Assembly (NCBI GenBank): GCA_963668695.2
Contig: CAXXLQ010000004.1
Coordinates: 3,584,001-3,648,000 of the forward strand
Origin: Vicinamibacteria bacterium
GTDB lineage: Bacteria; Acidobacteriota; Vicinamibacteria; Marinacidobacterales; Marinacidobacteraceae
Reading direction: 5' to 3'
Length of the DNA: 64,000 nucleotides
Shown here: positions 1 through 64,000 of the stretch, in pieces
How the letters are laid out: every line of letters begins with the position of its first letter
Numbering within the stretch: the first letter of the stretch is position 1
Made by a program: the position numbers and the translations under genes
The notes under the pieces: model-generated
Seen by the model: only the letters and a program-made list of their open reading frames with translations
Told to the model about the DNA's origin: nothing
Databases searched by the model: none

Positions 1-18
1 CGATACTTGAGGTTTTAA

Positions 19-338
19 CAGCCTGTGGACAAAGTGACGTGAGCGCCGAGAGCAGCGAGGCGCCCCGCTGACAAGGCGCGCGAGGGAGGAGCCCCCACCG
101 GGAGCACTTGGGCCAGTGACTTTGTCTACAGGCTGCTTAGTAGCCTGTGGTGAAACCCACGTGAGCGCCGAGGCCGGCCAGTTCTCCCGGTGGGGGCGAG
201 GCGCCCGGCTGACAAGGCGCGTGAGGGAGGAATACCCGGTATATTTCGACCGAAACGCAACGCAGAACACAGCGAAGCGGAGTGGTTCAGCCGGGATGGA
301 TCGCCGGTTGAACGCCGCGTGGGTTTCGCCACCGGCTG
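19..338. repeat. Two tandem MITE-like repeats (CAGCCTGTGG...CAGGCTG ends)
   Basis: Terminal inverted repeats with TTAA/TTAG flanks; internal core GGCTGACAAGGCGCG(C/T)GAGGGAGGA shared with about 10 other loci. Confidence 0.8.
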
Positions 339-382
339 CTCACGGCGCGGCTCCGCCAGCGGAGCCGCGCAGCTGCGGCGTG

Positions 383-1177
383 TCAGTCCTTGGAGGAATC
401 CCCGCTACCCGTGGGCGTGGGCGTGGGCGGCTCGAGGAAGGGTCTTATCAGATCGAGCGGGAGGGGAAAGATGATCGTCGAGTTCTTCTCCGAGGCGATT
501 TCGGTGAGCGTCTGGAGATAGCGGAGCTGGGCGCCCAAGGGGTGCTGACCCACGATTGCGGCGGCCTTGGCGAGCTGCGTCGAGGCCTGGAATTCGCCTT
601 CCGCGTGGATGACCTTGGCCCGCTTCTCCCGCTCCGCTTCGGCCTGCCGGGCAAGCGCCCGGGTCATGTCGGCGGGCAGGTCCACATGCTTGACCTCAAC
701 CGAGGCCACCTTGATGCCCCAGGGGTCGGTGCTCTTGTCGAGGATCTCCTGCAACCGGATGTTGAGCTGTTCGCGCTGCGAGAGGAGATCGTCCAGTTCC
801 ACTTGGCCGAGCACGCTGCGGAGCGTGGTCTGCGCGAGCTGCGAGGTGGCATACAGGTAGTCCTCGACTTCGATGATCGCCCGGATGGGGTCCACCACCC
901 GGAAGAACAGCACGGCGTTCACCTTCACCGAGACGTTGTCGCGGGTGATGATGTCCTGCGGCGGCACATCGAAGGCCACCAGACGAAGGGTTACCCGCAC
1001 CATCCGATCGATCGGGGAGAAGACCAGAACGAGGCCAGGCCCCTTGGTGGCCTTGAGGAGCTTGCCGAACCGGAAGACGACGGCGCGCTCGTACTCGTTC
1101 AGGACCTTGATCCAGTTGAAGACGAAGATGGCCGCGAATGCGAGGGCGACCAGAGCTCCCAGGGAAAGTCCGAACAT
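383..1177 (-). CDS. SPFH/band-7 (slipin, stomatin-like) membrane protein
   Basis: [41 protein letters not shown] motifs; directly downstream of nfeD. Confidence 0.93.
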
Positions 1178-1180
1178 GAT

Positions 1181-2557
1181 TCAGCTCCTTGTTTTGGAGA
1201 CGGCGGAGGGATTCGCGTCACGGGCGCCGTCCGGGCCCGGTGCGGCGGCGGAGCCGACTTGGAGGGTCAACCCCTCCAGGAGGGCGAGGACGCGCACGCG
1301 CTCACCCTCGCTGACCGCGCCGGCGGAGGTGGCATCCCAGAACTCGCCGTGGACGAATACCTTGCCGGCGCCGCCGGGGCTGATGTCGGTGTAGGCGGTG
1401 GCCACCAGACCGATCATGCCCTCCCGGCCGCTTACCGCGGGGCTCCTCTGGGAGCGGAGCACCAACTGGCCCAGGAAGAACACCAGGCCCACGAAAACCA
1501 GGACGGACGGAATGACGAGGCCCCAAGTCAAGTTCAATGCGGGTGTCGGAAGGGATTGCTCTTCGAAGAAAAAGAGGAGTCCAATCGTGAGGGCGACCGC
1601 TCCCGACAACCCCATTATGCCGAATGACGGGGTGAGCGCCTCGGCGGTGAGAAGACCGATCCCGGCGAGGAGCAAGAGCACCCCAAGGAGACTGACCGGC
1701 AGGAAGTTGAGTCCGAAAGCCGCCAGCAGCAGCGCGATGCCTCCCAAAATCCCCGGGATGAGCAGGCCGGGGTTCGAAAATTCGAGGTACAGGCCGAGCA
1801 GGCCGATCATTCCCAGCAGCACGGCCAGATTCGGGTTGGCGATCACCGACAAGGCCCGATCGCGGAAGCTCATTTCGGTCTGCACGACGATCGCGTCGGC
1901 GGTATCGAGCACTACCTCGGAGCCGTCGATCCGGGTCACCGTCCGGCCGTGGATCGCAGCCAGAAACTCCTCGGTGTCGCCAGCCATGAGGTCGATCAGA
2001 CCGGCTTCCAGCGCCTCGGACGCCGTCCAGCTTCGAGCCTCGGTCACCCCCTGCTCGGCAAGCGCGACGTCGCGTCCACGGCGCTCGGCGATCGACCGGA
2101 GGTAGGCGGCGGCGTCGGACTCGACCTTCCGGCTCAGGGTCTCGGGCATCTCGCCGCCGGTCCCGGAAATCGGGGTGGCCGCTCCCATGTTGGTGCCCGG
2201 CGCCATCCCCGAGATGTCGGCGGCCAGGGTGATCAGGTATCCGGCGGATGCGGCCCGGGAGCCGGCCGGACCGACGAAGACGGCCACCGGCACCTCGCTG
2301 TTCAGGATCGCCTCGATGATCTCCCGCATCGAGGTGTCGAGGCCGCCGGGGGTGTCGAGCCGGATCAGTACGAGCCCGGCGCCCGCTTCTTCGGCTGCGG
2401 AAATGGTGGCGACCACCTGACCCGCCGATACCGAATGGATGATGTCCACCACGTCCACCTGATGGACGTCCGGAGCCGCCGCCGAAGCCGCCGGCGCGGC
2501 GCAGACGGCAAGGCACACCCCGACCAGCGAAAGGACGGAGGTCTCGGACGACAGCAC
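1181..2557 (-). CDS. nfeD: NfeD-family membrane-bound serine protease (ClpP class)
   Basis: LDTPGGL, AASAG, GAATP motifs, transmembrane region, C-terminal VHGEFWDA domain; canonical pairing with SPFH. Confidence 0.9.
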   Translation of the reverse strand: MLSSETSVLSLVGVCLAVCAAPAASAAAPDVHQVDVVDIIHSVSAGQVVATISAAEEAGAGLVLIRLDTPGGLDTSMREIIEAILNSEVPVAVFVGPAGSRAASAGYLITLAADISGMAPGTNMGAATPISGTGGEMPETLSRKVESDAAAYLRSIAERRGRDVALAEQGVTEARSWTASEALEAGLIDLMAGDTEEFLAAIHGRTVTRIDGSEVVLDTADAIVVQTEMSFRDRALSVIANPNLAVLLGMIGLLGLYLEFSNPGLLIPGILGGIALLLAAFGLNFLPVSLLGVLLLLAGIGLLTAEALTPSFGIMGLSGAVALTIGLLFFFEEQSLPTPALNLTWGLVIPSVLVFVGLVFFLGQLVLRSQRSPAVSGREGMIGLVATAYTDISPGGAGKVFVHGEFWDATSAGAVSEGERVRVLALLEGLTLQVGSAAAPGPDGARDANPSAVSKTRS

Positions 2558-2559
2558 TC

Positions 2560-3036
2560 TCAGGAGGCTTTCCGCTCGTGAATGGTGCGGAGTTCTCGGA
2601 TCCCGAGCTCCCGCTCCCCCGCCGGCGTGTGGACGTTCACCTCATCTCCCACCCGGGCTCCCATGAGCGCCCTGCCGATCGGAGATCCGGTGGACACCTT
2701 GCCGACCGCGGGTTCCGCTTCCTCGCTGACCACAAGTTCGTACCGGGACTCCTCTTCGGTGTCCAGATCCACCACCACGACCTCACTGCCGAGCGACACG
2801 CGATCCGCCGGAATGTTGTCCAGGCTCACCATGGACAGAACCGCGAGACGTCGCTTGAGTTGCGCGAGACGGACGGCCACGAAGGCTTGGCGGTCCTTCG
2901 CGGCTTCGTACTCCGCGTTTTCGGAAAGGTCGCCGTGCTCGCGAGCTTCCTTGATCTGTTTGGGAAGGTGCAGATGCAGTTCTTGCTCGAGTTCCCGCAC
3001 TTCGGCCTCAATGCGGACGCGGAACGCAAGAGTCAC
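2560..3036 (-). CDS. greA: Transcription elongation factor GreA
   Basis: AREHGDLSENAEYEAAK and SPIGRALMG motifs; start (GTG 3036) uncertain. Confidence 0.92.
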   Translation of the reverse strand: MTLAFRVRIEAEVRELEQELHLHLPKQIKEAREHGDLSENAEYEAAKDRQAFVAVRLAQLKRRLAVLSMVSLDNIPADRVSLGSEVVVVDLDTEEESRYELVVSEEAEPAVGKVSTGSPIGRALMGARVGDEVNVHTPAGERELGIRELRTIHERKAS

Positions 3037-3226
3037 TGTTGCTGAAAGCCTTTCTGGAACGAAACCAAACCGATTCAGAATAGCACCGTCGGCACCCCGT
3101 TCGTGCGGCGGAGGGCCGCCGGAAGGAGTCCGGGACATCCGGGCGAGCCGCCGCTCTTGCGGCGGGCATGGCCAGCGGGCATGATCCCCACTCCGAAATC
3201 AATGGTGCAGCCGAGGGAGGTTCTCC

Positions 3227-3880
3227 ATGCGACACATTTCTAGCCGCCACTCGACCAGGCGGTTGCCACGGTGGCTGTCCGGCGCTCTGGCCCTCGGGCT
3301 CGGCGCGGGGTTGGCAACGGTCGCGGGAACGCCTGAGGCCGTGGCGCAGGACGTCTCACTCAGGGTGGGAGACAAGGCTCCCATGTTCCCGAATCCGCTG
3401 CCCTCGACCGCGGGCGAATCGGCCGGCGCGGTGAAGCTCGATCTGCAGGCCGCACTGGGAAAGAAGAACATCGTCCTGGCGTTCTACGTGGCCGACTGGA
3501 CTGGTGGTTGAACGCTTCAGTTTTCGTCCTACAAGGACGACATCCAGAAGTTTCTGGATGCAGAAACCCAAGTCTTCGGAATCAGCGTCGATACGCCGTA
3601 CTCCCAGTGGAATTGGCTGCAAAGCGTCGGCAAGGACTCCGGCATGATGGTGGAAGCGGCGGCTTCGGGCGAGCTGCCGGGATTGGTCCTGCTCTCGGAT
3701 CGCCAGTCGGAAGTGGTGGGCGCCTACGGAGTGAAGCCACTCGAGATCAACGGGGCGACCTACGCCTCCCGCGCGACCTTCGTGATCGATCGCGAGGGCG
3801 TGCTCCGCTACGCCAACTACGACTACCAGATCCGTGACGACTACGAGCCGCTGATGGAAGTCCTGGCCGGACTCGAGTAG
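3227..3880 (+). CDS. Peroxiredoxin-like (AhpC/TSA) protein with in-frame UGA, probable selenoprotein
   Basis: ORF 3227-3511 ends FYVADWTGG-TGA; the same frame continues TLQFSSYKDD..VFGISVD..LLSD..RATFVIDREG to 3880; the TGA sits at the peroxidatic Cys position; N-terminal signal peptide. Confidence 0.85.
3524..3540 (+). promoter_or_regulatory. Candidate bacterial SECIS hairpin
   Basis: Perfect 7-bp stem TCGTCCT-ACA-AGGACGA starting 12 nt after the UGA at 3509-3511. Confidence 0.5.
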
Positions 3881-3917
3881 CGAATCATCCGTATCCGCAA
3901 ACCCGCATAGCCGCGCC

Positions 3918-4649
3918 GTGTCGACTGCGCCCGCGGCCCTCGTGGTCGCCATGAGACACGGCCCCGCCAACGCTCTCGATCCAGCGCTGGTTGCGAGTCT
4001 GGGCGCGAGTCTGGATGAAGCGGAACGGAGCGGCCGGCCGCTGGTGCTGACCGGCAACGGCCGTTTCTTTTCGGCCGGGCTCGACCTCGCGGGGCTCCCC
4101 AGGGAAAGGGAGGAGATGGGCGGGTTCGTCGACGCGTTCGACGACCTGATGCGGCGGCTCTTCCTTTTCGCCTGCCCTACGGTTGCCGCGGTGAACGGTC
4201 ACGCGGTGGCGGGAGGCGCCATTCTGGCGGCCGCCTGCGATGTTCGGATAGGAGCCGTCGGCAGCTACCGCGTCGGAGTCTCGGAGGTACAGCTCGGGGT
4301 CATCTTCCCGGCGGCCGCCTTCGAAGTGCTTCGCGCGGCCATTCCAGCGGCGCGGACCGCCGAAGTCCTGCTGCGCGGCCGGCTCACCGGTCCCGAGGAC
4401 GCCGTCACGAACGGGTTCCTGCACGAACTCGGGTCAGCGGAGGCCCTCCTGGAGCGGGCGGTGGAACGGGCTGAGGAGCTGGGCGCGCTGCCGCGAGAGG
4501 CCTACGCGCACACGAAACGCGAACTTCGCGCGGAATTCGCCGACCGGGCGGCGCGGGAGCGCGCGCCCAAACGGGAGCGGTTTCTGGACACCTGGTTCTC
4601 CGAGGAGTCGGTGGGGCGGCGCGCCGCGATCCTGAAGAAAGGTCGGTAA
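3918..4649 (+). CDS. Enoyl-CoA hydratase/isomerase family protein
   Basis: FSAGLDL, PTVAAVNGHAVAGG, ACDVRI, EVQLG motifs. Confidence 0.9.
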   Translation: MSTAPAALVVAMRHGPANALDPALVASLGASLDEAERSGRPLVLTGNGRFFSAGLDLAGLPREREEMGGFVDAFDDLMRRLFLFACPTVAAVNGHAVAGGAILAAACDVRIGAVGSYRVGVSEVQLGVIFPAAAFEVLRAAIPAARTAEVLLRGRLTGPEDAVTNGFLHELGSAEALLERAVERAEELGALPREAYAHTKRELRAEFADRAARERAPKRERFLDTWFSEESVGRRAAILKKGR

Positions 4650-4672
4650 CGGAAGCGCGGACCGGGCTAGCC

Positions 4673-6130
4673 CCGATACTGTTCACTTAGTGTATTTGGT
4701 TCGTTATGCTTGCCCCCGGCTCGGCCGGGAGGTTGCCTATGGCGAGAACGGTTGCGGAGCTTCCGAAAGGGAGCCGGATCACCGACTACATCAGCCTCGG
4801 GGTGCTGAACGAGCGGATCCCGCGGGCGGCAGTGGACGAGGCGCTGCGGGCTACGGGGCGGCAGAGTGCCCGTCAGCGGGACCTGCCGGCGCACGTGGTG
4901 GTGTATTACGTGATCGCCTTGGCGCTGTACATGCAGTCGTCGTATCGAGAGGTTCTGCGGTGCCTGGTGGAAGGGCTGCGGTGGCTGGGCGATCCGTCAG
5001 CACGCCCACGGGTGGCGGGGAAGTCGGGGATTTCGCAGGCGCGCAAGAGGCTGGGCGCCGAACCGCTGCAAGCCCTGCATGACGCCGTGGTGCGGCCGGT
5101 GGGGCAGCCGTCGGAACCGGGATGCGGCTATCGGCAGTGGCACGTGGTCAGCGTGGACGGCAGCACTTTGGATGTCGCGGACGAGTCTCCCAACGCGGCG
5201 GCCTTCGGACGCCCCGGCGCGAGTCGCGGCGCCAGTGCCTTCCCCCAGATCCGATTCGTGTCGTTGGTCGAGAACGGAACCCATGTTCTGTTTGCGAGCC
5301 GCATGGCGGGTTGCAACGTGAGCGAACAGCGCCTGGTCGAGGACGTGATGCCCTCCTTGAAGGCGGGCATGTTGTGTCTGGCGGACCGCAACTTCTTCAG
5401 CTACGACCGGTGGAATCAGGCCCGCACCGCGGGGGCGGATCTGTTGTGGCGCATCAAGAAGAACCTGCGCCTGCCACGGGAAACCCCGTTGGGCGACGGC
5501 TCCTATGTGAGCCGGATCTACGCCTCCGACAAAGACCGACGCCACGGGCGAGACGCGGTTCGGGTGCGGGTGATCGACTATCAACTGTCCGGCGTGGGCG
5601 ACGCCGAACCGCTGTACCGGCTGCTGACCACGGTGCTGGATGCGGATCGCGCCCCGGCCCCGGAACTCGCCACCCTCTACCACGAGCGCTGGGAGATCGA
5701 AACCGCGCTGGACGAACTCAAGACCCACCTCCGAGGCCCCCGGATCGTCCTCCGCAGCAAAACTCCCGAACTCGTCCGCCAGGAGTTCTGGGGCCTGATG
5801 TTGGCCCACTTCGCCATCCGCTCCCTCATGCACGACGCCGCCCGGCAGAGCGGAGACGACCCAGACCGACTCTCCTACCTCCATGCGGTTCGTGCGATCC
5901 GTCGCAACATCATCACCCACAGCGCCATTCCCCCCTCAGCGTCAGGACAGCCGCCGCCAACATCTCCTTGACGAACTCCTCGACGAACGGGTGGTGTCCC
6001 GTCGCAACCGGTGCACGCCCCGCGGTGGCAAGCGCAAGATGAGCGGTTATCCGCTGCGCCCCAGGCACGCTCCCTCCTGCCGCATGGACGGCCCGCCAAC
6101 CGTCCGAATCGTCTAAGTGAACAGTATTGG
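4673..6130 (+). mobile_element. IS4-family insertion sequence
   Basis: TIRs CCGATACTGTTCACTTAG / CTAAGTGAACAGTATTGG; flanking direct repeat GGCTAGCC (4665-4672, 6131-6138). Confidence 0.92.
4739..5971 (+). CDS. IS4-family DDE transposase
   Basis: VDGST, LADRNF, YHERWEIETALDELK (YREK) motifs. Confidence 0.93.
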   Translation: MARTVAELPKGSRITDYISLGVLNERIPRAAVDEALRATGRQSARQRDLPAHVVVYYVIALALYMQSSYREVLRCLVEGLRWLGDPSARPRVAGKSGISQARKRLGAEPLQALHDAVVRPVGQPSEPGCGYRQWHVVSVDGSTLDVADESPNAAAFGRPGASRGASAFPQIRFVSLVENGTHVLFASRMAGCNVSEQRLVEDVMPSLKAGMLCLADRNFFSYDRWNQARTAGADLLWRIKKNLRLPRETPLGDGSYVSRIYASDKDRRHGRDAVRVRVIDYQLSGVGDAEPLYRLLTTVLDADRAPAPELATLYHERWEIETALDELKTHLRGPRIVLRSKTPELVRQEFWGLMLAHFAIRSLMHDAARQSGDDPDRLSYLHAVRAIRRNIITHSAIPPSASGQPPPTSP

Positions 6131-6299
6131 GGCTAGCCGCCGGCGGCGCGCAGCGCCAGCGGGCTGGCTGGGGTGGGCGGCCCGGCCTTCCCGGCTAGGT
6201 GAGGGTGGTTGGGATCACGCGCTTCCGCTGTCGCTAGCCGTGAGGGTGGGTAGCGAGGCTTTCGCTCCCCTGGGGCGCACTCTTCAACAGTTCGCGTAG

Positions 6300-6535
6300 C
6301 CCTGAGCGAGCGAAGACTGACGGCAGCGAACTCTGTTCGCTGCCCGCGTGACCGGGGGGAAAGTGTGAAAGGGGGGCCTCCCGCCCCCCTTTCACAAAGG
6401 GCCGCCGTGCGCCGGAGGCGCACAAGGGAGTTTCGATGCGCGGCGCGAAGCGCCGGGCGGTTCGGAAGGGGGGCGCACCTACCGACGAATCTAAGTTCGC
6501 AGGGCGCCCAGCCAAATGCCCCCCTTCCGGACCGC
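6300..6535. repeat. Composite palindromic repeat
   Basis: GGCAGCGAAC..GTTCGCTGCC and GTGAAAGGGGG..CCCCCTTTCAC hairpins; related copies near 7710-7900/9249, 30235-30330, 34035-34080. Confidence 0.7.
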
Positions 6536-7369
6536 CTAGTTCGTCGCGTGCGAAGCGATCGCGGCCCGGATCGCCTTCACCGTCACTTCCGAGCGGTAGC
6601 GGAAGAGTCGGCGTCCCCACGCCTTGGTCTCGTCCAAGGGGTCAATGTCCACACCGTTGATGGAGAAGAGACCGGCCTGACGGCGCTCGGAAGTGCGGAC
6701 CGAGTTCTGATCCACGGTCGCCATCATCGAGGTGATCGCGTAGTCGTCGTGAATTCCCTCGGGCGTCTGTTCCACGCCGTGCTCGGAAAGCCAGGTCTGG
6801 AGCCCCTGGTAGTCGTAGTACTCGGGGATGAAATGGACGCCTGGACTGTTGTTCCACTCGGCGGTGAACTCTTCGGCGACCGCCTTCATGCCGGCCTGGT
6901 TGCCGCCACTGTCCCCGATCAGGACGATGTGCTGGAAACCGCTGGTCTTGAGGCTCCGGCAGACATCCCGCACCACGGCCTGGAACGTCTCCTGGCTGAG
7001 ACCTACGGTCCCCGGATAGCGCATGTGACCCGTGGGCGGGTCGAAGTCGCCTTCCGGCACCAGTTTCAGAATCGGGGCCACGAGTGCGTTCCCGAGATCC
7101 CTGGCGATCGCTTCGGTGACACCGCGGAGCAGCACGTTGTGCTTGCCGGTGACCAGATAGGGTCCGTTCTGCTCGACGCCGCCGCTCGCGACGATGGCGG
7201 TGTCCTTGCCATCCGCAATCAGGTCGCGCACTTCCATCCAGGTGAGATCCTCGATGAAGACGCTGTCCCGGATCGGAATCGGGCGCGGTTTGTCGGGCGC
7301 CGGATTCTGGGCGAATCCCAGAATCGGCATCGCCACGGAAAGGACGAGTGCGGTGAGAAGGGTGCGCAT
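6536..7369 (-). CDS. Creatininase-family amidohydrolase, copy A (signal peptide)
   Basis: IEDLTWMEV, GGVEQNGPYL, YPGTV, DSGGN motifs; paralog of 9534-10367. Confidence 0.85.
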   Translation of the reverse strand: MRTLLTALVLSVAMPILGFAQNPAPDKPRPIPIRDSVFIEDLTWMEVRDLIADGKDTAIVASGGVEQNGPYLVTGKHNVLLRGVTEAIARDLGNALVAPILKLVPEGDFDPPTGHMRYPGTVGLSQETFQAVVRDVCRSLKTSGFQHIVLIGDSGGNQAGMKAVAEEFTAEWNNSPGVHFIPEYYDYQGLQTWLSEHGVEQTPEGIHDDYAITSMMATVDQNSVRTSERRQAGLFSINGVDIDPLDETKAWGRRLFRYRSEVTVKAIRAAIASHATN

Positions 7370-7408
7370 GACTTGAAATCTCCTTCGGTTGTGCGTCGGA
7401 GTGAACGC

Positions 7409-7600
7409 TCAGACGCTCAGCCCCGGAGTGATGACCTTATCGCGATAGTTCTCTCCCGGCATCCGGACGAAGCGGCAGACCTCGCGAAGCAGCCACCCGC
7501 CCGCCGGTGAGGAGCGGGTCGTTCCAGCCCCCTTCGTCTCCCTCAGGAGACGCGGCAGATGCTCGAAAACGCGCCGGGCCACCATCCTGGCGCGTCCGAA
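7409..7600 (-). pseudogene. Degenerate 3' fragment of the DnaC/IstB-like ATPase gene
   Basis: FEHLPRLLRE...LLREVCRFVRMPGENYRDKVITPG matches the C-terminus of 10406-11132 with an internal deletion. Confidence 0.75.
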
Positions 7601-7899
7601 AGAGAAGCGCGGGTAACGGGACCGCGGGGGTGAAGACCGGCGCTCCCGTGCAGGCGGCGCATACCTGGCCGGGCCAAAGAAATGACGGCGAACCGAAGGT
7701 TCGCCGTCTGCGTGGCCGGGGGGAAAGTGTGAAGGCGGGGCCTGCCCCCCTTTCACAAAGGAAGGCAACTACAAATCGGAACTCGCCGAAACGCACGCAC
7801 CACCGCGGATGTCGACCCCCTGAGCAAGCGAAAGCAATGGCAGCGAACTTGTTCGCTGCCCGCGTGATCGGGGGGAAAGCGTGAAAGGGGGCTCGCCCC

Positions 7900-9248
7900 C
7901 ATAGGCGCTAACTTGTTTTCTGATAGCACCGGATGCTTCCGAGTGTTCCGCATACTGCGGGGAGGAACACCGGGATGCCCGAGGACTGGGAGCTGCTGAA
8001 GTCGTTTCTTCCGGGGAACTGGCGGGAGTTGGCGCGGGAGACAGGCGCTTTGAAGGGTCTGCGGAAGGACAAGTCGGAGGAGAACCTTCTGCGGGTGCTG
8101 CTGATCCATCTGGGATGCGGGCACTCGTTGCGGGAGACGGTTGTGCGAGCGAAGAAGGCGGGGTTGGCGGAGCTGTCCGATGTGGCGCTGCTGAAGCGGC
8201 TGAAGAAGTCTCGGGATTGGTTGCGGGCGATGTGCCTGGAGTTGTTCCGAGACGAGGGGGTGATCGGGACGGAGGGCTTTGAGTTTCGGGTGATGGACGC
8301 GACGACGGTGCGGGAACCGGGGAAGTCGGGGTCGCTGTGGAGGATCCACTACAGCGTGCGGTTGCCGTCGCTGGCCTGCGATTCAAGGTGACCGGGACGG
8401 AGGGGGCGGGCAGCGGGGAATCGCTGACGCAGTTTCCGATCCGGGCGGGGGATCATGTGCTGGCGGACCGGGGGTACTCGCGGGCGCCGGGCATCGTTCA
8501 CGTGGCCTCGTCGGGTGGCGAGGTCACGGTGCGCGTGAACCCGCAGGCACTGGCGCTGTGGACGCGGGACGGGGAGCGTTTGCGGCTGCTGGAGACGGTG
8601 AGTTCGCTGCGGCGCCTTGGGAAGGCCGGATCTTGGCCGGCGCGGGTGGTGGCAGCGGATGGCGCGACGGCGACGGGCCGGATCTGTGCGGTGCGCAAGA
8701 GCCGGGCCGCGATTCGGGCGGCGCAGGAAAAGATCCGCCACGACGCCAGTCGGAAGGGGACCGAGATCAAGCCCCGGACGCTGGAGTTCGCCAAGTTCAT
8801 CATCGTGTTCACCACCTTCCCCGAAGACACGTTCTCCGCCGAGGAGGTGTTGGAGTGCTATCGGCTGCGTTGGCAGGTGGAACTCGTCTTCAAGCGGTTC
8901 AAATCCCTGGCCCAACTGGGCCACCTGCCCAAATACGACGACGACAGCGCCCGAGCCTGGCTCTACGGCAAGCTGCTCTTGGCGCTGCTTGTCGAAAAGC
9001 TGATCCGCCATGCCGCGTCCGTTTCCCCCTGGGGATACGACCTCCCGATGGTCCCGGCGGCACAGCACCTGGCGTGACTTCCACTTCGCGTGGAACCAGC
9101 TTGCCAGGACGATGGAACCTCCACTCCCTTTGTCCCGGATGGTCCGTGACTGGAAAGCCATTTCAACGGCGTTGGCCGAGCCAACTCGTCGGCGGCGCTA
9201 TCAGCTCACCTCCTATTTTGACTAGATCCATACAAGTTAGCGCCTATG
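7900..9248 (+). mobile_element. IS4-family (IS186/IS421-like) insertion sequence
   Basis: TIRs CATAGGCGCTAACTTGT / ACAAGTTAGCGCCTATG; 11-bp direct repeat GGGCTCGCCCC. Confidence 0.9.
7975..9077 (+). pseudogene. IS4-family transposase, frameshifted near 8383
   Basis: MDATT motif in ORF 7933-8391; LADRGY and YRLRWQVELVFKRFK in ORF 8337-9077 in another frame. Confidence 0.8.
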
Positions 9249-9533
9249 GGGCTCGCCCCCCTTTCACAATCAGTAACGACCAATCGGAACTTGCCGCAGC
9301 CCGCCGCAGGCGGGCAAGGAAGTTTCGATTGCCGGCGCGGAGCGCCGGGCGGTTCCCGGACGGGGCCCGAACGCAATCGAAGACCACGGTACCAACTCGA
9401 AGGCACCCGTGGCTCCGTCCGGGGAACGCTCGACCCCTGGGCGCGAAGCGCCGGGCGGTTTGGAAGGGGGGCGCGCCTACCGACGAATCAACGTTCGCAG
9501 CGCGCCCAGCCAAACGCCCCCCTTCCGGACCGC

Positions 9534-10367
9534 CTAGTTCGTCGCGTGGGCGGCGATCGCGGCGCGGATGGCCTTCACGGTCACTTCCGAGCGGTACCGG
9601 AAGAGGCGCATGCCCCAGGCGCGGGTTTGGTCCAGCGGGTCGAGATCCACCCCGTTGATCCGGAAGAGACCGGCCTGCCGGCGCTCCGAGGTCCGGATGG
9701 AGTCCGGATCCACCGCCGCCATCATCGCGGCCATCGCGAACTCGTCGTGAAGGCCCTCCGGCTCCTCCTTGATGCCGTTATCGGAGAGCCAGGTCCGGAG
9801 GCCTCTCACATCGTAGAACTCGGGAATGAAATGGACGCCGGGAGACCCGTTCCACTCGGCGTGCATTTCCTCCGCGACCGCCGTCATCCCGGCCTGGTTT
9901 CCGCCGCTGTCGCCGAGGAAGATGATGTGCTGAAAGCCGCTGGCCCTGAGACTCCGGGCAACGTCCCGCAACACGGCCCGGAAAGTCTCCTGGCTAAGCC
10001 CGACGGTGCCGGGAAAACGCATCATCTCGGTGGGAGGATCGAAGTCGCCTTCGGGCACCAGCTTGAGAATCGGGGCCACCAGCGCGTTCCCGAGATCCCG
10101 GGCGATCGCTTCGGTGGTGCCGCGCAGCAGCACGTTGTGCTTGCCGGTGACCAGATACGGGCCGTTCTGCTCGATCCCGCCGCTCGCGACGATGGCGGTG
10201 TCCTTGCCGTCCGCGATCAGGTCGCGGACTTCCATCCAGGTGAGATCCTCAATGAAGACGCCGTCCCGGATCGGAATCGGGCGCGGCTTGTCGGGCGCCG
10301 GATTCTGGGCGAATCCCAGAATCGGCAGGCCCACGGAAAGGACGAGGGTGGTGAGAAGGGTGCGCAT
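9534..10367 (-). CDS. Creatininase-family amidohydrolase, copy B (signal peptide)
   Basis: Same length (277 aa) and near-identical N-terminal half to copy A. Confidence 0.85.
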   Translation of the reverse strand: MRTLLTTLVLSVGLPILGFAQNPAPDKPRPIPIRDGVFIEDLTWMEVRDLIADGKDTAIVASGGIEQNGPYLVTGKHNVLLRGTTEAIARDLGNALVAPILKLVPEGDFDPPTEMMRFPGTVGLSQETFRAVLRDVARSLRASGFQHIIFLGDSGGNQAGMTAVAEEMHAEWNGSPGVHFIPEFYDVRGLRTWLSDNGIKEEPEGLHDEFAMAAMMAAVDPDSIRTSERRQAGLFRINGVDLDPLDQTRAWGMRLFRYRSEVTVKAIRAAIAAHATN

Positions 10368-10405
10368 GACCTGAAATCTCCTTCGAGTATCGGAGTGTTG
10401 AGCCC

Positions 10406-11132
10406 TCAGAGGCTCCGCCCGGGAGTGATGACCTTATCGCGATAGTCCTCTCCCCGCATCTGGACGAACCGGCAGGCCTCTCGCAACAGAGAAACCCCGC
10501 GGACCGTGATCTGCTCGGCCAGACCTTTCTCGAGCCTCGCGGCCCGGACGGGGAACGCCGTGGTGCAGATCAGGAAACTGCCGGTGTGGAAACACCGGTT
10601 CAGGACGTAGAGGAGCCTCTCTTCCATCCGCGGGTTCCCCATGCCGCCGCCCAGTTGATCGAGCACCACGATCTCCGCGCGCGTCACCGGGGCGAGCCGG
10701 GCTTCCTCGGTAAGCGAAGGGTCCTTCCACGCGCCCTGCAACTCGCTCAGCAACTGCGGCAAATGCTCGAAACGCGCGCGGACGGCGATCTGCCGCTCGA
10801 AGAGGATGTGGTGGAGGGCGGATACCGCAAGGTGTGTCTTGCCGATCCCGGCCGGACCGCTGAGCAGCAGCCCCGCCTTGACGTCGGGATACGAATCGGC
10901 CCACTTGCGGACGATCTCCTTGGTGCGCTGCGGCGAACCGGAAATCTCGTCGAAAGTATCGAAGCGCATCGGTTCGGCGTAACGCGTAGGCACGCCGATG
11001 TCTTCGAGCCGCGGCGGCACCCACATCGCGTTCTTGCAGCCGCACGCCAACACCGCAAGGGACCCGTCCGTCCGGGAGGTCGGCTTCCACCCGGTGTCTC
11101 CGCATTCGGGGCAGGTCTGAACTGCTGGCAAC
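10406..11132 (-). CDS. DnaC/IstB-like AAA+ ATPase with N-terminal Zn-binding CxxC..CxC
   Basis: CPECGDTGW..ACGC, Walker A GPAGIGKTHLA, GEDYR C-terminal motif; start uncertain. Confidence 0.8.
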
Positions 11133-11204
11133 AAAGGTCCCTCAGGGCGCGGACGGGGACCGGGAACGACCGAACCCGGCAGGCCACGCCATTCGGCTCG
11201 TATC

Positions 11205-11687
11205 CTACGAACTTTGCGGACGGGACGGGGAGACGCCGGGAGCGGACCCGGCATCCGAGTTCGAACCGGGGGAGTTCGAACCGGGGGAGTTCGAACCGGG
11301 CGGCCGGGAACCGGCCGGAACCATGTCTCTGCGCGGCAGGCGCACCAAGGCGTTCTTGGCCCGTTCACTCAGCGCGTTGTCCTCCCGCGAGAGCTCCCGA
11401 TGAATGAACTCGGTGAACTGGGTGATCTCTTCCTGCATGCGCTGCATCTTCGTCCGCATGTTGAGAATGATGTCCACCCCGGCCAGATTCACTCCGAGTT
11501 CCCGCAGGTTGAGGATGGTCTGGAGCTGTTCCAGATCGTCATCGGTATAGACGCGGGTGTTCCCGTCTGTGCGCGACGGGCGGAGCAGGCCTTCGCGCTC
11601 ATAGAGGCGAAGGGTCTGCGGATGGATCTCGAACAGTTCGGCGACCGCGCTGATCATGTAGACGCCCTTGCGTCGCTCGGCGCTCAT
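11205..11687 (-). CDS. hspR: MerR-family heat-shock repressor HspR
   Basis: YMISAVAELFEIHPQTLRLYEREGLLRPSRTDGNTR..GVNLAGV; downstream of dnaK-dnaJ; C-terminal 15-bp tandem repeats (PGSNS). Confidence 0.9.
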   Translation of the reverse strand: MSAERRKGVYMISAVAELFEIHPQTLRLYEREGLLRPSRTDGNTRVYTDDDLEQLQTILNLRELGVNLAGVDIILNMRTKMQRMQEEITQFTEFIHRELSREDNALSERAKNALVRLPRRDMVPAGSRPPGSNSPGSNSPGSNSDAGSAPGVSPSRPQSS

Positions 11688-11699
11688 GGGGATTGCTGG

Positions 11700-11868
11700 G
11701 AGTCTGTCCCGGTAATGTCGTGAGCACCGAGACAGTCGAGGCACCCGGCTGACAAGGCGCGCGAGGGAGGAATAGCAGCGTTCTTTCGACCAAAGCGCAA
11801 CGAAGAGCGAAGCGGTTCAGCCGGGATGTATCGGCTGTCGAATGCCATGAGATTACCGGGACAGACTC
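11700..11868. mobile_element. MITE variant with perfect 17-bp TIRs
   Basis: GAGTCTGTCCCGGTAAT (11700-11716) / ATTACCGGGACAGACTC (11852-11868), flanked by CTGG and CTAG (dnaJ stop); same internal core as other MITEs. Confidence 0.8.
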
Positions 11869-12990
11869 CTAGAGGCGAAGCTTCTCACGGAGCGCCTCGC
11901 GAGGCGACTCCGGATAGCGCTGCTCCAGTTCCCGAACGAGGTCCCGGGACCGATCGTCGCGGATCTCGGGGATGTGAATCCGAACCTCGAGGAAGAGGTC
12001 GCCGCGGCCGTCACCGCGGATAGAAGGAACCCCGCGTCCGGCGAGGCGCAATCGGGTGCCGGGTTGGACTCCCGGTGGCAGCCGCACGGTCACGCTGCCG
12101 GAGAGCGTCGGCACCTCGATGCGTCCTCCGAGCGAGGCCTCCGCGAGGGTCAGCGGCAACGGGCAGATGAGATTGTCGCCGCGGCGTTCGAGAACCGGAT
12201 GGGCGGCTACCTCAACGTACAGCCGAAGATCTCCCGGTGGTTCGCCGGGCAGCCGCTCGTGCCCCTGTCCTTCCACAACCACGGTCGCTCCATCCGCCAC
12301 GCTGGCCGGAACCCGAGCGACGACCCGGACCGCACGGATCCGGCTCCCGCGTCCGGTGCAGGGTGCGCAGGCGGTATGAAACAACAGCCCCTGCCCGCCG
12401 CAGCGGCGGCACGGACGGGCGAACACCATGTGGCCGTAGCGTCGGAGCCGCCGGCCGGCACCGCGACAGGCGCTGCATTCGATCCCCTGAGGGGTGGCTT
12501 CCCCGACCGGACGCTCACCCCGGCCTCCGCACGCGCCGCACGTCTCGCGCCGACTGATCAGGAGCCGGATCTGCTTCCCCTCCAGCGATTCGACGAAGGA
12601 AATCCGGACCCGGGCATGGATGTCGGGATCGGCTTCGGCGGATCCGGACTCGGCCCGCTCGGAGCTGCCGAGAATCTCGTGGAGCGCCCACTCTTCCTTC
12701 GCGTGCTCCTCGCCGAAGTCGAACCCGGCGAAACCGTAGTGAACGCGCTGGACCCGTGCGGGGGTCGGCTCCGTGCCGCCGCGGCAGTCGTATTCGGCGC
12801 GGCGCTCGGTATCCCCCAGCACCTTGAAGGCCCGCTGGATCTGCCGGAAACGCTCCTCGACAACGCGGTCGTTGGGGTTCAGATCGGGGTGCAGGCGCCG
12901 GGCGAGCCGCCGGTACGCCTGGCGGATACGCACCAGATCGGCGTCGCGCCCAACCCCCAGTACCGCGTAGTAGTCGGCAGGCGGGGGCAT
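11869..12990 (-). CDS. dnaJ: Chaperone DnaJ
   Basis: DYYAVLGV, HPD motif, four CxxCxGxG repeats, GDLFLEV C-terminal domain. Confidence 0.9.
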   Translation of the reverse strand: MPPPADYYAVLGVGRDADLVRIRQAYRRLARRLHPDLNPNDRVVEERFRQIQRAFKVLGDTERRAEYDCRGGTEPTPARVQRVHYGFAGFDFGEEHAKEEWALHEILGSSERAESGSAEADPDIHARVRISFVESLEGKQIRLLISRRETCGACGGRGERPVGEATPQGIECSACRGAGRRLRRYGHMVFARPCRRCGGQGLLFHTACAPCTGRGSRIRAVRVVARVPASVADGATVVVEGQGHERLPGEPPGDLRLYVEVAAHPVLERRGDNLICPLPLTLAEASLGGRIEVPTLSGSVTVRLPPGVQPGTRLRLAGRGVPSIRGDGRGDLFLEVRIHIPEIRDDRSRDLVRELEQRYPESPREALREKLRL

Positions 12991-13007
12991 GGGCGCCGAG
13001 TTCTCAG

Positions 13008-13422
13008 CAGCCTGTGGACAGGGTGACGTGAGCGCCGAGGCCGGTGAGGCGCCCGGCTGACAAGGCGCGCGAGGGAGGAATACCCAGCGTATTTCGACCG
13101 AAGCGCAACGATGAGCGGCGCGAAGCGGCGCGGTGAACAACCTGTGGTGGAACCCGCGTGAGCGCCGAGGCCGGCGAGGCCCAGTTCTCCCGGTGGGGCC
13201 AGTTCTCCCGGTGGGGGCCCGGCTGACAAGGCGCGTGAGGGAGGAATACCGGGTGTATTTCGACCGAAACGCAACGATGAGCGGCGCGCAGCGACGCGGT
13301 CAGCCGGGATGGATCGCCGGCTGAACGCCGCGCGGGTTTCATCACCGGGTGTTCGGCCGGGATGGATCGCCGGTCGAGCCCCCACCGGGAGAACTGGGCC
13401 GCGTTACCTTGTCCACCGGCTG
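13008..13422. repeat. Tandem MITE copies between dnaK and dnaJ
   Basis: CAGCCTGTGG start, CCGGCTG-CTAG end; includes an empty copy and one with a tandem pair of the 18-bp module. Confidence 0.8.
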
Positions 13423-13434
13423 CTAGGTTGGCGA

Positions 13435-15365
<1,931 letters not shown>

Positions 15366-15425
15366 TCAGAACTCCTGAAAAGAAGGGGACCTGGGACCGG
15401 AACGCCAAGTCCTTAGTTAGCCCGG

Positions 15426-15455
15426 ACTATAAGATGTGAGTGATTTCTTGTCAAG
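15426..15455 (-). promoter_or_regulatory. sigma70 promoter of dnaK with overlapping degenerate HAIR operator
   Basis: TTGACA-17nt-TATAGT; CTTGACA-N7-ACTCACA resembles HAIR CTTGAGT-N7-ACTCAAG. Confidence 0.75.
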
Positions 15456-15602
15456 GCAAAACGCACCCTGGCAGGACTTCAATCCAGCCCCTCGGCCCGC
15501 ATCCCCCGCCAGCAGGCGGGCCGCCACGTCTATCCACCCGGATGGCGCGCGCAACCGCCCCTCCATCCGGCAGTTCCGCCGCCCTCCGGGCGACGGCAAG
15601 CT

Positions 15603-16493
15603 CTACTGCAGCAGTTCGCGGATGGCCGGTTCGAGTGTCTCCCGCGGCTGGAAGTTCACGAAATGACGCGCGATGGTTCCATCGCGGCCCACGAGGAACA
15701 GGGTCGGAAAGATGTTCACGTTTCCGAGGGCGGCGCGGTTCTCCGCCGTCAGATGGAGGTTCTCGAACGTGACGCCACCCTTCTCCTGGTGCGCCGCCCG
15801 ATCGTCATCGCTGTAGGGCAGCTTGAGCACCCGGTCGGAATTCAGCCCGACGATGGTGAGTCCCTCGTCCGCAAGATCCTGATGAAGCGCCTGGAGCACC
15901 GGGGCGATCTGGACACAGGGAGGACAGTTGGTGAACCACACGTACACGAGCGTCGCGTCGTTCATCAGGTCGCCAATCGCAGCCTCCCCGCCGCCGAACC
16001 TTTCCCCGGCAACCTCCGGAAGGGTGCGGCCTTCCCAGCCCGTGAGGCTCCGGCTCACTGCACGCGCGAACCTTTCGTCGGCCCGGATCAGGTCCTCGTC
16101 GATGGACGCGAGGTTGCCGTCCGCGCCGCGGACCAGGAACTTCGGAACCCGTGGGTCGGACTCCATGATCCGGAGCACGATGTCGGCCGCCTCCTCGCCG
16201 TAGAGTGAGAACTGGCCGGAGATCTCGGTCAGGGTCGGCAGCCGCCCTTCGCGCCCTTCGAACTCCAGAATAAAGAGCGGGGTCCGGAAGAAGATGTCGT
16301 TCAGCCGGCCGAGCGCCCGCTGTTCGTCGGGCGCCTGGAAGCGCTCGACGAGCGCCGAAAGGAGGAGACGCTCCCCAGGCTGCATCGTGTCGCGCACGTG
16401 TTCGAGGATGCGGCGCTCCGCATCGCTGCCCTGCGCGATGGCGACAGCCGGAACTGCGAGGGCGAGGGTCAGGAAAAGGGCGAGATTCGGCAT
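15603..16493 (-). CDS. TlpA-like thiol-disulfide oxidoreductase with N-terminal extension
   Basis: Signal peptide, WFTNCPPC, FPTLFLVGRDG. Confidence 0.85.
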   Translation of the reverse strand: MPNLALFLTLALAVPAVAIAQGSDAERRILEHVRDTMQPGERLLLSALVERFQAPDEQRALGRLNDIFFRTPLFILEFEGREGRLPTLTEISGQFSLYGEEAADIVLRIMESDPRVPKFLVRGADGNLASIDEDLIRADERFARAVSRSLTGWEGRTLPEVAGERFGGGEAAIGDLMNDATLVYVWFTNCPPCVQIAPVLQALHQDLADEGLTIVGLNSDRVLKLPYSDDDRAAHQEKGGVTFENLHLTAENRAALGNVNIFPTLFLVGRDGTIARHFVNFQPRETLEPAIRELLQ

Positions 16494-16538
16494 CGGCGCA
16501 TTCTAGTTTTGCCGGCCGGACGTTGTTGTCGGGGTTAG

Positions 16539-16771
16539 CAGCCTGTGGTGAAACCCAGGCGGCGTTCGAGCGGCGATCCATCCCGCCTGAACCGCCCCCC
16601 CACCGGGAGAACTGGCGCTTTGCGGCGCTCGGCGTTGCGTTTCGGTCGAAATACACTCGGGCCAGTTCTCCCGGTGGGGGCTCCTCCCTCACGCGCCTTG
16701 TCAGCCGGACCCCCACCGGGAGAACTGGGCCTCGCCGCTCTCGGCGCTCACCCGAGTTCCACCACAGGTTG
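16539..16771. repeat. MITE copy with three 18-20 bp modules
   Basis: TTAG-CAGCCTGTGG ... CCACAGGTTG-CTAG. Confidence 0.8.
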
Positions 16772-16785
16772 CTAGACTCGAAAGG

Positions 16786-18294
16786 GTGTTCGGAGCATCG
16801 AGACATCCCGCCGCGAAGACCCGACCGCACGCCCACGGATGGGCCGCCATGTTGTTGGCCGGTTTGTGGTCCGCCGCCGGTTGCGCCTCCCGGCCCGTGC
16901 CCGAGATCCCCGTGGTTCCCCTGGATGGCTGGGCGTACGTGGAGGGCCGGGCGCCCGTTCCCGGACCCGGGCTCTCCGAAGCGGCGGCGCGCGAACTGGG
17001 GGAGAGTTGGGCCCTCATCGTGGCGGGAAGGCTTGGCGAGGCCGATCTGCAACTCACGCCGCTCCGGGCCATGGCTCCACAGGACCCAGGCGTTCTTTCG
17101 GCCACCGGATTTCTTGCCCTCCGAAGCGGGAACACCTCGGGAGCGGGCGAACTCTTTCAGCAGGCGCTCGCGGCCTCGCCCGAGGACGGCCTCGCCGTAC
17201 TCGGGCGCGTCCTCCTGGTTCTCGACACAGAGGATCCGGAACTGCTCTTCATCCGACTGCAGCGGCTGTCGGAACTGGACCCCGACGCCTCCGTGGTCTC
17301 GGAGCGACTGCCGGGACTGGCCCTGGAAGTAGCGGAAAATCGTCTCGCACGCGCCCGCGAACTTGCGCGTTCTGACGCGCAGAGTCCGCCGGTCGTCGAG
17401 GCCTACCGGGCCGCGCTGGAGGCGATGCCGGACTCCGCCGACCTGTTCCTGGAAGCCGCGGAGGCCGCCGCCGCTGCCGGAGACGGTCGAAGCGCGCGCG
17501 AGTGGTTCGAGGCCGTCACCGCAAATCCCTCAGCGAGCAAGCGTCAGGCACTGGTCGCGGGGCTAACCGCCGCCGAGCTGCTGGCTGACGAGCGGCGGTT
17601 CACCGAGAGCCTGACCCGTCTCGACCAGATCCTCAAGGATCCCGCCGCGCGCGGTTTCACCGATCTGCTGGACCGCGCCGCAGATCTGGAGCGTCGCCTC
17701 GAGGTGGCGAGGCTTTCGGAGCGCTACGCGAGGATTCGCGAAGCGGAACGGGTCACCCGCGAACAGCTCGCCGCGCTGCTGGCGGCCGAGATCGGTGAAC
17801 CCGAAGGCGACGACTCCCGCTCCGCGGACCCGGTCATCGCGATCGATCTCGAGCGGAGCTGGGCCACCAGCCTGATCCAGACGGCGGTCGGCGCCGGCTA
17901 CCTCCGCCTCTACCCCGACCACACGTTCAAGCCCCGTGGCCTCGTGACGCGCGCCGAACTCGCGGAGTCGCTGGCGGCCGCGTTCGGAAGGTTCGACCCG
18001 GAGGCCCGACGCCTGGCGCTGGATGATTCTTCCCGGCTGGAACTGAACGACGTGTCCGCCGGCCACCGCTATCGTGAGGCCGCAGCCATCGCTGCAAAGC
18101 TCGGGCTGCTGAGGGTTTCGGACGAGGGGATGTTCCGGCCGAGCGCTTTCGCCACCGGAGCGGAAGCCGTGAGCGCCGTCCACACGCTCCGGGATCTGCT
18201 CGGAACTGAGGTCGGCGTCAACTCCGGCCGGCGACGTATTCCCGGCCAGCCCGCATCAGCCGAACGAAGGCCTCTTCGTCGTCGTCGTGGATGA
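16786..18294 (+). CDS. TPR- and SLH-domain protein (possible lipoprotein)
   Basis: SAAGC lipobox-like; helical repeats; SLH motifs YPDHTFKPRGLVTRAELA and GMFRPSAFATGAEA; start uncertain. Confidence 0.7.
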   Translation: MFGASRHPAAKTRPHAHGWAAMLLAGLWSAAGCASRPVPEIPVVPLDGWAYVEGRAPVPGPGLSEAAARELGESWALIVAGRLGEADLQLTPLRAMAPQDPGVLSATGFLALRSGNTSGAGELFQQALAASPEDGLAVLGRVLLVLDTEDPELLFIRLQRLSELDPDASVVSERLPGLALEVAENRLARARELARSDAQSPPVVEAYRAALEAMPDSADLFLEAAEAAAAAGDGRSAREWFEAVTANPSASKRQALVAGLTAAELLADERRFTESLTRLDQILKDPAARGFTDLLDRAADLERRLEVARLSERYARIREAERVTREQLAALLAAEIGEPEGDDSRSADPVIAIDLERSWATSLIQTAVGAGYLRLYPDHTFKPRGLVTRAELAESLAAAFGRFDPEARRLALDDSSRLELNDVSAGHRYREAAAIAAKLGLLRVSDEGMFRPSAFATGAEAVSAVHTLRDLLGTEVGVNSGRRRIPGQPASAERRPLRRRRG

Positions 18295-19306
18295 CCGCGG
18301 CGAGACGCGAAACGGCGCCCGCGAGATTATGGATCGCTGCCGGTCCGTGCGGGTTCCGCTGCTGGATCTCGTAGTAAAGGTGGGGATTTTCCCGGGCTAC
18401 CGCCGCCGCCACCTTTAGCTGGCGATCGAACGTCACACTCGACAAGCGGGCGAGACGGGGCGCCTGCTCCCCGCTGTCCTGAAGCGCGGTCAGAAAAGCC
18501 AGATTCAGCACGTGGGAGAGCCCGAGGACGTAGGCGATCAGCGGGTCGTGGTCGGCCAGCGGCATTCGCAGAATCTCGGCCATCGTGCCGGCGAACACGC
18601 CGGCCGCTTCTTCGGCGGCTTCGGCGTGGCCGACGTCCATGACCAGGACGTGACAGCCGTGCAGTACGTGGGCGTCGGGCCCGAACATGGGGTGCACCGA
18701 AGCGATCCGGCAGCCGTTTTCCGCCGCCGCCGAGAGCGCCCGCGCCATGGGCGACTTGACGGACGCGATGTCGAAGATGAGGCCCTTCCTCTTTTTCGCG
18801 CCGATTCCCTCAAGCACCTCGACGCTGCTCTGGAGCGGCGCCGCAACCACGGTCAGGGCGAAGTCATCCGGAGTGTCCCGCCAATCGGCAGCGGTGGGAA
18901 CGCCGGGCGGTCCTCCCACCGGATCGGCCACCCGCACGTCGTATCCCTGGGCAGCGAGCAAGCGGCAGAACCACCGGCCCATGCGGCCGCCGCCGCCGAT
19001 GACGAGCGCCGGACGGCCGGCCCCCCGTCCCTGCGCCCGGACGCGGATGTCTTCCTGCCGGGCGAGCGAGGAACGCATGAGAAGCGCGACCAGCTCCGCC
19101 GCCAGGTCTCCCGGAATACCCCTTTCGGCCGCGTGAGATCGCGCGCGCTCCAGGACCCGCTCTTCCTGCGCGGCGTCGTGGATCGGCCGGCCGGCGGCCT
19201 CCTTGAACCGGCCAATCGCCATGGTGAGGGCGTCCCGCCGCGCCCAGGCGTCCAGGATTTCCTGATCCACCGCTTCGAGTGCGGCCCTCAGAGCCTCAAG
19301 ATCCAT
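18218..19306 (-). CDS. tyrA: Bifunctional chorismate mutase/prephenate dehydrogenase
   Basis: N-terminal AroQ domain (LEALRAALEAVDQEIL), GGGGRMG, DIASVK, HPMFGP. Confidence 0.88.
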   Translation of the reverse strand: MDLEALRAALEAVDQEILDAWARRDALTMAIGRFKEAAGRPIHDAAQEERVLERARSHAAERGIPGDLAAELVALLMRSSLARQEDIRVRAQGRGAGRPALVIGGGGRMGRWFCRLLAAQGYDVRVADPVGGPPGVPTAADWRDTPDDFALTVVAAPLQSSVEVLEGIGAKKRKGLIFDIASVKSPMARALSAAAENGCRIASVHPMFGPDAHVLHGCHVLVMDVGHAEAAEEAAGVFAGTMAEILRMPLADHDPLIAYVLGLSHVLNLAFLTALQDSGEQAPRLARLSSVTFDRQLKVAAAVARENPHLYYEIQQRNPHGPAAIHNLAGAVSRLAAVIHDDDEEAFVRLMRAGREYVAGRS

Positions 19307-19519
19307 GGGTTGAATGTTAGGGCTCCTGGACCGGCGGACTACGGCAGAAGGAGCGGCAACACCCAGCGAAGAGGAGTTGCCGCTCCGGCTGCTCCGGCAG
19401 TGCCCGTCGCCGGTGCGCTGCCGCGGCAGGGGGAGCGGGGCTGGGACTCGGAGCGAGTGCAGCGCCGTCCCCGCGCTTGCTCGCGGTTGGCGATGGGAGT
19501 TTCGCTGCCATCCGGGCAG

Positions 19520-19868
19520 CGATGCCGGTCTGAAGACCGGCGCTCCATGCGCTCCTGGGTTGTTTGCGTTGGCCCGGGAGGGTGTTTCGCCGTCCCCGCC
19601 CAGGTCCACGCAATGAGCGTGGACGAGAGCGTGAGCTTCGCGGCCTCGGCCGCGATGCCGGTCTGAAGACCGGCGCTCCTGGAGTTTCGCTGCCCTACGG
19701 CCGCGATGCCGGTCTGAAGACCGGCGTTCCATGCGCTCCTGGGTTGTTTGCGTTGGCCCGGGAGGGTGTTTCGCCGTCCCCGCCCAGGTCCACGCAATAA
19801 GCGTGGACGAGAGCGTGAGCTACGCGGCCTACGGCCGCGATGCCGGTCTGAAGACCGGCGCTCCTGGA
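19520..19868. repeat. GGAG-REP-like palindromes in a ~184-bp tandem duplication
   Basis: GCCGGTCTGAAGACCGGCGCTCC four times; unit repeated at 19521 and 19705; also near 34355, 52033, 52227, 57965. Confidence 0.8.
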
Positions 19869-19912
19869 GTTGGCGGCCCGACTAAGATGCCCCCGCCCTC
19901 CGTGGTGGCCCC

Positions 19913-21409
19913 TTGTACCTCCCTTCCCGTTCCGACTTCCGCGCGCTCGCGAAACGCGCGAACCTGATTCCGGTCCGGCGGGAAATCCTCGCCGACTGCG
20001 ACACCCCGGTGTCCACCTTCCTCCGGATAGGGAACCGCGGCCCGGCGTTCCTGATGGAATCGGTCGAAGGCGGCGAGAGCGTCGCCCGATATTCGTTTCT
20101 GGGATCGAGGCCACGAGTCATTGTCGAGAGCCGGGGAAACCAGGTCAAGCGCCGCTATCTGCGCGACGGCCGGACCGAAACCACCGAGAGCGCGGATCCC
20201 CTGTCGGCGCTCCGGGACATGCTTCAGGACGTGGTCCCCGCGAACATCGAGGGTCTGCCCCCCTTCCACGGCGGTTTCGTCGGCTATCTGGCCTACGACG
20301 CGGTACGGCGCTTCGAGCGTCTCCCGGAAAGCGTCGAGGACTCGCTGGGTCTTCCCGATGCGATGTTCCTGTTGGCCGACAACGTGTTGGTCTTCGATCG
20401 CGCCCGCAACGTGATCCAGGTGGTGGTGAACGCCAGCGTTCCCGACGAGAGCCTTGCCGACCAAGCCTACGACGCCGCCGAGGCACAGATCGAGGCAACC
20501 GTCAGGGAAATCCGCGCGCCGCTCCCCTATCGACTGGGCCTGCCGGGGGGCGGTGCGGGAGGCCGGCCGTTCCCCGAGCCGGTGTCCAATACCAGCCGGG
20601 AGCGGTATCTCGAGATGGTGCGCCAGGCCAAGGACTACGTGGCCGCCGGGGACATCATCCAGGTCGTCCCTTCCCAACGCTTCGAGACGCCGCTCACCGT
20701 CCACCCCTTCGACTTCTACCGGGCGCTCCGGGTGGTGAACCCGTCGCCCTACATGTACTACCTCGACTTTGACGGGCTGGTGATCGCCGGAGCATCCCCG
20801 GAAATGATGACCCGTACCGAGGGCGGCTCGATCGAGACCCGCCCGATCGCCGGCACCCGGCCTCGCGGGCGCACTCCCGAAGAAGATACCGCCCTTGCCG
20901 CTGAACTCCTCGCCGACGAGAAGGAACGCGCGGAGCACGTGATGCTCGTGGATCTGGCCCGAAACGATATCGGCCGGGTCGCCAGCTACGGCCGGGTCCA
21001 GGTCGAGGACTTCATGAGCATCGAGCGGTACTCGCATGTGATGCACATCGTGTCCCGGGTGCGGGGAGAACTCCGCCCCGACACGGACGCGTTCGATGCC
21101 CTCCGCGCGACCTTCCCCGCCGGAACGCTGTCCGGCGCCCCCAAGATCCGCGCCATGGAGATCATCGATGAACTGGAAACCGAGCGCCGGGGGGTCTACG
21201 GCGGCGCGGTCGGCTACTTCTCCTACAGCGGCGCCTCCGACACTGCCATCGCGATCCGGACGCTCGTGGCCAAGGACGGCGTCGGCTATTTCCAGGCTGG
21301 GGGCGGCGTAGTAGCGGAGTCCGATCCGGCCTCCGAATACGACGAAAGCTGCCGGAAAGCGGATGCGGTGCTCGCCGCCCTCCGCATGGCCCACCAGGGC
21401 CTCGACTGA
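19913..21409 (+). CDS. trpE: Anthranilate synthase component I
   Basis: DCDTPVS, LMESVEGG, NPSPYMYY, PIAGTRPRG, EHVMLVDLARND, PAGTLSGAPK. Confidence 0.93.
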   Translation: MYLPSRSDFRALAKRANLIPVRREILADCDTPVSTFLRIGNRGPAFLMESVEGGESVARYSFLGSRPRVIVESRGNQVKRRYLRDGRTETTESADPLSALRDMLQDVVPANIEGLPPFHGGFVGYLAYDAVRRFERLPESVEDSLGLPDAMFLLADNVLVFDRARNVIQVVVNASVPDESLADQAYDAAEAQIEATVREIRAPLPYRLGLPGGGAGGRPFPEPVSNTSRERYLEMVRQAKDYVAAGDIIQVVPSQRFETPLTVHPFDFYRALRVVNPSPYMYYLDFDGLVIAGASPEMMTRTEGGSIETRPIAGTRPRGRTPEEDTALAAELLADEKERAEHVMLVDLARNDIGRVASYGRVQVEDFMSIERYSHVMHIVSRVRGELRPDTDAFDALRATFPAGTLSGAPKIRAMEIIDELETERRGVYGGAVGYFSYSGASDTAIAIRTLVAKDGVGYFQAGGGVVAESDPASEYDESCRKADAVLAALRMAHQGLD

Positions 21410-21411
21410 CG

Positions 21412-22139
21412 ACACCCGAGGGCAAAGCACCCCGCACTTCACCCAGGATGACACGCACGCCGAATCTGCCGTTTGTTTCGCGTGCGGGGCGCTTTCCCCC
21501 CGGGCAAGCAGCCTGTAGACAGAGTCTCGTGGCGTTCGAGCGGCGATGCATCCCGGCTGAACGGCCCCGCTTCGCGCGGCTCATCGTTGCGCTTCGGTCG
21601 AAATACACCAGGTATTCCTCCGTCGCGCGCCTTGTCAGCCGGGCGCCTCGCCCCCACCGGGAGGACTGGCCGCTCTCGGCGCTCACGCCACTCTGTCCAC
21701 AGGCTACTGGTGGTGCGAATCGCTGCGCGATTCGCACCACCGTTTCCGGCGGGGAGGGGAAACCCCTCCCCGCACCCCTCCCCCGCGGCGCTTCGCGCCG
21801 CGAACGGGAGCAGGCAGACGCCCGCCACAACCGGTAGGCGGCCGGAGGATCCGCAGTGACCCTCGTCCTCGACAACTACGACTCCTTCACCTTCGGTCAG
21901 CCCGCGGGGAAAGCACCCCGCACCGTGCCCAGGGCCTCATCCGCACCGGCGCTGACCGTCTGTTCCGCGTGCGGGGCGCATTCCCCTCGGGGTGATGGTG
22001 CGCAGCGCTCCGCGCCGCGCACATCGTTTCCTGCGGGGAGGGGATACCCCTCCCCACACCCCTCCCCCGCGGCGCTTCGCGCCGCGAACGGCCGCGGGGA
22101 GACTCTTGCCACCGCCGGTGAGCGACGGGACGATCCGCA
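21412..22139. repeat. Tandem hairpin repeats (AAAGCACCCCGCAC..GGGGAGGGGAAACCCCTCCCC) with nested MITE 21509-21706
   Basis: Two related units at about 21412-21855 and 21897-22139; a third copy at 41937-42157. Confidence 0.75.
21856..21894 (+). pseudogene. Duplicated 5' fragment of trpG (13 codons)
   Basis: MTLVLDNYDSFTF identical to the start of 22140-22703, then runs into repeat. Confidence 0.8.
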
Positions 22140-22703
22140 ATGACGCTGGTTCTCGACAACTACGACTCCTTCACCTTCAACCTCGTGCAATTGCTTGGGG
22201 AGTTGGGCGCCCGGCCGGAGGTGGTCCGGAACGATGCGCGGACTCCGGCCCAGATAAGGGACCTTCGACCGGCGCGGATCGTGATCTCACCGGGCCCCGG
22301 TTCGCCCGAGAAGGCGGGCATTTCGGTGGACCTGGTGCGGATGCTCGCCGGGCAGATTCCCATTCTCGGGGTGTGCCTCGGCCACCAGTCCATCGTCGAG
22401 GCGTCGGGCGGCAGGATCCGCCGCGCCCACCGTCTGGTCCACGGCAAGACCTCGCCGGTGCGCCATAATGGCGAGGAACTGTTCGCCGGGCTGGAGAATC
22501 CCTTCGAGGCCACCCGCTATCACTCGCTGGTCGCCGACGAGCCGCTGCCGAGAGAGCTTGAAGTAACCGCCCGCTCCGACGACCAGGAAGTCATGGGACT
22601 TCGGCACCGGAGCGCACCGCTCTGGGGTGTCCAGTTCCACCCCGAATCCATTCTCACTCCCGCGGGACGACAGTTGCTCCGGAACTTTCTCGACCTGACC
22701 TGA
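22140..22703 (+). CDS. trpG: Anthranilate synthase component II (glutamine amidotransferase)
   Basis: DNYDSFT, SPGPG, GVCLGHQ, RYHSL, QFHPES. Confidence 0.93.
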   Translation: MTLVLDNYDSFTFNLVQLLGELGARPEVVRNDARTPAQIRDLRPARIVISPGPGSPEKAGISVDLVRMLAGQIPILGVCLGHQSIVEASGGRIRRAHRLVHGKTSPVRHNGEELFAGLENPFEATRYHSLVADEPLPRELEVTARSDDQEVMGLRHRSAPLWGVQFHPESILTPAGRQLLRNFLDLT

Positions 22704-22705
22704 AC

Positions 22706-23812
22706 ATGACGACACGCCCGCCCGATTTCGCCACCATGGTGCTCATCCTGAATTCATGGGCAACGCAGCAGGACATGGACCATCTAACGCGCCTGGTCGA
22801 GGAGAAGGCCCTCGAATGGGCGCTCCATCCGAGCGAAGTCCGGAACCAGATCCACGTGCTGGGGGATCTCTCCCGGGAGACCGAAGCCTTCTGGCGAACC
22901 CAGCCCGGCGTCCAGCAGGTCTACGGGCTCGCCAAGCCCTACAGGCTCGCCAACAAGACCCACCGCAAGTCGAACACCCGGATTCCGATCGGAAGCCAAC
23001 AGCTCGGCAGCAAGGACCTGGTGATCTTCGGGGGGCCGTGCGCGCTCGAGAGCGAGGAGCAGGGTATGGCCTCTGCCCTCATGCTGCGGGACCTGGGCCT
23101 CGAGATCATGCGGGCTTCGGCCTTCAAGCCGCGCTCTTCGCCCTATTCCTTCCAGGGACTCGGAGTGGACGGCCTCCACATCCTGAAGCGCATTCGGGAG
23201 CGGACCGGCGTGCTGGTCGAGACCGAGGTCATGGACGTGCGCGATGTAGAAATCGCCGCGGAACTCGTGGACGTGATCAGGATCGGCGCCCGCAACATGC
23301 AGAACTTCGACCTCCTCAAAGAGGCGGCCCTGGTCCAGACCCCGGTCATCCTCAAGCGGGGCATGGCGAACACCATCCGGGAATTCCTGCTCGCGACCGA
23401 ATACATCCTGCAGGGGAACCCGAACGTGATCCTCTGCGAACGAGGGATACGGTCATTTGAGACGGCTTACCGCAACACCCTGGACGTGGGAGCCATCGCC
23501 GTGCTGAAGCAGGAAACGCATCTACCGGTGATCGCGGATCCAAGCCACAGCGCGGGGAACAAAACGCTCGTGCCGGCCCTTTCGCTGGCCTCGGTCGCGG
23601 CAGGGGCCGACGGACTCCTCATCGAGGTGCACCCCAACCCCTCGGTGGCGCTCAGCGACGGGGATCAGTCGCTCTATCCGCACCAGTTCATGAATCTGAT
23701 GGGCGACCTGCGGAAGGTCGGGAGGGCGGTCGGCCGGCGCCTCCTGTCCGGGAGCAGGGCAAGCGTGCCGTCGCCGCCAGCGGAGAACGGCAGGGCGGCG
23801 GATCGAGCGTGA
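22706..23812 (+). CDS. aroF: DAHP synthase (type I-beta) with N-terminal regulatory domain
   Basis: GPCALES, FKPRSSPYSFQGLG, IGARNMQNF, LCERGIRSFE, DPSHS. Confidence 0.92.
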   Translation: MTTRPPDFATMVLILNSWATQQDMDHLTRLVEEKALEWALHPSEVRNQIHVLGDLSRETEAFWRTQPGVQQVYGLAKPYRLANKTHRKSNTRIPIGSQQLGSKDLVIFGGPCALESEEQGMASALMLRDLGLEIMRASAFKPRSSPYSFQGLGVDGLHILKRIRERTGVLVETEVMDVRDVEIAAELVDVIRIGARNMQNFDLLKEAALVQTPVILKRGMANTIREFLLATEYILQGNPNVILCERGIRSFETAYRNTLDVGAIAVLKQETHLPVIADPSHSAGNKTLVPALSLASVAAGADGLLIEVHPNPSVALSDGDQSLYPHQFMNLMGDLRKVGRAVGRRLLSGSRASVPSPPAENGRAADRA

Positions 23813-24921
23813 TCGCGCGGGTTCCGGTGGAGACGCCGGGACAGGACGCGTCCTACGACATCGTCGTCGGAGCAGCAGCGCTCGACGGGCTTCCCGCGTT
23901 CCTCCGCGAGCGCTATCCGGAACGCCGGATCGCCGCCATCGGCGATGCCGAGGCGCTGCGGCGCCACGGGGATCGGCTCTCAGCGGTGCTGCCGGAGGGA
24001 ACCCTCGTCCTCGAGGTTCCTTCGGGCGAGGACTCGAAATCGCGCGCGGAGAAGGCGCGCCTCGAGGACGAACTCCTTTCCCGCCGCCTGGGCCGCGACA
24101 CGGTGATCGTCGGGTTCGGCGGCGGCGTGGTCACCGACCTCGCGGGGTTCGTGGCCGCGACCTATCTCCGCGGGGTGCCGTTCATTGCGGTCCCGACCAC
24201 GCTTCTCGCGGCGGTGGACGCCTCGGTGGGAGGCAAGACCGGGATCAACACCCCGCACGGGAAGAACCTGATCGGAGTATTCCGCCAACCGGCTGCCGTC
24301 TTCGCCGATACCGGCTTCCTCCAGACCCTGCCCGAGCCGGAGTTCCTGAACGGAGTCGCCGAAGCTCTCAAGATGGCGGCCACCAGCGACCGTGAGCTCT
24401 TCGCCGACATCGAGAAGGGCATCGGCACGCTTCGAGACCGCGAGACCGCCACGCTGACCCGGTTCATCGCGGCCGCGGTCCGGATCAAGGCCGCCGTCGT
24501 GGCCGCCGACGAGCGGGAAAGCGGGTTGCGCGAGGTCCTCAACTTCGGCCACACCATCGGCCACGGTCTGGAGCACGCGACCGACTACCGGCTGGCGCAC
24601 GGGGCCGCGGTCGCCATCGGCATGATCGCGGAGAGCCGGATGGCGCGCGAGGCGGGGTTTTTGGAGCGCGAAGCCGAGGATCGGCTTCACACCCTGATCG
24701 ATGCCGTCGGCCTGCCGATCCGGCCGCCGGACGAGGTGGAACGCGGCCGCGTGCTGGCGGCGCTCGGCGGCGACAAGAAGGCGCGCGGCGGCGAACCGCG
24801 TTTCGTGATGCTGGAAGCCATCGGCAGCGTGCGGAATCGGGACAGCCGGGGCCGGGCGGCCTACTCCTTTCCCCTGCCCGCTGAAGTCGTGGACTCGGGA
24901 CTGTCGGCGATCGGGCTTTGA
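23809..24921 (+). CDS. aroB: 3-dehydroquinate synthase
   Basis: GGGVVTDLAGF, PTTLLAAVDASVGGKTG, LNFGHTIGH. Confidence 0.95.
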   Translation: MIARVPVETPGQDASYDIVVGAAALDGLPAFLRERYPERRIAAIGDAEALRRHGDRLSAVLPEGTLVLEVPSGEDSKSRAEKARLEDELLSRRLGRDTVIVGFGGGVVTDLAGFVAATYLRGVPFIAVPTTLLAAVDASVGGKTGINTPHGKNLIGVFRQPAAVFADTGFLQTLPEPEFLNGVAEALKMAATSDRELFADIEKGIGTLRDRETATLTRFIAAAVRIKAAVVAADERESGLREVLNFGHTIGHGLEHATDYRLAHGAAVAIGMIAESRMAREAGFLEREAEDRLHTLIDAVGLPIRPPDEVERGRVLAALGGDKKARGGEPRFVMLEAIGSVRNRDSRGRAAYSFPLPAEVVDSGLSAIGL

Positions 24922-26249
24922 TCGAGGTCGCCCCGGGGCCGAACCCCCTTCGCGCTTCGGTCCGGGTCCCCGGCAGTAAGTACGAGGCGAACCGGTTCCT
25001 GATCGCGGCCGCCCTCACCGAAGGGACTACCCACCTCACGGGCCTCCCGGAGGGGGACGACATCCGGGCCGCGATCTCGGCGGTGGGAGCGCTCGGCGCC
25101 CGGACGAGCGGCAGCGGGGACTGCCTCGAAGTGCGCGGGTTTTCGCACGATCGGAACTTCACCCGCGCTGCCACCGGCCCCGGGGACCCGACCACCGTCT
25201 CGGTGGGCGAGTCGGGGACGCTGCTCCGCTTTCTGACGGCAGCGGCGGCTACCGCGCCGGGACCCATCACCATCACCGGAAGCGGCCGGATTCGGGAACG
25301 ACCGGTCGCGGGCCTGGTGGCGGCGCTCGAAGCGCTCGGCGCCGATGTCGAGACCAGCGAGGGTTACGCACCGCTTACCGTGCGCCCAGGCAGCTTCGAG
25401 GGCGGGGAGGTGCGGGTGGCCGCCCGGGAAAGCAGCCAGTTCGCCAGCGCGCTGCTCCTCGCCGCTCCCCGCGCCGCCCGCGGGATTGCCATCGAGTTGG
25501 AGAGCGACCCGGTGTCGGCGTCCTATCTCGACCTGACGGTCAGCGTGATGGCCCGCTGCGGGGTAACCGTGGAGCGACCCGGACCGCGGCGGTTCCGGGT
25601 CGCTGCCGACGCGCGGTACCGGCCCGGCGAGCACCGGATCTCGGGGGACTGGACCACGGCGAGCTATTTCTTCGCGGCCGCCGCCATCGCGCCCGGCCGC
25701 GTCACGGTGGACGGCCTCGATCCGGAGTCGCCCCAAGGGGAACGCGGCTTCTCTGAGATCCTGCGCCGGATGGGCTGCGAGGTGACGGAGGACCCCGCCG
25801 GCGACGGCGTCCGCGTGACGGTAACGGGCGCCCCGCGCCTCCGCGGAGTCACCGTGGACATGGGCTCGATGCCCGACGCCGCACCGACGCTGGCAGCGGT
25901 CGCGCCCTTCGCGGAGGGCCCCACCCGGATCGGCGGGATCGGGCACCTGCGGCACAAGGAAAGCGACCGGATCGCCGCCCTGGCCGAGGGGCTCCGCCGC
26001 CTTGGGGCCCGGGTGGCCGCGGAAGGCGACGCGCTGGCAATCGAGCCGCCGGCGGGGACAGCGGCGCTCGTCCCGGGGACGATGGATCCGCACGGCGATC
26101 ACCGGATCGCGATGGCGCTGGCGCTTACCGGACTCCGGGTTCCAGGAGTACGAATCGGGAATCCGGAAGTGGTTGCCAAGTCGTTTCCGGGGTTTTGGGA
26201 CGCGCTGTCGCAACTGGGTGCGCGGGTGGCCCGCCGGGAGGACGGATAG
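24918..26249 (+). CDS. aroA: EPSP synthase
   Basis: PGSK, GESGTLLRF, SSQFASALL, LRHKESDRI, DHRIAMA, KSFPGF. Confidence 0.95.
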   Translation: MIEVAPGPNPLRASVRVPGSKYEANRFLIAAALTEGTTHLTGLPEGDDIRAAISAVGALGARTSGSGDCLEVRGFSHDRNFTRAATGPGDPTTVSVGESGTLLRFLTAAAATAPGPITITGSGRIRERPVAGLVAALEALGADVETSEGYAPLTVRPGSFEGGEVRVAARESSQFASALLLAAPRAARGIAIELESDPVSASYLDLTVSVMARCGVTVERPGPRRFRVAADARYRPGEHRISGDWTTASYFFAAAAIAPGRVTVDGLDPESPQGERGFSEILRRMGCEVTEDPAGDGVRVTVTGAPRLRGVTVDMGSMPDAAPTLAAVAPFAEGPTRIGGIGHLRHKESDRIAALAEGLRRLGARVAAEGDALAIEPPAGTAALVPGTMDPHGDHRIAMALALTGLRVPGVRIGNPEVVAKSFPGFWDALSQLGARVARREDG

Positions 26250-28342
26250 TGGCTGAGTTCGGCTCCGGCGGAACTCCAGCCGGTCGTGACGCCGCTTTCC
26301 CGAATGTCGTTCTGATCGGCGCCCGGGGTTCGGGGAAGAGCCGAGCCTCCCGGAAGCTCGCGGCGAGGGTCGGCTGGACGCGGATCAGCACCGACGAGCT
26401 ACTGGAGGCGCGCTTCGGTCCGATCGCCGCGTTCGTCGAGCGGTTCGGCTGGGAACGGTTCCGGAAAGAAGAAAGCGCGGTACTCCAGGGGGTTACCGGG
26501 GAGCGGCTGGTGGTGGACTGTGGCGGGGGGATCGTCGAGACCCCGCAGAACATTCCCAAGCTGAAGGAACTGGGGACCGTCTACTGGGCGCGGGCGCCGG
26601 TGGCCTTCCTGAAGCAGCGGCTCTCGCGGCGCAAGCACCGCGCCGGGCGGCCCCCGCTACCGGGCATCCCTCCGGAGGACGAGGCGGTGATGGTCCTCGA
26701 GCGGCGCACTCCGCTCTACCGGGAAGCCGCCGTCGCCGATCTGTGGATTACGGGTGCAAGCAGCGCCGACCAGGAGGAAGCGGTCGAAACCCTGCTGACC
26801 GCGCATTTCGGACCGCGGCTCGCGCTCACCGTCGCCGGGAGGGCGGTGGCGGACCTGCGCGCCGGCCTCGACACCGCCGCTGCCGAGGCCGGGCCGCTCG
26901 ATCTGATCGAGCTGCGGCTCGACACCCTCGGGGCGCCGGGGCCTCCCGACGTGGGAGCGATTCTCGGGGACCTGCCGAAGCCGCTGCTGGCGCGCTTGAT
27001 CGTTACCGTCCGCCGGCGGAGCGAAGGCGGGCAGTTCACGGGGAGCGAAGACGACCGGATCCGCCTCCTTGCCGAAGCCGGAAAGCTGGGCGCGGCCTAC
27101 CTGGATCTCGAGTTCGAAGCGGACCGGGAGAGCGGAGGAGAACACGCCCGCCGGCTCCGGCAGGCCGCCCCCGCGGCAAGGCTGGTGGCCTCCTTCCATG
27201 ACATGCGGAGCGTCCCCGCCTCCCTCGAAGCGCTTCCGGAACGGATGGCGACCATGCAGCCGGCCCTCACCAAGGTCGCAGTTCAGGCTGCCGGGTGGAG
27301 CGACGTGCAACGGGTGCATGCGCTGGTTCGGGACCAGGCGTCCCGGAAGATCCCGTTGATCGGGATCGCCATGGGCGAGGCCGGCGCCGCGCTGCGGGTG
27401 ATCGCCGGCTCGGCCGGCGCAGCGCTTTCCACCTACGCTCCTCCCGAAGGGCTGCCGGCGGTCGCCGCCGGGCAGCTCAACGCGAAGGACATCCGCTCCC
27501 GGCACCGTCGGTGGGGGCGGCGCCTCCATGCCCTGGTCCCGGTGTACGGGGTCGTGGGCAGCCCGATCGGCCAGAGCCTCAGTCCACCAATGCACGAAGC
27601 GGCCTTCCGCCGGCTCGGCATCGAAGCGGCGTACCTGCCGTTTGCCGTTCCGCCACCGGAACTCGCCGACTTTCTCGTCGCCGCCCGGCTGAGCGGTGTG
27701 GGCGGCCTGAACGTGACGATTCCGCTGAAGCGCGCCGTCGTCCGATTGCTCGATGCTCTGGACGACGATGCGCGCCGGATCGGCGCGGTGAATACCATCA
27801 TCCCGATGAACGGCGGATTCCTGGGAGCCAACACCGACTGGATCGGCGCGGTCCGGTCACTCGAGGAAGTCGTGCCGCTGGCAGGCCGCCGCGCCACCGT
27901 GCTGGGAGCGGGCGGATCCGCGCGAGCCGTCCTGTACGGGCTGACCCGCGCCGGCGCCGAACCGGTGGTGATCTCGCGCGACGACCGGAAGGCGGCAGCG
28001 CTTGCCGACGAAATGGGGGTCCGCCACGCCCGGTGGACATCACTCGATCAGGCCCACGGGGACATTCTGGTGAACACCACTCCGGTCGGGATGGCGCCCG
28101 ATCGCGAGGGATGTCCCGCCCCCGACGCCGCGATCGCCGCTCACGAAGTGGTCTTCGACCTGGTGTTCCATCCCGAAAAGACCCGGCTCCTCCGGACGGC
28201 GGCCGGGCTCGGCAAGCGGACTGTCCCCGGACTCCGGATGCTCATCCTGCAAGCGGCCGCTGCGTTCGAACGTTGGATCGGCCGCCCTGCCCCGATCGAG
28301 GTCATGGCGGACGCCGCCCGGAAGGCCCGGAGTGCCCGGTAA
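26249..28342 (+). CDS. Trifunctional shikimate kinase / type I 3-dehydroquinate dehydratase / shikimate dehydrogenase (AroK-AroD-AroE fusion)
   Basis: [21 protein letters not shown]; IELRLD..EGGQF..SFHD..IAMG; [28 protein letters not shown] all in one ORF. Confidence 0.9.
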
Positions 28343-29429
28343 CTCCATCGGCCAAGCGTTCCGGGTGACGACCTGGGGCGAGTCACACGGCCCGGCTATC
28401 GGCGTGGTGGTGGACGGCTGTCCGCCCCGGCTGCCGCTCAGCGAGGCCGACATCCAGAAGGAGCTCGATCGCCGGCGTCCAGGTCAGAGCGCCCTCACCT
28501 CGCCCCGCCGCGAGGCGGACCGCGTGGCGATCCAGTCGGGGGTCATCGCCGGGCAGACGACCGGACATCCCATAGCGATGGTGGTCCAAAACCGCGACGC
28601 CCGACCCGCCGACTACGAGGCGCTCAAAACCGTTTACCGCCCCAGCCACGCCGACTACACCTTCGAGGCCAAATACGGGATCCGGGACAAGAGCGGCGGA
28701 GGGCGCTCCTCGGCGCGGGTAACGGTGGGCCACGTCGCCGCAGGAGCGGTGGCGCGGGTATTCCTCGCGGAACGGTTCGGCGTCGAGTGCGTCGCCTACG
28801 TGAAACGCACCCAGGACGTCGAGGCCGCGGTGGATCCCGAGCGGGTGACCCGCGCCGAGGTGGAGCGGACTCCGGTGCGTTGTCCGGACCCGGAAGCCGC
28901 CGTTCGCATGGTGGAGCTGATCGACCGGATCAGAAGGGCCCGCGATTCCGTAGGTGGCGTCATCGAGTGTTCGGTGCGCGGCGTTCCGGCCGGACTCGGG
29001 GAACCTGTCTTCGACAAATTGGAGAGCGATCTCGCGAAGGCCATGCTGGCGATCAACGCGAGCAAGGGATTCGAAATCGGCTCCGGTTTCGCCGGCACCC
29101 GGCTCCGCGGCAGCGAACACAACGACCGCTTTGTGATGAAGGACGGGCGGATGGCGACCGAGACGAACAACGCCGGCGGCGTGCTGGGCGGCATCTCGAC
29201 CGGAATGCCCATCGTCTTCCGGGTGGCGTTCAAACCCACCTCGACGATCGGCCTGCCCCAGCAGACGGTGGACTCCGAGGGGAAGGAGGTCACGCTCGCG
29301 GCGCGCGGCCGCCACGATCCGTGTGTCCTCCCGCGGGCGGTGCCGATCGTGGAGGCCATGGCCTGCCTGGTGCTCGCCGACCACGCCCTCCGGCAGGCGG
29401 CGTTGAGCGGTCCGGAAGGGAGACCTTGA
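28332..29429 (+). CDS. aroC: Chorismate synthase
   Basis: WGESHG, RPSHAD, GGRSSAR, GGISTG, RHDPCV. Confidence 0.96.
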
Positions 29430-29588
29430 CCCGATTTCAGAGGGGAAACGGACGCGAATACCGGAGGGCCCCCTCTGGACCGCCCGGCCCTTCGCGCCGC
29501 GCCGCGCTCCGACGTCCCTGCCCGGTGGCAGTCGAATCGCAGCCAGCGGAAATCTGCTCCGCGTTCCCGCCCTTGCTGGAGGTGGAAA

Positions 29589-29933
29589 TTGAGTATTGAT
29601 CCCAAGAATCAGGCGCCCCCGCTGCGGGTCGTTGGAGCTGAGACTGCCCCGTCTGGATATGTGGACTACCCCTATTGGGCCATCCATCCCACCGGTCCGG
29701 ACGGTTCACATCCGCTAGTAAGCCTGACAATGGGCCGCTGGGTGGAAATTCCACCTGACATTGCGGCACCCGAGAACGAGCCCGGGCTCGCCAAGAGGCA
29801 AGTGAGCGTTGCCTTTATTGCGACTCTAGCGCCCGGCACGCTTCGTCTGATCCGCGATGGCATTGACCGTGTTCTCGCTGCCATCGAGAAAAAAGGAAAG
29901 CCGGAGGATCCAACGTCCTCGACTGTGCACTGA
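29589..29933 (+). CDS. Hypothetical protein (lower GC)
   Basis: 114-aa ORF preceded by GGAGGT; plausible composition, no recognised family. Confidence 0.5.
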   Translation: MSIDPKNQAPPLRVVGAETAPSGYVDYPYWAIHPTGPDGSHPLVSLTMGRWVEIPPDIAAPENEPGLAKRQVSVAFIATLAPGTLRLIRDGIDRVLAAIEKKGKPEDPTSSTVH

Positions 29934-30449
29934 GGGTTTGGCTCCGGTTCCGCTGCTTTTTCCACAAAAGGGCGGCTTACGACTTCTTGAAAGCAGCGGA
30001 CTGGAGGAGTGAGATTCGGTTGCGGGGCGAAATCACGAAATGCTCCGGCCCTGGCGGGGACCCGATCACGCTCACGAACTGCGAGTTGGGCCCCTCTGGA
30101 CGAGGGTGACACTTTCGGGTTTGGCTAAGCTGGCCGGCCCTCTGTCGCAGTGTCGGTTAGCCGCTCCTCGCTCGGGCATCGGAACTCGCTGGCGCGCGCC
30201 CGGCGCGCGGCAGCGAGTTCCGATTCGTCGTTTCCTTCTTGCGAAAGGGGGGCGGTAGCCCCCCTTTCACACTTTCCCCCCGATCACGCGGGCAACGAAC
30301 AAAGTTCGCTGCCATAGTTTTTGCTCGCTCAGGACTACGCCAACCGAGAAGAAGTGCGGGGACGGCTTGGAACGCCGATCTCCGGCCAGTCCTCCCGCTG
30401 GGGGCCGGCGACACCGCGCAAAACGGTCCGCCGTGTTCGCGCGCTGCTA

Positions 30450-30908
30450 CTAGGCCGCCGGAGCCAGCATCACCGTCTCGATCCCGTCGAAGGGAGCGAA
30501 ATCGGCGCCGTTTTGGGTAACGATCACGCGGACGCCGTGCGCGAACATGGTGGCCGCGATGTTCGCGTCGTGGAGCCGGCGGCCGTGCAGGCCGTGGGCG
30601 GCGGCGAGCCCTCGCAGCCGCCGGGACACCTCCTCGTTCTCCTCGTAGAGATGGAGATGGCGAAGGAATTCATTCACGTTTGCGATCGCATCCCTCACCT
30701 GCAGCCCGAGACCATTGGCCTCCTGGGGCCGCGTCGCCACGACCAGATACTCCCGCAGGATCTGCCCACTCGCCGCCAGGTGCAGGCCGCGCGCTCCGGG
30801 TTCGGTGATCAGCCGCTGCGCCTCCCGGTGCTGCGAACGCAACTCATCCGTCGCGGTCAGAAGCACATTGGTGTCGACGAACAGGATCTCACCGGCCGTC
30901 GGCGCCAT
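30450..30908 (-). CDS. PIN-domain (VapC-like) toxin
   Basis: LFVDTNVL, QILREYLVVATR, HDANIAATM, TQNGADF. Confidence 0.88.
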   Translation of the reverse strand: MAPTAGEILFVDTNVLLTATDELRSQHREAQRLITEPGARGLHLAASGQILREYLVVATRPQEANGLGLQVRDAIANVNEFLRHLHLYEENEEVSRRLRGLAAAHGLHGRRLHDANIAATMFAHGVRVIVTQNGADFAPFDGIETVMLAPAA

Positions 30909-31101
30909 AGATCTCTTCCCTCCGCCACGAGGTCGAACCGCCAACCCTCACCGTGACCAGCCTGAGTTCGCGGGCGCCCTCGTCCGGCGGCGCCATTCGC
31001 GCAGCCCGCTGGAGAATGGCCCGCAGTTCGCCGCGCAACGAGCGACGATGGCGGCGCGCGAGACCCTTCAAGGCGTCCACTTGTGTCCGGCGTGACGGCA
31101 C
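30889..31101 (-). CDS. FitA/Arc-like antitoxin, N-terminus apparently shortened
   Basis: ALKGLARRHRRSLRGELRAIL and REEIY; overlaps the PIN gene. Confidence 0.7.
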   Translation of the reverse strand: MPSRRTQVDALKGLARRHRRSLRGELRAILQRAARMAPPDEGARELRLVTVRVGGSTSWRREEIYGADGR

Positions 31102-31212
31102 GGCTCATGTCGGTCGCACAACGATACCGACACCCGCGACGGCGGCGCGGAGCGCGGTCCCTTTCGCGAAAACAGTGCAAGTTATACTTGAATAAAATTC
31201 CGATCCGCACGG

Positions 31213-31288
31213 GGGCGGCTAGCTCAGTTGGGAGAGCGCGGCGTTCGCAATGCCGAGGTCACGGGTTCGATCCCCGTGTCGTCCACCA
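31213..31288 (+). tRNA. tRNA-Ala(CGC)
   Basis: Full cloverleaf: acceptor GGGCGGC/GTCGTCC with G3:U70, anticodon loop TTCGCAA, TTCGATC T-loop, encoded CCA. Confidence 0.97.
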
Positions 31289-31306
31289 TCGGAAGGAGAT
31301 TCCAAC

Positions 31307-32032
31307 ATGCAACGAGGCGTCTGGTTGCGGATCCTCGGTTCTGCAGCCCTGCTCGGCTTGGCCACTTCGGCCTCCGCCGCACCCGCGGAACCGCCGCCTT
31401 CGGCATCCGCCCCCGACCCCGCGGCGGTCGCGCTCATCGAGCGCGTCGAGGCGTACCACCAGTCCCTGCCCCACTTCGAGGCGCGCTTCGAGCAGCGCTT
31501 TTCCCCGCGCATTTTCGGACGCGACCGGATCGAAACCGGCCGGCTCACGGTCAAACGGCCCGCCCGGATGCGTTGGGACTACGAATCGCCCGAACCGAAG
31601 GTCTTCGTCAGTGACGGGACCAATACGTGGTTCCACGTTCCCGCCGACCAGCAGGTAGTCGTGGGCGCCTTCGGGAGCACCGGCGAGGAGACCGAGGCGG
31701 AAGCCGGCGGTCTGAATCCTCTCGAATTCCTGACCGGGGACGCAACGATCCTGGATCACTTCGATGCGCTGCTCGGAAGTGACCCCGCTCCCGGCCTGCG
31801 GACGATCTCGCTGGTTCCGCGGCAACCGAATGGAGATGTCACCTCGCTGGCGCTCACGGTGGACGCCGAAAGCGGCCGGATCCAGGGGATCGAGACCGAA
31901 GATCTCGAAGGGAACCGGACCGTCTTTCGGTTCACCGATTTCCAGTTCGCAGCCACCCCCGAGGACTCGCTGTTCACCTTTACCATTCCCCCGGGAACCG
32001 ATGTGGTGACGGCAACAGACCTCCGCCCGTGA
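31307..32032 (+). CDS. lolA: Outer-membrane lipoprotein carrier LolA
   Basis: ARFEQ, KRPARMRWDYESP, VSDG, FTFTIPPG; signal peptide. Confidence 0.88.
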   Translation: MQRGVWLRILGSAALLGLATSASAAPAEPPPSASAPDPAAVALIERVEAYHQSLPHFEARFEQRFSPRIFGRDRIETGRLTVKRPARMRWDYESPEPKVFVSDGTNTWFHVPADQQVVVGAFGSTGEETEAEAGGLNPLEFLTGDATILDHFDALLGSDPAPGLRTISLVPRQPNGDVTSLALTVDAESGRIQGIETEDLEGNRTVFRFTDFQFAATPEDSLFTFTIPPGTDVVTATDLRP

Positions 32033-33675
32033 GAATCCTCGGCCGGAGCCCGCAAGGGTTCCTCATTCCGCTGCTCCTGCTCGCGGCCGGCGTCACCGGC
32101 TGCGCGACCAGCCGTCACTTGACGGCCGGAGAGACCGCGGAACGCCTCGGCCGCTTCGACGACGCCGTGGTGCACTACGCCCGGGCGGTCGCGGATGACC
32201 CCTCCGATTTGGCCGCCGCGCTGTCCCTGACGCGCGCGAAGCTGCGCGCCGCCGAGGGGCACGCGAAGGAGGCGGAGCGCCTCGCGGCGCAGAAGGACTA
32301 CCCCGGGGCGGAGGACGCCCTCCGGGCGGCCATCATCCTGGCGCCGGATGAGATGTCTTACCGGGAACGGTTGGCCATCATCCAGGAGGCGGTCGAGGGA
32401 CAGGCCGAGGAAACACGGGCGCTGACTCTCGCGGAGTTGAAGAAAGAGGCTCTGACCCGGCCGCTGGGGCTCGATATGCCCGAAGACGCCCGGGCGCCGG
32501 CGAGCTTCGTGTTCCGCGATGCGAGCCTTCGCTATGTCCTGCTGACCATCGGCGAGATCGCCGGCGTCAACGTCGCCTTCGACGAAGACTTCGTGGATCA
32601 GAGCGTCTCGATCGAGGCGGAGGATTCCTCTTTCGAGGACGTGATCCGCAGCCTGACCGAAACCACCGGCCACTTCTTCCGCGTCGAGTCACCCCACCTG
32701 ATCACCATCGTTCCGGACACCCAGAACAAGCGGCTCCAGTACGAGCGGCAGGTGGCGCAGACCTTCTACCTGTCGTCGGCGGATCTCGTCGAGACGGCGG
32801 ACACGCTCCGCATCGTCCTGGGAATCCGCCAGATCGCTCAGCACGCCGGGACCAACTCCATCACGATGGTGGACACCTGGGAGCAGGTCCGTTCCGCGCA
32901 GCGCATCATCAAGGCGCTCGACCGGAGTCCCGGCGAGGTGGTCGTGGACGTGGAACTCATGGAGGTGAATCGGACCCACCTGGAGCAATACGGCATTCCC
33001 CTGCTGTCCGCCGGCTCCGAGGCCATTTCGGTAGCTCTCACCCCCCGGCTGGACACCGTGCTCCAAAACCCCTACGAGCGCGGCAACCTCCAGATCGCGG
33101 GACTCCCCGGCGCGATCCTGAACCTGGTCCGCTCGGATAGCGACACCCACGTGCTCGCCAACCCGCAGCTCCGGGCTTCCGACGGCAAGACCGCGACCGC
33201 CGATTTCGGCGAACGGGTTCCGGTTCCGGTGACCACCTTCGCTCCGTTCGCGGCCGGAGGACTCGCCCAGCAGCCGACCACGACGTTCGAGTACGAAAAC
33301 GTCGGGGTAAGCATCGAGGTGCGTCCCCGGATCCACCACGACGACAGCGTGACGCTGGAGATCAAGGTCCGCCTCGACAACGTGTCGGGCACCGGGTATT
33401 CCGGGCTGCCGACCTTCGGGAACCGGAACGTGGAGACGACGCTTCGCCTCAGGAACGGCGAGACCAGCATGATCGCCGGACTCATCCGTCAGGAGGAGCG
33501 GAGCAGCCTGAGCGGGCTTCCCGGAATCGCCGATATCCCCGTGATCGGGCGGCTGTTCGGCCAGAACTCCAACAACTCATCGGAGTCCGACATCATCCTG
33601 ACCATCACCCCGAGGATCGCGCGGCGTGCGGATCTCGACCGGGAGACCCTGCTGCCGCACATCGTCCGGCGCTGA
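32029..33675 (+). CDS. Secretin (GspD/PilQ family) with N-terminal TPR, lipoprotein
   Basis: VTGC lipobox; EVVVDVELMEV, LANPQLR, YENVGVSIEVRPRIH, GIADIPVIGRLF, ITPRI. Confidence 0.88.
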   Translation: MRILGRSPQGFLIPLLLLAAGVTGCATSRHLTAGETAERLGRFDDAVVHYARAVADDPSDLAAALSLTRAKLRAAEGHAKEAERLAAQKDYPGAEDALRAAIILAPDEMSYRERLAIIQEAVEGQAEETRALTLAELKKEALTRPLGLDMPEDARAPASFVFRDASLRYVLLTIGEIAGVNVAFDEDFVDQSVSIEAEDSSFEDVIRSLTETTGHFFRVESPHLITIVPDTQNKRLQYERQVAQTFYLSSADLVETADTLRIVLGIRQIAQHAGTNSITMVDTWEQVRSAQRIIKALDRSPGEVVVDVELMEVNRTHLEQYGIPLLSAGSEAISVALTPRLDTVLQNPYERGNLQIAGLPGAILNLVRSDSDTHVLANPQLRASDGKTATADFGERVPVPVTTFAPFAAGGLAQQPTTTFEYENVGVSIEVRPRIHHDDSVTLEIKVRLDNVSGTGYSGLPTFGNRNVETTLRLRNGETSMIAGLIRQEERSSLSGLPGIADIPVIGRLFGQNSNNSSESDIILTITPRIARRADLDRETLLPHIVRR

Positions 33676-33677
33676 CC

Positions 33678-34400
33678 CCGTCGGGCGGTTCGGGGACGGG
33701 GCGCCGTCGCCATTCCGGATTGGAATCTCCCCATGAGTGCGCTCAGGCGGGCGCCCCGTCCCCGAACCGCCCGGCGCTTCGCGCCGCGCTTCCGAAGTGC
33801 GGCAAGAGCCGCACGGAGACCCCGGAGCAGGAGGGGTTGGGGGAGGTCGGGGAACCCGACTCCCCTCCGTCCGCAGCTCGGGCTTCCGGAGTGCGGCGAG
33901 AGCCGCGCGGAGACCCCGGAGCAGGAGCGGCTGGGGTCGGGGGACCCGACTCCCAGCCGCTCCTGGCTCGGGAATCGCAACTCCCTTGCGCGCCCGAAAG
34001 CGCGCGGCGGCGAGTTCCGATTCGTCGTTGTCGTCTTGTGAAAGGGGGAGTTCCCCCTTTCACACTTTCCCCCTGATCTCGCCGGCGGCGCACCCTCCGG
34101 GTCCGCCGCCATTTCTTTTCCTGCTCATCCGGCTCCACTCCATATTTCTCACACCCACAGCCTTTCCTCGTGCCGGAGTCGGCACCACAAGAGTGCCGAG
34201 CTGCCACAGCGGTGAATGGCACGGGCTGGGCCGTGAGGGTGGATGGCGGTGCTTTCGCTCCCCCGCGGGGGTGGCCAGGGGTGCGTTTCGCCGTCCCCGA
34301 CCAGGTCGGTGCGATAGGAGTGATTGGGACGGGAGTTTCGCGGCCTTCGGCCGCGATGCCGGTCTGAAGGCCCCCACCGGGAGAACTGGCCGGCGCTCCT
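33678..34400. repeat. Cluster of several palindromic repeat families
   Basis: GGGCGGTTCGGGGACG inverted repeat; two GAGACCCCGGAGCAGGAG units (also near 56490); GTGAAAGGGGG hairpin; REP carrying the 20-bp module. Confidence 0.7.
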
Positions 34401-34423
34401 GGGCGGCGCTCCTGGGCGGGTGC

Positions 34424-35875
34424 CTACCGGGTGAGCCCGGCCGCGGCGGCTTCCGGGACGCCGCCGAAATGACCGTTCGAGAGGAACAGGAAGACGGTCT
34501 GGTCGTCTCCACCGGCAAGTTCGCCCACCCGCCGGAGAAGCGCGGGGTGATCGCTCAGCACCTCCGCCGGCACGCCTCCCGACTCGAGGTCGAGGGCCAG
34601 ACGGTCGAGATCGAGGGACGCGGTTCCCGGCAGTCGGCGGCCGCGGCTCTCGCCGGCCGAGGAGGCCAGCAGGACCCGGTTCGCCGGCCGGAACGCCTCC
34701 GCGAACCGGTCCTGGAACACCGCGCTGCGAGCGGTGAAGGAGCGCGGTTCGAAGACCGGCACGAGACGCGCCTCCGGCCAGCGACCCGACGCCGCCTCGA
34801 TGACCGCCTCGACGGCGGTCGGGTGATGGGCAAAGTCCCGGACCACCAGCACCCGTCCATCCGGACTCGCACCAAGACGCTCGAGCCGCCGCTCCACCCC
34901 TGAAAACCGGCGGACGGCGTCGCGGATCGCTTCCCATTCGACACCGAGCCACTCGGCCGCGGCAGCCGCCGCCAGGACGTTCCGCGCCGAAGCCCGACCC
35001 CAGAACCGGCCCTCGAGGGGCGGCCGCGCCACCCCTCGAAACGACGGCAGGAGGCGGCTTCCGGAAGCGCCGCTCGCCTCGATGACCGCGGTCCAGTCGG
35101 CCCGAGCGTCGCCCCCGGGGGGTACGGAGAACGTCTGCACCGTGGTGTGGGCCGCCGAGGCGAGTTCGGCAGCGGCTGCCGAATCGGCGCCCAGCAGCAG
35201 GAGGCCGCGGCGCGGAGGCAGCCGGGCCAGAAAGGAAAACTGCCGCCGGACTGCCGCGAAATCGGCGTAGATGTCCGCGTGGTCGAACTCGACGTTGCCG
35301 ACGATGGCCACCTCCGGCAGGTAGTGGAGGAATTTGGGCCCCTTGTCCCAGTACGCCGTGTCGTATTCGTCGCCCTCGACAACGAAGGGCTCACCGGGCG
35401 CCCCCAACTCGAAACTCCCTCCGAGATCGCTCGCCACGCCTCCGACGAGGAAGCCCACATCCCGTCCCGCGGCCCGCAGAATCCAGGCGAGCAGCGAGGT
35501 CGTGGTCGTCTTCCCGTGGGTCCCGGCAACGACCACCGGCAACCGCGGACGGAGGACAAGTTCCCGGAGCGTTTCCGGGAAGGACACGAGCGGCAGGCGG
35601 CGATCGAGCGCCGCCTCCAGCTCGGGATTCCCGCGCGAGATCGCGTTTCCCACGATCACCGCACGACAAGCGTCGGGGAGATTCTCCGGCCCAAACGGCG
35701 TTCGAACCGCAATCCCCTCCTTTTCGAGGACCGTGGACATCGGGGGATAGGCCCCCTGGTCCGATCCGGTCACCAGATAGCCGAGCCGGGTGAGGAGTCC
35801 CGCGAGGGAGGCCATCGCGGTTCCCGCCACTCCGAGGACGTGGAGGGGATCGCCCGCCCGCAGCCCCTGGATCAC
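34424..35875 (-). CDS. mpl: Murein peptide ligase Mpl (MurC-like)
   Basis: GTAMASLA, YPPMS, GNAISRGNPE, GTHGKTTT, EGDEYDTA, DFAHHPTA, FEPRS. Confidence 0.9.
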   Translation of the reverse strand: MIQGLRAGDPLHVLGVAGTAMASLAGLLTRLGYLVTGSDQGAYPPMSTVLEKEGIAVRTPFGPENLPDACRAVIVGNAISRGNPELEAALDRRLPLVSFPETLRELVLRPRLPVVVAGTHGKTTTTSLLAWILRAAGRDVGFLVGGVASDLGGSFELGAPGEPFVVEGDEYDTAYWDKGPKFLHYLPEVAIVGNVEFDHADIYADFAAVRRQFSFLARLPPRRGLLLLGADSAAAAELASAAHTTVQTFSVPPGGDARADWTAVIEASGASGSRLLPSFRGVARPPLEGRFWGRASARNVLAAAAAAEWLGVEWEAIRDAVRRFSGVERRLERLGASPDGRVLVVRDFAHHPTAVEAVIEAASGRWPEARLVPVFEPRSFTARSAVFQDRFAEAFRPANRVLLASSAGESRGRRLPGTASLDLDRLALDLESGGVPAEVLSDHPALLRRVGELAGGDDQTVFLFLSNGHFGGVPEAAAAGLTR

Positions 35876-36789
35876 GCCACGGCGCCTTCCAGGAGGGTCA
35901 GTCCGTCGGCGTCCATGCGGGCGCGCACCTCGAACGGGACCGTGCGGCACGGATCCCCGTCCGTGTGTCCGGTGGCGAAACCGAAGACGGTGGGAACCCC
36001 GAAAGGCTCGCTGAGGCGAGCCAGGAGTTCCGCCGTCGTGTACCCCTGGTCCGGGTGCTGGGTGCAGCCGGGCATCTGGCCGAAGACGATGCCGCGCACC
36101 CCGTCCAGCAGTCCGGCGAACGACAACTGGGTCAGCATCCGCTCGATCTGGTACGGCTTGACGGAAACGTCCTCGACAACGGCGATGGCGCCGCGGAAGG
36201 AAGTCGCGAAACGGGTGCCCGCCAGCGCCGCGAGCATCGAGAGACAGCCTCCCCGGAGAACGCCCTCCGCACGGCCTGGATGGAGGCTTTCCGCGCCCCG
36301 CCAGGGCAAGTGGAAACCGGGTTCCCGGGCGCGCAGGAGGCCGAGCGTCTCCTCCGGGTCCCAGCGGGAGGGGCCGCGGGCGATCTGCTGCGCCACCATG
36401 GGGCCGTGAAACGACGCGACTTCCGCCCCCGAGGCAAGCGCCAGCAGCGCCGTCAGATCGCTCCCCCCGAGAATCGCCTTCGGATTCCGCCGCAGCCGAT
36501 CCACCGGGATGCGGGGAAGCAGATCGAGGCTGCCGTATCCCCCACGAGCGCCGAACAGCGCGGTGACTCCGTCATCTTCCAGAAGCTCAAGGAAGTCCTC
36601 GGTGCGCTCGGCAGCGGACCCGGCGGTGTATCCCCGCCGGTTGAGCAGATGTCTTGCCCGGCGCGGGACGAGTCCGACGCGCCGGAGTTCCGCTTCGCCC
36701 GCTTCGAGCCAGGGGAGCTGCACCGGACTGGCCGGCGCCAGGATCCCCACCGTCGCACCGGGATGGACCGCGGGGGGCCGGAATGCCAT
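35872..36789 (-). CDS. ldcA: LD-carboxypeptidase (S66)
   Basis: APASP, RGGYG, GGSDLT, HGPM, GGCLS, ED, GH. Confidence 0.88.
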   Translation of the reverse strand: MAFRPPAVHPGATVGILAPASPVQLPWLEAGEAELRRVGLVPRRARHLLNRRGYTAGSAAERTEDFLELLEDDGVTALFGARGGYGSLDLLPRIPVDRLRRNPKAILGGSDLTALLALASGAEVASFHGPMVAQQIARGPSRWDPEETLGLLRAREPGFHLPWRGAESLHPGRAEGVLRGGCLSMLAALAGTRFATSFRGAIAVVEDVSVKPYQIERMLTQLSFAGLLDGVRGIVFGQMPGCTQHPDQGYTTAELLARLSEPFGVPTVFGFATGHTDGDPCRTVPFEVRARMDADGLTLLEGAVA

Positions 36790-37400
36790 CAGCGAAGGAG
36801 CCAGGAGGCGGCGGCCAGGACGGCCAGTGAAACGAGGACCACGAAAAGAACCCGCAACCGCGTGCGCCGCGGCTCTCCCGGAAGCGGTCCGGCGACATAG
36901 AGCCTCGGCGTCCTGGCGGGGGGCCACGGCTCGGTCTCGTGGCCGGCCGGTTCCTCCCCCTCGGCCGCCTCGGGAGCCATCGCCTCCGCCAGGGCGTCCG
37001 CGGTTGGCTCCGCTCCGGAGCGCGCGTCGGTCCCCTCCGTCGCACCAGCCTCGCCGAACGATTCGATGCGGCAGCGGGCGCCGCCAAAGAACAGGACGTC
37101 ACCGGGATGGATGCGCACCCGGGTGGGTACCGGGGCGCCGTTGACGCGGCTCTGGTTGGTGCTCTCCAGATCTTCGAGATGCAGTTCGAGGTCTCGGAGT
37201 ACGAGCCGCGCGTGTCTTCGGCTCACGAACATGTCGTCGAGCCGGACGGTGCACCCGGGAGATCGGCCGATGGTGGTTTCCCGGTTCTGAATCTCGTAGC
37301 GGGCCGGCGGCGGCTGGCGGTCTCCGGGGGAGTCGCCGGACCGGACGTTCTCCACCACGAGTTCGTAGAGCGCGGGGGTCGAGCCCGAGTCAGGGGTCAC
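36789..37400 (-). CDS. FHA-domain protein with C-terminal transmembrane helix
   Basis: IGRS..VSRRHA..DLESTN..GD; hydrophobic C-terminus. Confidence 0.85.
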   Translation of the reverse strand: MTPDSGSTPALYELVVENVRSGDSPGDRQPPPARYEIQNRETTIGRSPGCTVRLDDMFVSRRHARLVLRDLELHLEDLESTNQSRVNGAPVPTRVRIHPGDVLFFGGARCRIESFGEAGATEGTDARSGAEPTADALAEAMAPEAAEGEEPAGHETEPWPPARTPRLYVAGPLPGEPRRTRLRVLFVVLVSLAVLAAASWLLR

Positions 37401-39466
37401 CGCGCCATTCCGAGCCGCCGGAGAGCCAGGGGCGCGAGCAGCGGTCCGTCGTGGGTCACGAGCGTGGCCCCGGTCACCTCGGCGGCGGCCTCGAACAGCT
37501 GTGCGGCCCGCGCGCGTTCCCCGAGCGCCTCAAGGGCGAGCGCCCGGTAGTAGAGGACCGTTCCGTCGCCGATACCCGGGCCGGTGGGGGCCCGCACTTC
37601 GTTCAGATACCGGACCAGCGCCCTCTCGGGATCCCCAAGCCGGATCCAGCAGATGCCGGCTTCGAGCTGCCGGGTCGCATCGCCCCGGCCTCGCGCGAAG
37701 TCGGCCTCGAGTTCCACCAGGCGCCGATTGCACTGTCCCGCGGAAAGCGAGGGCAGAACCGGCGTCTCGGAGAGCACCAGGCGCAGTTGCCGCTCGGCTC
37801 CCTCGCGCCGCACGACGAGGTCGATCGTGGTGTCCGGCGGCTCCATGGCGACGAGCTCCGCGAGCGCGAGCTCGTCGGACAGAAGGCGGCCCTCGATTTC
37901 GCGAAGCTCGTCTCCCGGTTCCATCCCGGCGAGCACGGCGGGGCCCGCCGGATGCACGCTCGCAACCTGGAGCCCCCTGGCCCCTCCCTCTTCGCCGGAA
38001 CTCGCGAGCGCCACCGCGGTCAGCCCGAGCCAGGACCGCCGCCGCCTGGGTGGTGTCAGGAGCCGCTCCGTGGCGGCGCCCGCGCTCGCGGGGGAGAAGC
38101 GATCGAACGGGACCACATCCGGCACCCGGGAACCCGCGGCGAGGAACTCGACCCGGGCTGGCCCGCTGCCGGATTCGGGGAGCCGGATCCGGACCCGCGC
38201 CTGGACCTCGTGTTCATCCAGCTCGTCCACGACGAAGTAGCCCTCCCTCGCCCGCAGGACGCGGTCGACCTCCCGGTCCGCTTCCGACGCTCCGTCCGGC
38301 CCGCTCGGGGTCAGCGCGAGAACCGGAAGCACCTCGCACGATATTGCCGTCCGGGAACCGCGCGAGACGGTGAAGGAGCGAACGCAGCGGCCGGCGCGAT
38401 GGTAGATCTCGACCTCGTGCTCTCCGGAGCACATCGCCGAAAATGAGACCGGCGTCACCCCTTGTTCCTCGCCGTCGAGCACGACCGTTCCGCCACTCGG
38501 TTCGCTCTCGATCCTGAGCCCGCCCGTGGAAGGCCGGAGCCTCAGGAAGCGGGGCAGATAGTCGCGGGCTTCGTCGGCGTGAAACGTGAACCGCGAAGGA
38601 GTCCGGCAAGGCGCCTCCAGGGTGATTTCGTTGGCCCCCGTTTCCAGGTTCCCGAGCTGAAGCGGCGCGGAGAATTCGTCGCGGGCGAAGCGCGGCGGGA
38701 CCAGCGGACGGAGATCCTCCGGAAGACTGCCGCCAGTCACTCCCGCCACGCGGCCTCCGACGCGCACGGTGACGCCCGCCGGCGAGGTGACCACGGAAAG
38801 CACCGGACGGCTGCGCTCCATCTCGTGCTCGATCGAGATCATTTCGCCCGCCAGCACTTCGCGGCGCGGTTCGGTGTACACGGCGTATCCCGGCCGCTGC
38901 AGCCGAATCGTGACGAGTCCGGCGAATAGCGGCCGGCCGGTGAGGGGCGTGACGCCGACCGCTTCATCTTCGACGAACACGGTTACGCCGGCCGGCTCGG
39001 TAAGGACGCTCAGATGGGCGAGCAGCTCACCCCGCTGCTGTTCGAACAGATCCACCGCCGCCGGAGAAAGTCCGGGCAGGTCGAGGCGCCAGGTCGGATC
39101 GGCCAGGATGAGCAGACGCAGGTCGTCCGCGGCCTGCTCCCGGGATTCCCGAGTCAGGTGGACTCGGGCCCGGTACTCGAGCGCCCTCAGGAAGAGCTCG
39201 GTCTCGACCTCCGGAAGCCTCCCCTGCGCGTCCCGGGCCGCATCGAGTTCGTCGAGGATCGCGGTCAGAGCGAGCACCGCCTCCACGGCCAGGTCGGGAT
39301 CTCCGGTCTGCGGACGCAGGGCCCGCAGTTCGGCGGCGATGGCGACCGGATCCTGAGAGGCCATCGTCTGCGGCGCGGCGCCCGCCGGGATCCCGAAGCC
39401 GTCCAGCGCCCCCGCCAGCAGGACCAGGATGATCCCCGCCGACACGGGGTTCTTGAAAGATCTCAC
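37397..39466 (-). CDS. Exported PEGA-repeat / PDZ / TPR protein
   Basis: TEPAGVTVFV..GVTP and ESEPSGGTVVLDG..GVTP (PEGA); VHPAGPAVLAGMEPGD (PDZ); start inferred at GTG 39466. Confidence 0.75.
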   Translation of the reverse strand: MRSFKNPVSAGIILVLLAGALDGFGIPAGAAPQTMASQDPVAIAAELRALRPQTGDPDLAVEAVLALTAILDELDAARDAQGRLPEVETELFLRALEYRARVHLTRESREQAADDLRLLILADPTWRLDLPGLSPAAVDLFEQQRGELLAHLSVLTEPAGVTVFVEDEAVGVTPLTGRPLFAGLVTIRLQRPGYAVYTEPRREVLAGEMISIEHEMERSRPVLSVVTSPAGVTVRVGGRVAGVTGGSLPEDLRPLVPPRFARDEFSAPLQLGNLETGANEITLEAPCRTPSRFTFHADEARDYLPRFLRLRPSTGGLRIESEPSGGTVVLDGEEQGVTPVSFSAMCSGEHEVEIYHRAGRCVRSFTVSRGSRTAISCEVLPVLALTPSGPDGASEADREVDRVLRAREGYFVVDELDEHEVQARVRIRLPESGSGPARVEFLAAGSRVPDVVPFDRFSPASAGAATERLLTPPRRRRSWLGLTAVALASSGEEGGARGLQVASVHPAGPAVLAGMEPGDELREIEGRLLSDELALAELVAMEPPDTTIDLVVRREGAERQLRLVLSETPVLPSLSAGQCNRRLVELEADFARGRGDATRQLEAGICWIRLGDPERALVRYLNEVRAPTGPGIGDGTVLYYRALALEALGERARAAQLFEAAAEVTGATLVTHDGPLLAPLALRRLGMAR

Positions 39467-39473
39467 CGTGCGT

Positions 39474-41045
39474 TCACCGGAGCACCGCCACCGCGTGCGT
39501 GGATTCGTCCAGCACGTAGAGCCCTCCATCGGGCCCCACGTCGAGGGATACCGGTCGGCGGACCGCACCGCCCGACCACTCTCCTCCCCTGAGCGTGACA
39601 AGCGGAGCGAAGTTCCGGTCGAAGACGGCGAGCGTCGGACCATCCCGGTCCAGAACGAAGAGGTTCCCCAACCCATCGAAGACCACGTCCACGGGCTCCG
39701 GGAAACCGGACTCCCGGGTGAGGTGGAAGATCCGCCGACCCTCCGCATCGAAAGCGAGAACTCCCTGACGCTCCTCGACGACGACCAGGTGTCCGGCGGG
39801 GTGCCGCTCGATCCGATGCACCTCGTCAAGACGGGGATGCTGCACCCGTCCGAGATGGAGGCCGGAACGGGCGAACCGGAACACCGTCTTCTCCCGGTCA
39901 TCCCAGATCCAGTACCCCTCGGGGGTGACCGTGATCGCGCGAATCCGCCGGAGCCGCTCGGGGCCGTTCGTGATCCGCAGGGTCAGAAGATTTCCGCCCA
40001 CCACCAGGGCTTCTTCGGTTGCCACCACCGGAATCGGCAAACCGCCGTTCCCCACCCCGGCATCCAAGTAGGCCAGATCCCAGGGGTTTTCAACCCCGAT
40101 CGCACCTTCGAACTCCCCGGCGCGCGAAAACGTCTGCAACTCGTCGGTGTCCCGGTCGAGAACGTGGATCCGGCCCCCTGCGATCCGCACCCGGCGCGGC
40201 CGGTCGAGCGGCTGCGGCGGCTGGATCGCACCGGTGAAACGCCAGGAAGGGCCGCCCGGCGACCGGTAGCGGGAGATGAGCGTCGCGAGTGCGCGGGCGT
40301 CTTCGGCAAGCCGGCGGGGGGAGAAGTCCCCAACGGCCTCGCCCGACGGATCGTCCCGGATCTCGTCCCGGATCGCGCGCAGGAGGTCCACGCGGAGCTC
40401 CGCCACCTCGCTGAAGGCCGCATCCGTTTCGCCGAGCCGCGCGAGGGTGCGGGCAAGCAGCAAGCGAGCGCGGAACCGCTCGGCTTCGGATGCCGGAGCG
40501 GCGCGGGTCTCGTGGAGTGCGGAGAGCAGGGCCCCCGCCACCGTCCGGTCGTCCATGAAATCGGACGCGATCCCGGCGATCCCGGTGAGCGCCGCGAAGG
40601 ACCAGGGAGAGCCCGAAGATCCGGCCGCGGTCAAGACCCGCTCGAACTCGGCCAGCGCGTCCTCGAGACGCGGCGGCAGGCTCGTGATCGCAATCCGTCC
40701 GAGCAGCAGGTGGGCTCCGGGGATCGAGTCGCCCGCCGGATACGCGCGAAAGAGACGGTCCACCATCTCCTCCGCGGCGACCGGGTCCCCCTCGACTTCG
40801 AAACGGTGCCGGGCAATTCGCAGGGCCGCGTCATCGGCGAGCCGACTCCCGGGCATGGTGTCCAGGATGGCTTCGAAATCGCGGAGCGCCTGACCGTAGC
40901 GCCCTCCCGCATAGAACTGCTCCGCACTCCGAAACCGTCGTTCGGCGGCACGTTCGAGCTGGGCATCGGTTTCCGTCTGGGCGGAAAGCGGAGACGCAAC
41001 CGCAAGCCCGATCAGAGCCGAAAGCCATGCCACGCGAGTGGTCAT
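39474..41045 (-). CDS. Exported TPR (BamD-like) + NHL beta-propeller protein
   Basis: Signal peptide; PGSRLADDA, YPAGD TPR motifs; PVDVVFDGLGNLFVLD, PVSLDVGPDGGLYVLD NHL repeats. Confidence 0.75.
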   Translation of the reverse strand: MTTRVAWLSALIGLAVASPLSAQTETDAQLERAAERRFRSAEQFYAGGRYGQALRDFEAILDTMPGSRLADDAALRIARHRFEVEGDPVAAEEMVDRLFRAYPAGDSIPGAHLLLGRIAITSLPPRLEDALAEFERVLTAAGSSGSPWSFAALTGIAGIASDFMDDRTVAGALLSALHETRAAPASEAERFRARLLLARTLARLGETDAAFSEVAELRVDLLRAIRDEIRDDPSGEAVGDFSPRRLAEDARALATLISRYRSPGGPSWRFTGAIQPPQPLDRPRRVRIAGGRIHVLDRDTDELQTFSRAGEFEGAIGVENPWDLAYLDAGVGNGGLPIPVVATEEALVVGGNLLTLRITNGPERLRRIRAITVTPEGYWIWDDREKTVFRFARSGLHLGRVQHPRLDEVHRIERHPAGHLVVVEERQGVLAFDAEGRRIFHLTRESGFPEPVDVVFDGLGNLFVLDRDGPTLAVFDRNFAPLVTLRGGEWSGGAVRRPVSLDVGPDGGLYVLDESTHAVAVLR

Positions 41046-41057
41046 GAAGGGGAACTG

Positions 41058-41666
41058 TCAGTTTACTCGGCGCGAACCCGCGGCAACGAACGAGGTTGCC
41101 TGTCGCGTGTCACGGAAGGAGCGGATCGCCGCCAACCCGGAGGCGCCGACGCCGCGGAGCCGATCGATGCTCTCCGGCGTCAGCCCCCCGACGACCCAGA
41201 CGGGAATCCGGAGCCGGCGGCAGGTCTCCCGGAAGACTTCCAGCGGCAAGGGGCGTTTCCCGCCGGTGGGCGCGAGCGGCCCCAGAATCACGTAGTCGGC
41301 CCCGTCCCGTTCCGCGGCAACCGCCGTGTCAAGTGCGTGAACCGAACGGCCAACCAGCAGCCGGCCGCGCGGAAAGCGGGAACGGACGACGGCAACGGGA
41401 AGGCCGGCCTCCGGCAGGTGGACACCGGCTACCGGGAACGTGGCCGCGAGCGCCAGCCGATCGTTCACGATGACCCGCGAGAGGACTTCCGGCGCCTGCG
41501 ACGCGAGGTTTTCGAGAAATCTCTCGAACTCGCGATCGGAGATCTCCCGGTCGCGCAACTGAAAAAAATCCACCCCGAGTCGCTGAAGCTCCCCGAGGTG
41601 TTCCACGGCGAGGCCGCGAACCGCGGAGATCGCGCAGTAGACGGGGCGTTCGGCCGATCCGAGCAT
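41058..41666 (-). CDS. thiE: Thiamine-phosphate synthase / TenI family
   Basis: QLRDRE, IVNDR, GVHL, GRSVH, ADYVILGP, VGG. Confidence 0.8.
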   Translation of the reverse strand: MLGSAERPVYCAISAVRGLAVEHLGELQRLGVDFFQLRDREISDREFERFLENLASQAPEVLSRVIVNDRLALAATFPVAGVHLPEAGLPVAVVRSRFPRGRLLVGRSVHALDTAVAAERDGADYVILGPLAPTGGKRPLPLEVFRETCRRLRIPVWVVGGLTPESIDRLRGVGASGLAAIRSFRDTRQATSFVAAGSRRVN

Positions 41667-41703
41667 CGCGCCGACGATGGAGCGCCCCAAGAAAGCCGCC
41701 TAA

Positions 41704-42157
41704 CAGCCTGTGGCAAAACCCACGCGGCCCAGTTCTCCCGGTGGGGGCTCGACCGGCGATCCATCCCGGCTGAACCACTCCGCTTCGCTGCGTTCTGCAT
41801 TGCGGTCGAAATACACCCGGGCCAGTTCTCCCGGTGGGGGCTCCTCCCTCACGCGCCTTGTCAGCCGGGCGCCTCGCCCCCACCGGGAGAACTGGCCGGC
41901 CTCGGCGCTCACGTGGGTTCCACCACCGGCTGCTAACAGCCCGTGGTGAAAGCACCCCGCACGAGCCCCAGGAGGTCGCGCGCGGCGAATCCGTCGGTTT
42001 GTGTGCGTGCGGGGCGCTTTCCCCACGGGTTGGTGGTGCGAATCGCTGCGCGATTCGCACCACCGTCTTTCGTGGGGAGGGGAAACCCCTCCCCACACCC
42101 CACCCCCGCGGCGCTGCGCGCCGCGAATGGATGCCTTCCGGGTTTCACCACAGGCTG
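41704..42157. repeat. MITE (41704-41932) plus MITE-ended composite repeat (41937-42157)
   Basis: CAGCCTGTGG/CAGCCCGTGG ends separated by CTAA; right end abuts the rplS TAG stop. Confidence 0.8.
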
Positions 42158-42595
42158 CTAACGCCGTTTCTCCCGCAGCCGGGCTGCCTTTCCCTTGCGC
42201 TCGCGCAGGAAATAGAGCTTGGCGCGCCGCACATGGTGTGAACGGATGACCTCCACCTTCGCCACCAGGGGCGAATGGAGCGGGAAGATCCGCTCGACGG
42301 CGACCCCGAAGGAGGTCTTGCGGACCGTGATCGTGCGGCGGTTTCCACCGTGCTTCATCGCGATCAGGATTCCCTCGAAAATCTGGATCCGCTCCCGGTC
42401 CCCTTCACGGATCGTCGCATGGACCCGAACCGCATCTCCCGGATGGAGGTCCGGTCGGTCCGCCTTCAGATCGGCGGCCTCCAGTTCCCGGATGACTTCG
42501 GCTGCCGGTTTGACCCGGGAGGGCTGATCTTCCGCGGAGACCGCCAGGGCGCTCTCTTCGGGTCCGTCCGCGGTCGGTTGCTCGCTCACACTCAT
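42158..42595 (-). CDS. rplS: 50S ribosomal protein L19
   Basis: PGDAVRV, RIQIFEG, VRKTSFGVAVERIFP, VRRAKLYFLR. Confidence 0.96.
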   Translation of the reverse strand: MSVSEQPTADGPEESALAVSAEDQPSRVKPAAEVIRELEAADLKADRPDLHPGDAVRVHATIREGDRERIQIFEGILIAMKHGGNRRTITVRKTSFGVAVERIFPLHSPLVAKVEVIRSHHVRRAKLYFLRERKGKAARLREKRR

Positions 42596-43332
42596 GATGG
42601 TTTCTCCTTCGTATCTGGATTCGACTTCCGGGCCGCGTCTCTTTCTCCGGCAAACGCCCGGAACAAGTCGGGGCGGCGGCTTCTGGTCAGCTCTACGGAC
42701 TGTTCCCGGCGGAACTGGCGAACCGCCTCGTGGTTCCCCGAAAGGAGCACCGGAGGCACTTCCTGGCCCCGGAAGACCGGGGGACGGGTGTAATGGGCGT
42801 GTTCCAGCAAACCCGTGACGAACGACTCGTCGACAACGGATTCGGAGTCGCCCACGGCCCCGGGGATCAGGCGGGCCACGGCGTCCACGACGACCATTGC
42901 CGGAATCTCCCCGCCCGAGAGGACGTAGTCTCCAACCGAGACCTCCTCCGCTTCGGTCAGCGCGGCAAAGCGTTCGTCCACACCTTCGTACCGCCCGGCG
43001 ACCAGCAGTAGCCGCGGCTCCCGCGCGAGGTCGGCCACCAGGTCCTGGTCGAGCCGTCGGCCGCGCGGCGAGAACAGGATGACCCGGGGCTCTTCCGAGG
43101 CGAGCGCGCCGATCGCCTCCACCGCCTCGACGAGCGGTTCGACGCGCATCACCATTCCCGGCCCGCCACCGTAGGGGGCATCGTCGGCCCGCTGGAAGCG
43201 GCCCTCGGTCCAGTTCGTCAGCGCGTGCGTTTCGATGTGCAGGAGACCGGCCTGCCGCGCCCGCCGCACGATCCCGTGGTCGAAGACCTCCCGGAACATG
43301 CCGGGCAGCAGGCTCAGGATGTCAACGCGCAT
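42592..43332 (-). CDS. trmD: tRNA (guanine-N1)-methyltransferase
   Basis: DDAPYGGGPGMV, GRYEGVDER, GDYVLSGGE, YTRP, LLSGNH. Confidence 0.96.
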   Translation of the reverse strand: MRVDILSLLPGMFREVFDHGIVRRARQAGLLHIETHALTNWTEGRFQRADDAPYGGGPGMVMRVEPLVEAVEAIGALASEEPRVILFSPRGRRLDQDLVADLAREPRLLLVAGRYEGVDERFAALTEAEEVSVGDYVLSGGEIPAMVVVDAVARLIPGAVGDSESVVDESFVTGLLEHAHYTRPPVFRGQEVPPVLLSGNHEAVRQFRREQSVELTRSRRPDLFRAFAGERDAARKSNPDTKEKPS

Positions 43333-43972
43333 TGCTGTCGGTCGGGTTGTTGAGCCCCAAAAGTCCCTGAGGGATGTTGAGAACCACCCGCCCGGTTGTT
43401 TTTCCGGTGGGCGGTTCGACCAGGACGCAGAGGGCTTCGACGAAGGGGATGAGGTCTTCCGAACCGTCGGGGCCGCGCAGGACGAGGAGAGTGGGGCCGG
43501 CGGTGTCGAGGGTGTCCACGATCTCGCCGAGGTGGACTCCTTCCTCGCTTTCGGCCTTGCAGCCGACGAGCTGGTCGGAGTAGTAGCGGCCCTCCGGGAG
43601 GGGCGCCCGCTCGGCATCAGGGATGCGGACTTCCATCCCCCGGAGAGTTTCGGCGGAGGTGATGTCGCTCATCCCTTCGAACAGGATCACCGGACGTCCC
43701 TTGTGGATGCGCACCGAATCGAGGGAACGCCGGGTTCCCGGCCGTCCCGAGGGACCGACTTCGGCGTTTTCGATTTCGAGGAAACGGCCGGGATCGTCGG
43801 TCAGCGGCTGGACGAAGACTTCCCCGCGCCGGCCGAACGGCCGGACGACCTGACCGACTACAACGTCGACGGTGGCGTCATCTCCTGCATCCCGGATTCC
43901 GCCCTCCCGGGAATCCGGGATAGCGGTCCGCGCCTCGGGCACGAGCCCGGATGACGATGTGCCGGAAGCCAT
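43322..43972 (-). CDS. rimM: Ribosome maturation factor RimM
   Basis: VGQVVRPFGRRGE, YYSDQLVG, LIPFV; lies between rpsP and trmD. Confidence 0.9.
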   Translation of the reverse strand: MASGTSSSGLVPEARTAIPDSREGGIRDAGDDATVDVVVGQVVRPFGRRGEVFVQPLTDDPGRFLEIENAEVGPSGRPGTRRSLDSVRIHKGRPVILFEGMSDITSAETLRGMEVRIPDAERAPLPEGRYYSDQLVGCKAESEEGVHLGEIVDTLDTAGPTLLVLRGPDGSEDLIPFVEALCVLVEPPTGKTTGRVVLNIPQGLLGLNNPTDSNAR

Positions 43973-43981
43973 GATCGCTAG

Positions 43982-44180
43982 CGGCCGGTGGACAAAGTCA
44001 CGTCAGCACCGAGACCGGCCAGTTCTCCCGGTGGGGGCGAGGCGCCCGGCTGACAAGGCGCGCGAGGGAGGAATACCGAGTGTATTTCGACCGAAGCGCA
44101 ACGATGAGCGCCTCGCAGAGGCGCGGTTCAGCCGGGATGGATCGCCGGTCGAATGCAGCGTGACTTTGTGCACCGGTGGC
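43982..44180. repeat. MITE copy upstream of rimM
   Basis: CTAG-CGGCCGGTGGACAAAGTCAC ... GTGACTTTGTGCACCGG; shared core. Confidence 0.75.
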
Positions 44181-44364
44181 TTGGTCTCCTGGTCACGCTC
44201 GCCTTGGGGGAGTGGATTGTGTCGGCTGCCTGTGATTCGTGTGCTCGTGATCTGCGGGCGGCGAAGGGCCCCGCAGGGGGAACGGCCCCGCAGGAGCCGT
44301 CAGTCTGAATCCCCGGAGGATTCAGCGCTGCCGGCCGCAGGCGCCGCTTCCGGCCGCGAAACGC

Positions 44365-44697
44365 TTATGCGGATTCGTTGGATCCGGACTTCCCGGACCC
44401 GTTTCCTTCAGTTTGGTCTTCTTCGGCTGGGTTTTCTTCGGATTGGGCGGGCTCGGCGAGCACTTTCTTCAGAAAGCTCTTGACCGTGAGACTCGGCTGC
44501 GCCCCGTGCCCGAGCCAGTAGCGGGCGCGGTCGGCCTTGATGTGCAGCCGGTCTTCCGCATCGTTGGGCATGCGCGGGTGGTAGTAGCCAAGCGTCTCAA
44601 CAATGCGACCGACCCGTCCATGCACCGAATCCGACACGACCACCCGGAAATGGGCGTCGCGCTTCCGACCGGTGCGGGCAAGCCTGATGTTCAACAC
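44365..44697 (-). CDS. rpsP: 30S ribosomal protein S16
   Basis: IRLARTGRK..FRVVVSDS..ETLGYY..WLGHGAQPS. Confidence 0.93.
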   Translation of the reverse strand: MLNIRLARTGRKRDAHFRVVVSDSVHGRVGRIVETLGYYHPRMPNDAEDRLHIKADRARYWLGHGAQPSLTVKSFLKKVLAEPAQSEENPAEEDQTEGNGSGKSGSNESA

Positions 44698-44789
44698 GGA
44701 GAAGAGCCTCGATTCTGGAAAAAGCCGCCGCCGACGGCTGCTCCGAAGGTCGGAAGGGTAGGCCGAACCCACCTTCCAGTCAAGGTCAT

Positions 44790-45743
44790 TCAGATACCCA
44801 GGTCACGCAGAATTCCAGGATTGTCCCGCCATTTCGCCCGGACTTTCACCTGCAGATCGAGAAAAACCTGACGGCCGATCCGTTTTTCGATACGCCCGCG
44901 CGCCTCGGTGCCGATTCGCTTCAGCATCTGGCCTCCCCGGCCGATCACGATCCCCTTCTGGGAGTCCCGATCCAGGAGCAGCGAGGCCGCGATGCGGACC
45001 AGGGGGCCGGAATCGTCGTACTCCTCGATCCGGACCGCGGCGGCGTGCGGGACCTCCTGATGGAGGTTCTCGAGCATCCGCTCGCGGACGATCTCCGACG
45101 CGAAGAAGGCTTCCGGAAGATCGGTGATCTGGCCGTCGGGATAGAGGGGAGGACTGAAGGGAAGACGCGCCGTGAGCGTTCCGACCAGCGAGTCGGCCGC
45201 GCTGTCCCCCTGCCCCCGGTCTTCGGGGTCTTCCATATTCGTTCCGGTGCGCGCCGAGAACGCCACCACCGGACCCAGCTGCTGCTCCCGGTAGAACGCT
45301 TCGAGTTCCCCGCGCCGGAGACGGGGCGCCGCGTCGATCTTGTTGATGCCGATCACCCGGGGACCGGGAAAACCCTCCAGCCGGCGAAGGAGATCCCGGT
45401 CGGCGTCGGAGAGAGCCCGGGTTCCGTCCACGACCGCGAGCGCCACGTCCGCTCCCCCGAGACTCTGGGTCACCGTCCGCATCATCGCCCGGCCGAGGCC
45501 GGTCCGGGGCCGGTGGATTCCCGGGGTGTCCAGCAGGATCAGCTCCAACCCCGGGCGGCGGGCGACGCCGAGGATGCGGCGCCGGGTGGTCTGGGGCTTC
45601 TTGTGGACCGCCGCCAGCCGTTCCCCGACCAGGCGGTTCAGAAGGGTGGATTTCCCGGCGCCCGGCAGCCCGACCACCGCCACGAAGCCGGCGCGGTGTT
45701 CGGGGTTTTCCAGCGGGCCCGGTTCAGACGGTAAGGAGGTCAA
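44790..45743 (-). CDS. era: GTPase Era
   Basis: GFVAVVG..GKSTL, PQTTR, DTPG, NKID, EVPH, SQKGIVIGRGG KH domain. Confidence 0.94.
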   Translation of the reverse strand: MTSLPSEPGPLENPEHRAGFVAVVGLPGAGKSTLLNRLVGERLAAVHKKPQTTRRRILGVARRPGLELILLDTPGIHRPRTGLGRAMMRTVTQSLGGADVALAVVDGTRALSDADRDLLRRLEGFPGPRVIGINKIDAAPRLRRGELEAFYREQQLGPVVAFSARTGTNMEDPEDRGQGDSAADSLVGTLTARLPFSPPLYPDGQITDLPEAFFASEIVRERMLENLHQEVPHAAAVRIEEYDDSGPLVRIAASLLLDRDSQKGIVIGRGGQMLKRIGTEARGRIEKRIGRQVFLDLQVKVRAKWRDNPGILRDLGI

Positions 45744-45747
45744 TTAA

Positions 45748-46436
45748 CAGCCTGTAGTGGAACCCGGGTGAGCGCCGAGAGCGGGGAGGCCCAGTTCTCC
45801 CGGTGGGGGTCCGGCTGACAAGGCGCGTGAGGGAGGAGCCCCCACCGGGAGAACTGGCCCGAGTGTATTTCGACCGAAACGCAACGCAGAGCGCCGCGCA
45901 GCGGCGCGGGTAACAGCCTGTGGTGGAACCCGGGTGAGCGCCGAGGTTGGCCAGTCCTCCCGGTGGGGGCGAGACGCCCGGCTGACAAGGCGCGTGAGAG
46001 AGGAGCCCCCACCGGGAGAACTGGCCCGGGTGTATTTCGACCGAAACGCAACGATGAGCGGCGCGCAGCGACGCGGGTAACAGCCGGTGGTGGAACCCGG
46101 GTGAGCGCCGAGGTTGGCCAGTCCTCCCGGTGGGGGCGAGACGCCCGGCTGACAAGGCGCGTGAGAGAGGAGCCCCACCGGGAGAACTGGCCCGGGTGTA
46201 TTTCGACCGAAACGCAACGATGAGCGGCGCGCAGCGACGCGGTCAGCCGGGATGGATCGCCGGCCGAACGCCGCGTGGGTTTCGTCACCGGCTGTTTGCC
46301 CGGGATGGATCGCCGGCCGAGCCCCCACCGGGAGAACTGGGCCGCGTGGGTTCCACCACCGGCTGTTTGGCCGGGATGCATCGCCGCTCGAGCCCCCACC
46401 GGGAGAACTGGGCCGCCTGGGTCTCACCACAGGCTG
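45748..46436. repeat. Tandem array of MITE units (~166-bp period) carrying eight 18-20 bp modules
   Basis: Units start near 45748, 45914, 46081; repeated 3' ends; flanks TTAA and TTAG (hlyC stop). Confidence 0.85.
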
Positions 46437-47660
46437 TTAGCCTCTCCCAACTCGCGCCAGGCGGACGCGGTGGATCCGCCGCTCGTCGGCCTCGAGGATC
46501 TCGATGCGGAGGCCGTCGTGCTCGATCGCTTCGCCGGGCGCCGGAATCTTCCGGAAGGCCGCGAGCGCGAAACCGGAGATGGTGTCGAAGGCGGCGCCAT
46601 TCAGGGAGTCGGGGAGCAGCAGCCCCGTCACCCGTGAAATCTCATCGAGTTCCGCCCCGCCGCGAACCCGGAAGACGCCATCCGCCTCGCGCACCAGGTC
46701 CTCTTCCAGAGGCTCGTCCTCCTCGTGGACCTCACCCACGATTTCCTCCGAGATGTCACGAAGCGTCACGATGCCCGAAACACTGGCGTGTTCGTCCACA
46801 ACCACCGCGAATGTCTGCTTGGAGAGCTTGAACTCGCGCAGCATTTCGTCCACCCGTTTGGTCTCCGGCACCACGGGCACGTCCCGGAGCAGCGGAGCGA
46901 GTCCCTGGCGGTCTCCGGGTACGGCGATCAGGTCCACGGCATCCACCACCCCCACCACCTGGTCGGCGGCGCCGAAGACCGGAATCCGGTGGTGCCGGCT
47001 GTCGGCGATGAGACGCTCGACCTCCTGCCGCGAGGCCTCGGCGGACACCGAGACGACGTTCGGCCGCGGCGTCATCACCTCGCGCACCAGCATTTCGTCC
47101 AGCTCCAGAACGCCGCGCACCATCGCCGCCTCTTCTTCTTCGAGGATCCCCTCTTCCTCGCCGGTTTCGAGAAAGGCCTCCACCTCCTCGTCCGAAGCTT
47201 CGTCGTCCGGCTCCGAGGGGAGCGGGAAACCGCGCCGCAAGAGGTTGCGGAACGGCTCGGCGAAGGGGCGGACGAGCCGTTCCCAGCGGCCGAACCAGGG
47301 CAGGAGCGGAAGCAGCACGTCTTCCGGGTCGCGCAGCAGGATGGCGGCAGGAACCAGTTCCCGGAGGATGAACCACGCCGGGACGAAGACGCCGAAGGTC
47401 CACAGGAGGCCCGTAGCGCCGAAACCCATCCGATCGAGCACGAAGCCGAGGAGCGCGCCGGCCATCAGGAGACCGAAACGAGCCGGGATGAGCACCACGA
47501 GCGGGTCCGCCAGGCGTTCCCGCAGCGTGCGCGCTTCCTCGACGCTTTCGCCGAGAGCCCGGACCGCGATGGGGCTGGACGCGAAGAACGCGATCTCGAA
47601 GAGGGCGAAGAGAACGACGAGGAGGCCGGCGACCAGCAGGAGCGCGAACCAGAGGACCAT
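46437..47660 (-). CDS. HlyC/CorC family CBS-domain transporter
   Basis: N-terminal transmembrane helices, VREVMTPR, HRIPVF, VVVDEH, EEIVGE, CorC C-terminal domain. Confidence 0.88.
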   Translation of the reverse strand: MVLWFALLLVAGLLVVLFALFEIAFFASSPIAVRALGESVEEARTLRERLADPLVVLIPARFGLLMAGALLGFVLDRMGFGATGLLWTFGVFVPAWFILRELVPAAILLRDPEDVLLPLLPWFGRWERLVRPFAEPFRNLLRRGFPLPSEPDDEASDEEVEAFLETGEEEGILEEEEAAMVRGVLELDEMLVREVMTPRPNVVSVSAEASRQEVERLIADSRHHRIPVFGAADQVVGVVDAVDLIAVPGDRQGLAPLLRDVPVVPETKRVDEMLREFKLSKQTFAVVVDEHASVSGIVTLRDISEEIVGEVHEEDEPLEEDLVREADGVFRVRGGAELDEISRVTGLLLPDSLNGAAFDTISGFALAAFRKIPAPGEAIEHDGLRIEILEADERRIHRVRLARVGRG

Positions 47661-47667
47661 GGGTTAG

Positions 47668-47900
47668 CAGCCTGTGGACAAGGTGGCGTGAGCGCCGAGA
47701 GCGGTGAGGCCCAGTTCTCCCGGTGGGGGTCCGGCTGACAAGGCGCGCGAGGGAGGAGCCCCCACCGGGAGAACTGGCCCGAGTGTATTTCGACTGAAGC
47801 GCAACGATGAGCGAAGCGATGCGAAGCGTTTCAGCCGGGATGCATCGGCGCTCGAGCCCCCACCGGGAGAACTGGGCCGCGTCACTTTGTTCACAGGCTG
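47668..47900. repeat. MITE copy between ybeY and hlyC
   Basis: TTAG-CAGCCTGTGG...CACAGGCTG-TTAA; the TTAA contains the ybeY stop. Confidence 0.85.
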
Positions 47901-48362
47901 TTAATTCCGGAGCAGTCCGTGCCGTAATCGGAGCACGCGCTCGAGTCTCTCCATCTCGCCGCGGTCCTGCTCGTGGTCGTATCCGAGGAGGTGCAGGTAG
48001 CCGTGAACCGCCAGGACGCGGAGTTCGTCGTCGAGTCCGACGCCCGCTTCCTGCGCCTGACGCGCAGCGGTGTCCGCGGAAACCACCAGATCCCCGAGGT
48101 ACTCCGCCTCGTCCTCGCCCAGGAACTCCGAAGGCACGGGATCCGCCGGAAAGGCGAGCACGTCCGTCGGGCGATCCTTGTCGCGGAAGCGGCGATTCAG
48201 TTCCCGGATCTTCCGGTCCGAGACGATCCGGAGGGTGGCGGCGCGATGATCCCCCGGCGCCACGTCCGCGGCGATTCGTTCGAGGAAGGCGGAAAGCTCC
48301 CGCGGGTCCACTGCGAAACGGCGCTGGCGGTTTTGCACTGCGAACCGCGCGGGAGGGCTCAC
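47901..48362 (-). CDS. ybeY: rRNA maturation RNase YbeY
   Basis: LNRRFR..PTDVLAF, LGDLVVS, HGYLHLLGYDH; start uncertain. Confidence 0.93.
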   Translation of the reverse strand: MSPPARFAVQNRQRRFAVDPRELSAFLERIAADVAPGDHRAATLRIVSDRKIRELNRRFRDKDRPTDVLAFPADPVPSEFLGEDEAEYLGDLVVSADTAARQAQEAGVGLDDELRVLAVHGYLHLLGYDHEQDRGEMERLERVLRLRHGLLRN

Positions 48363-48417
48363 GGGTTCCGTACGGTGGTGGGCGACGAAGCTGGAAACGC
48401 GGCGGCCGGGCGGGGCG

Positions 48418-50730
48418 TCATGAGAGCGATGGGCCGAACCCGGGCCCTCCGCCGGCAGCGGGCAGTGCCGGACCGGGGGCCGGAGTTCCCGCACGCTGCC
48501 GTCTCCCGAAGTCGAATCCCGGGTAGGGCACCCGCTCGTGATGGATCCCCTGCAGGCTCGAAAGGAAGCTCTCGCGGATGCGGACCATATCGCCGAGCGT
48601 CAGATCGCATTCGACCAGTTGATCGTCATCGACGATGGCGCCCATGATGCGATCGATCACCTCCTCGAACTCGGCGCCGGTCGGGTTCTTCAGGCTGCGG
48701 GCGGCGGCCTCGATGCTGTCGGCCATCATGATGATGGCTGTCTCGCGGGTCTGCGGGCGGGGGCCGGCGTAGCGGAACAGGCTCTCGTCGGCTTCGGAAC
48801 CGTTCTGGGCAGCCAGGGTCCGGGCTTTCTCGTAGAAGACACGAATGAGGCGGGTCCCGTGGTGTTGCGGGATCACGTCCACGATGTCCTTCGGGAGGTT
48901 CAGGCGCTCGGCGGCCTCGATTCCCTCGCTCACGTGCCTGCGGATGATGTCCGCGCTCTTTTCCGGGGGAAGGAGATCGTGGGGGGATTCACCGCGTATG
49001 TTCTCGATGAAGTACCCCGCCCGGTTCAGCTTGCCGATGTCGTGGTAGAGGGCGGCCGTCGCGCAGAAGGTCGAGTTGGCCCCGATGGCGTCGGCGGCGG
49101 ACTCGGAGAGCACCCCCACGGTCACGCTGTGCTGGTAGGTGCCGGGCGCGGTGAGCGCCAACTGGCGGAGGAGCGGGCTGTCGCGCTGCGACAACTCCAC
49201 GAGCCGCATCTCGCTGGTGCGCTCGAAGACGGTCTCCAGCACGGGCAGCAGCAGGATCACGAGAGGCCCGCAGAGGAGGCCGCCGGCAAAGGCGCTGACC
49301 GCTTCGAGGGACAACCGGGTCAGGCCGCCGAAGTCGCCGGTCACGAGTTCCATCGCGACGACCGGTCCGACTCCGAGGAGCCCGACCAGGGTCCCAACGC
49401 GCAGCAGTTGCGAGCGGCGTTCCGCAACCTGATAGATGAAGATCGCCCCAAATCCGGTCAGCAGGGCGAAGAGCCCCAGCTTCAGGTTGCCCGTCATGAG
49501 GGCCAGCGTCGCGGCAAAGAGCCCCTGGGTGATCACCGCCGACTGCTGCGTCTCCAGAATCACCACCAGCAGCGCCAGCGCGGCGAACGGAACGCCCCAC
49601 AGGTACACCAAGGGGTCGGAGAAGGGTTCACTCGCCAACTGGGCCGCGGCTCCGCGCCCGACGAAAGCGAGAACGCGCGTCAGGGTCAGGTGCAAGACGA
49701 TGAGAAAACCGCACATGGCGAATGCCTGACGTCCCCAGATCTCGTCCCGGCGGGCCGGAACCAGCAGCATCCCAAGCAGCACGACGACTGTGAGCGCGAA
49801 GACGATGGCGCCGACGCCGGCCCATCCGAAAGCTCCCACCCGCGGCGGGCGCATCCGCTCCATCTGGTAGCGGGCGAGTTCCGTTACCTCGTCGCCGGCG
49901 CGTACCAAGGTCCGACCGCGGCGCACCTGGATGAACACCGGATTCACCGACTGCTCGGCCTCCGTTCGGAGGTGGGTGGTCTCCACCGTATTCTGCTCCA
50001 GCGTGGGACGCATGAGTCTCGCCGCCAGCTCGCCGAGCGTCCGGCGGCGCGTCCGATTCAGTTCCGAGAGCGCGAGGATCTGCAGTTCGACCGCTCGCTG
50101 GGCTTCCTCCACCGAGAGCACGTTCGTGAAGTCGGCCAGCGGCTCGGTTTCGCCGCCTTGCGGATCGCGGCGCAGGATGGACCGGCCGAGCGCGGCGACC
50201 GCTCCCTTCTCCGCGAGGATGTCCCGCGCCAGCACGCTCGCCACCGTGTCGGCGAGGTTCTGCTCCATCTCCTCGGCGAACTCCAACTCCACCAGGAGCT
50301 GGAGCTGGGCCGCCGCGACTTCGATGCCGAGCATGCGGGCGAAGGTTTCGGGGAAGTCGGGTTCTCCCGCGATGTCGGATTCGACGGCCGCCCGCCCGAA
50401 TCCGAAACCGCGCGCGATCCGGGCGCGCGCCTCATCCCGGGCCTGGGAATCGAAGTCATAGACCTCGCGTACCTGCTCGACCGCTTCGCGCCGGCGTTCC
50501 TCCGTGGTGGCGGCGTCCTCGTAGGTGAAGTCCTCGGTGGCTCGCACGGTGCGCGGCGCGATCTCCCCCACCTCATAGAGGGGGGTCCGCAGCTCAAGTC
50601 CGGGCCAGATGAGAAGCCCGAGGGCCACCGCCAGGATGGCGGACACCACGCGGGTACGGGCGAACAGCCGATCCCGCTGCCGGAGCAGGAAGCTGCGCAG
50701 CGAGAAGTTCGCGAAGCGCCCCGTTTCCAT
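48418..50730 (-). CDS. 7TM-HD phosphohydrolase (PgpH/YqfF-like)
   Basis: Extracellular domain, 7 transmembrane helices, APGTYQHS, YHDIGK, HHGT, ADSIEAA; phoH-HD-ybeY synteny. Confidence 0.9.
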   Translation of the reverse strand: METGRFANFSLRSFLLRQRDRLFARTRVVSAILAVALGLLIWPGLELRTPLYEVGEIAPRTVRATEDFTYEDAATTEERRREAVEQVREVYDFDSQARDEARARIARGFGFGRAAVESDIAGEPDFPETFARMLGIEVAAAQLQLLVELEFAEEMEQNLADTVASVLARDILAEKGAVAALGRSILRRDPQGGETEPLADFTNVLSVEEAQRAVELQILALSELNRTRRRTLGELAARLMRPTLEQNTVETTHLRTEAEQSVNPVFIQVRRGRTLVRAGDEVTELARYQMERMRPPRVGAFGWAGVGAIVFALTVVVLLGMLLVPARRDEIWGRQAFAMCGFLIVLHLTLTRVLAFVGRGAAAQLASEPFSDPLVYLWGVPFAALALLVVILETQQSAVITQGLFAATLALMTGNLKLGLFALLTGFGAIFIYQVAERRSQLLRVGTLVGLLGVGPVVAMELVTGDFGGLTRLSLEAVSAFAGGLLCGPLVILLLPVLETVFERTSEMRLVELSQRDSPLLRQLALTAPGTYQHSVTVGVLSESAADAIGANSTFCATAALYHDIGKLNRAGYFIENIRGESPHDLLPPEKSADIIRRHVSEGIEAAERLNLPKDIVDVIPQHHGTRLIRVFYEKARTLAAQNGSEADESLFRYAGPRPQTRETAIIMMADSIEAAARSLKNPTGAEFEEVIDRIMGAIVDDDQLVECDLTLGDMVRIRESFLSSLQGIHHERVPYPGFDFGRRQRAGTPAPGPALPAAGGGPGFGPSLS

Positions 50731-50767
50731 CGTCGTCTTCCTGCTCAAAAGTCCAATCCTTCCAGAT

Positions 50768-51790
50768 TCAACGCGGTTCGGCGAATACCGGCGCGGGCTC
50801 GAATTCCTCGCTGCGCCGCGACCGCTTCCGGGCCTGGTCGCTCCGGGCCTGCTCGCTCCGGGCGTAGGCGCGGACGATCGCCTGCACGAGCCGGTGGCGC
50901 ACCACGTCGCTGTCTTCGAGCCGGACCAGACCCACTCCGTCGACGTTTCCGATCACCCCGAGGGACTCGACGAGCCCGCTCACCCGGCCCGGCGGGAGGT
51001 CGTTCTGGGTGATGTCTCCGGTCACCACGGCGCGCGTCCCGCTGCCCATGCGGGTCAGGAACATCTTCATCTGTTCCGAGGTGGTGTTTTGGGCCTCGTC
51101 GAGAATGATGAAAGCGTCGTTGAGCGTCCGCCCCCGCATGAAGGCGATCGGGGCGATCTCGATCACCCCCCGCTCCCGGAGCCGCTGCACCTTCTCGGCG
51201 TCCATCATGTCGTGGAGCGCGTCGTAGAGAGGGCGAAGATACGGGTCCACCTTGTCGATGACGTCGCCGGGAAGGAAGCCCAGCTTCTCGCCGGCCTCCA
51301 CCGCCGGCCGGGTGAGCACAATGCGCCGCACCTGCTGATTCCGGAGGGCCTCCACCGCCACCGCCATCGCGAGCCAGGTCTTGCCCGTTCCGGCCGGTCC
51401 GACCCCGAGGACAAGTTCCTTGGCGCGAAGAGCCCGGATGTACTCCAACTGGCGAAGGCTCCGAGGCCGCACGATCTTGCCCAGCGTGGGCGTGACGACG
51501 GTTTCCACGAAGTACTCGCGAAGTGAAGCGCCCGGATCCTGGCCCAGGATGCGGATGGCCGCGCGCAAGTCCCCGAACCGGTAGCGCTGGCCGAGATCGC
51601 GGTGGAGCGTCCCGAGCCCCTCGAGGGCGGTGCCGAGCAGGGCGATCCGGTCCTCCGGTCCTTCCGCGAGCAGGATGTCTCCCCGGCTCGCGAGCGTGAG
51701 GCCGAGGTCGTACTCGAGGGTGCGAAGGTTCCGGTCGCGGATACCGAAGAAGGAGAGTCCTCCTTCGCCGGGGATGGGAATTCGGGTCAT
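50768..51790 (-). CDS. phoH: PhoH-family ATPase
   Basis: GPAGTGKT, RPAVEAGEKLGFLPG, PYLRPLYD, RGRTL, DEAQN. Confidence 0.95.
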   Translation of the reverse strand: MTRIPIPGEGGLSFFGIRDRNLRTLEYDLGLTLASRGDILLAEGPEDRIALLGTALEGLGTLHRDLGQRYRFGDLRAAIRILGQDPGASLREYFVETVVTPTLGKIVRPRSLRQLEYIRALRAKELVLGVGPAGTGKTWLAMAVAVEALRNQQVRRIVLTRPAVEAGEKLGFLPGDVIDKVDPYLRPLYDALHDMMDAEKVQRLRERGVIEIAPIAFMRGRTLNDAFIILDEAQNTTSEQMKMFLTRMGSGTRAVVTGDITQNDLPPGRVSGLVESLGVIGNVDGVGLVRLEDSDVVRHRLVQAIVRAYARSEQARSDQARKRSRRSEEFEPAPVFAEPR

Positions 51791-51799
51791 GGAATCGTT

Positions 51800-51980
51800 T
51801 CTGGCGGGAACGGCGGACAGCGCTACGTCTCCCGCTTTCACCTGGGGGGCAGAGGAATCCGTGGGGCCGGCGGCACTCGCGGGGGCAGATCCGGCGGTGA
51901 GCGGACCGCGTGGTCGGCTCAGCACGGAATACAGCGAAGGCAGGGGCGAGAAACGTGGTCCGCCACGCGCTTCATAGACG
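51800..51980 (-). ncRNA. ssrS: Candidate 6S RNA
   Basis: ~170-nt irregular rod: GGCGGAC/GTCCGCC, ACGTTTCTCGC/GCGGGAGACGT, CCTG/CAGG, central bubble, TCCGTG/CACGGA, CGCGG/CCGCG, TCCG/CGGA; promoter immediately upstream. Confidence 0.6.
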
Positions 51981-51986
51981 TAATGG

Positions 51987-52015
51987 ACGCTAACACAGCC
52001 TCCGTGCGACGGCAA
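51987..52015 (-). promoter_or_regulatory. sigma70 promoter with extended -10
   Basis: TTGCCG-17nt-TAGCGT, with TGn directly before the -10. Confidence 0.55.
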
Positions 52016-52032
52016 ATCACGCCGCGTGGGAA

Positions 52033-52252
52033 GGAGCGCCGGTCTTCAGACCGGCATCGCGGCCGCAGGCCGCGAAACTCCCGCTGCTGCCCTCGCCGAT
52101 TCACCGGGCCTAACCGGGGACGGCGAGACGCCGTGGGGACGCGTTGGTGGCGTTGCGCCATCCTCTATTGCGCGCAGCGCCATGCAGGGAATAGCGAGGG
52201 GAGTTTCGCCCCGCTATGCGGCCGCGATGCCGGTGTGAACACCGGCGCTCCT
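52033..52252. repeat. Inverted pair of GGAG-REP-like palindromes downstream of aspS
   Basis: GGAGCGCCGGTCTTCAGACCGGCATCGCGGCCGC and the inverted variant GCGGCCGCGATGCCGGTGTGAACACCGGCGCTCC. Confidence 0.7.
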
Positions 52253-52296
52253 GGAAGTTTCGCGGCCCTGCGCGGCTTCCCGGGCAGGCTCAACGG

Positions 52297-54093
52297 TCAG
52301 TCGTCGCTCGCCCGTTTCGCCGCCAGCGCCATCCCCACCTCGTCCAGCTGCGAGGGATCCACCCCCGCGGGCGAACCGGTCATGAGATCCGTCGCCGAGG
52401 TGGTCTTCGGGAAGGCGATCACGTCCCGCAGACTCGTGCTGCCGGAAGCCAGCATGGCGATGCGGTCGAATCCGAGGGCGATGCCACCGTGGGGCGGCGT
52501 TCCGTATTCCAGAGCCTCGAGGAAGAAACCGAAGCGCTCGGCGGCTTCGGCGGGCGGGATCGCCAGCGCGTCGAAGATGCGCTGCTGCATGGCGCGGTTG
52601 TGGATCCGGATGCTGCCCCCGCCGAGTTCGTGGCCGTTCGCGATGACGTCGTAGGCGAGCGAACGAACGCTGAGCGGATCGGTCGCGAGACGGTCCACGT
52701 CCTCCGGATGGGGACTCGTGAAGGGATGGTGGACCGAGGTGAGGCGTCCCTCCGCCTCCGAATAGTCGAAGAGGGGAAACTCGGTGACCCAGGCCATCGC
52801 GAACTGTCCGGGGGAAGTCCAGCCCTCGCTTGCCGCGAGCGAGCGCCGCAGCGCGCCGAGCGCCTGACACGCGGCCTTCGCCTCGCCGGCGACCATCAGG
52901 AGGAGGTCCGCAGGGCCTCCGCCCGCCGCTTCCAGCAGCGTCCGGAGACGATCGGCCCCGAGGGTCTTCAGGAGCGGCGAGCGGACCTCGCCGTCGCGGA
53001 AGGCCGCCCAGAGGAGGCCGCCGGCGCCCGCCGCGACCGCCGCCGCCTGCAGGTCGTCTAGCCGTTTCCTCGAAAACCCGGCGCATCCGGGCGCGGCGAT
53101 CCCGCGGACCGAGCCGCCGGCGCCGATCACCCGGTCCAGCAGGGGATGGCCCGAGCCGCGGGCCAGCTCGGTGAGATCCGTGATCTCGGCGCCGTAGCGG
53201 AGGTCGGGGCGATCCACCCCGTAGCGGTCCATCGCCTGCTGGTAGGTGAAACGGGGGAAAGGGGGCTTGACCTCGATCTCCACCGCGCCGAGCGCCCGCT
53301 CGAAGAGGCCTTCGGTGATCTCGATGACCTGTTCCGGATCGGCGAAGGACATCTCCATGTCCACCTGGGTGAACTCCGGCTGGCGGTCGGCGCGCAGATC
53401 CTCGTCCCGGAAGCAGCGGACGATCTGGTAGTAGCGATCCGTCCCCCCGATCATCAGCAGTTGCTTGAAGAGCTGCGGCGACTGCGGGAGCGCGTAGAAG
53501 CGGCTGCGATGGACCCGGGACGGCACCAGGTAGTCCCGGGCCCCTTCCGGGGTGGACCGGGTCAGAAACGGAGTCTCGACTTCGAGGAACCCGTGTTCGT
53601 CGAGGTGGCCGCGGACCTCGGTGGCCAGCCGGCCGCGGATCCGCAGGTTGCGTTGCAGCCTCGGGTTCCTGAGGTCCAGATAGCGGTAGCGGAGACGGAG
53701 TTCCTCCGCGACCCCCTCGGAATCGGTCGGCGCGAACGGCGGAGTCCGGGCCTCGCTGAGCACGTGGATGCGCTCGGCCTCGACCTCGATCTTCCCGGTC
53801 TGAATGCCCGGGTTGACCGTCTCCGCTTCACGGGCGAGCACCACCCCCTCGACGGCGATAACCCACCAGGCTCCGAGACGCTTCGCCTCCGCCGCTGGCC
53901 CGGACTCGGGGCGGACCACGATCTGGGTCACGCCGCGATAGTCGCGGAGGTCGAGGAAGAGCAGCCCTCCGAGATCCCGGATGCGCTCCACCCAGCCCAT
54001 CAGGACCACGCGGTTGCCCGCCTGCTCGAGATCGAGCGCCGCGCAGTGGTGGGTGGGACGGGTGGGAACGCTCACGGTACGGGACTCCGGCAT
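52297..54093 (-). CDS. aspS: Aspartate--tRNA ligase
   Basis: OB fold, RYRYLDLR, TPEGARDYLVPSR, FRDEDLRADRQPEF, GGGSIRIH, PPHGGIALG. Confidence 0.97.
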   Translation of the reverse strand: MPESRTVSVPTRPTHHCAALDLEQAGNRVVLMGWVERIRDLGGLLFLDLRDYRGVTQIVVRPESGPAAEAKRLGAWWVIAVEGVVLAREAETVNPGIQTGKIEVEAERIHVLSEARTPPFAPTDSEGVAEELRLRYRYLDLRNPRLQRNLRIRGRLATEVRGHLDEHGFLEVETPFLTRSTPEGARDYLVPSRVHRSRFYALPQSPQLFKQLLMIGGTDRYYQIVRCFRDEDLRADRQPEFTQVDMEMSFADPEQVIEITEGLFERALGAVEIEVKPPFPRFTYQQAMDRYGVDRPDLRYGAEITDLTELARGSGHPLLDRVIGAGGSVRGIAAPGCAGFSRKRLDDLQAAAVAAGAGGLLWAAFRDGEVRSPLLKTLGADRLRTLLEAAGGGPADLLLMVAGEAKAACQALGALRRSLAASEGWTSPGQFAMAWVTEFPLFDYSEAEGRLTSVHHPFTSPHPEDVDRLATDPLSVRSLAYDVIANGHELGGGSIRIHNRAMQQRIFDALAIPPAEAAERFGFFLEALEYGTPPHGGIALGFDRIAMLASGSTSLRDVIAFPKTTSATDLMTGSPAGVDPSQLDEVGMALAAKRASDD

Positions 54094-54097
54094 CAAC

Positions 54098-54628
54098 TCA
54101 GGCGGGGTTCGCCTCTCTCAGCCCACTGAGATAGCGGTCCTTCAGTTCGACGTAATGCGCCGCGGAGTCGGCGAGATGGGCGATTTCGGCGTCCGTGAGC
54201 GGTCGCACGACCCTTCCCGGGACGCCGCGGACCAGAACCCGCGGCGGAACCTGGAGACCGGGCGGCACGACCGCGCCGGCCGCCACCATGGCTTCTTCGC
54301 CCACCGAGACGCCGTCGAGAACCACCGACCCCATGCCGATCAGGCTGCGCCGTCCCAGGTGACACCCGTGCAGGATCGCCTGATGGCCGACGGTCACCTC
54401 TTCTTCGACAGTGGTGGCCTCGGCTCCCGCGTTCACGTGCACCACCACCCCGTCCTGCAGATTGGAACGCGCTCCGACCCGGATGAAGTTCACGTCACCG
54501 CGGAGGACGGCGGAAAACCAGATGGAGACGTCCTCGCCAAGCACCACGTCCCCGATGAGCGAGGCGCCGGGAGCCACAAAGGCGCTGGCGGGAACGAGGG
54601 GGGTGTGACCGCCAAACGGATAGATCAT
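54098..54628 (-). CDS. Gamma carbonic anhydrase family protein
   Basis: VLRGD, SNLQDG, VGHQAILHGC hexapeptide repeats. Confidence 0.9.
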   Translation of the reverse strand: MIYPFGGHTPLVPASAFVAPGASLIGDVVLGEDVSIWFSAVLRGDVNFIRVGARSNLQDGVVVHVNAGAEATTVEEEVTVGHQAILHGCHLGRRSLIGMGSVVLDGVSVGEEAMVAAGAVVPPGLQVPPRVLVRGVPGRVVRPLTDAEIAHLADSAAHYVELKDRYLSGLREANPA

Positions 54629-54933
54629 GGGAGTCGGGGGCTAATGACGGCCTCTTTGAGGATTGGTTCACCGCGAAGCCGGGCCGTCACCGTCACCTGC
54701 GATCTTCATCCAGGCCCGACCCGTTCGGGGACACCGCGAACGCCCGCGGGATGAGGACAAGGACCCGAGGAAACCGCGCGCTCCGGGCCGGTCCGAAAGG
54801 CCGGGCCCGGACGCCGGATCCGACATGGAAGGTGGCGCCGCGCAGGCGCTCCAAGCGGCGCGGAGGGTACCACGCCCTGAACGGCCGTTGGCTACAATGC
54901 GGGCGCGACAATCTGTAGCCGTAACCCCTTCGC

Positions 54934-55833
54934 GTGGCATCCCAAGATCCCCCTCACCGATCGGCCGCGGGTCGTCTGCTGGACGCCGTCCGGGCGTTCA
55001 TGGAGCCGCCCGAGCCGGAGGTCAGCCCCATCACCGGACGCCCGCTGGTCCACCTCGACGCGCGGGCCGGACGTCGCGGATTCGCCTCCGCGATAACCGC
55101 CCACAGCGCCATCGTGGCCCTGATCGTGTTCGGCGTGTTCGCGGCGGAAGAGATCGACGAATCCGGATTCGATCTCCCGGGCCTCGTGTTCCTCGTTCAG
55201 GAGGGACCCGGCGGCGGTGGCGGTGGGGGCGGCGACGAGTCCCCGGAAGAACCGGCCGAAAGCCTGGAACTGGCCGTCCAGAACGCTCCCGAACCCGACG
55301 AACTCTTCCTGCAGGATCCTGAGGCCATCGCAGAAGAGCTTCTGGAGGACGCGGTCAACGCGCCCTTCGCTTCCAACCTGCCGGACCCCGATGCGCTCGC
55401 CAGTTTGATCCGCGACACCTCGAATCTCCTGCGCTACTCCGGCCCCGGTCGTGACCGCGGCGCCGGCACCGGCCAGGGGGGCGGACGGGGCGAAGGAGAT
55501 GGCGACGGAATCGGCGAGGGAACGGGCGGCGGATTCGGCGGGGGCGCCTACCGGATCGGAAGCGGTGTCGAACCGCCCCAACTCCGCCGCCAGGTCACCC
55601 CCGAATACACCGACAACGCCCTGGCGCGGAAGATCGAGGGCATCGTCATCCTCGAAGTCGTCATCCTGAAGAGCGGGCGCGTCGGCCCCGCTCGGATCAT
55701 CCGCAGCCTCGACGCCGGACTCGACGCCAAGGCCGTCGCCGCGGTGCTGCAGTGGACCTTCCTGCCCGGGCGCTACCGCGGCGAGGCGGTGGACGTGCTG
55801 GCGGAGATCGAAGTCGAATTCCGCCTCCTCTGA
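54934..55833 (+). CDS. Energy transducer TonB-family protein
   Basis: Transmembrane helix, Gly-rich linker, PEYT..A..IEGIVILE..GLDAKA..WTFLPG. Confidence 0.85.
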   Translation: MASQDPPHRSAAGRLLDAVRAFMEPPEPEVSPITGRPLVHLDARAGRRGFASAITAHSAIVALIVFGVFAAEEIDESGFDLPGLVFLVQEGPGGGGGGGGDESPEEPAESLELAVQNAPEPDELFLQDPEAIAEELLEDAVNAPFASNLPDPDALASLIRDTSNLLRYSGPGRDRGAGTGQGGGRGEGDGDGIGEGTGGGFGGGAYRIGSGVEPPQLRRQVTPEYTDNALARKIEGIVILEVVILKSGRVGPARIIRSLDAGLDAKAVAAVLQWTFLPGRYRGEAVDVLAEIEVEFRLL

Positions 55834-55837
55834 CACC

Positions 55838-56323
55838 ATGACCGACCGGCCGCGTCACTTCTGGCTCATGAAGAGCGAGCCCGAGGTCTACGGCATCGAC
55901 GATCTCGAACGGGACGGCTGGACCCACTGGGACGGGGTCCGGAACTTCAAGGCTCGGAACTACATGAAGGAGATGGAAATCGGGGACGGCGTCCTCTTCT
56001 ACCACTCGAACGCGAAGCCGCCCGGCATCGCCGGGGTGGCCCGGGTCTGCCGCACCGCATACCCGGACTTCACCCAGTTCGATCCGGATTCCCACTACCA
56101 CGACCCCCGCGCCACCAAGGAAAAGCCGTGGTGGTACATGGTGGACATCGAGTTCGTCTCGCGCTTTCCCGAAGAGATTCCCCTGCCCGTCCTTCGCACC
56201 CTCCCGGAGATCGCGGGCATGTCGCTCCTGAAGCGCGGCCAGCGCCTCTCCGTCCAGCGGGTGACCCCCGAGGAGTGGGCGTTCCTCCTCGAGTTCGGCG
56301 GCGCGACCGACGCTTCGGACTAG
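55838..56323 (+). CDS. EVE-domain protein
   Basis: WLMKSEP, WDGVRNFKARN, FYHS, RLSVQ. Confidence 0.93.
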   Translation: MTDRPRHFWLMKSEPEVYGIDDLERDGWTHWDGVRNFKARNYMKEMEIGDGVLFYHSNAKPPGIAGVARVCRTAYPDFTQFDPDSHYHDPRATKEKPWWYMVDIEFVSRFPEEIPLPVLRTLPEIAGMSLLKRGQRLSVQRVTPEEWAFLLEFGGATDASD

Positions 56324-56583
56324 CAGTCCGTAGATGAAGTGGGGCGAGGACCGAGAGCGGTGAGGCACCCGGCTGGCAAGGCGCGATTCGGGAGGAATAC
56401 CGAGCGTATTCCGACTGAATCGGAACGCCGAGCAGAGCGGTTCAGCCGGGATGGATCGCCGCTCGTTTCCGAAGCGGGGCGACAGCCGCGCGGAGACCCC
56501 GGAGCGGGAGCGGCTGGGGTCGGGGAACTCGACCTCCAACCGCTTCTGGCTCGGGAATGCCGGTCCACTTCATCCACGGGCTG
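56324..56583. repeat. Diverged MITE abutting the EVE stop codon
   Basis: CTAG-CAGTCCGTAGATGAAGTGG ... CCACTTCATCCACGGGCTG-CTAA. Confidence 0.75.
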
Positions 56584-56644
56584 CTAACGACTGCGACCGG
56601 GCTCGCCCCGGTACACTCGCCGCCGTTTCAAACGGAGGTCTTCC

Positions 56645-57946
56645 ATGTTCCACCGCATCTTCACCCTCGCCCTGCTTTTCGGCCTGGCCGCGCCAGCCGC
56701 CGCCCAGGAACTCGGGGTCTGGGACGACCGCATCCAGGAAGCGGTGTCCGGCCTCGAAGGGGAGACCGTCGCCTTCCGCGAGCACCTCCATGAGAACCCG
56801 GAACTCGGGAACCGTGAGTTCGAGACCGCCCGCATGGTGGCCGAACACCTCCGCCAGCTCGGATTCGACGAGGTGCGCGAAGGGATCGCCCACACCGGCG
56901 TCGTCGGCGTCCTGAAGGGCGGAAAGCCCGGAGCGGTGGTGGCGGTGCGCGCCGACATGGACGCGCTGCCGGTGACCGAGGACACCGATCTCCCGTTCGC
57001 CTCCAAGGTGCGCGCCACCTACAACGCCCAGGAAGTCGGGGTAATGCACGCCTGCGGGCACGACGTCCACACCGCCGTCCAGTACGGCGTCGCCTCCGTG
57101 CTCGCCGGAATGCGCGAGGACATTCCGGGCACCATCCTCTTCATCTTCCAGCCCGCCGAGGAGGGGCCTCCCCCGGGTGAGGAGGGCGGCGCGGACCTCA
57201 TGGTGCGCGAGGGCGTCTTCGACGATCCCCGGCCCCAGGCGATCTTCGGCCTCCACACGCTGTCCGGACTCCCGCTGGGCGTGATCGGTTTCACGCCCGG
57301 GCCCGCGCTCGCCGCGGTGGATCACTTCAAGGCCACCATCACCGGGGTCCAGACCCACGGCGCCCAGCCGCAGGCCGGGGTGGACCCGGTGGTCATGGCG
57401 TCCCAGGTCATCCTTGCGCTCCAAACCATCGCCTCGCGCAACGTGCATCCTCTCCAGCCGGTGGTGGTGACGGTCGGCATGGTCCACGGCGGCCAGCGCT
57501 TCAACATCATTCCGGAGACGGTGGACATCGAGGGCACGGTCCGGACCTACGACCCCGAGGTGCGGGATCTGGTCGAAGCCCGGATGAACGAGGTCCTCGG
57601 GGGAATCACCGCGTCCGGCGGCGGTTCCTACTCGCTCGCCTACGACCGTGGCACTCCGGCGACGATCAACGACCGGGAACTGACCGCCGAGAGCATCCTC
57701 ACGGTGATGCAAATCGTGGGCGGTGAGAACACCCAGGAACTCGACCCGACGATGGGCGGCGAGGACTTTGCCTACTTCGCAAACGAGGTCCCCGGGTTCT
57801 TCTACCGGCTCGGGATTCACAAGGAAGACACCCAGACGGGTCCCCACCACTCCCCGTTCTTCCGCGCCGACAACGCCTCGGTGGCGATCGGAATGCGGGT
57901 GATGTCGAACCTCCTGATGGACTACCTCCTCCGCAACGCGTCTTAG
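56645..57946 (+). CDS. M20D-family amidohydrolase (exported)
   Basis: HENPELG, RADMDALP, MHACGHD, FQPAEEG, MGGEDF. Confidence 0.92.
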   Translation: MFHRIFTLALLFGLAAPAAAQELGVWDDRIQEAVSGLEGETVAFREHLHENPELGNREFETARMVAEHLRQLGFDEVREGIAHTGVVGVLKGGKPGAVVAVRADMDALPVTEDTDLPFASKVRATYNAQEVGVMHACGHDVHTAVQYGVASVLAGMREDIPGTILFIFQPAEEGPPPGEEGGADLMVREGVFDDPRPQAIFGLHTLSGLPLGVIGFTPGPALAAVDHFKATITGVQTHGAQPQAGVDPVVMASQVILALQTIASRNVHPLQPVVVTVGMVHGGQRFNIIPETVDIEGTVRTYDPEVRDLVEARMNEVLGGITASGGGSYSLAYDRGTPATINDRELTAESILTVMQIVGGENTQELDPTMGGEDFAYFANEVPGFFYRLGIHKEDTQTGPHHSPFFRADNASVAIGMRVMSNLLMDYLLRNAS

Positions 57947-58082
57947 GGTCCGGAACCGTCAGGGACCGCCGGCCAGTTCTCCCGGTGGGGGCCTTCAAGA
58001 CCGGCAACGCCCGCCGCAGGCGGGCAGCACTGCGTACAGCCGTCTCGCGCTGATGGCGCGCGACAGCGGGAACGTCGCCCCC

Positions 58083-59630
58083 CTACCGCGCCTCGCCCAC
58101 CACCCGGACCCGCACCCGCCGCGCATCGCCAGGAAGGTAAGCCAGCGGCAGATCCTCGCGTTCGACCGTCTCCAGCCCTTTCGGATCGGCTCCCGCGGAG
58201 ACGGCGCGGGCCTCAGCCTCTTCCGCCGCCAGGCGGAACGCTTCGTCCCGCCCCACGTTGTGGAACACCTTGTCCACCTCGCCACCGATCCGCGCGATGG
58301 CCGCACCCACTGCGTTCGCGACTCCGGCGTGGGGCACGGTAACCGTCTCTGAAATCCCCTCAAGCCGCGCGGGAACCAGAAAGGCCCCACCCCCCACGGC
58401 GAGCAGCGGACAGTCCCGGGCGTCGGGCTTCATCCGGTCGACCGCTTCGGCGACGGCGTCCCCGACGACTTCCCCAAATCGGTCCACGCTCCGCCGGGAG
58501 AGCCCCCTGACCCGGGCGGAATCGCCGATCGCAGCCCAGCCGGCCGCCACGCCGAAATCCGTGGCCGTCGGCGTGCGCCCCCCGAAGACGAGCCCTTCCT
58601 CGGCAAGGCGGAATCCGACGCTCGCCGGACCCACCGCCGCGCCGTCCTCCGAGACCACGCTCCCGCCTCCGAGCGCGATCGAAAGCAGGTCGGGCATCCG
58701 GAACAGGGTGCGGACGCCTCCAACCTCCACCTCCCGCGGGGCTTCGCGGGGGAACCCGGCGCGCAGATAGCCCACGTCGGTGGTCGTGCCTCCGACATCC
58801 ACCACCACGCCCTCCGAGGCGCCGGAAAGAAACGCCGCGCCCGTCATGCTGTTGGTGGGCCCCGAAGAGAGGCTCAGCACCGGGAACTCGGCGGCCGCCG
58901 CCGCACTGGCGATCGTGCCGTCGTTCCGGGCGATGAACAGCGGCGCGTCCGTTCCGATGGCGGCGACGGCATCGGCGAACGCCTTCGTGACGTGCGCGGC
59001 GAGCGGCCGCAGCGAGGCGTTCAGCAGTCCGGCGTTCTCGCGTCCCAGTAGTCCGATCCTCCCGAGCCGCCGGGACTGGGTGACCGAGGCGTCCGGATGG
59101 ACATCCTGGAGGATCTCGGCGGCCCGGGCCTCGGCGCTGCCATCGAGAGGTGCGAACACCGCGCTGAGCGCGATCTCGAGGAACCCGGCCTTCCGGATCT
59201 CCCTTCCCGCGGCAGCCACGGCCTGCTCGTCGAGCGGCACGATGGGGCGCCCGTCGCACTCGTGGCCTCCCTCGACCATGAAGACCGGGCCCCGCACGAT
59301 GCCGGCGAGCCGGTCGGGCCAGTCGCAAAACGGCGGCAGGGAAGCGCTGGCCGGCAGGCCTACCCGGACCGCGGCCACTCGCGCCAGGCCCGTCCCGGTG
59401 AGGACGGCATTCGTGAAATGGGTAGTCCCGATAACCACCCGGGAAACACCCGAAACCTCGGCCCCACCGCCGAGCACGCCTCGGAGCGCCGTCAGCACCC
59501 CGGAGGTCACGTCTTCTGTGGTCCGGGCCTTGATCTCGGCGAGAACCTTCCCGCCGCGCATCAGCGCGGCGTCGGTGTGGGTGCCGCCGACATCCACGCC
59601 GACGCGCGCCCGGTCAGGGAAAAACGGCAT
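58083..59630 (-). CDS. Hydantoinase/oxoprolinase family protein
   Basis: GVDVGGTHTDA, GTTHFTNA, SGPTNS, DVGGTTTD, ANAVGAA. Confidence 0.9.
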   Translation of the reverse strand: MPFFPDRARVGVDVGGTHTDAALMRGGKVLAEIKARTTEDVTSGVLTALRGVLGGGAEVSGVSRVVIGTTHFTNAVLTGTGLARVAAVRVGLPASASLPPFCDWPDRLAGIVRGPVFMVEGGHECDGRPIVPLDEQAVAAAGREIRKAGFLEIALSAVFAPLDGSAEARAAEILQDVHPDASVTQSRRLGRIGLLGRENAGLLNASLRPLAAHVTKAFADAVAAIGTDAPLFIARNDGTIASAAAAAEFPVLSLSSGPTNSMTGAAFLSGASEGVVVDVGGTTTDVGYLRAGFPREAPREVEVGGVRTLFRMPDLLSIALGGGSVVSEDGAAVGPASVGFRLAEEGLVFGGRTPTATDFGVAAGWAAIGDSARVRGLSRRSVDRFGEVVGDAVAEAVDRMKPDARDCPLLAVGGGAFLVPARLEGISETVTVPHAGVANAVGAAIARIGGEVDKVFHNVGRDEAFRLAAEEAEARAVSAGADPKGLETVEREDLPLAYLPGDARRVRVRVVGEAR

Positions 59631-59852
59631 TTCGGCTCAGCATAGAGTGCGGCAACCGGAAGCGACCGCCAGGAGGGCAACCATGACGCCGACAGCGTCT
59701 CAGATCCGCCTGCCGGCAAACAACGGGCGGCGCCGGGGGATCCTGAAATCGCGCCATAACGCAGGCTGAATCTTCATGGGGACACGCCGCCAAGGCTGCG
59801 GGTTATCTTGTGCCGGCGTGATCCTGAGAGCGTTGTTCCCAGGAGACCAATC

Positions 59853-61517
59853 GTGAGCTACGAATTCGATCTTGGACCCTGGTCGCGCAAGGTTTCAACG
59901 AGTTCGGACACTGCCCAGCAGTGGTTTGATCGCGGCCTGAATTGGACCTACGCCTTCAACCACGGGGAGGCGGTTGCCTGCTTCCGGCGAGCGGCGCGCG
60001 AAGACCCGACCTGCGCCATGGCCTGGTGGGGAATAGCGTATGCGACGGGACCCTTCTACAACCGGCCGTGGACCAGCTACTCGGATGCCGAGATTGCGGA
60101 CGCGCTGCCGATTTGTCATGACGCCGTGAGGACTGCGGGTTCGCTTGCCGTCAATGCGAGACCGGCCGAGCAAGCCCTCATTCGATCTCTGGCCAGACGC
60201 TACCAGAATGGCCACGAAAGCGATCCGGAAATCCTGGACGCCTGGCACTCGGCTTATGCCGACGCGATGCGTGACGCTTGCAGGACGCATGAGGATGACG
60301 GCGACATCGCCGCCCTCTATGTCGAGGCCGCGATTACCTGCACTCCGCGTCAGCTCTGGAATCTGAAATCCGGGGAGCCCAACCCGCATGCCCGTACGAA
60401 GGAGGTCATGCGGGTATTGGAACGCTGGATGGACAGGATTGAGCGTGGTCATCCTGTTCATCCAGGAATTCTCCACATGGTTCTCCATACGCTGGAATTG
60501 TCGTCGACGCCGCAGCGCGCCCTAAGGGCTGCTGACATGTTGTGCGGGCTTGCTCCCGACGCCGGTCACCTGCAGCACATGCCGGCGCACATCTATGTGC
60601 TTTGCGGCGACTACGCGCGGTCGCTGTCGCAAAGCGAACACGCCGTCTGCACGGACGACAAGTATCTTGCGTATGCCGGCGACCAGAACTTCTATACCAC
60701 TTCGCGATGTCATGACCTTCACATGTTCATGTATGCCGCCATGTTCCTCGGCCAATATGGCAAAGCCACCTATGCCGCCGAGCGAATCCGCGCGATGGCA
60801 ACGCCGGCACTGATTTCGAAGAGTGCGCCCTTCATGGCCTCCATCCTGGACGGTTACTCCGCCATGTGCACGCACGTCCAGGTTCGCTTTGGCCGCTGGC
60901 ACGAGCTCATCGGATTACCTGCCCCGGTCAAGGATTCGCGCCAGCCGATCGCCGTTGCAATGCATGCCTACGGGCAAGCCGTGGCACACGCCGCGCTCGG
61001 TCATATCGAAGAGGCGGGGGCGGCTCAGTGCGCTTTCGCTGAGGCCACGGCCGCCATTCCCGAGGACGCGATTTTTCTCAGCAATACTGTTCGGGACATG
61101 CTCGGCGTCGGTGCGGCCATGCTGGACGGCGAGTTGCAGTATCGGAAGAGAAACTACGATCGCGCATTCGCCAGTCTGCGCCTGGCAGTCTCCTGTGATG
61201 ACGCGCTGAACTACACCGAACCGTGGGCGTGGATGCACCCACCGCGCCACGCGCTAGGCGCGCTGCTGGCTGAACAGGGCATGTTTCGGGAGGCCGAAGC
61301 GGCATATCGCGCCGACCTCGGCTACGACCAGAGTCTTCCGCGCTGCTGTCAGCACCCCGACAACGTCTGGGCACTGCAAGGGCTTGTTGAATGCCTGGAA
61401 CAGGCGGGGGATGCCAATGACCTTCGGTTTCTCCGCCAGAGGCTGGAGTTCGCGAAAGCCCGCACCGACGTTCCCATCGAGAGCGCCTGTTTTTGTCGGA
61501 GGGGGGCTACTTCCTGA
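59853..61517 (+). CDS. His-rich TPR-like protein (lower GC)
   Basis: WFDRGL..AFNHGEA, HPGILH, HLQHMPAHI, EPWAWMHPPRHALG, HPDNVW; AGGAGA upstream. Confidence 0.8.
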   Translation: MSYEFDLGPWSRKVSTSSDTAQQWFDRGLNWTYAFNHGEAVACFRRAAREDPTCAMAWWGIAYATGPFYNRPWTSYSDAEIADALPICHDAVRTAGSLAVNARPAEQALIRSLARRYQNGHESDPEILDAWHSAYADAMRDACRTHEDDGDIAALYVEAAITCTPRQLWNLKSGEPNPHARTKEVMRVLERWMDRIERGHPVHPGILHMVLHTLELSSTPQRALRAADMLCGLAPDAGHLQHMPAHIYVLCGDYARSLSQSEHAVCTDDKYLAYAGDQNFYTTSRCHDLHMFMYAAMFLGQYGKATYAAERIRAMATPALISKSAPFMASILDGYSAMCTHVQVRFGRWHELIGLPAPVKDSRQPIAVAMHAYGQAVAHAALGHIEEAGAAQCAFAEATAAIPEDAIFLSNTVRDMLGVGAAMLDGELQYRKRNYDRAFASLRLAVSCDDALNYTEPWAWMHPPRHALGALLAEQGMFREAEAAYRADLGYDQSLPRCCQHPDNVWALQGLVECLEQAGDANDLRFLRQRLEFAKARTDVPIESACFCRRGATS

Positions 61518-61642
61518 TTACGCGTGATTCTCAGCCAGGTTGAGCACTCGGCGTGGCGTGAGCGAAGTCTGTAAAGCCGCGCCGTCCAGATAACAGTTGA
61601 GTCGGAGGGCGACCTGCATCCTGGACCGGGACCGCGACTCGC

Positions 61643-62728
61643 TCACGCGAAGAGCGGCTTGAAATCGAGGTCGAACCCGAAGGCGCGCGGTCCCACCAGT
61701 TCGAGCGCGGCTTCGGTCTGGAGCGCAGCCGGCGACGCGAGCGCGATGACCCGAACCCGCTGCCCGTAGGCGATCACCTCGGTCCCGAGGGCCTCACCGG
61801 TCGATGAATCCACCACGGTGAGGATGTCCGGAGTCATTCCGACAGGCTCGCCGTCCCGGAAGGCGACGGCAAACTCGTTTTGGAAGTGGAGTTCCATGGT
61901 GGAGCCGCGGTCTTCGCCGAGTCCCGCGACCGTCGCCACGCCGCGCAGGAACCCGCGCGTCGTGCGGCGTTCCATGTCGGACACCTTGCCCGTGAAGAGC
62001 ACGATCCCCCCTTCCGAGGCCAGGACGGCATCTACCGGGTCTTCACCGCGCTCCCGCGCGTGACGAAGCGCGGCGCCAATCCGCATCGCCCGGGTGACCG
62101 AACCCAGGATTGCGTGGTCCTTGATCTCGCGCCCCGTCCGCGGCGCCTTGGCGGTGGCGGCGATCGAGCCGACCTCGGTCACCACCACCCGACCCAGCCG
62201 CTCCTGCCACTGCCAACTCGCGGCGCGCTCGACGATCACGACGTTGTCGCGGATGTCGGCGAGGCAAAAGGGATAGTTCCGGAGTCCGGCGATGGCGAAG
62301 GTGGTCATCTGGGCCTCGGGGAACGCCCGACCCATGCAGTCGGCGTCCACCACCGGAAGCCCGGTCCGCGCCGCAACCATGAAGCTCTGCAGCGAGTTCG
62401 CGCCCCCGATCTCGAGCGACATCACGGCGACGAAGGGCCGGCCCAGGCGCTCGGCAAGCACCTGGACGGGCCGCGCCGCGACATCGGGATCGGGGAGACG
62501 CTCCTCGCCGACGAGCGGAGCTCCCATCGTGGAGACCACCGCTACCAGGTCGTCGTCGGCAAGGGTGCTCGCCGGGATCACCACCGGGCGGAATCCGCGC
62601 GCCGCCTCCGCCCGCAGGGTCAGCAGCGAGTGGTACGGATTCCCGCCGCCCCCTGCCCCGAGGATCCAGGCGCCGGCGGCGAGATCCTCGATCTCGGTGG
62701 GGGTGAGTTCTCGTGCGCCCGGGGTCAT
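61643..62728 (-). CDS. DUF917-domain protein
   Basis: LGAGGGGNP, MGAP, EIGGAN, DCMGRAFPE, QNE, PD, GPRAFG. Confidence 0.9.
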   Translation of the reverse strand: MTPGARELTPTEIEDLAAGAWILGAGGGGNPYHSLLTLRAEAARGFRPVVIPASTLADDDLVAVVSTMGAPLVGEERLPDPDVAARPVQVLAERLGRPFVAVMSLEIGGANSLQSFMVAARTGLPVVDADCMGRAFPEAQMTTFAIAGLRNYPFCLADIRDNVVIVERAASWQWQERLGRVVVTEVGSIAATAKAPRTGREIKDHAILGSVTRAMRIGAALRHARERGEDPVDAVLASEGGIVLFTGKVSDMERRTTRGFLRGVATVAGLGEDRGSTMELHFQNEFAVAFRDGEPVGMTPDILTVVDSSTGEALGTEVIAYGQRVRVIALASPAALQTEAALELVGPRAFGFDLDFKPLFA

Positions 62729-62856
62729 GCGGGCAGCGATGCTACGGCATTCGGATACCCTCCGATATCGGGTTGGGCGCCCCCGCTGCCCCGGTTCTTG
62801 CGCTCGCCTCATCGTTCCCGGGAGCTGACCGTCACCGTCTCTGTGCTCCAAACCCC

Positions 62857-63111
62857 ATGACCCCGCGACGTGCGCTGGTCTCCCGGATTCTGGAAGGCCG
62901 CTCGGGTGCGAACATTCGCTTCTCCGAACTGCTGCAACTTCTCCGGAACCTGAGATTCATCGAGCGAGTTCGGGGGAGTCACCACATATTCCGAAGAGCC
63001 AGGATCCGGGAACTTCTGACCCTTCAACGGGACAATGGTCTGGCGAAGCCCTATCAGGTCCGGCAGGTGCGCCAACTCCTCCTGAAGTACGATCTGGAGA
63101 CAGGCCAATGA
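62857..63111 (+). CDS. hicA: HicA-family toxin
   Basis: NIRFSEL, GSHHIF, AKPYQVRQ. Confidence 0.88.
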   Translation: MTPRRALVSRILEGRSGANIRFSELLQLLRNLRFIERVRGSHHIFRRARIRELLTLQRDNGLAKPYQVRQVRQLLLKYDLETGQ

Positions 63112-63323
63112 CCTACAAATACGAGATCATCCTCTATTGGAGCCAGGTGGACGGCGCGTTCGTGGCTGAAGTCCCGGAGCTTCCCGGATGCATGGCCCAC
63201 GGCGACACGCAGGAAGGTGCCATCCGCAACATCAACGAGGCGATTGCTCTCTGGATCGCTACGGCCGAGGAGTTCGGCGACCCCGTCCCGGAGCCGAAAG
63301 GCGAACGCCTGATGCTGGCCTGA
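63108..63323 (+). CDS. hicB: HicB-family antitoxin (short form)
   Basis: FVAEVPELPGCMAHGDTQE..EAIALW..GDPVPEP; ATGA overlap with hicA. Confidence 0.92.
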   Translation: MTYKYEIILYWSQVDGAFVAEVPELPGCMAHGDTQEGAIRNINEAIALWIATAEEFGDPVPEPKGERLMLA

Positions 63324-63414
63324 GGGAGCAGATCCCGAGACCATGGGTGACCAACGTCCCAAGCGCTCCGCCTGCGCTGGCACGATTCGAATTGGCGCCT
63401 GAATCTCGCCCTCC

Positions 63415-64000
63415 ATGCGCACCGTCCATTTCCTGACCATCGGACAGTCGCCGCGGCCGGACGTGGTGCCGGAGATTCTCGGCATGCTGGGGGATGCCGC
63501 AGCGACGATCACGGCCGTCGAAGCCGGGGCGCTCGACGGGCTCTCGCGAGAGGACGTGCGGGCGGGCGCACCGCGCGACGGCGAGATGCCGCTGGTTTCC
63601 CGGCTTCGGAGCGGCGAAGAGGTGGTGATCGGGGAGGACTTCGTCGAAGAGCGGATGGCGGCGCTCCTCACCGATATCCCGGCGGGCGATGTCGCGGCCA
63701 TCCTCTGCACCGGCCCCTTTCGCGGGATCCCGGAGCGGCCGGGACTCGTGAAGGCGGGCCCGATCTTCGACGCGACGCTCCGGGGCGCCACGCCTCCGGG
63801 GGCCACCGTGGGGATGCTGATCCCCGAACCGCGGCAGGAAGAAGATGCCCGCCGGCGGGTGCCGGATGGGTCCCGGTGCGTGATCGGCGTGGCGTCGCCC
63901 TATTCGGACGACGGGGTAGAGGAACGGCTGGCCGCGTGCTTTCGCGAGGCGGACGTCATCGGGTTGAACTGCCTGGGCTACAACGGGCCGCTGGAGGACG
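63415..64000 (+). CDS. AroM-family protein (runs off the window end; not in the ORF track)
   Basis: Own translation: MRTVHFLTIGQSPRPDVV..GALDGL..LVSRLRSG..LCTG..ASPY..LNCLGY. Confidence 0.8.
   Translation, partial: MRTVHFLTIGQSPRPDVVPEILGMLGDAAATITAVEAGALDGLSREDVRAGAPRDGEMPLVSRLRSGEEVVIGEDFVEERMAALLTDIPAGDVAAILCTGPFRGIPERPGLVKAGPIFDATLRGATPPGATVGMLIPEPRQEEDARRRVPDGSRCVIGVASPYSDDGVEERLAACFREADVIGLNCLGYNGPLED

Follow-up and report, generated by a model that had tools for sequence, protein, structure and literature searches.

An 18-nt module nested in intergenic hairpin repeats of a bacterial genome is probably a minimal insertion element

The window, that is the whole stretch of 64,000 nucleotides analysed here, carries between its genes many copies of a short module, M, whose 18-nt core is CCAGTTCTCCCGGTGGGG; with a trailing GC the unit is CCAGTTCTCCCGGTGGGG+GC, 20 nt. 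The host genome is of the sponge-type acidobacterial kind. M lies inside other repeats, chiefly A, a 185-bp hairpin element with about 640 copies in the genome. The loci of the window are the following.

~16-138: shortened A, the interior between two same-orientation M sites deleted; degenerate M' with two mismatches at 93-110, minus strand
178..195, plus strand: exact M at site 1a of the A copy at ~138-341
13005..13425, plus strand: two nested A copies (left-left-right-right), with an M-M tandem at 13181-13216, plus strand, in site 1b of the inner A, and M' at 13380-13397, minus strand, in site 4; sites 1a, 1b and 2 of the outer left half are empty
16536..16774, minus strand: A copy in reverse orientation, site 4 empty, M at site 3 (16598-16615), site 2 (16662-16679) and site 1b (16711-16728)
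21506..21709, minus strand: A copy, T6C variant of M at site 1a (21652-21669)
30386..30403, plus strand: degenerate M-like 18-mer with two mismatches, between ...ctccgg and gccggcga in a REP-like hairpin context
34355..34395, minus strand: REP-like hairpin in which M' (34372-34389) stands in place of one base of the 3' arm
41701..41935, minus strand: A copy, M at site 4 (41729-41746), site 2 (41822-41839) and site 1a (41878-41895); an M-less A copy adjoins it at ~41934-42160
43979..44190, plus strand: A copy, M on the plus strand at site 1a (44019-44036)
45745..46439, plus strand: three nested A copies (left three times, right three times) in the era-corC spacer, with eight M (45791, 45840, 45951, 46007, 46118, 46173, 46323, 46394)
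47665..47903, plus strand: A copy, M at site 1b (47711-47728), site 2 (47760-47777) and site 4 (47858-47875)
56330..56586 (start approximate), plus strand: M-less A copy, anchors at 56371, 56406 and 56443, right end at 56586; the all-sites-empty reference of the window
57973..57990, plus strand: M after ...gaccgccgg in a REP-like hairpin

The original prediction had counted about 27 copies by eye, all intergenic and nested in larger repeats. A search allowing two mismatches recovered 27 copies, against a mean of 0.02 in shuffled sequences (0 of 100 shuffles reached 27), and all coordinates that had been listed were found again, within 2 nt for reverse-strand copies. Twenty-two are exact, three have one mismatch (21652, 45951, 46118) and two have two (93, 30386). 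All 27 lie between long ORFs and syntenic coding blocks: 23 in A, three in REP-like hairpins (34372, 57973 and the degenerate 30386) and one, the degenerate copy at 93, in a shortened A. Both orientations relative to the chromosome are present, as had been claimed, and the clean tandem pair described at 13181/13199 is real, its 18-bp phase being unambiguous.

The genome-wide k-mer counts that the prediction proposed gave 1,566 M at up to one mismatch (1,424 without assembly duplicates); at up to two mismatches, 1,232 of the 1,565 copies on G000 C4 are identical. The 20-mer is the top 14-mer unitig, with 1,238 copies, any segment of A having at most 500; M with its trailing GC outnumbers every other repeat unit of the genome. 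Information content is 1.5-2.0 bits per position across the 18-nt core and 1.6, 1.0, 1.4 and 1.3 bits at positions -2, -1, +1 and +2 respectively, then drops, reaching ~0.2 at +3 and 0.9-0.5 upstream. Copies are spread evenly over the chromosome with no strand bias. M is not palindromic, and with its flanks it folds no better than shuffled sequences (z +0.3 to +2.0).

M was also found in 17 of 30 other genomes searched, all 17 in one family: 15 of 15 genomes searched from the same genus have it, as do two sister genera, which makes three genera of the family. The ratio of M to A was 1566/642, 747/299, 776/434 and 692/391 in four genomes of the genus and 259/22 in another genus, where the host of M is a different repeat. 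The sequenced stretch is present in runs of 8 studies, with at least half of its sampled words in 14 runs. In the 4 runs examined, most A/M-rich bins reached a summed depth of about 100,000x (5 of 8 bins in run X1, in which unique DNA is at about 180x), and depth over A/M bins fits hundreds of copies in all 4. An adapter or assembly artefact was rejected on these three grounds, the 17 other assemblies, the runs of 8 studies and the depth. The suggestion that M is a patch templated by RNA and a reverse transcriptase fares no better: the fixed length and sequence of the insert is all that favours it or an artefact, and the genome, which is 92% complete, has no match to the RVT_1 profile. We regard both as close to refuted. 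Y1_Tnp and Resolvase (serine recombinase) profiles likewise gave 0 matches in the genome and no RAYT gene was found there, so that the earlier statement that no responsible enzyme is visible in the window still holds for the whole genome. The genome does have a Ku homologue, and one IS110-family gene in a single copy.

M occupies, in fixed orientation, at least five sites of A as well as REP-like hairpins, in about 100 flank contexts overall. Site 1b holds 379 copies, site 4 348, site 2 319, site 1a 208 and site 3 62; another 119 are in REP-like hairpins. This assigns 1,435 of the 1,566 copies to A or REP-like contexts; among the other 131 no coding context stood out, the coding annotation covering the window only. 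The non-tandem flanks fall into 103 clusters, of which 92 have a left flank ending in CGG, GGC, GCG, TGG, GGG or CCG and 58 a right flank beginning with GC. The 5' end of M usually adjoins CGG or GGC.

Pairs of filled and empty sites, first noticed in the window, are seen genome-wide. They read GAGGC[M][M]GCCCGG versus GAGGC/GCCCGG, GGAGGA-GC[M']C-CCG versus GGAGGA-ATA-CCG, GCGGC[M]GCTCGA versus GCGGC-GT-TCGA and, in REP, CCGG[M]GC-CTGAAG versus CCGG-T-CTGAAG. The junction CCGG/T to CCGG[M]GC recurs at three unrelated places: site 1a of A, both arms of the REP hairpin, and M itself, the nested M-in-M form counting 63 copies in G018. M thus behaves as had been read from the window: it is a discrete unit found in more than one repeat family, and it takes the place of 0-3 target bases without duplicating the target.

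Comparison with relatives showed that the sites turn over. Between genomes 89-97% identical, orthologous copies of A and REP differ in M occupancy, and once in orientation. For A at 16536..16774, occupancy of sites 4, 3, 2 and 1b is 0,0,1,1 in G004 and 1,1,0,0 in G008; the G001 element, which is inverted, lacks M. At 43979..44190, the site 1a M of G004 points the other way and is a pure 18-bp insert in gc/cgg, and G004 has a further M at site 2; G001 and G008 have no A there, and a contig from run X8 joins straight across. The G001 ortholog of the hairpin at 34355..34395 is empty, ccggtctgaagaccgg, as are paralogues in the window at ~19521-19860. Orthologs of A at 47665..47903 have no M in G004, are deleted between two direct M in G001, and are missing as a whole element in G008; the G001 ortholog of 41701..41935 is only 178 bp, again deleted between two M copies. 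Whole blocks are variable too. The spacers orthologous to 13005..13425 lack the entire 420-bp block in G001, G004 and G008, and A at 21506..21709 is missing from the spacer in G004 and G008. The era-corC spacer is 27-31 bp in G001 and G004 and holds a single A copy in G008; in G009 the matches on either side end back to back, so the spacer is also empty there. At 57973..57990, the orthologous spacers of G001, G004 and G008 have different REP arrays. Exact 18-bp indels were also found between haplotigs at 97.6-99.9% identity, and one haplotig pair swaps the whole site 2 alleles. The differences between copies are sharp-bordered indels of the whole unit and not the drift of point mutations. A single ancestral position for all filled sites, which had been named as the refuting case, is contradicted by the ~100 flank contexts, the other host repeat in another genus and the differing occupancy of orthologs.

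It is very improbable that M is a functional motif under selection or biased uptake (for instance a DNA uptake sequence, or a motif bound by a nucleoid or recombination protein as with Neisseria dRS3), its spread being a by-product. The same 18-mer in three genera, its even distribution without strand bias, and the likeness of mosaic arrays and deletions at M to Neisseria NIME arrays (PMC1797815, in the part of that source available) would suit such a motif; the whole-unit, sharp-bordered indels, the 1,435 copies confined to A or REP-like contexts and the lack of a palindrome argue against it.

Much of the M pattern, on the other hand, fits conversion between fixed alleles. Site 2 of A has essentially two haplotypes, ATA (276) and GC-M'-C (285), with few 'precise 18-bp' intermediates (11 at site 2, 14 at site 1a, 0 in REP). 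Tandem M runs are all at site 1b (125 of 125), the second copy often being the same T6C variant; the CCTGG variant of site 2 is rarely filled, and variants close to M sites are linked with occupancy. On a backbone tree of 182 A copies, 39-50 occupancy changes per site were required, against 43-54 with shuffled labels, a near-random distribution that is expected under rampant conversion. All this, together with the haplotig swap, speaks for M being a passive cassette, which entered a few sites long ago, has no transposition of its own, and later spread only along with the host repeats and through homologous recombination or short-tract gene conversion among hundreds of repeat copies. M may then be kept for protein binding or for longer hairpin stems, and in folded multi-M copies of A, M and M' can indeed base-pair. 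All combinations of occupancy at sites 1a, 1b and 2 are found, and occupancies are only weakly associated (odds ratio 2.5 for 1b versus 2, other site pairs not significant); paired stems are therefore not required. A passive cassette also leaves us with one junction rule obeyed in ~100 flank contexts, with an odd T-to-GC junction at three unrelated sequences including M, and with host repeats that differ between genera. We consider it unlikely.

The prediction had advised searching for a copy of M at the end of a larger element. Such elements exist outside the window, and their sharing of ends with M is new here. They are non-coding, 150-380 bp long, and are called XL, with a left end (LE) and a right end (RE). 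XL starts with CCAGTT-GCTGTGAAAATGCAG... and finishes with ...GATCATGNGGGTT-TCTCCCGGTGGGGGC, the terminal sequence being also given as TTCTCCCGGTGGGGGC; one end is the first 6 nt of M, the other its last 14-16 nt. XL takes M's positions and orientation and shows the junctions of M: CACGCGGC/XL/TCGGCCGGCGATCC at site 4 of A in G000 C4, ACACCCGGG/XL/TCCTCCCTCACGCGCC at site 2 of A in G001, and ...CCGG/XL/CTTCAGACCGG in REP. M therefore equals the two ends of XL. On G000 C4 there are 21 LE and 25 RE, forming 13 LE-RE pairs spaced 148-378 bp, one locus being counted twice owing to overlapping contig ends; G001, G004, G006 and G010 have complete copies, 181-338 bp long. No XL with an ORF was seen, the sole 2.3-kb LE-RE pair being an XL interrupted by IS110. 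What XL elements have in common with M is just the ends, as would hardly be expected of a functional motif. XL copies at different sites share their interior sequence, so units bounded by M's ends have moved as units. That these cargo-bearing elements stand at several M-type sites with no shared flanks is a further point against a passive cassette.

Alternatively, XL may be a real cut-and-paste element, each excision of which leaves one M, made up of the first 6 and the last 14 nt of XL, so that M copies would count past XL visits. The common termini, sites and junctions agree with this, as do the rarity of XL (~20-25 ends per genome) beside the abundance of M; the Ku homologue makes end joining possible, and tandem M and M-in-M could be repeated visits. 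Outside genus g1, however, in genera that do bear M, RE was found in 0 of 12 genomes and LE in 0 of 5, and XL could therefore be M plus an acquired insert, not its parent. The 1,232 identical copies are more uniform than usual repair footprints, tandem runs are confined to one site, and no locus had XL in one genome and M in another (two XL loci were tried, both empty in relatives). An excision scar is thus quite unlikely. Both it and spread by conversion, put forward in the original prediction, survive only as rivals or partial contributors. No excised or circular M or XL was observed in public-run contigs, which are short and break at M, and viral contigs scanned with M and both XL ends gave no match.

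Our best reading, which we hold to be somewhat probable, is that M is a minimal insertion element mobilised in trans, which its host repeats have multiplied and conversion has shuffled; CCAGTTCTCCCGGTGGGG+GC would belong to a family of non-coding insertion elements whose ends are fixed and asymmetric, and would be its shortest form, reduced to those ends. In favour of this, M varies independently of its host repeats, as seen in the M to A ratios, in the occurrence of every combination of occupancies at sites 1a, 1b and 2, and in the backbone tree. A putative trans-acting enzyme would recognise these ends and a short G+C-rich target, join the 5' end directly after CGG, TGG or GGC, and leave the 3' end followed by the target minus 0-3 bases, with no duplication made. 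Its targets would be hairpin-forming intergenic repeats, namely A, REP-like hairpins and the CCGG/T inside M itself. Once M is in a repeat family, most of its copy number would come from the rapid spread of that family and from short-tract conversion, which among hundreds of copies would mix filled and empty alleles almost at random. Direct M copies may act as portable homology, the DNA between them being deleted. The abundance of M, its borders, sites and junction rule, the differences in place between relatives, XL with M's ends at M's sites, the self-nesting and the deletions were observed directly; that the enzyme moves M itself and not only XL is an inference, as are the share of true insertion relative to conversion and the nature of the enzyme. 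Six plus fourteen nt is very little for recognition by a transposase, and this counts against the reading, as do the profile searches that gave no enzyme, the extent to which conversion fits the pattern, the lack of XL ends in the genomes searched outside genus g1, folding no better than that of shuffles and the absence of an excised or circular form from the short public-run contigs. If M is the mobile unit so described, it would be among the smallest mobile DNA units known.

To our knowledge, the closest analogue of M is the small dispersed repeats (SDRs) of cyanobacteria. SDR1-8 of Nostoc and other Nostocaceae are reportedly 21-27 nt long, highly iterated, and embedded in other repeats and mini-transposons, some nesting in themselves; they are said to have a predicted secondary structure in common, with compensatory changes, and their mobility was reportedly deduced by comparing relatives, the enzyme not being known. 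M resembles them in its size (18-20 nt), iteration, embedding, self-nesting, short palindromic target (CCGG for M, HIP1 for one SDR), and in a mobility inferred from relatives with no known enzyme. It differs in folding no better than shuffles and in having a longer form with the same two ends, which links it to an ordinary non-autonomous element; no such form is known to us for SDRs. The SDR paper is Elhai et al. 2008, Genome Res 18:1484, cited in PMC5861425 and PMC3116915, which, in the parts available, place SDR5 in HIP1. M further differs from SDRs in phylum and is unrelated in sequence.

Miniature inverted-repeat transposable elements (MITEs) derive from IS elements. Like them, the family of M and XL is non-coding, non-autonomous and of high copy number, has short and longer forms with common termini and target sites, and is polymorphic in presence among close relatives; unlike them, it has no terminal inverted repeats or target-site duplication, and no autonomous partner was found. 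The smallest MITEs we know of are roughly 50 bp or more, against 18-20 bp for M. According to the available part of PMC1797815, Neisseria dRS3 is an inverted repeat, ATTCCC-N8-GGGAAT, flanking variable RS units; it is a phage attachment target and a proposed recombination site in the neisserial intergenic mosaic element (NIME). As far as that text goes, M is likewise a ~20-bp unit in hundreds of copies that punctuates intergenic mosaics, and array length varies (for NIME, between strains), but M is asymmetric and inserted inside otherwise intact repeats.

With IS200/IS605 and REP/REPIN-RAYT systems, M shares asymmetric ends, insertion in a set orientation immediately 3' of a short target, the absence of duplication and a preference for hairpin DNA; their non-autonomous derivatives are mobilised in trans, as proposed for M. 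The genome, however, has neither a Y1 (HUH-type tyrosine) transposase nor a RAYT gene, and REPs are palindromic, unlike M. IS200/IS605-type enzymes use two subterminal hairpins, for which M is too short. IS110/IS1111 elements that insert in REP resemble M in their REP-like hairpin location and asymmetric ends. The single-copy IS110 of this genome, in that respect unlike M, has ends with no likeness to those of M or XL in G000 or G004. In both genomes it lies within a REP-like hairpin, which in G004 is inside an XL, and its insertion point in the hairpin is, by our reading of both, ~4 nt from that of M.

The 18-mer module, M, reads CCAGTTCTCCCGGTGGGG. The original prediction had put about 27 copies of it in the window, and 27 matches were found when 2 mismatches were allowed (22 exact copies, 3 differing at one position and 2 at two), with every listed coordinate recovered, where shuffled sequences lead one to expect 0.02. 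All 27 lie between long ORFs and between syntenic blocks, in agreement with the intergenic placement that had been claimed. A genome-wide count of the k-mer, proposed at the same time, was made on the whole assembly (4.10 Mb in 4 contigs, 67% G+C, 92% complete) and gave 1,288 exact copies and 1,566 at up to one mismatch. These figures include assembly redundancy, which raises repeat counts by about 7-9%: the two ends of contig C4 share about 140 kb (C4:9-148 kb recurs as C4:3776-3914 kb, the overlap of a circular assembly), and contigs C1 and C3 correspond, as haplotigs at 97.6-99.9% identity, to C4:304-421 kb and C4:3505-3538 kb. Overlap and haplotigs probably account for the 9% "contamination" of the assembly, and once duplicates are removed 1,424 copies of M remain. 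M is spaced evenly along the assembly, with forward and reverse counts equal in every 200-kb bin, which rules out a Chi- or KOPS-like strand or replichore bias.

The borders of M are sharp. In an alignment of 1,565 copies, each of the 18 positions carries 1.5-2.0 bits; in the flanks, position -2 (G) carries 1.6 bits and -1 (G or C) 1.0, position +1 (G) carries 1.4 and +2 (C) 1.3, and there is little information further out on either side. GC directly follows M in 870 of 1,165 exact copies, and the 20-mer so formed is the commonest unit of the genome, with 1,238 copies against at most 500 for any other. On C4, M is exact in 1,232 copies and differs at one position in 270, of which 149 are a single T6C variant. 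Some stretches of the host repeat described below are as uniform as M. No stable fold above that of shuffled sequences was found in five stretches of M with its flanks (z +0.29 to +2.02); covariation cannot be assessed in M because it is almost invariant.

The main host of M is A, a 185-bp hairpin repeat present in 640-710 copies in the genome (three internal anchors). Its length without M is 185 bp in 61 of the 79 M-less full copies. It folds into a single long hairpin, comprising arms of about 55 nt and a central domain that is conserved. The termini of the repeat read TAACAGCCTGTGG.../...CCACAGGCTGTTA, and variant pairs in the arms preserve pairing. Copies of A in the window are as follows.

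16-341, repeat A
13005-13425, repeat A
16536-16774, repeat A
21506-21709, repeat A
41701-42160, repeat A
43979-44190, repeat A
45745-46439, repeat A
47665-47903, repeat A
about 56330-56586, repeat A

A itself is very active. Its presence or absence varies between genomes that are 89-99% identical; several window copies are missing in relatives 89-97% identical, and one is missing in a strain of about 99% identity: there, the public run X8 has a contig that joins across. At one locus A is inverted in the relative G001. It also inserts into itself at one internal point, which results in left-left-left-right-right-right nests. The era-corC spacer, for instance, measures 27-31 bp in the relatives G001 and G004 and is empty in G009; G008 has one A there, and in the source genome, G000, the spacer contains three, nested at a single internal point. 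TAACAGCC is kept in G004 at the empty era-corC site, and A-empty sites often show a few replaced bases.

A second host of M is a REP-like hairpin family, e.g. GATGCCGGTCTGAAGACCGGCG. Together the A and REP-like contexts hold 1,435 of the 1,566 copies. Within A, M occupies fixed sites (1a, 1b, 2, 3 and 4), with one orientation per site relative to A.

Copies of M per context
A, site 1b: 379
A, site 4: 348
A, site 2: 319
A, site 1a: 208
A, site 3: 62
REP-like hairpins: 119
other contexts: 131

Clustering of flanks yielded 103 non-tandem contexts. The left flank ends in CGG, GGC, GCG, TGG, GGG or CCG in 92 of them, and in CCGG in 24; it is CGG, TGG or GGC in 66, and the orientation relative to the target is fixed. 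The right flank begins with GC in 58 of the 103. Pairs of filled and empty sites bear out the claim that M enters without target duplication, with 0-3 target bases replaced. Pure 18-bp inserts were seen at GGC/GC (site 1b, also site 4) and at gc/cgg, the slash marking the junction; empty copies of site 4 carry GC in 115 cases and GT in 213. Filling of site 2 replaces three bases (ATA). A junction in which CCGG/T becomes CCGG[M]GC, adding 19 nt overall, is seen in several places: at A site 1a, in both arms of the REP hairpins, and at CCCGG/TGGGG within M itself. This last form, TCTCCCGG[M]GCGGGG, concerns 63 of the 259 copies in G018, a genome of another genus, and none in the source genome and 12 other genomes of its genus. 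Tandem runs of M number 125, all of them at site 1b (121 pairs, 2 triples, one run of 4 and one of 5). At window positions 34390-34415, a 13-bp tandem duplication (ggcgctcctgggc) adjoins an M-filled REP; it is absent from the empty ortholog in G001.

The original prediction had suggested looking for a copy of M at the end of a larger element. A search with half-modules uncovered, outside the window, a family ending in ...GACCCGATCATGNGGGTTTCTCCCGGTGGGGGC, with 28 matches including duplicates; about 7 of 18 aligned copies begin with CCAGTT-GCTGTGAAAATGCAGTCGCGCC... right after typical M left flanks. We call this non-coding element of 150-380 bp XL, and M is made of its first 6 and last 14 nt. 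On C4 there are 21 left ends and 25 right ends, which form 13 pairs 148-378 bp apart, two of these being one locus in the overlapping ends of the contig. Examples from the source genome are listed here; there are others.

C4:2157839-2158066, XL
C4:902768-902975, XL
C4:716611-716901, XL

Further XL loci are L186, L190, L191, L193, L194, L197, L200 and L201. Complete copies of 181-338 bp are present in the relatives G001, G004, G006 and G010. In G010, XL was also observed in a 3-unit tandem array with a period of 383 bp.

The junctions of XL are those of M: CACGCGGC/XL/TCGGCCGGCGATCC at A site 4, ACACCCGGG/XL/TCCTCCCTCACGCGCC at A site 2 in G001, and ...CCGG/XL/CTTCAGACCGG and GGAACGCCGG/XL/CTCCAGACCGG in REP contexts. 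Moreover, copies of XL with a common interior occupy different M-type sites, with flanks that are not shared, and no other observation speaks as strongly for the movement of units with these ends.

XL contains a REP-like hairpin. No Rfam match was obtained at E<=0.1 in five XL loci, and Rfam detected only a tRNA in the window, where no XL was found. A conserved XL fold received no support, with a compensatory change in 1 of the 54 pairs of a consensus of eight copies. In the XL alignment (A2, columns 108-116 and 221-228), a box beside the REP hairpin, GCGGGAGCGC, includes CGGGAG, which is complementary to the CTCCCG of M; the two are paired in the consensus fold, with no covariation. No ORF-bearing XL was found among the 21 left ends of the source genome and 16 loci of relatives, and the half-module search of the source genome gave no pair of ends with a coding interior. 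The sole long pair (2.3 kb, in G004) is an XL interrupted by an IS110-family element, which sits in the REP hairpin within XL (locus L187, about 870-2900). It is of the same kind as the single IS110-family gene of the source genome (C4:482399-482872), itself in the arm of a REP-like hairpin.

M ranges more widely than XL. Among the other genomes of the genus, 13 of 15 carry the right end of XL, which was not found in any of 12 genomes from six other genera, g13-g15 among them; the left end did not turn up in any of 5 genomes from three other genera. XL may be the parent of M, in which case other genera have lost it or it has diverged there, or it may have arisen when an M acquired an insert. 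M could also be an excision scar left behind by XL, of whose two ends it consists. This reading is weakened by the occurrence of M where XL is not found, and we consider it unlikely. XL in one genome against M in the other was not found at the two XL loci tried, where the relatives' spacers, of about 110 bp and 39 bp, leave no room for XL.

Gain and loss of M were followed between copies of A and between genomes. Sites 1a, 1b (with 0, 1 or 2 copies) and 2 are occupied in every combination, and the sole clear association is that of 1b with 2 (odds ratio 2.5). On a backbone tree of 182 single A copies, built with the columns beside sites 2 and 4 taken out, M occupancy needs 39-50 changes per site against 43-54 for shuffled labels; as the tree of a 185-bp repeat is weak, this shows that occupancy is decoupled from descent and leaves its cause aside. 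The presence or absence of M differs at the orthologous window loci 16500, 34364, 43960 and 47650 and between haplotigs, conversion being a possible cause. Four genomes have four different M states at locus 16500, and the REP at 34364 is filled in G000 and empty in G001. At locus 43960, G000 and G004 have M in opposite orientations at the same CCGG. At 47650, G004 is without M, G000 has three copies, and G001 is deleted between two direct copies; deletions of the same type were found at window 16-138 and at locus 41690 in G001. Recent changes between haplotigs are of three kinds: an exact 18-bp indel leaving GAGGC/GTCCGG, an M pair against a single M, and the exchange of the entire allele at site 2. 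M outnumbers A about 2 to 1 in four genomes of the genus, versus 259 to 22 in G018, where M is mostly within repeats other than A. An automated search for orthologous M sites in 480 kb of G001 found recognisable flanks for 3 of 100 copies of G000 and 4 of 31 copies of G001, several of the pairs being doubtful; the yield was poor because the repeats turn over too fast.

There is a substantial case that conversion between copies of the host repeats plays a large part in this pattern. A motif selected for protein binding or DNA uptake fits poorly: a DNA uptake sequence would be expected in coding as well as non-coding DNA and would arise through point changes, whereas the copies of M sit in repeat contexts and differ by whole-unit indels. 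We regard this explanation as quite improbable. The reading that we lean towards is that M is a minimal insertion element mobilised in trans. Its targeted insertion would create new sites, the spread of host repeats and conversion among their copies would then produce most of its copy number and the near-random occupancy, and direct copies would lead to deletions. We propose much more tentatively that the 20-nt end-only sequence might itself be cut or copied, and pasted at CCGG-type hairpin targets, by an enzyme other than a Y1 transposase, a reverse transcriptase or a serine recombinase. If so, M would be the smallest transposable element known and would mark the least that a new transposition system requires in cis. 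Should 20 nt of ends suffice for mobilisation, this would set a lower size limit for mobile DNA, with a very compact end pair, a short defined target and evidently a capacity for cargo, the long forms having up to about 360 bp between the ends of M.

Profile searches of the source genome (92% complete) gave no match for Y1_Tnp (PF01797; RAYT or HUH-type tyrosine), for which the control matched in 6 of 14 genomes, none for the reverse transcriptase RVT_1 (PF00078; control in 3 of 14) and none for the serine recombinase Resolvase (PF00239; control in 12 of 14). The IS91 Y2 transposase had no match in this genome, its control matching nowhere, and TnpB gave a sub-threshold match of 22 residues only. 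Six tyrosine recombinase matches and one Ku homologue were obtained; none of the enzymes found can be tied to M. Intervals between M copies that hold genes, a RAYT-like arrangement, number 108, and many ORFs simply run into A. The result for RVT_1 goes against an RT-templated element (retron, group II intron, DGR) and against the RNA/RT-derived patch that the original prediction had put forward as one possibility. Such a patch, or else an artefact, fits the data poorly, and we give these two explanations hardly any credence.

In a comparison with known systems, M has the defining features of none of MITEs, REP/RAYT, dRS3/NIME, IS200/IS605, IS607 or retroelements. Unlike MITEs, M and XL have no terminal inverted repeats, the ends CCAGTT... 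and ...CTCCCGGTGGGGGC not being reverse complements, and M replaces 0-3 target bases instead of duplicating its target. A MITE shares its ends with a longer element and ultimately with an autonomous IS; for M, the longer elements with both its ends are the non-coding XL of 150-380 bp, among which no ORF-bearing form was seen in the loci covered. REP/REPIN-RAYT systems have a stable palindromic hairpin and a cognate RAYT gene, whereas M folds no better than shuffles and the 92%-complete source genome gave no match for such a gene. The dRS3 unit of Neisseria NIME is 20 bp long, has 6-bp terminal inverted repeats and flanks variable RS units; M is asymmetric, and interrupts conserved repeats where dRS3 bounds variable ones. 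M shares with IS200/IS605-like elements insertion 3' of a short target, in one orientation and without duplication, but no match was found in the source genome for their Y1 transposase or for the serine recombinase of IS607-like elements.

The nearest described things are the small dispersed repeats (SDR) of Nostocaceae. Since Elhai's account of 2008, these are reported to be 21-27 nt long and embedded in other repeats; some are said to nest within themselves, and they reportedly show a common secondary structure with compensatory changes. We know of no mechanism for them. One SDR sits in the palindrome HIP1 (PMC5861425, PMC3116915). M resembles SDRs in being under 30 nt (18-20 nt), highly iterated (1,424 non-redundant copies) and embedded in other repeats, in its self-nesting in G018, and in its presence or absence at orthologous sites. 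It differs in belonging to another phylum, in its smaller size, in having no fold above shuffles where SDRs reportedly share one with compensatory changes, and in having a long form with the same ends. M adds a second example, from an unrelated phylum, to the very small mobile repeats, a class that is poorly understood. To our knowledge, XL is the first longer relative through which repeats of this kind can be linked to ordinary non-autonomous elements, and with it the 2008 question of what moves SDRs becomes testable by comparative genomics of a few closed genomes. A literature search returned nothing on "Marinacidobacterium", the 18-mer or its complement, and nothing relevant on sponge or Acidobacteria repeats or MITEs.

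One conserved protein places the source genome, which belongs to an uncultured organism, among MAGs labelled Candidatus Marinacidobacterium or Vicinamibacteria (Acidobacteriota). M was present in all 15 other genomes of the genus searched and in 2 of 3 other genera of the family sampled (the M-bearing genera are g1, that of the source genome, g2 and g4; G017, of genus g3, was without it), and in 0 of 12 genomes from two other families of the order. Closed genomes carry 692-776 copies and fragmented MAGs few, as expected if the repeats fail to assemble. An exact scan of 185,579 species genomes with the 20-mer gave at least 91 loci. Among the matches listed, all records are acidobacterial MAGs except one, a 6-kb contig (L111) from a MAG with the label "Gammaproteobacteria", on which M and a truncated M in reverse orientation lie in the same REP-like context as in acidobacterial genomes; this contig is probably mis-binned. 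No M was found in viral contigs.

The window segment 41000-48500 occurs in sequencing runs of 8 studies, one such run being labelled sponge metagenome, and in 4 runs examined (Logan contigs) the contigs break at M. Summed depth is about 100,000x in most A- and M-rich bins (in run X1, 5 of 8), whereas unique DNA of X1 has about 180x. An adapter or assembly artefact is excluded. In RNA runs, the depth of 230-596 over A/M bins is a sum over hundreds of copies and not evidence of expression. From copy counts, we estimate that M and its host repeat together account for several percent of the sequence in these sponge-associated genomes. Every copy interrupts short-read assembly, and the two drive fast spacer turnover, deletions and inversions between strains 95-99% identical.

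Insertion sequence ends were considered as a source of M and discarded, since the termini of the IS4-like, IS256-like and IS1634-like elements (DDE-type multi-copy ISs) and of IS110 are unlike M. The copies located are the following.

Window 4663-6148, IS4-like IS with a 421-aa ORF at 4706-5971 and inverted ends GGCTAGCCCCGATACTGTTCACTTAG
C4:2955078-2956563, second copy of the IS4-like IS
C4:1786003-1788216, IS1634-like element with a 640-aa ORF, in a REP hairpin loop
C4:3128216-3130428, IS1634-like element with a 640-aa ORF, in a REP hairpin loop

One IS1634-like copy has M in the adjoining hairpin arm. A CRISPR origin was likewise rejected, the repeat of the array of about 43 repeats found with cas1 at C4:3280877-3283510 being unrelated to M. 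Other regularly spaced arrays lie at C4:574347-575899 and C4:2554748-2555672, with, for example, 25 copies of a unit containing TGTCGCTCTAGCGAAGCCGGCC.
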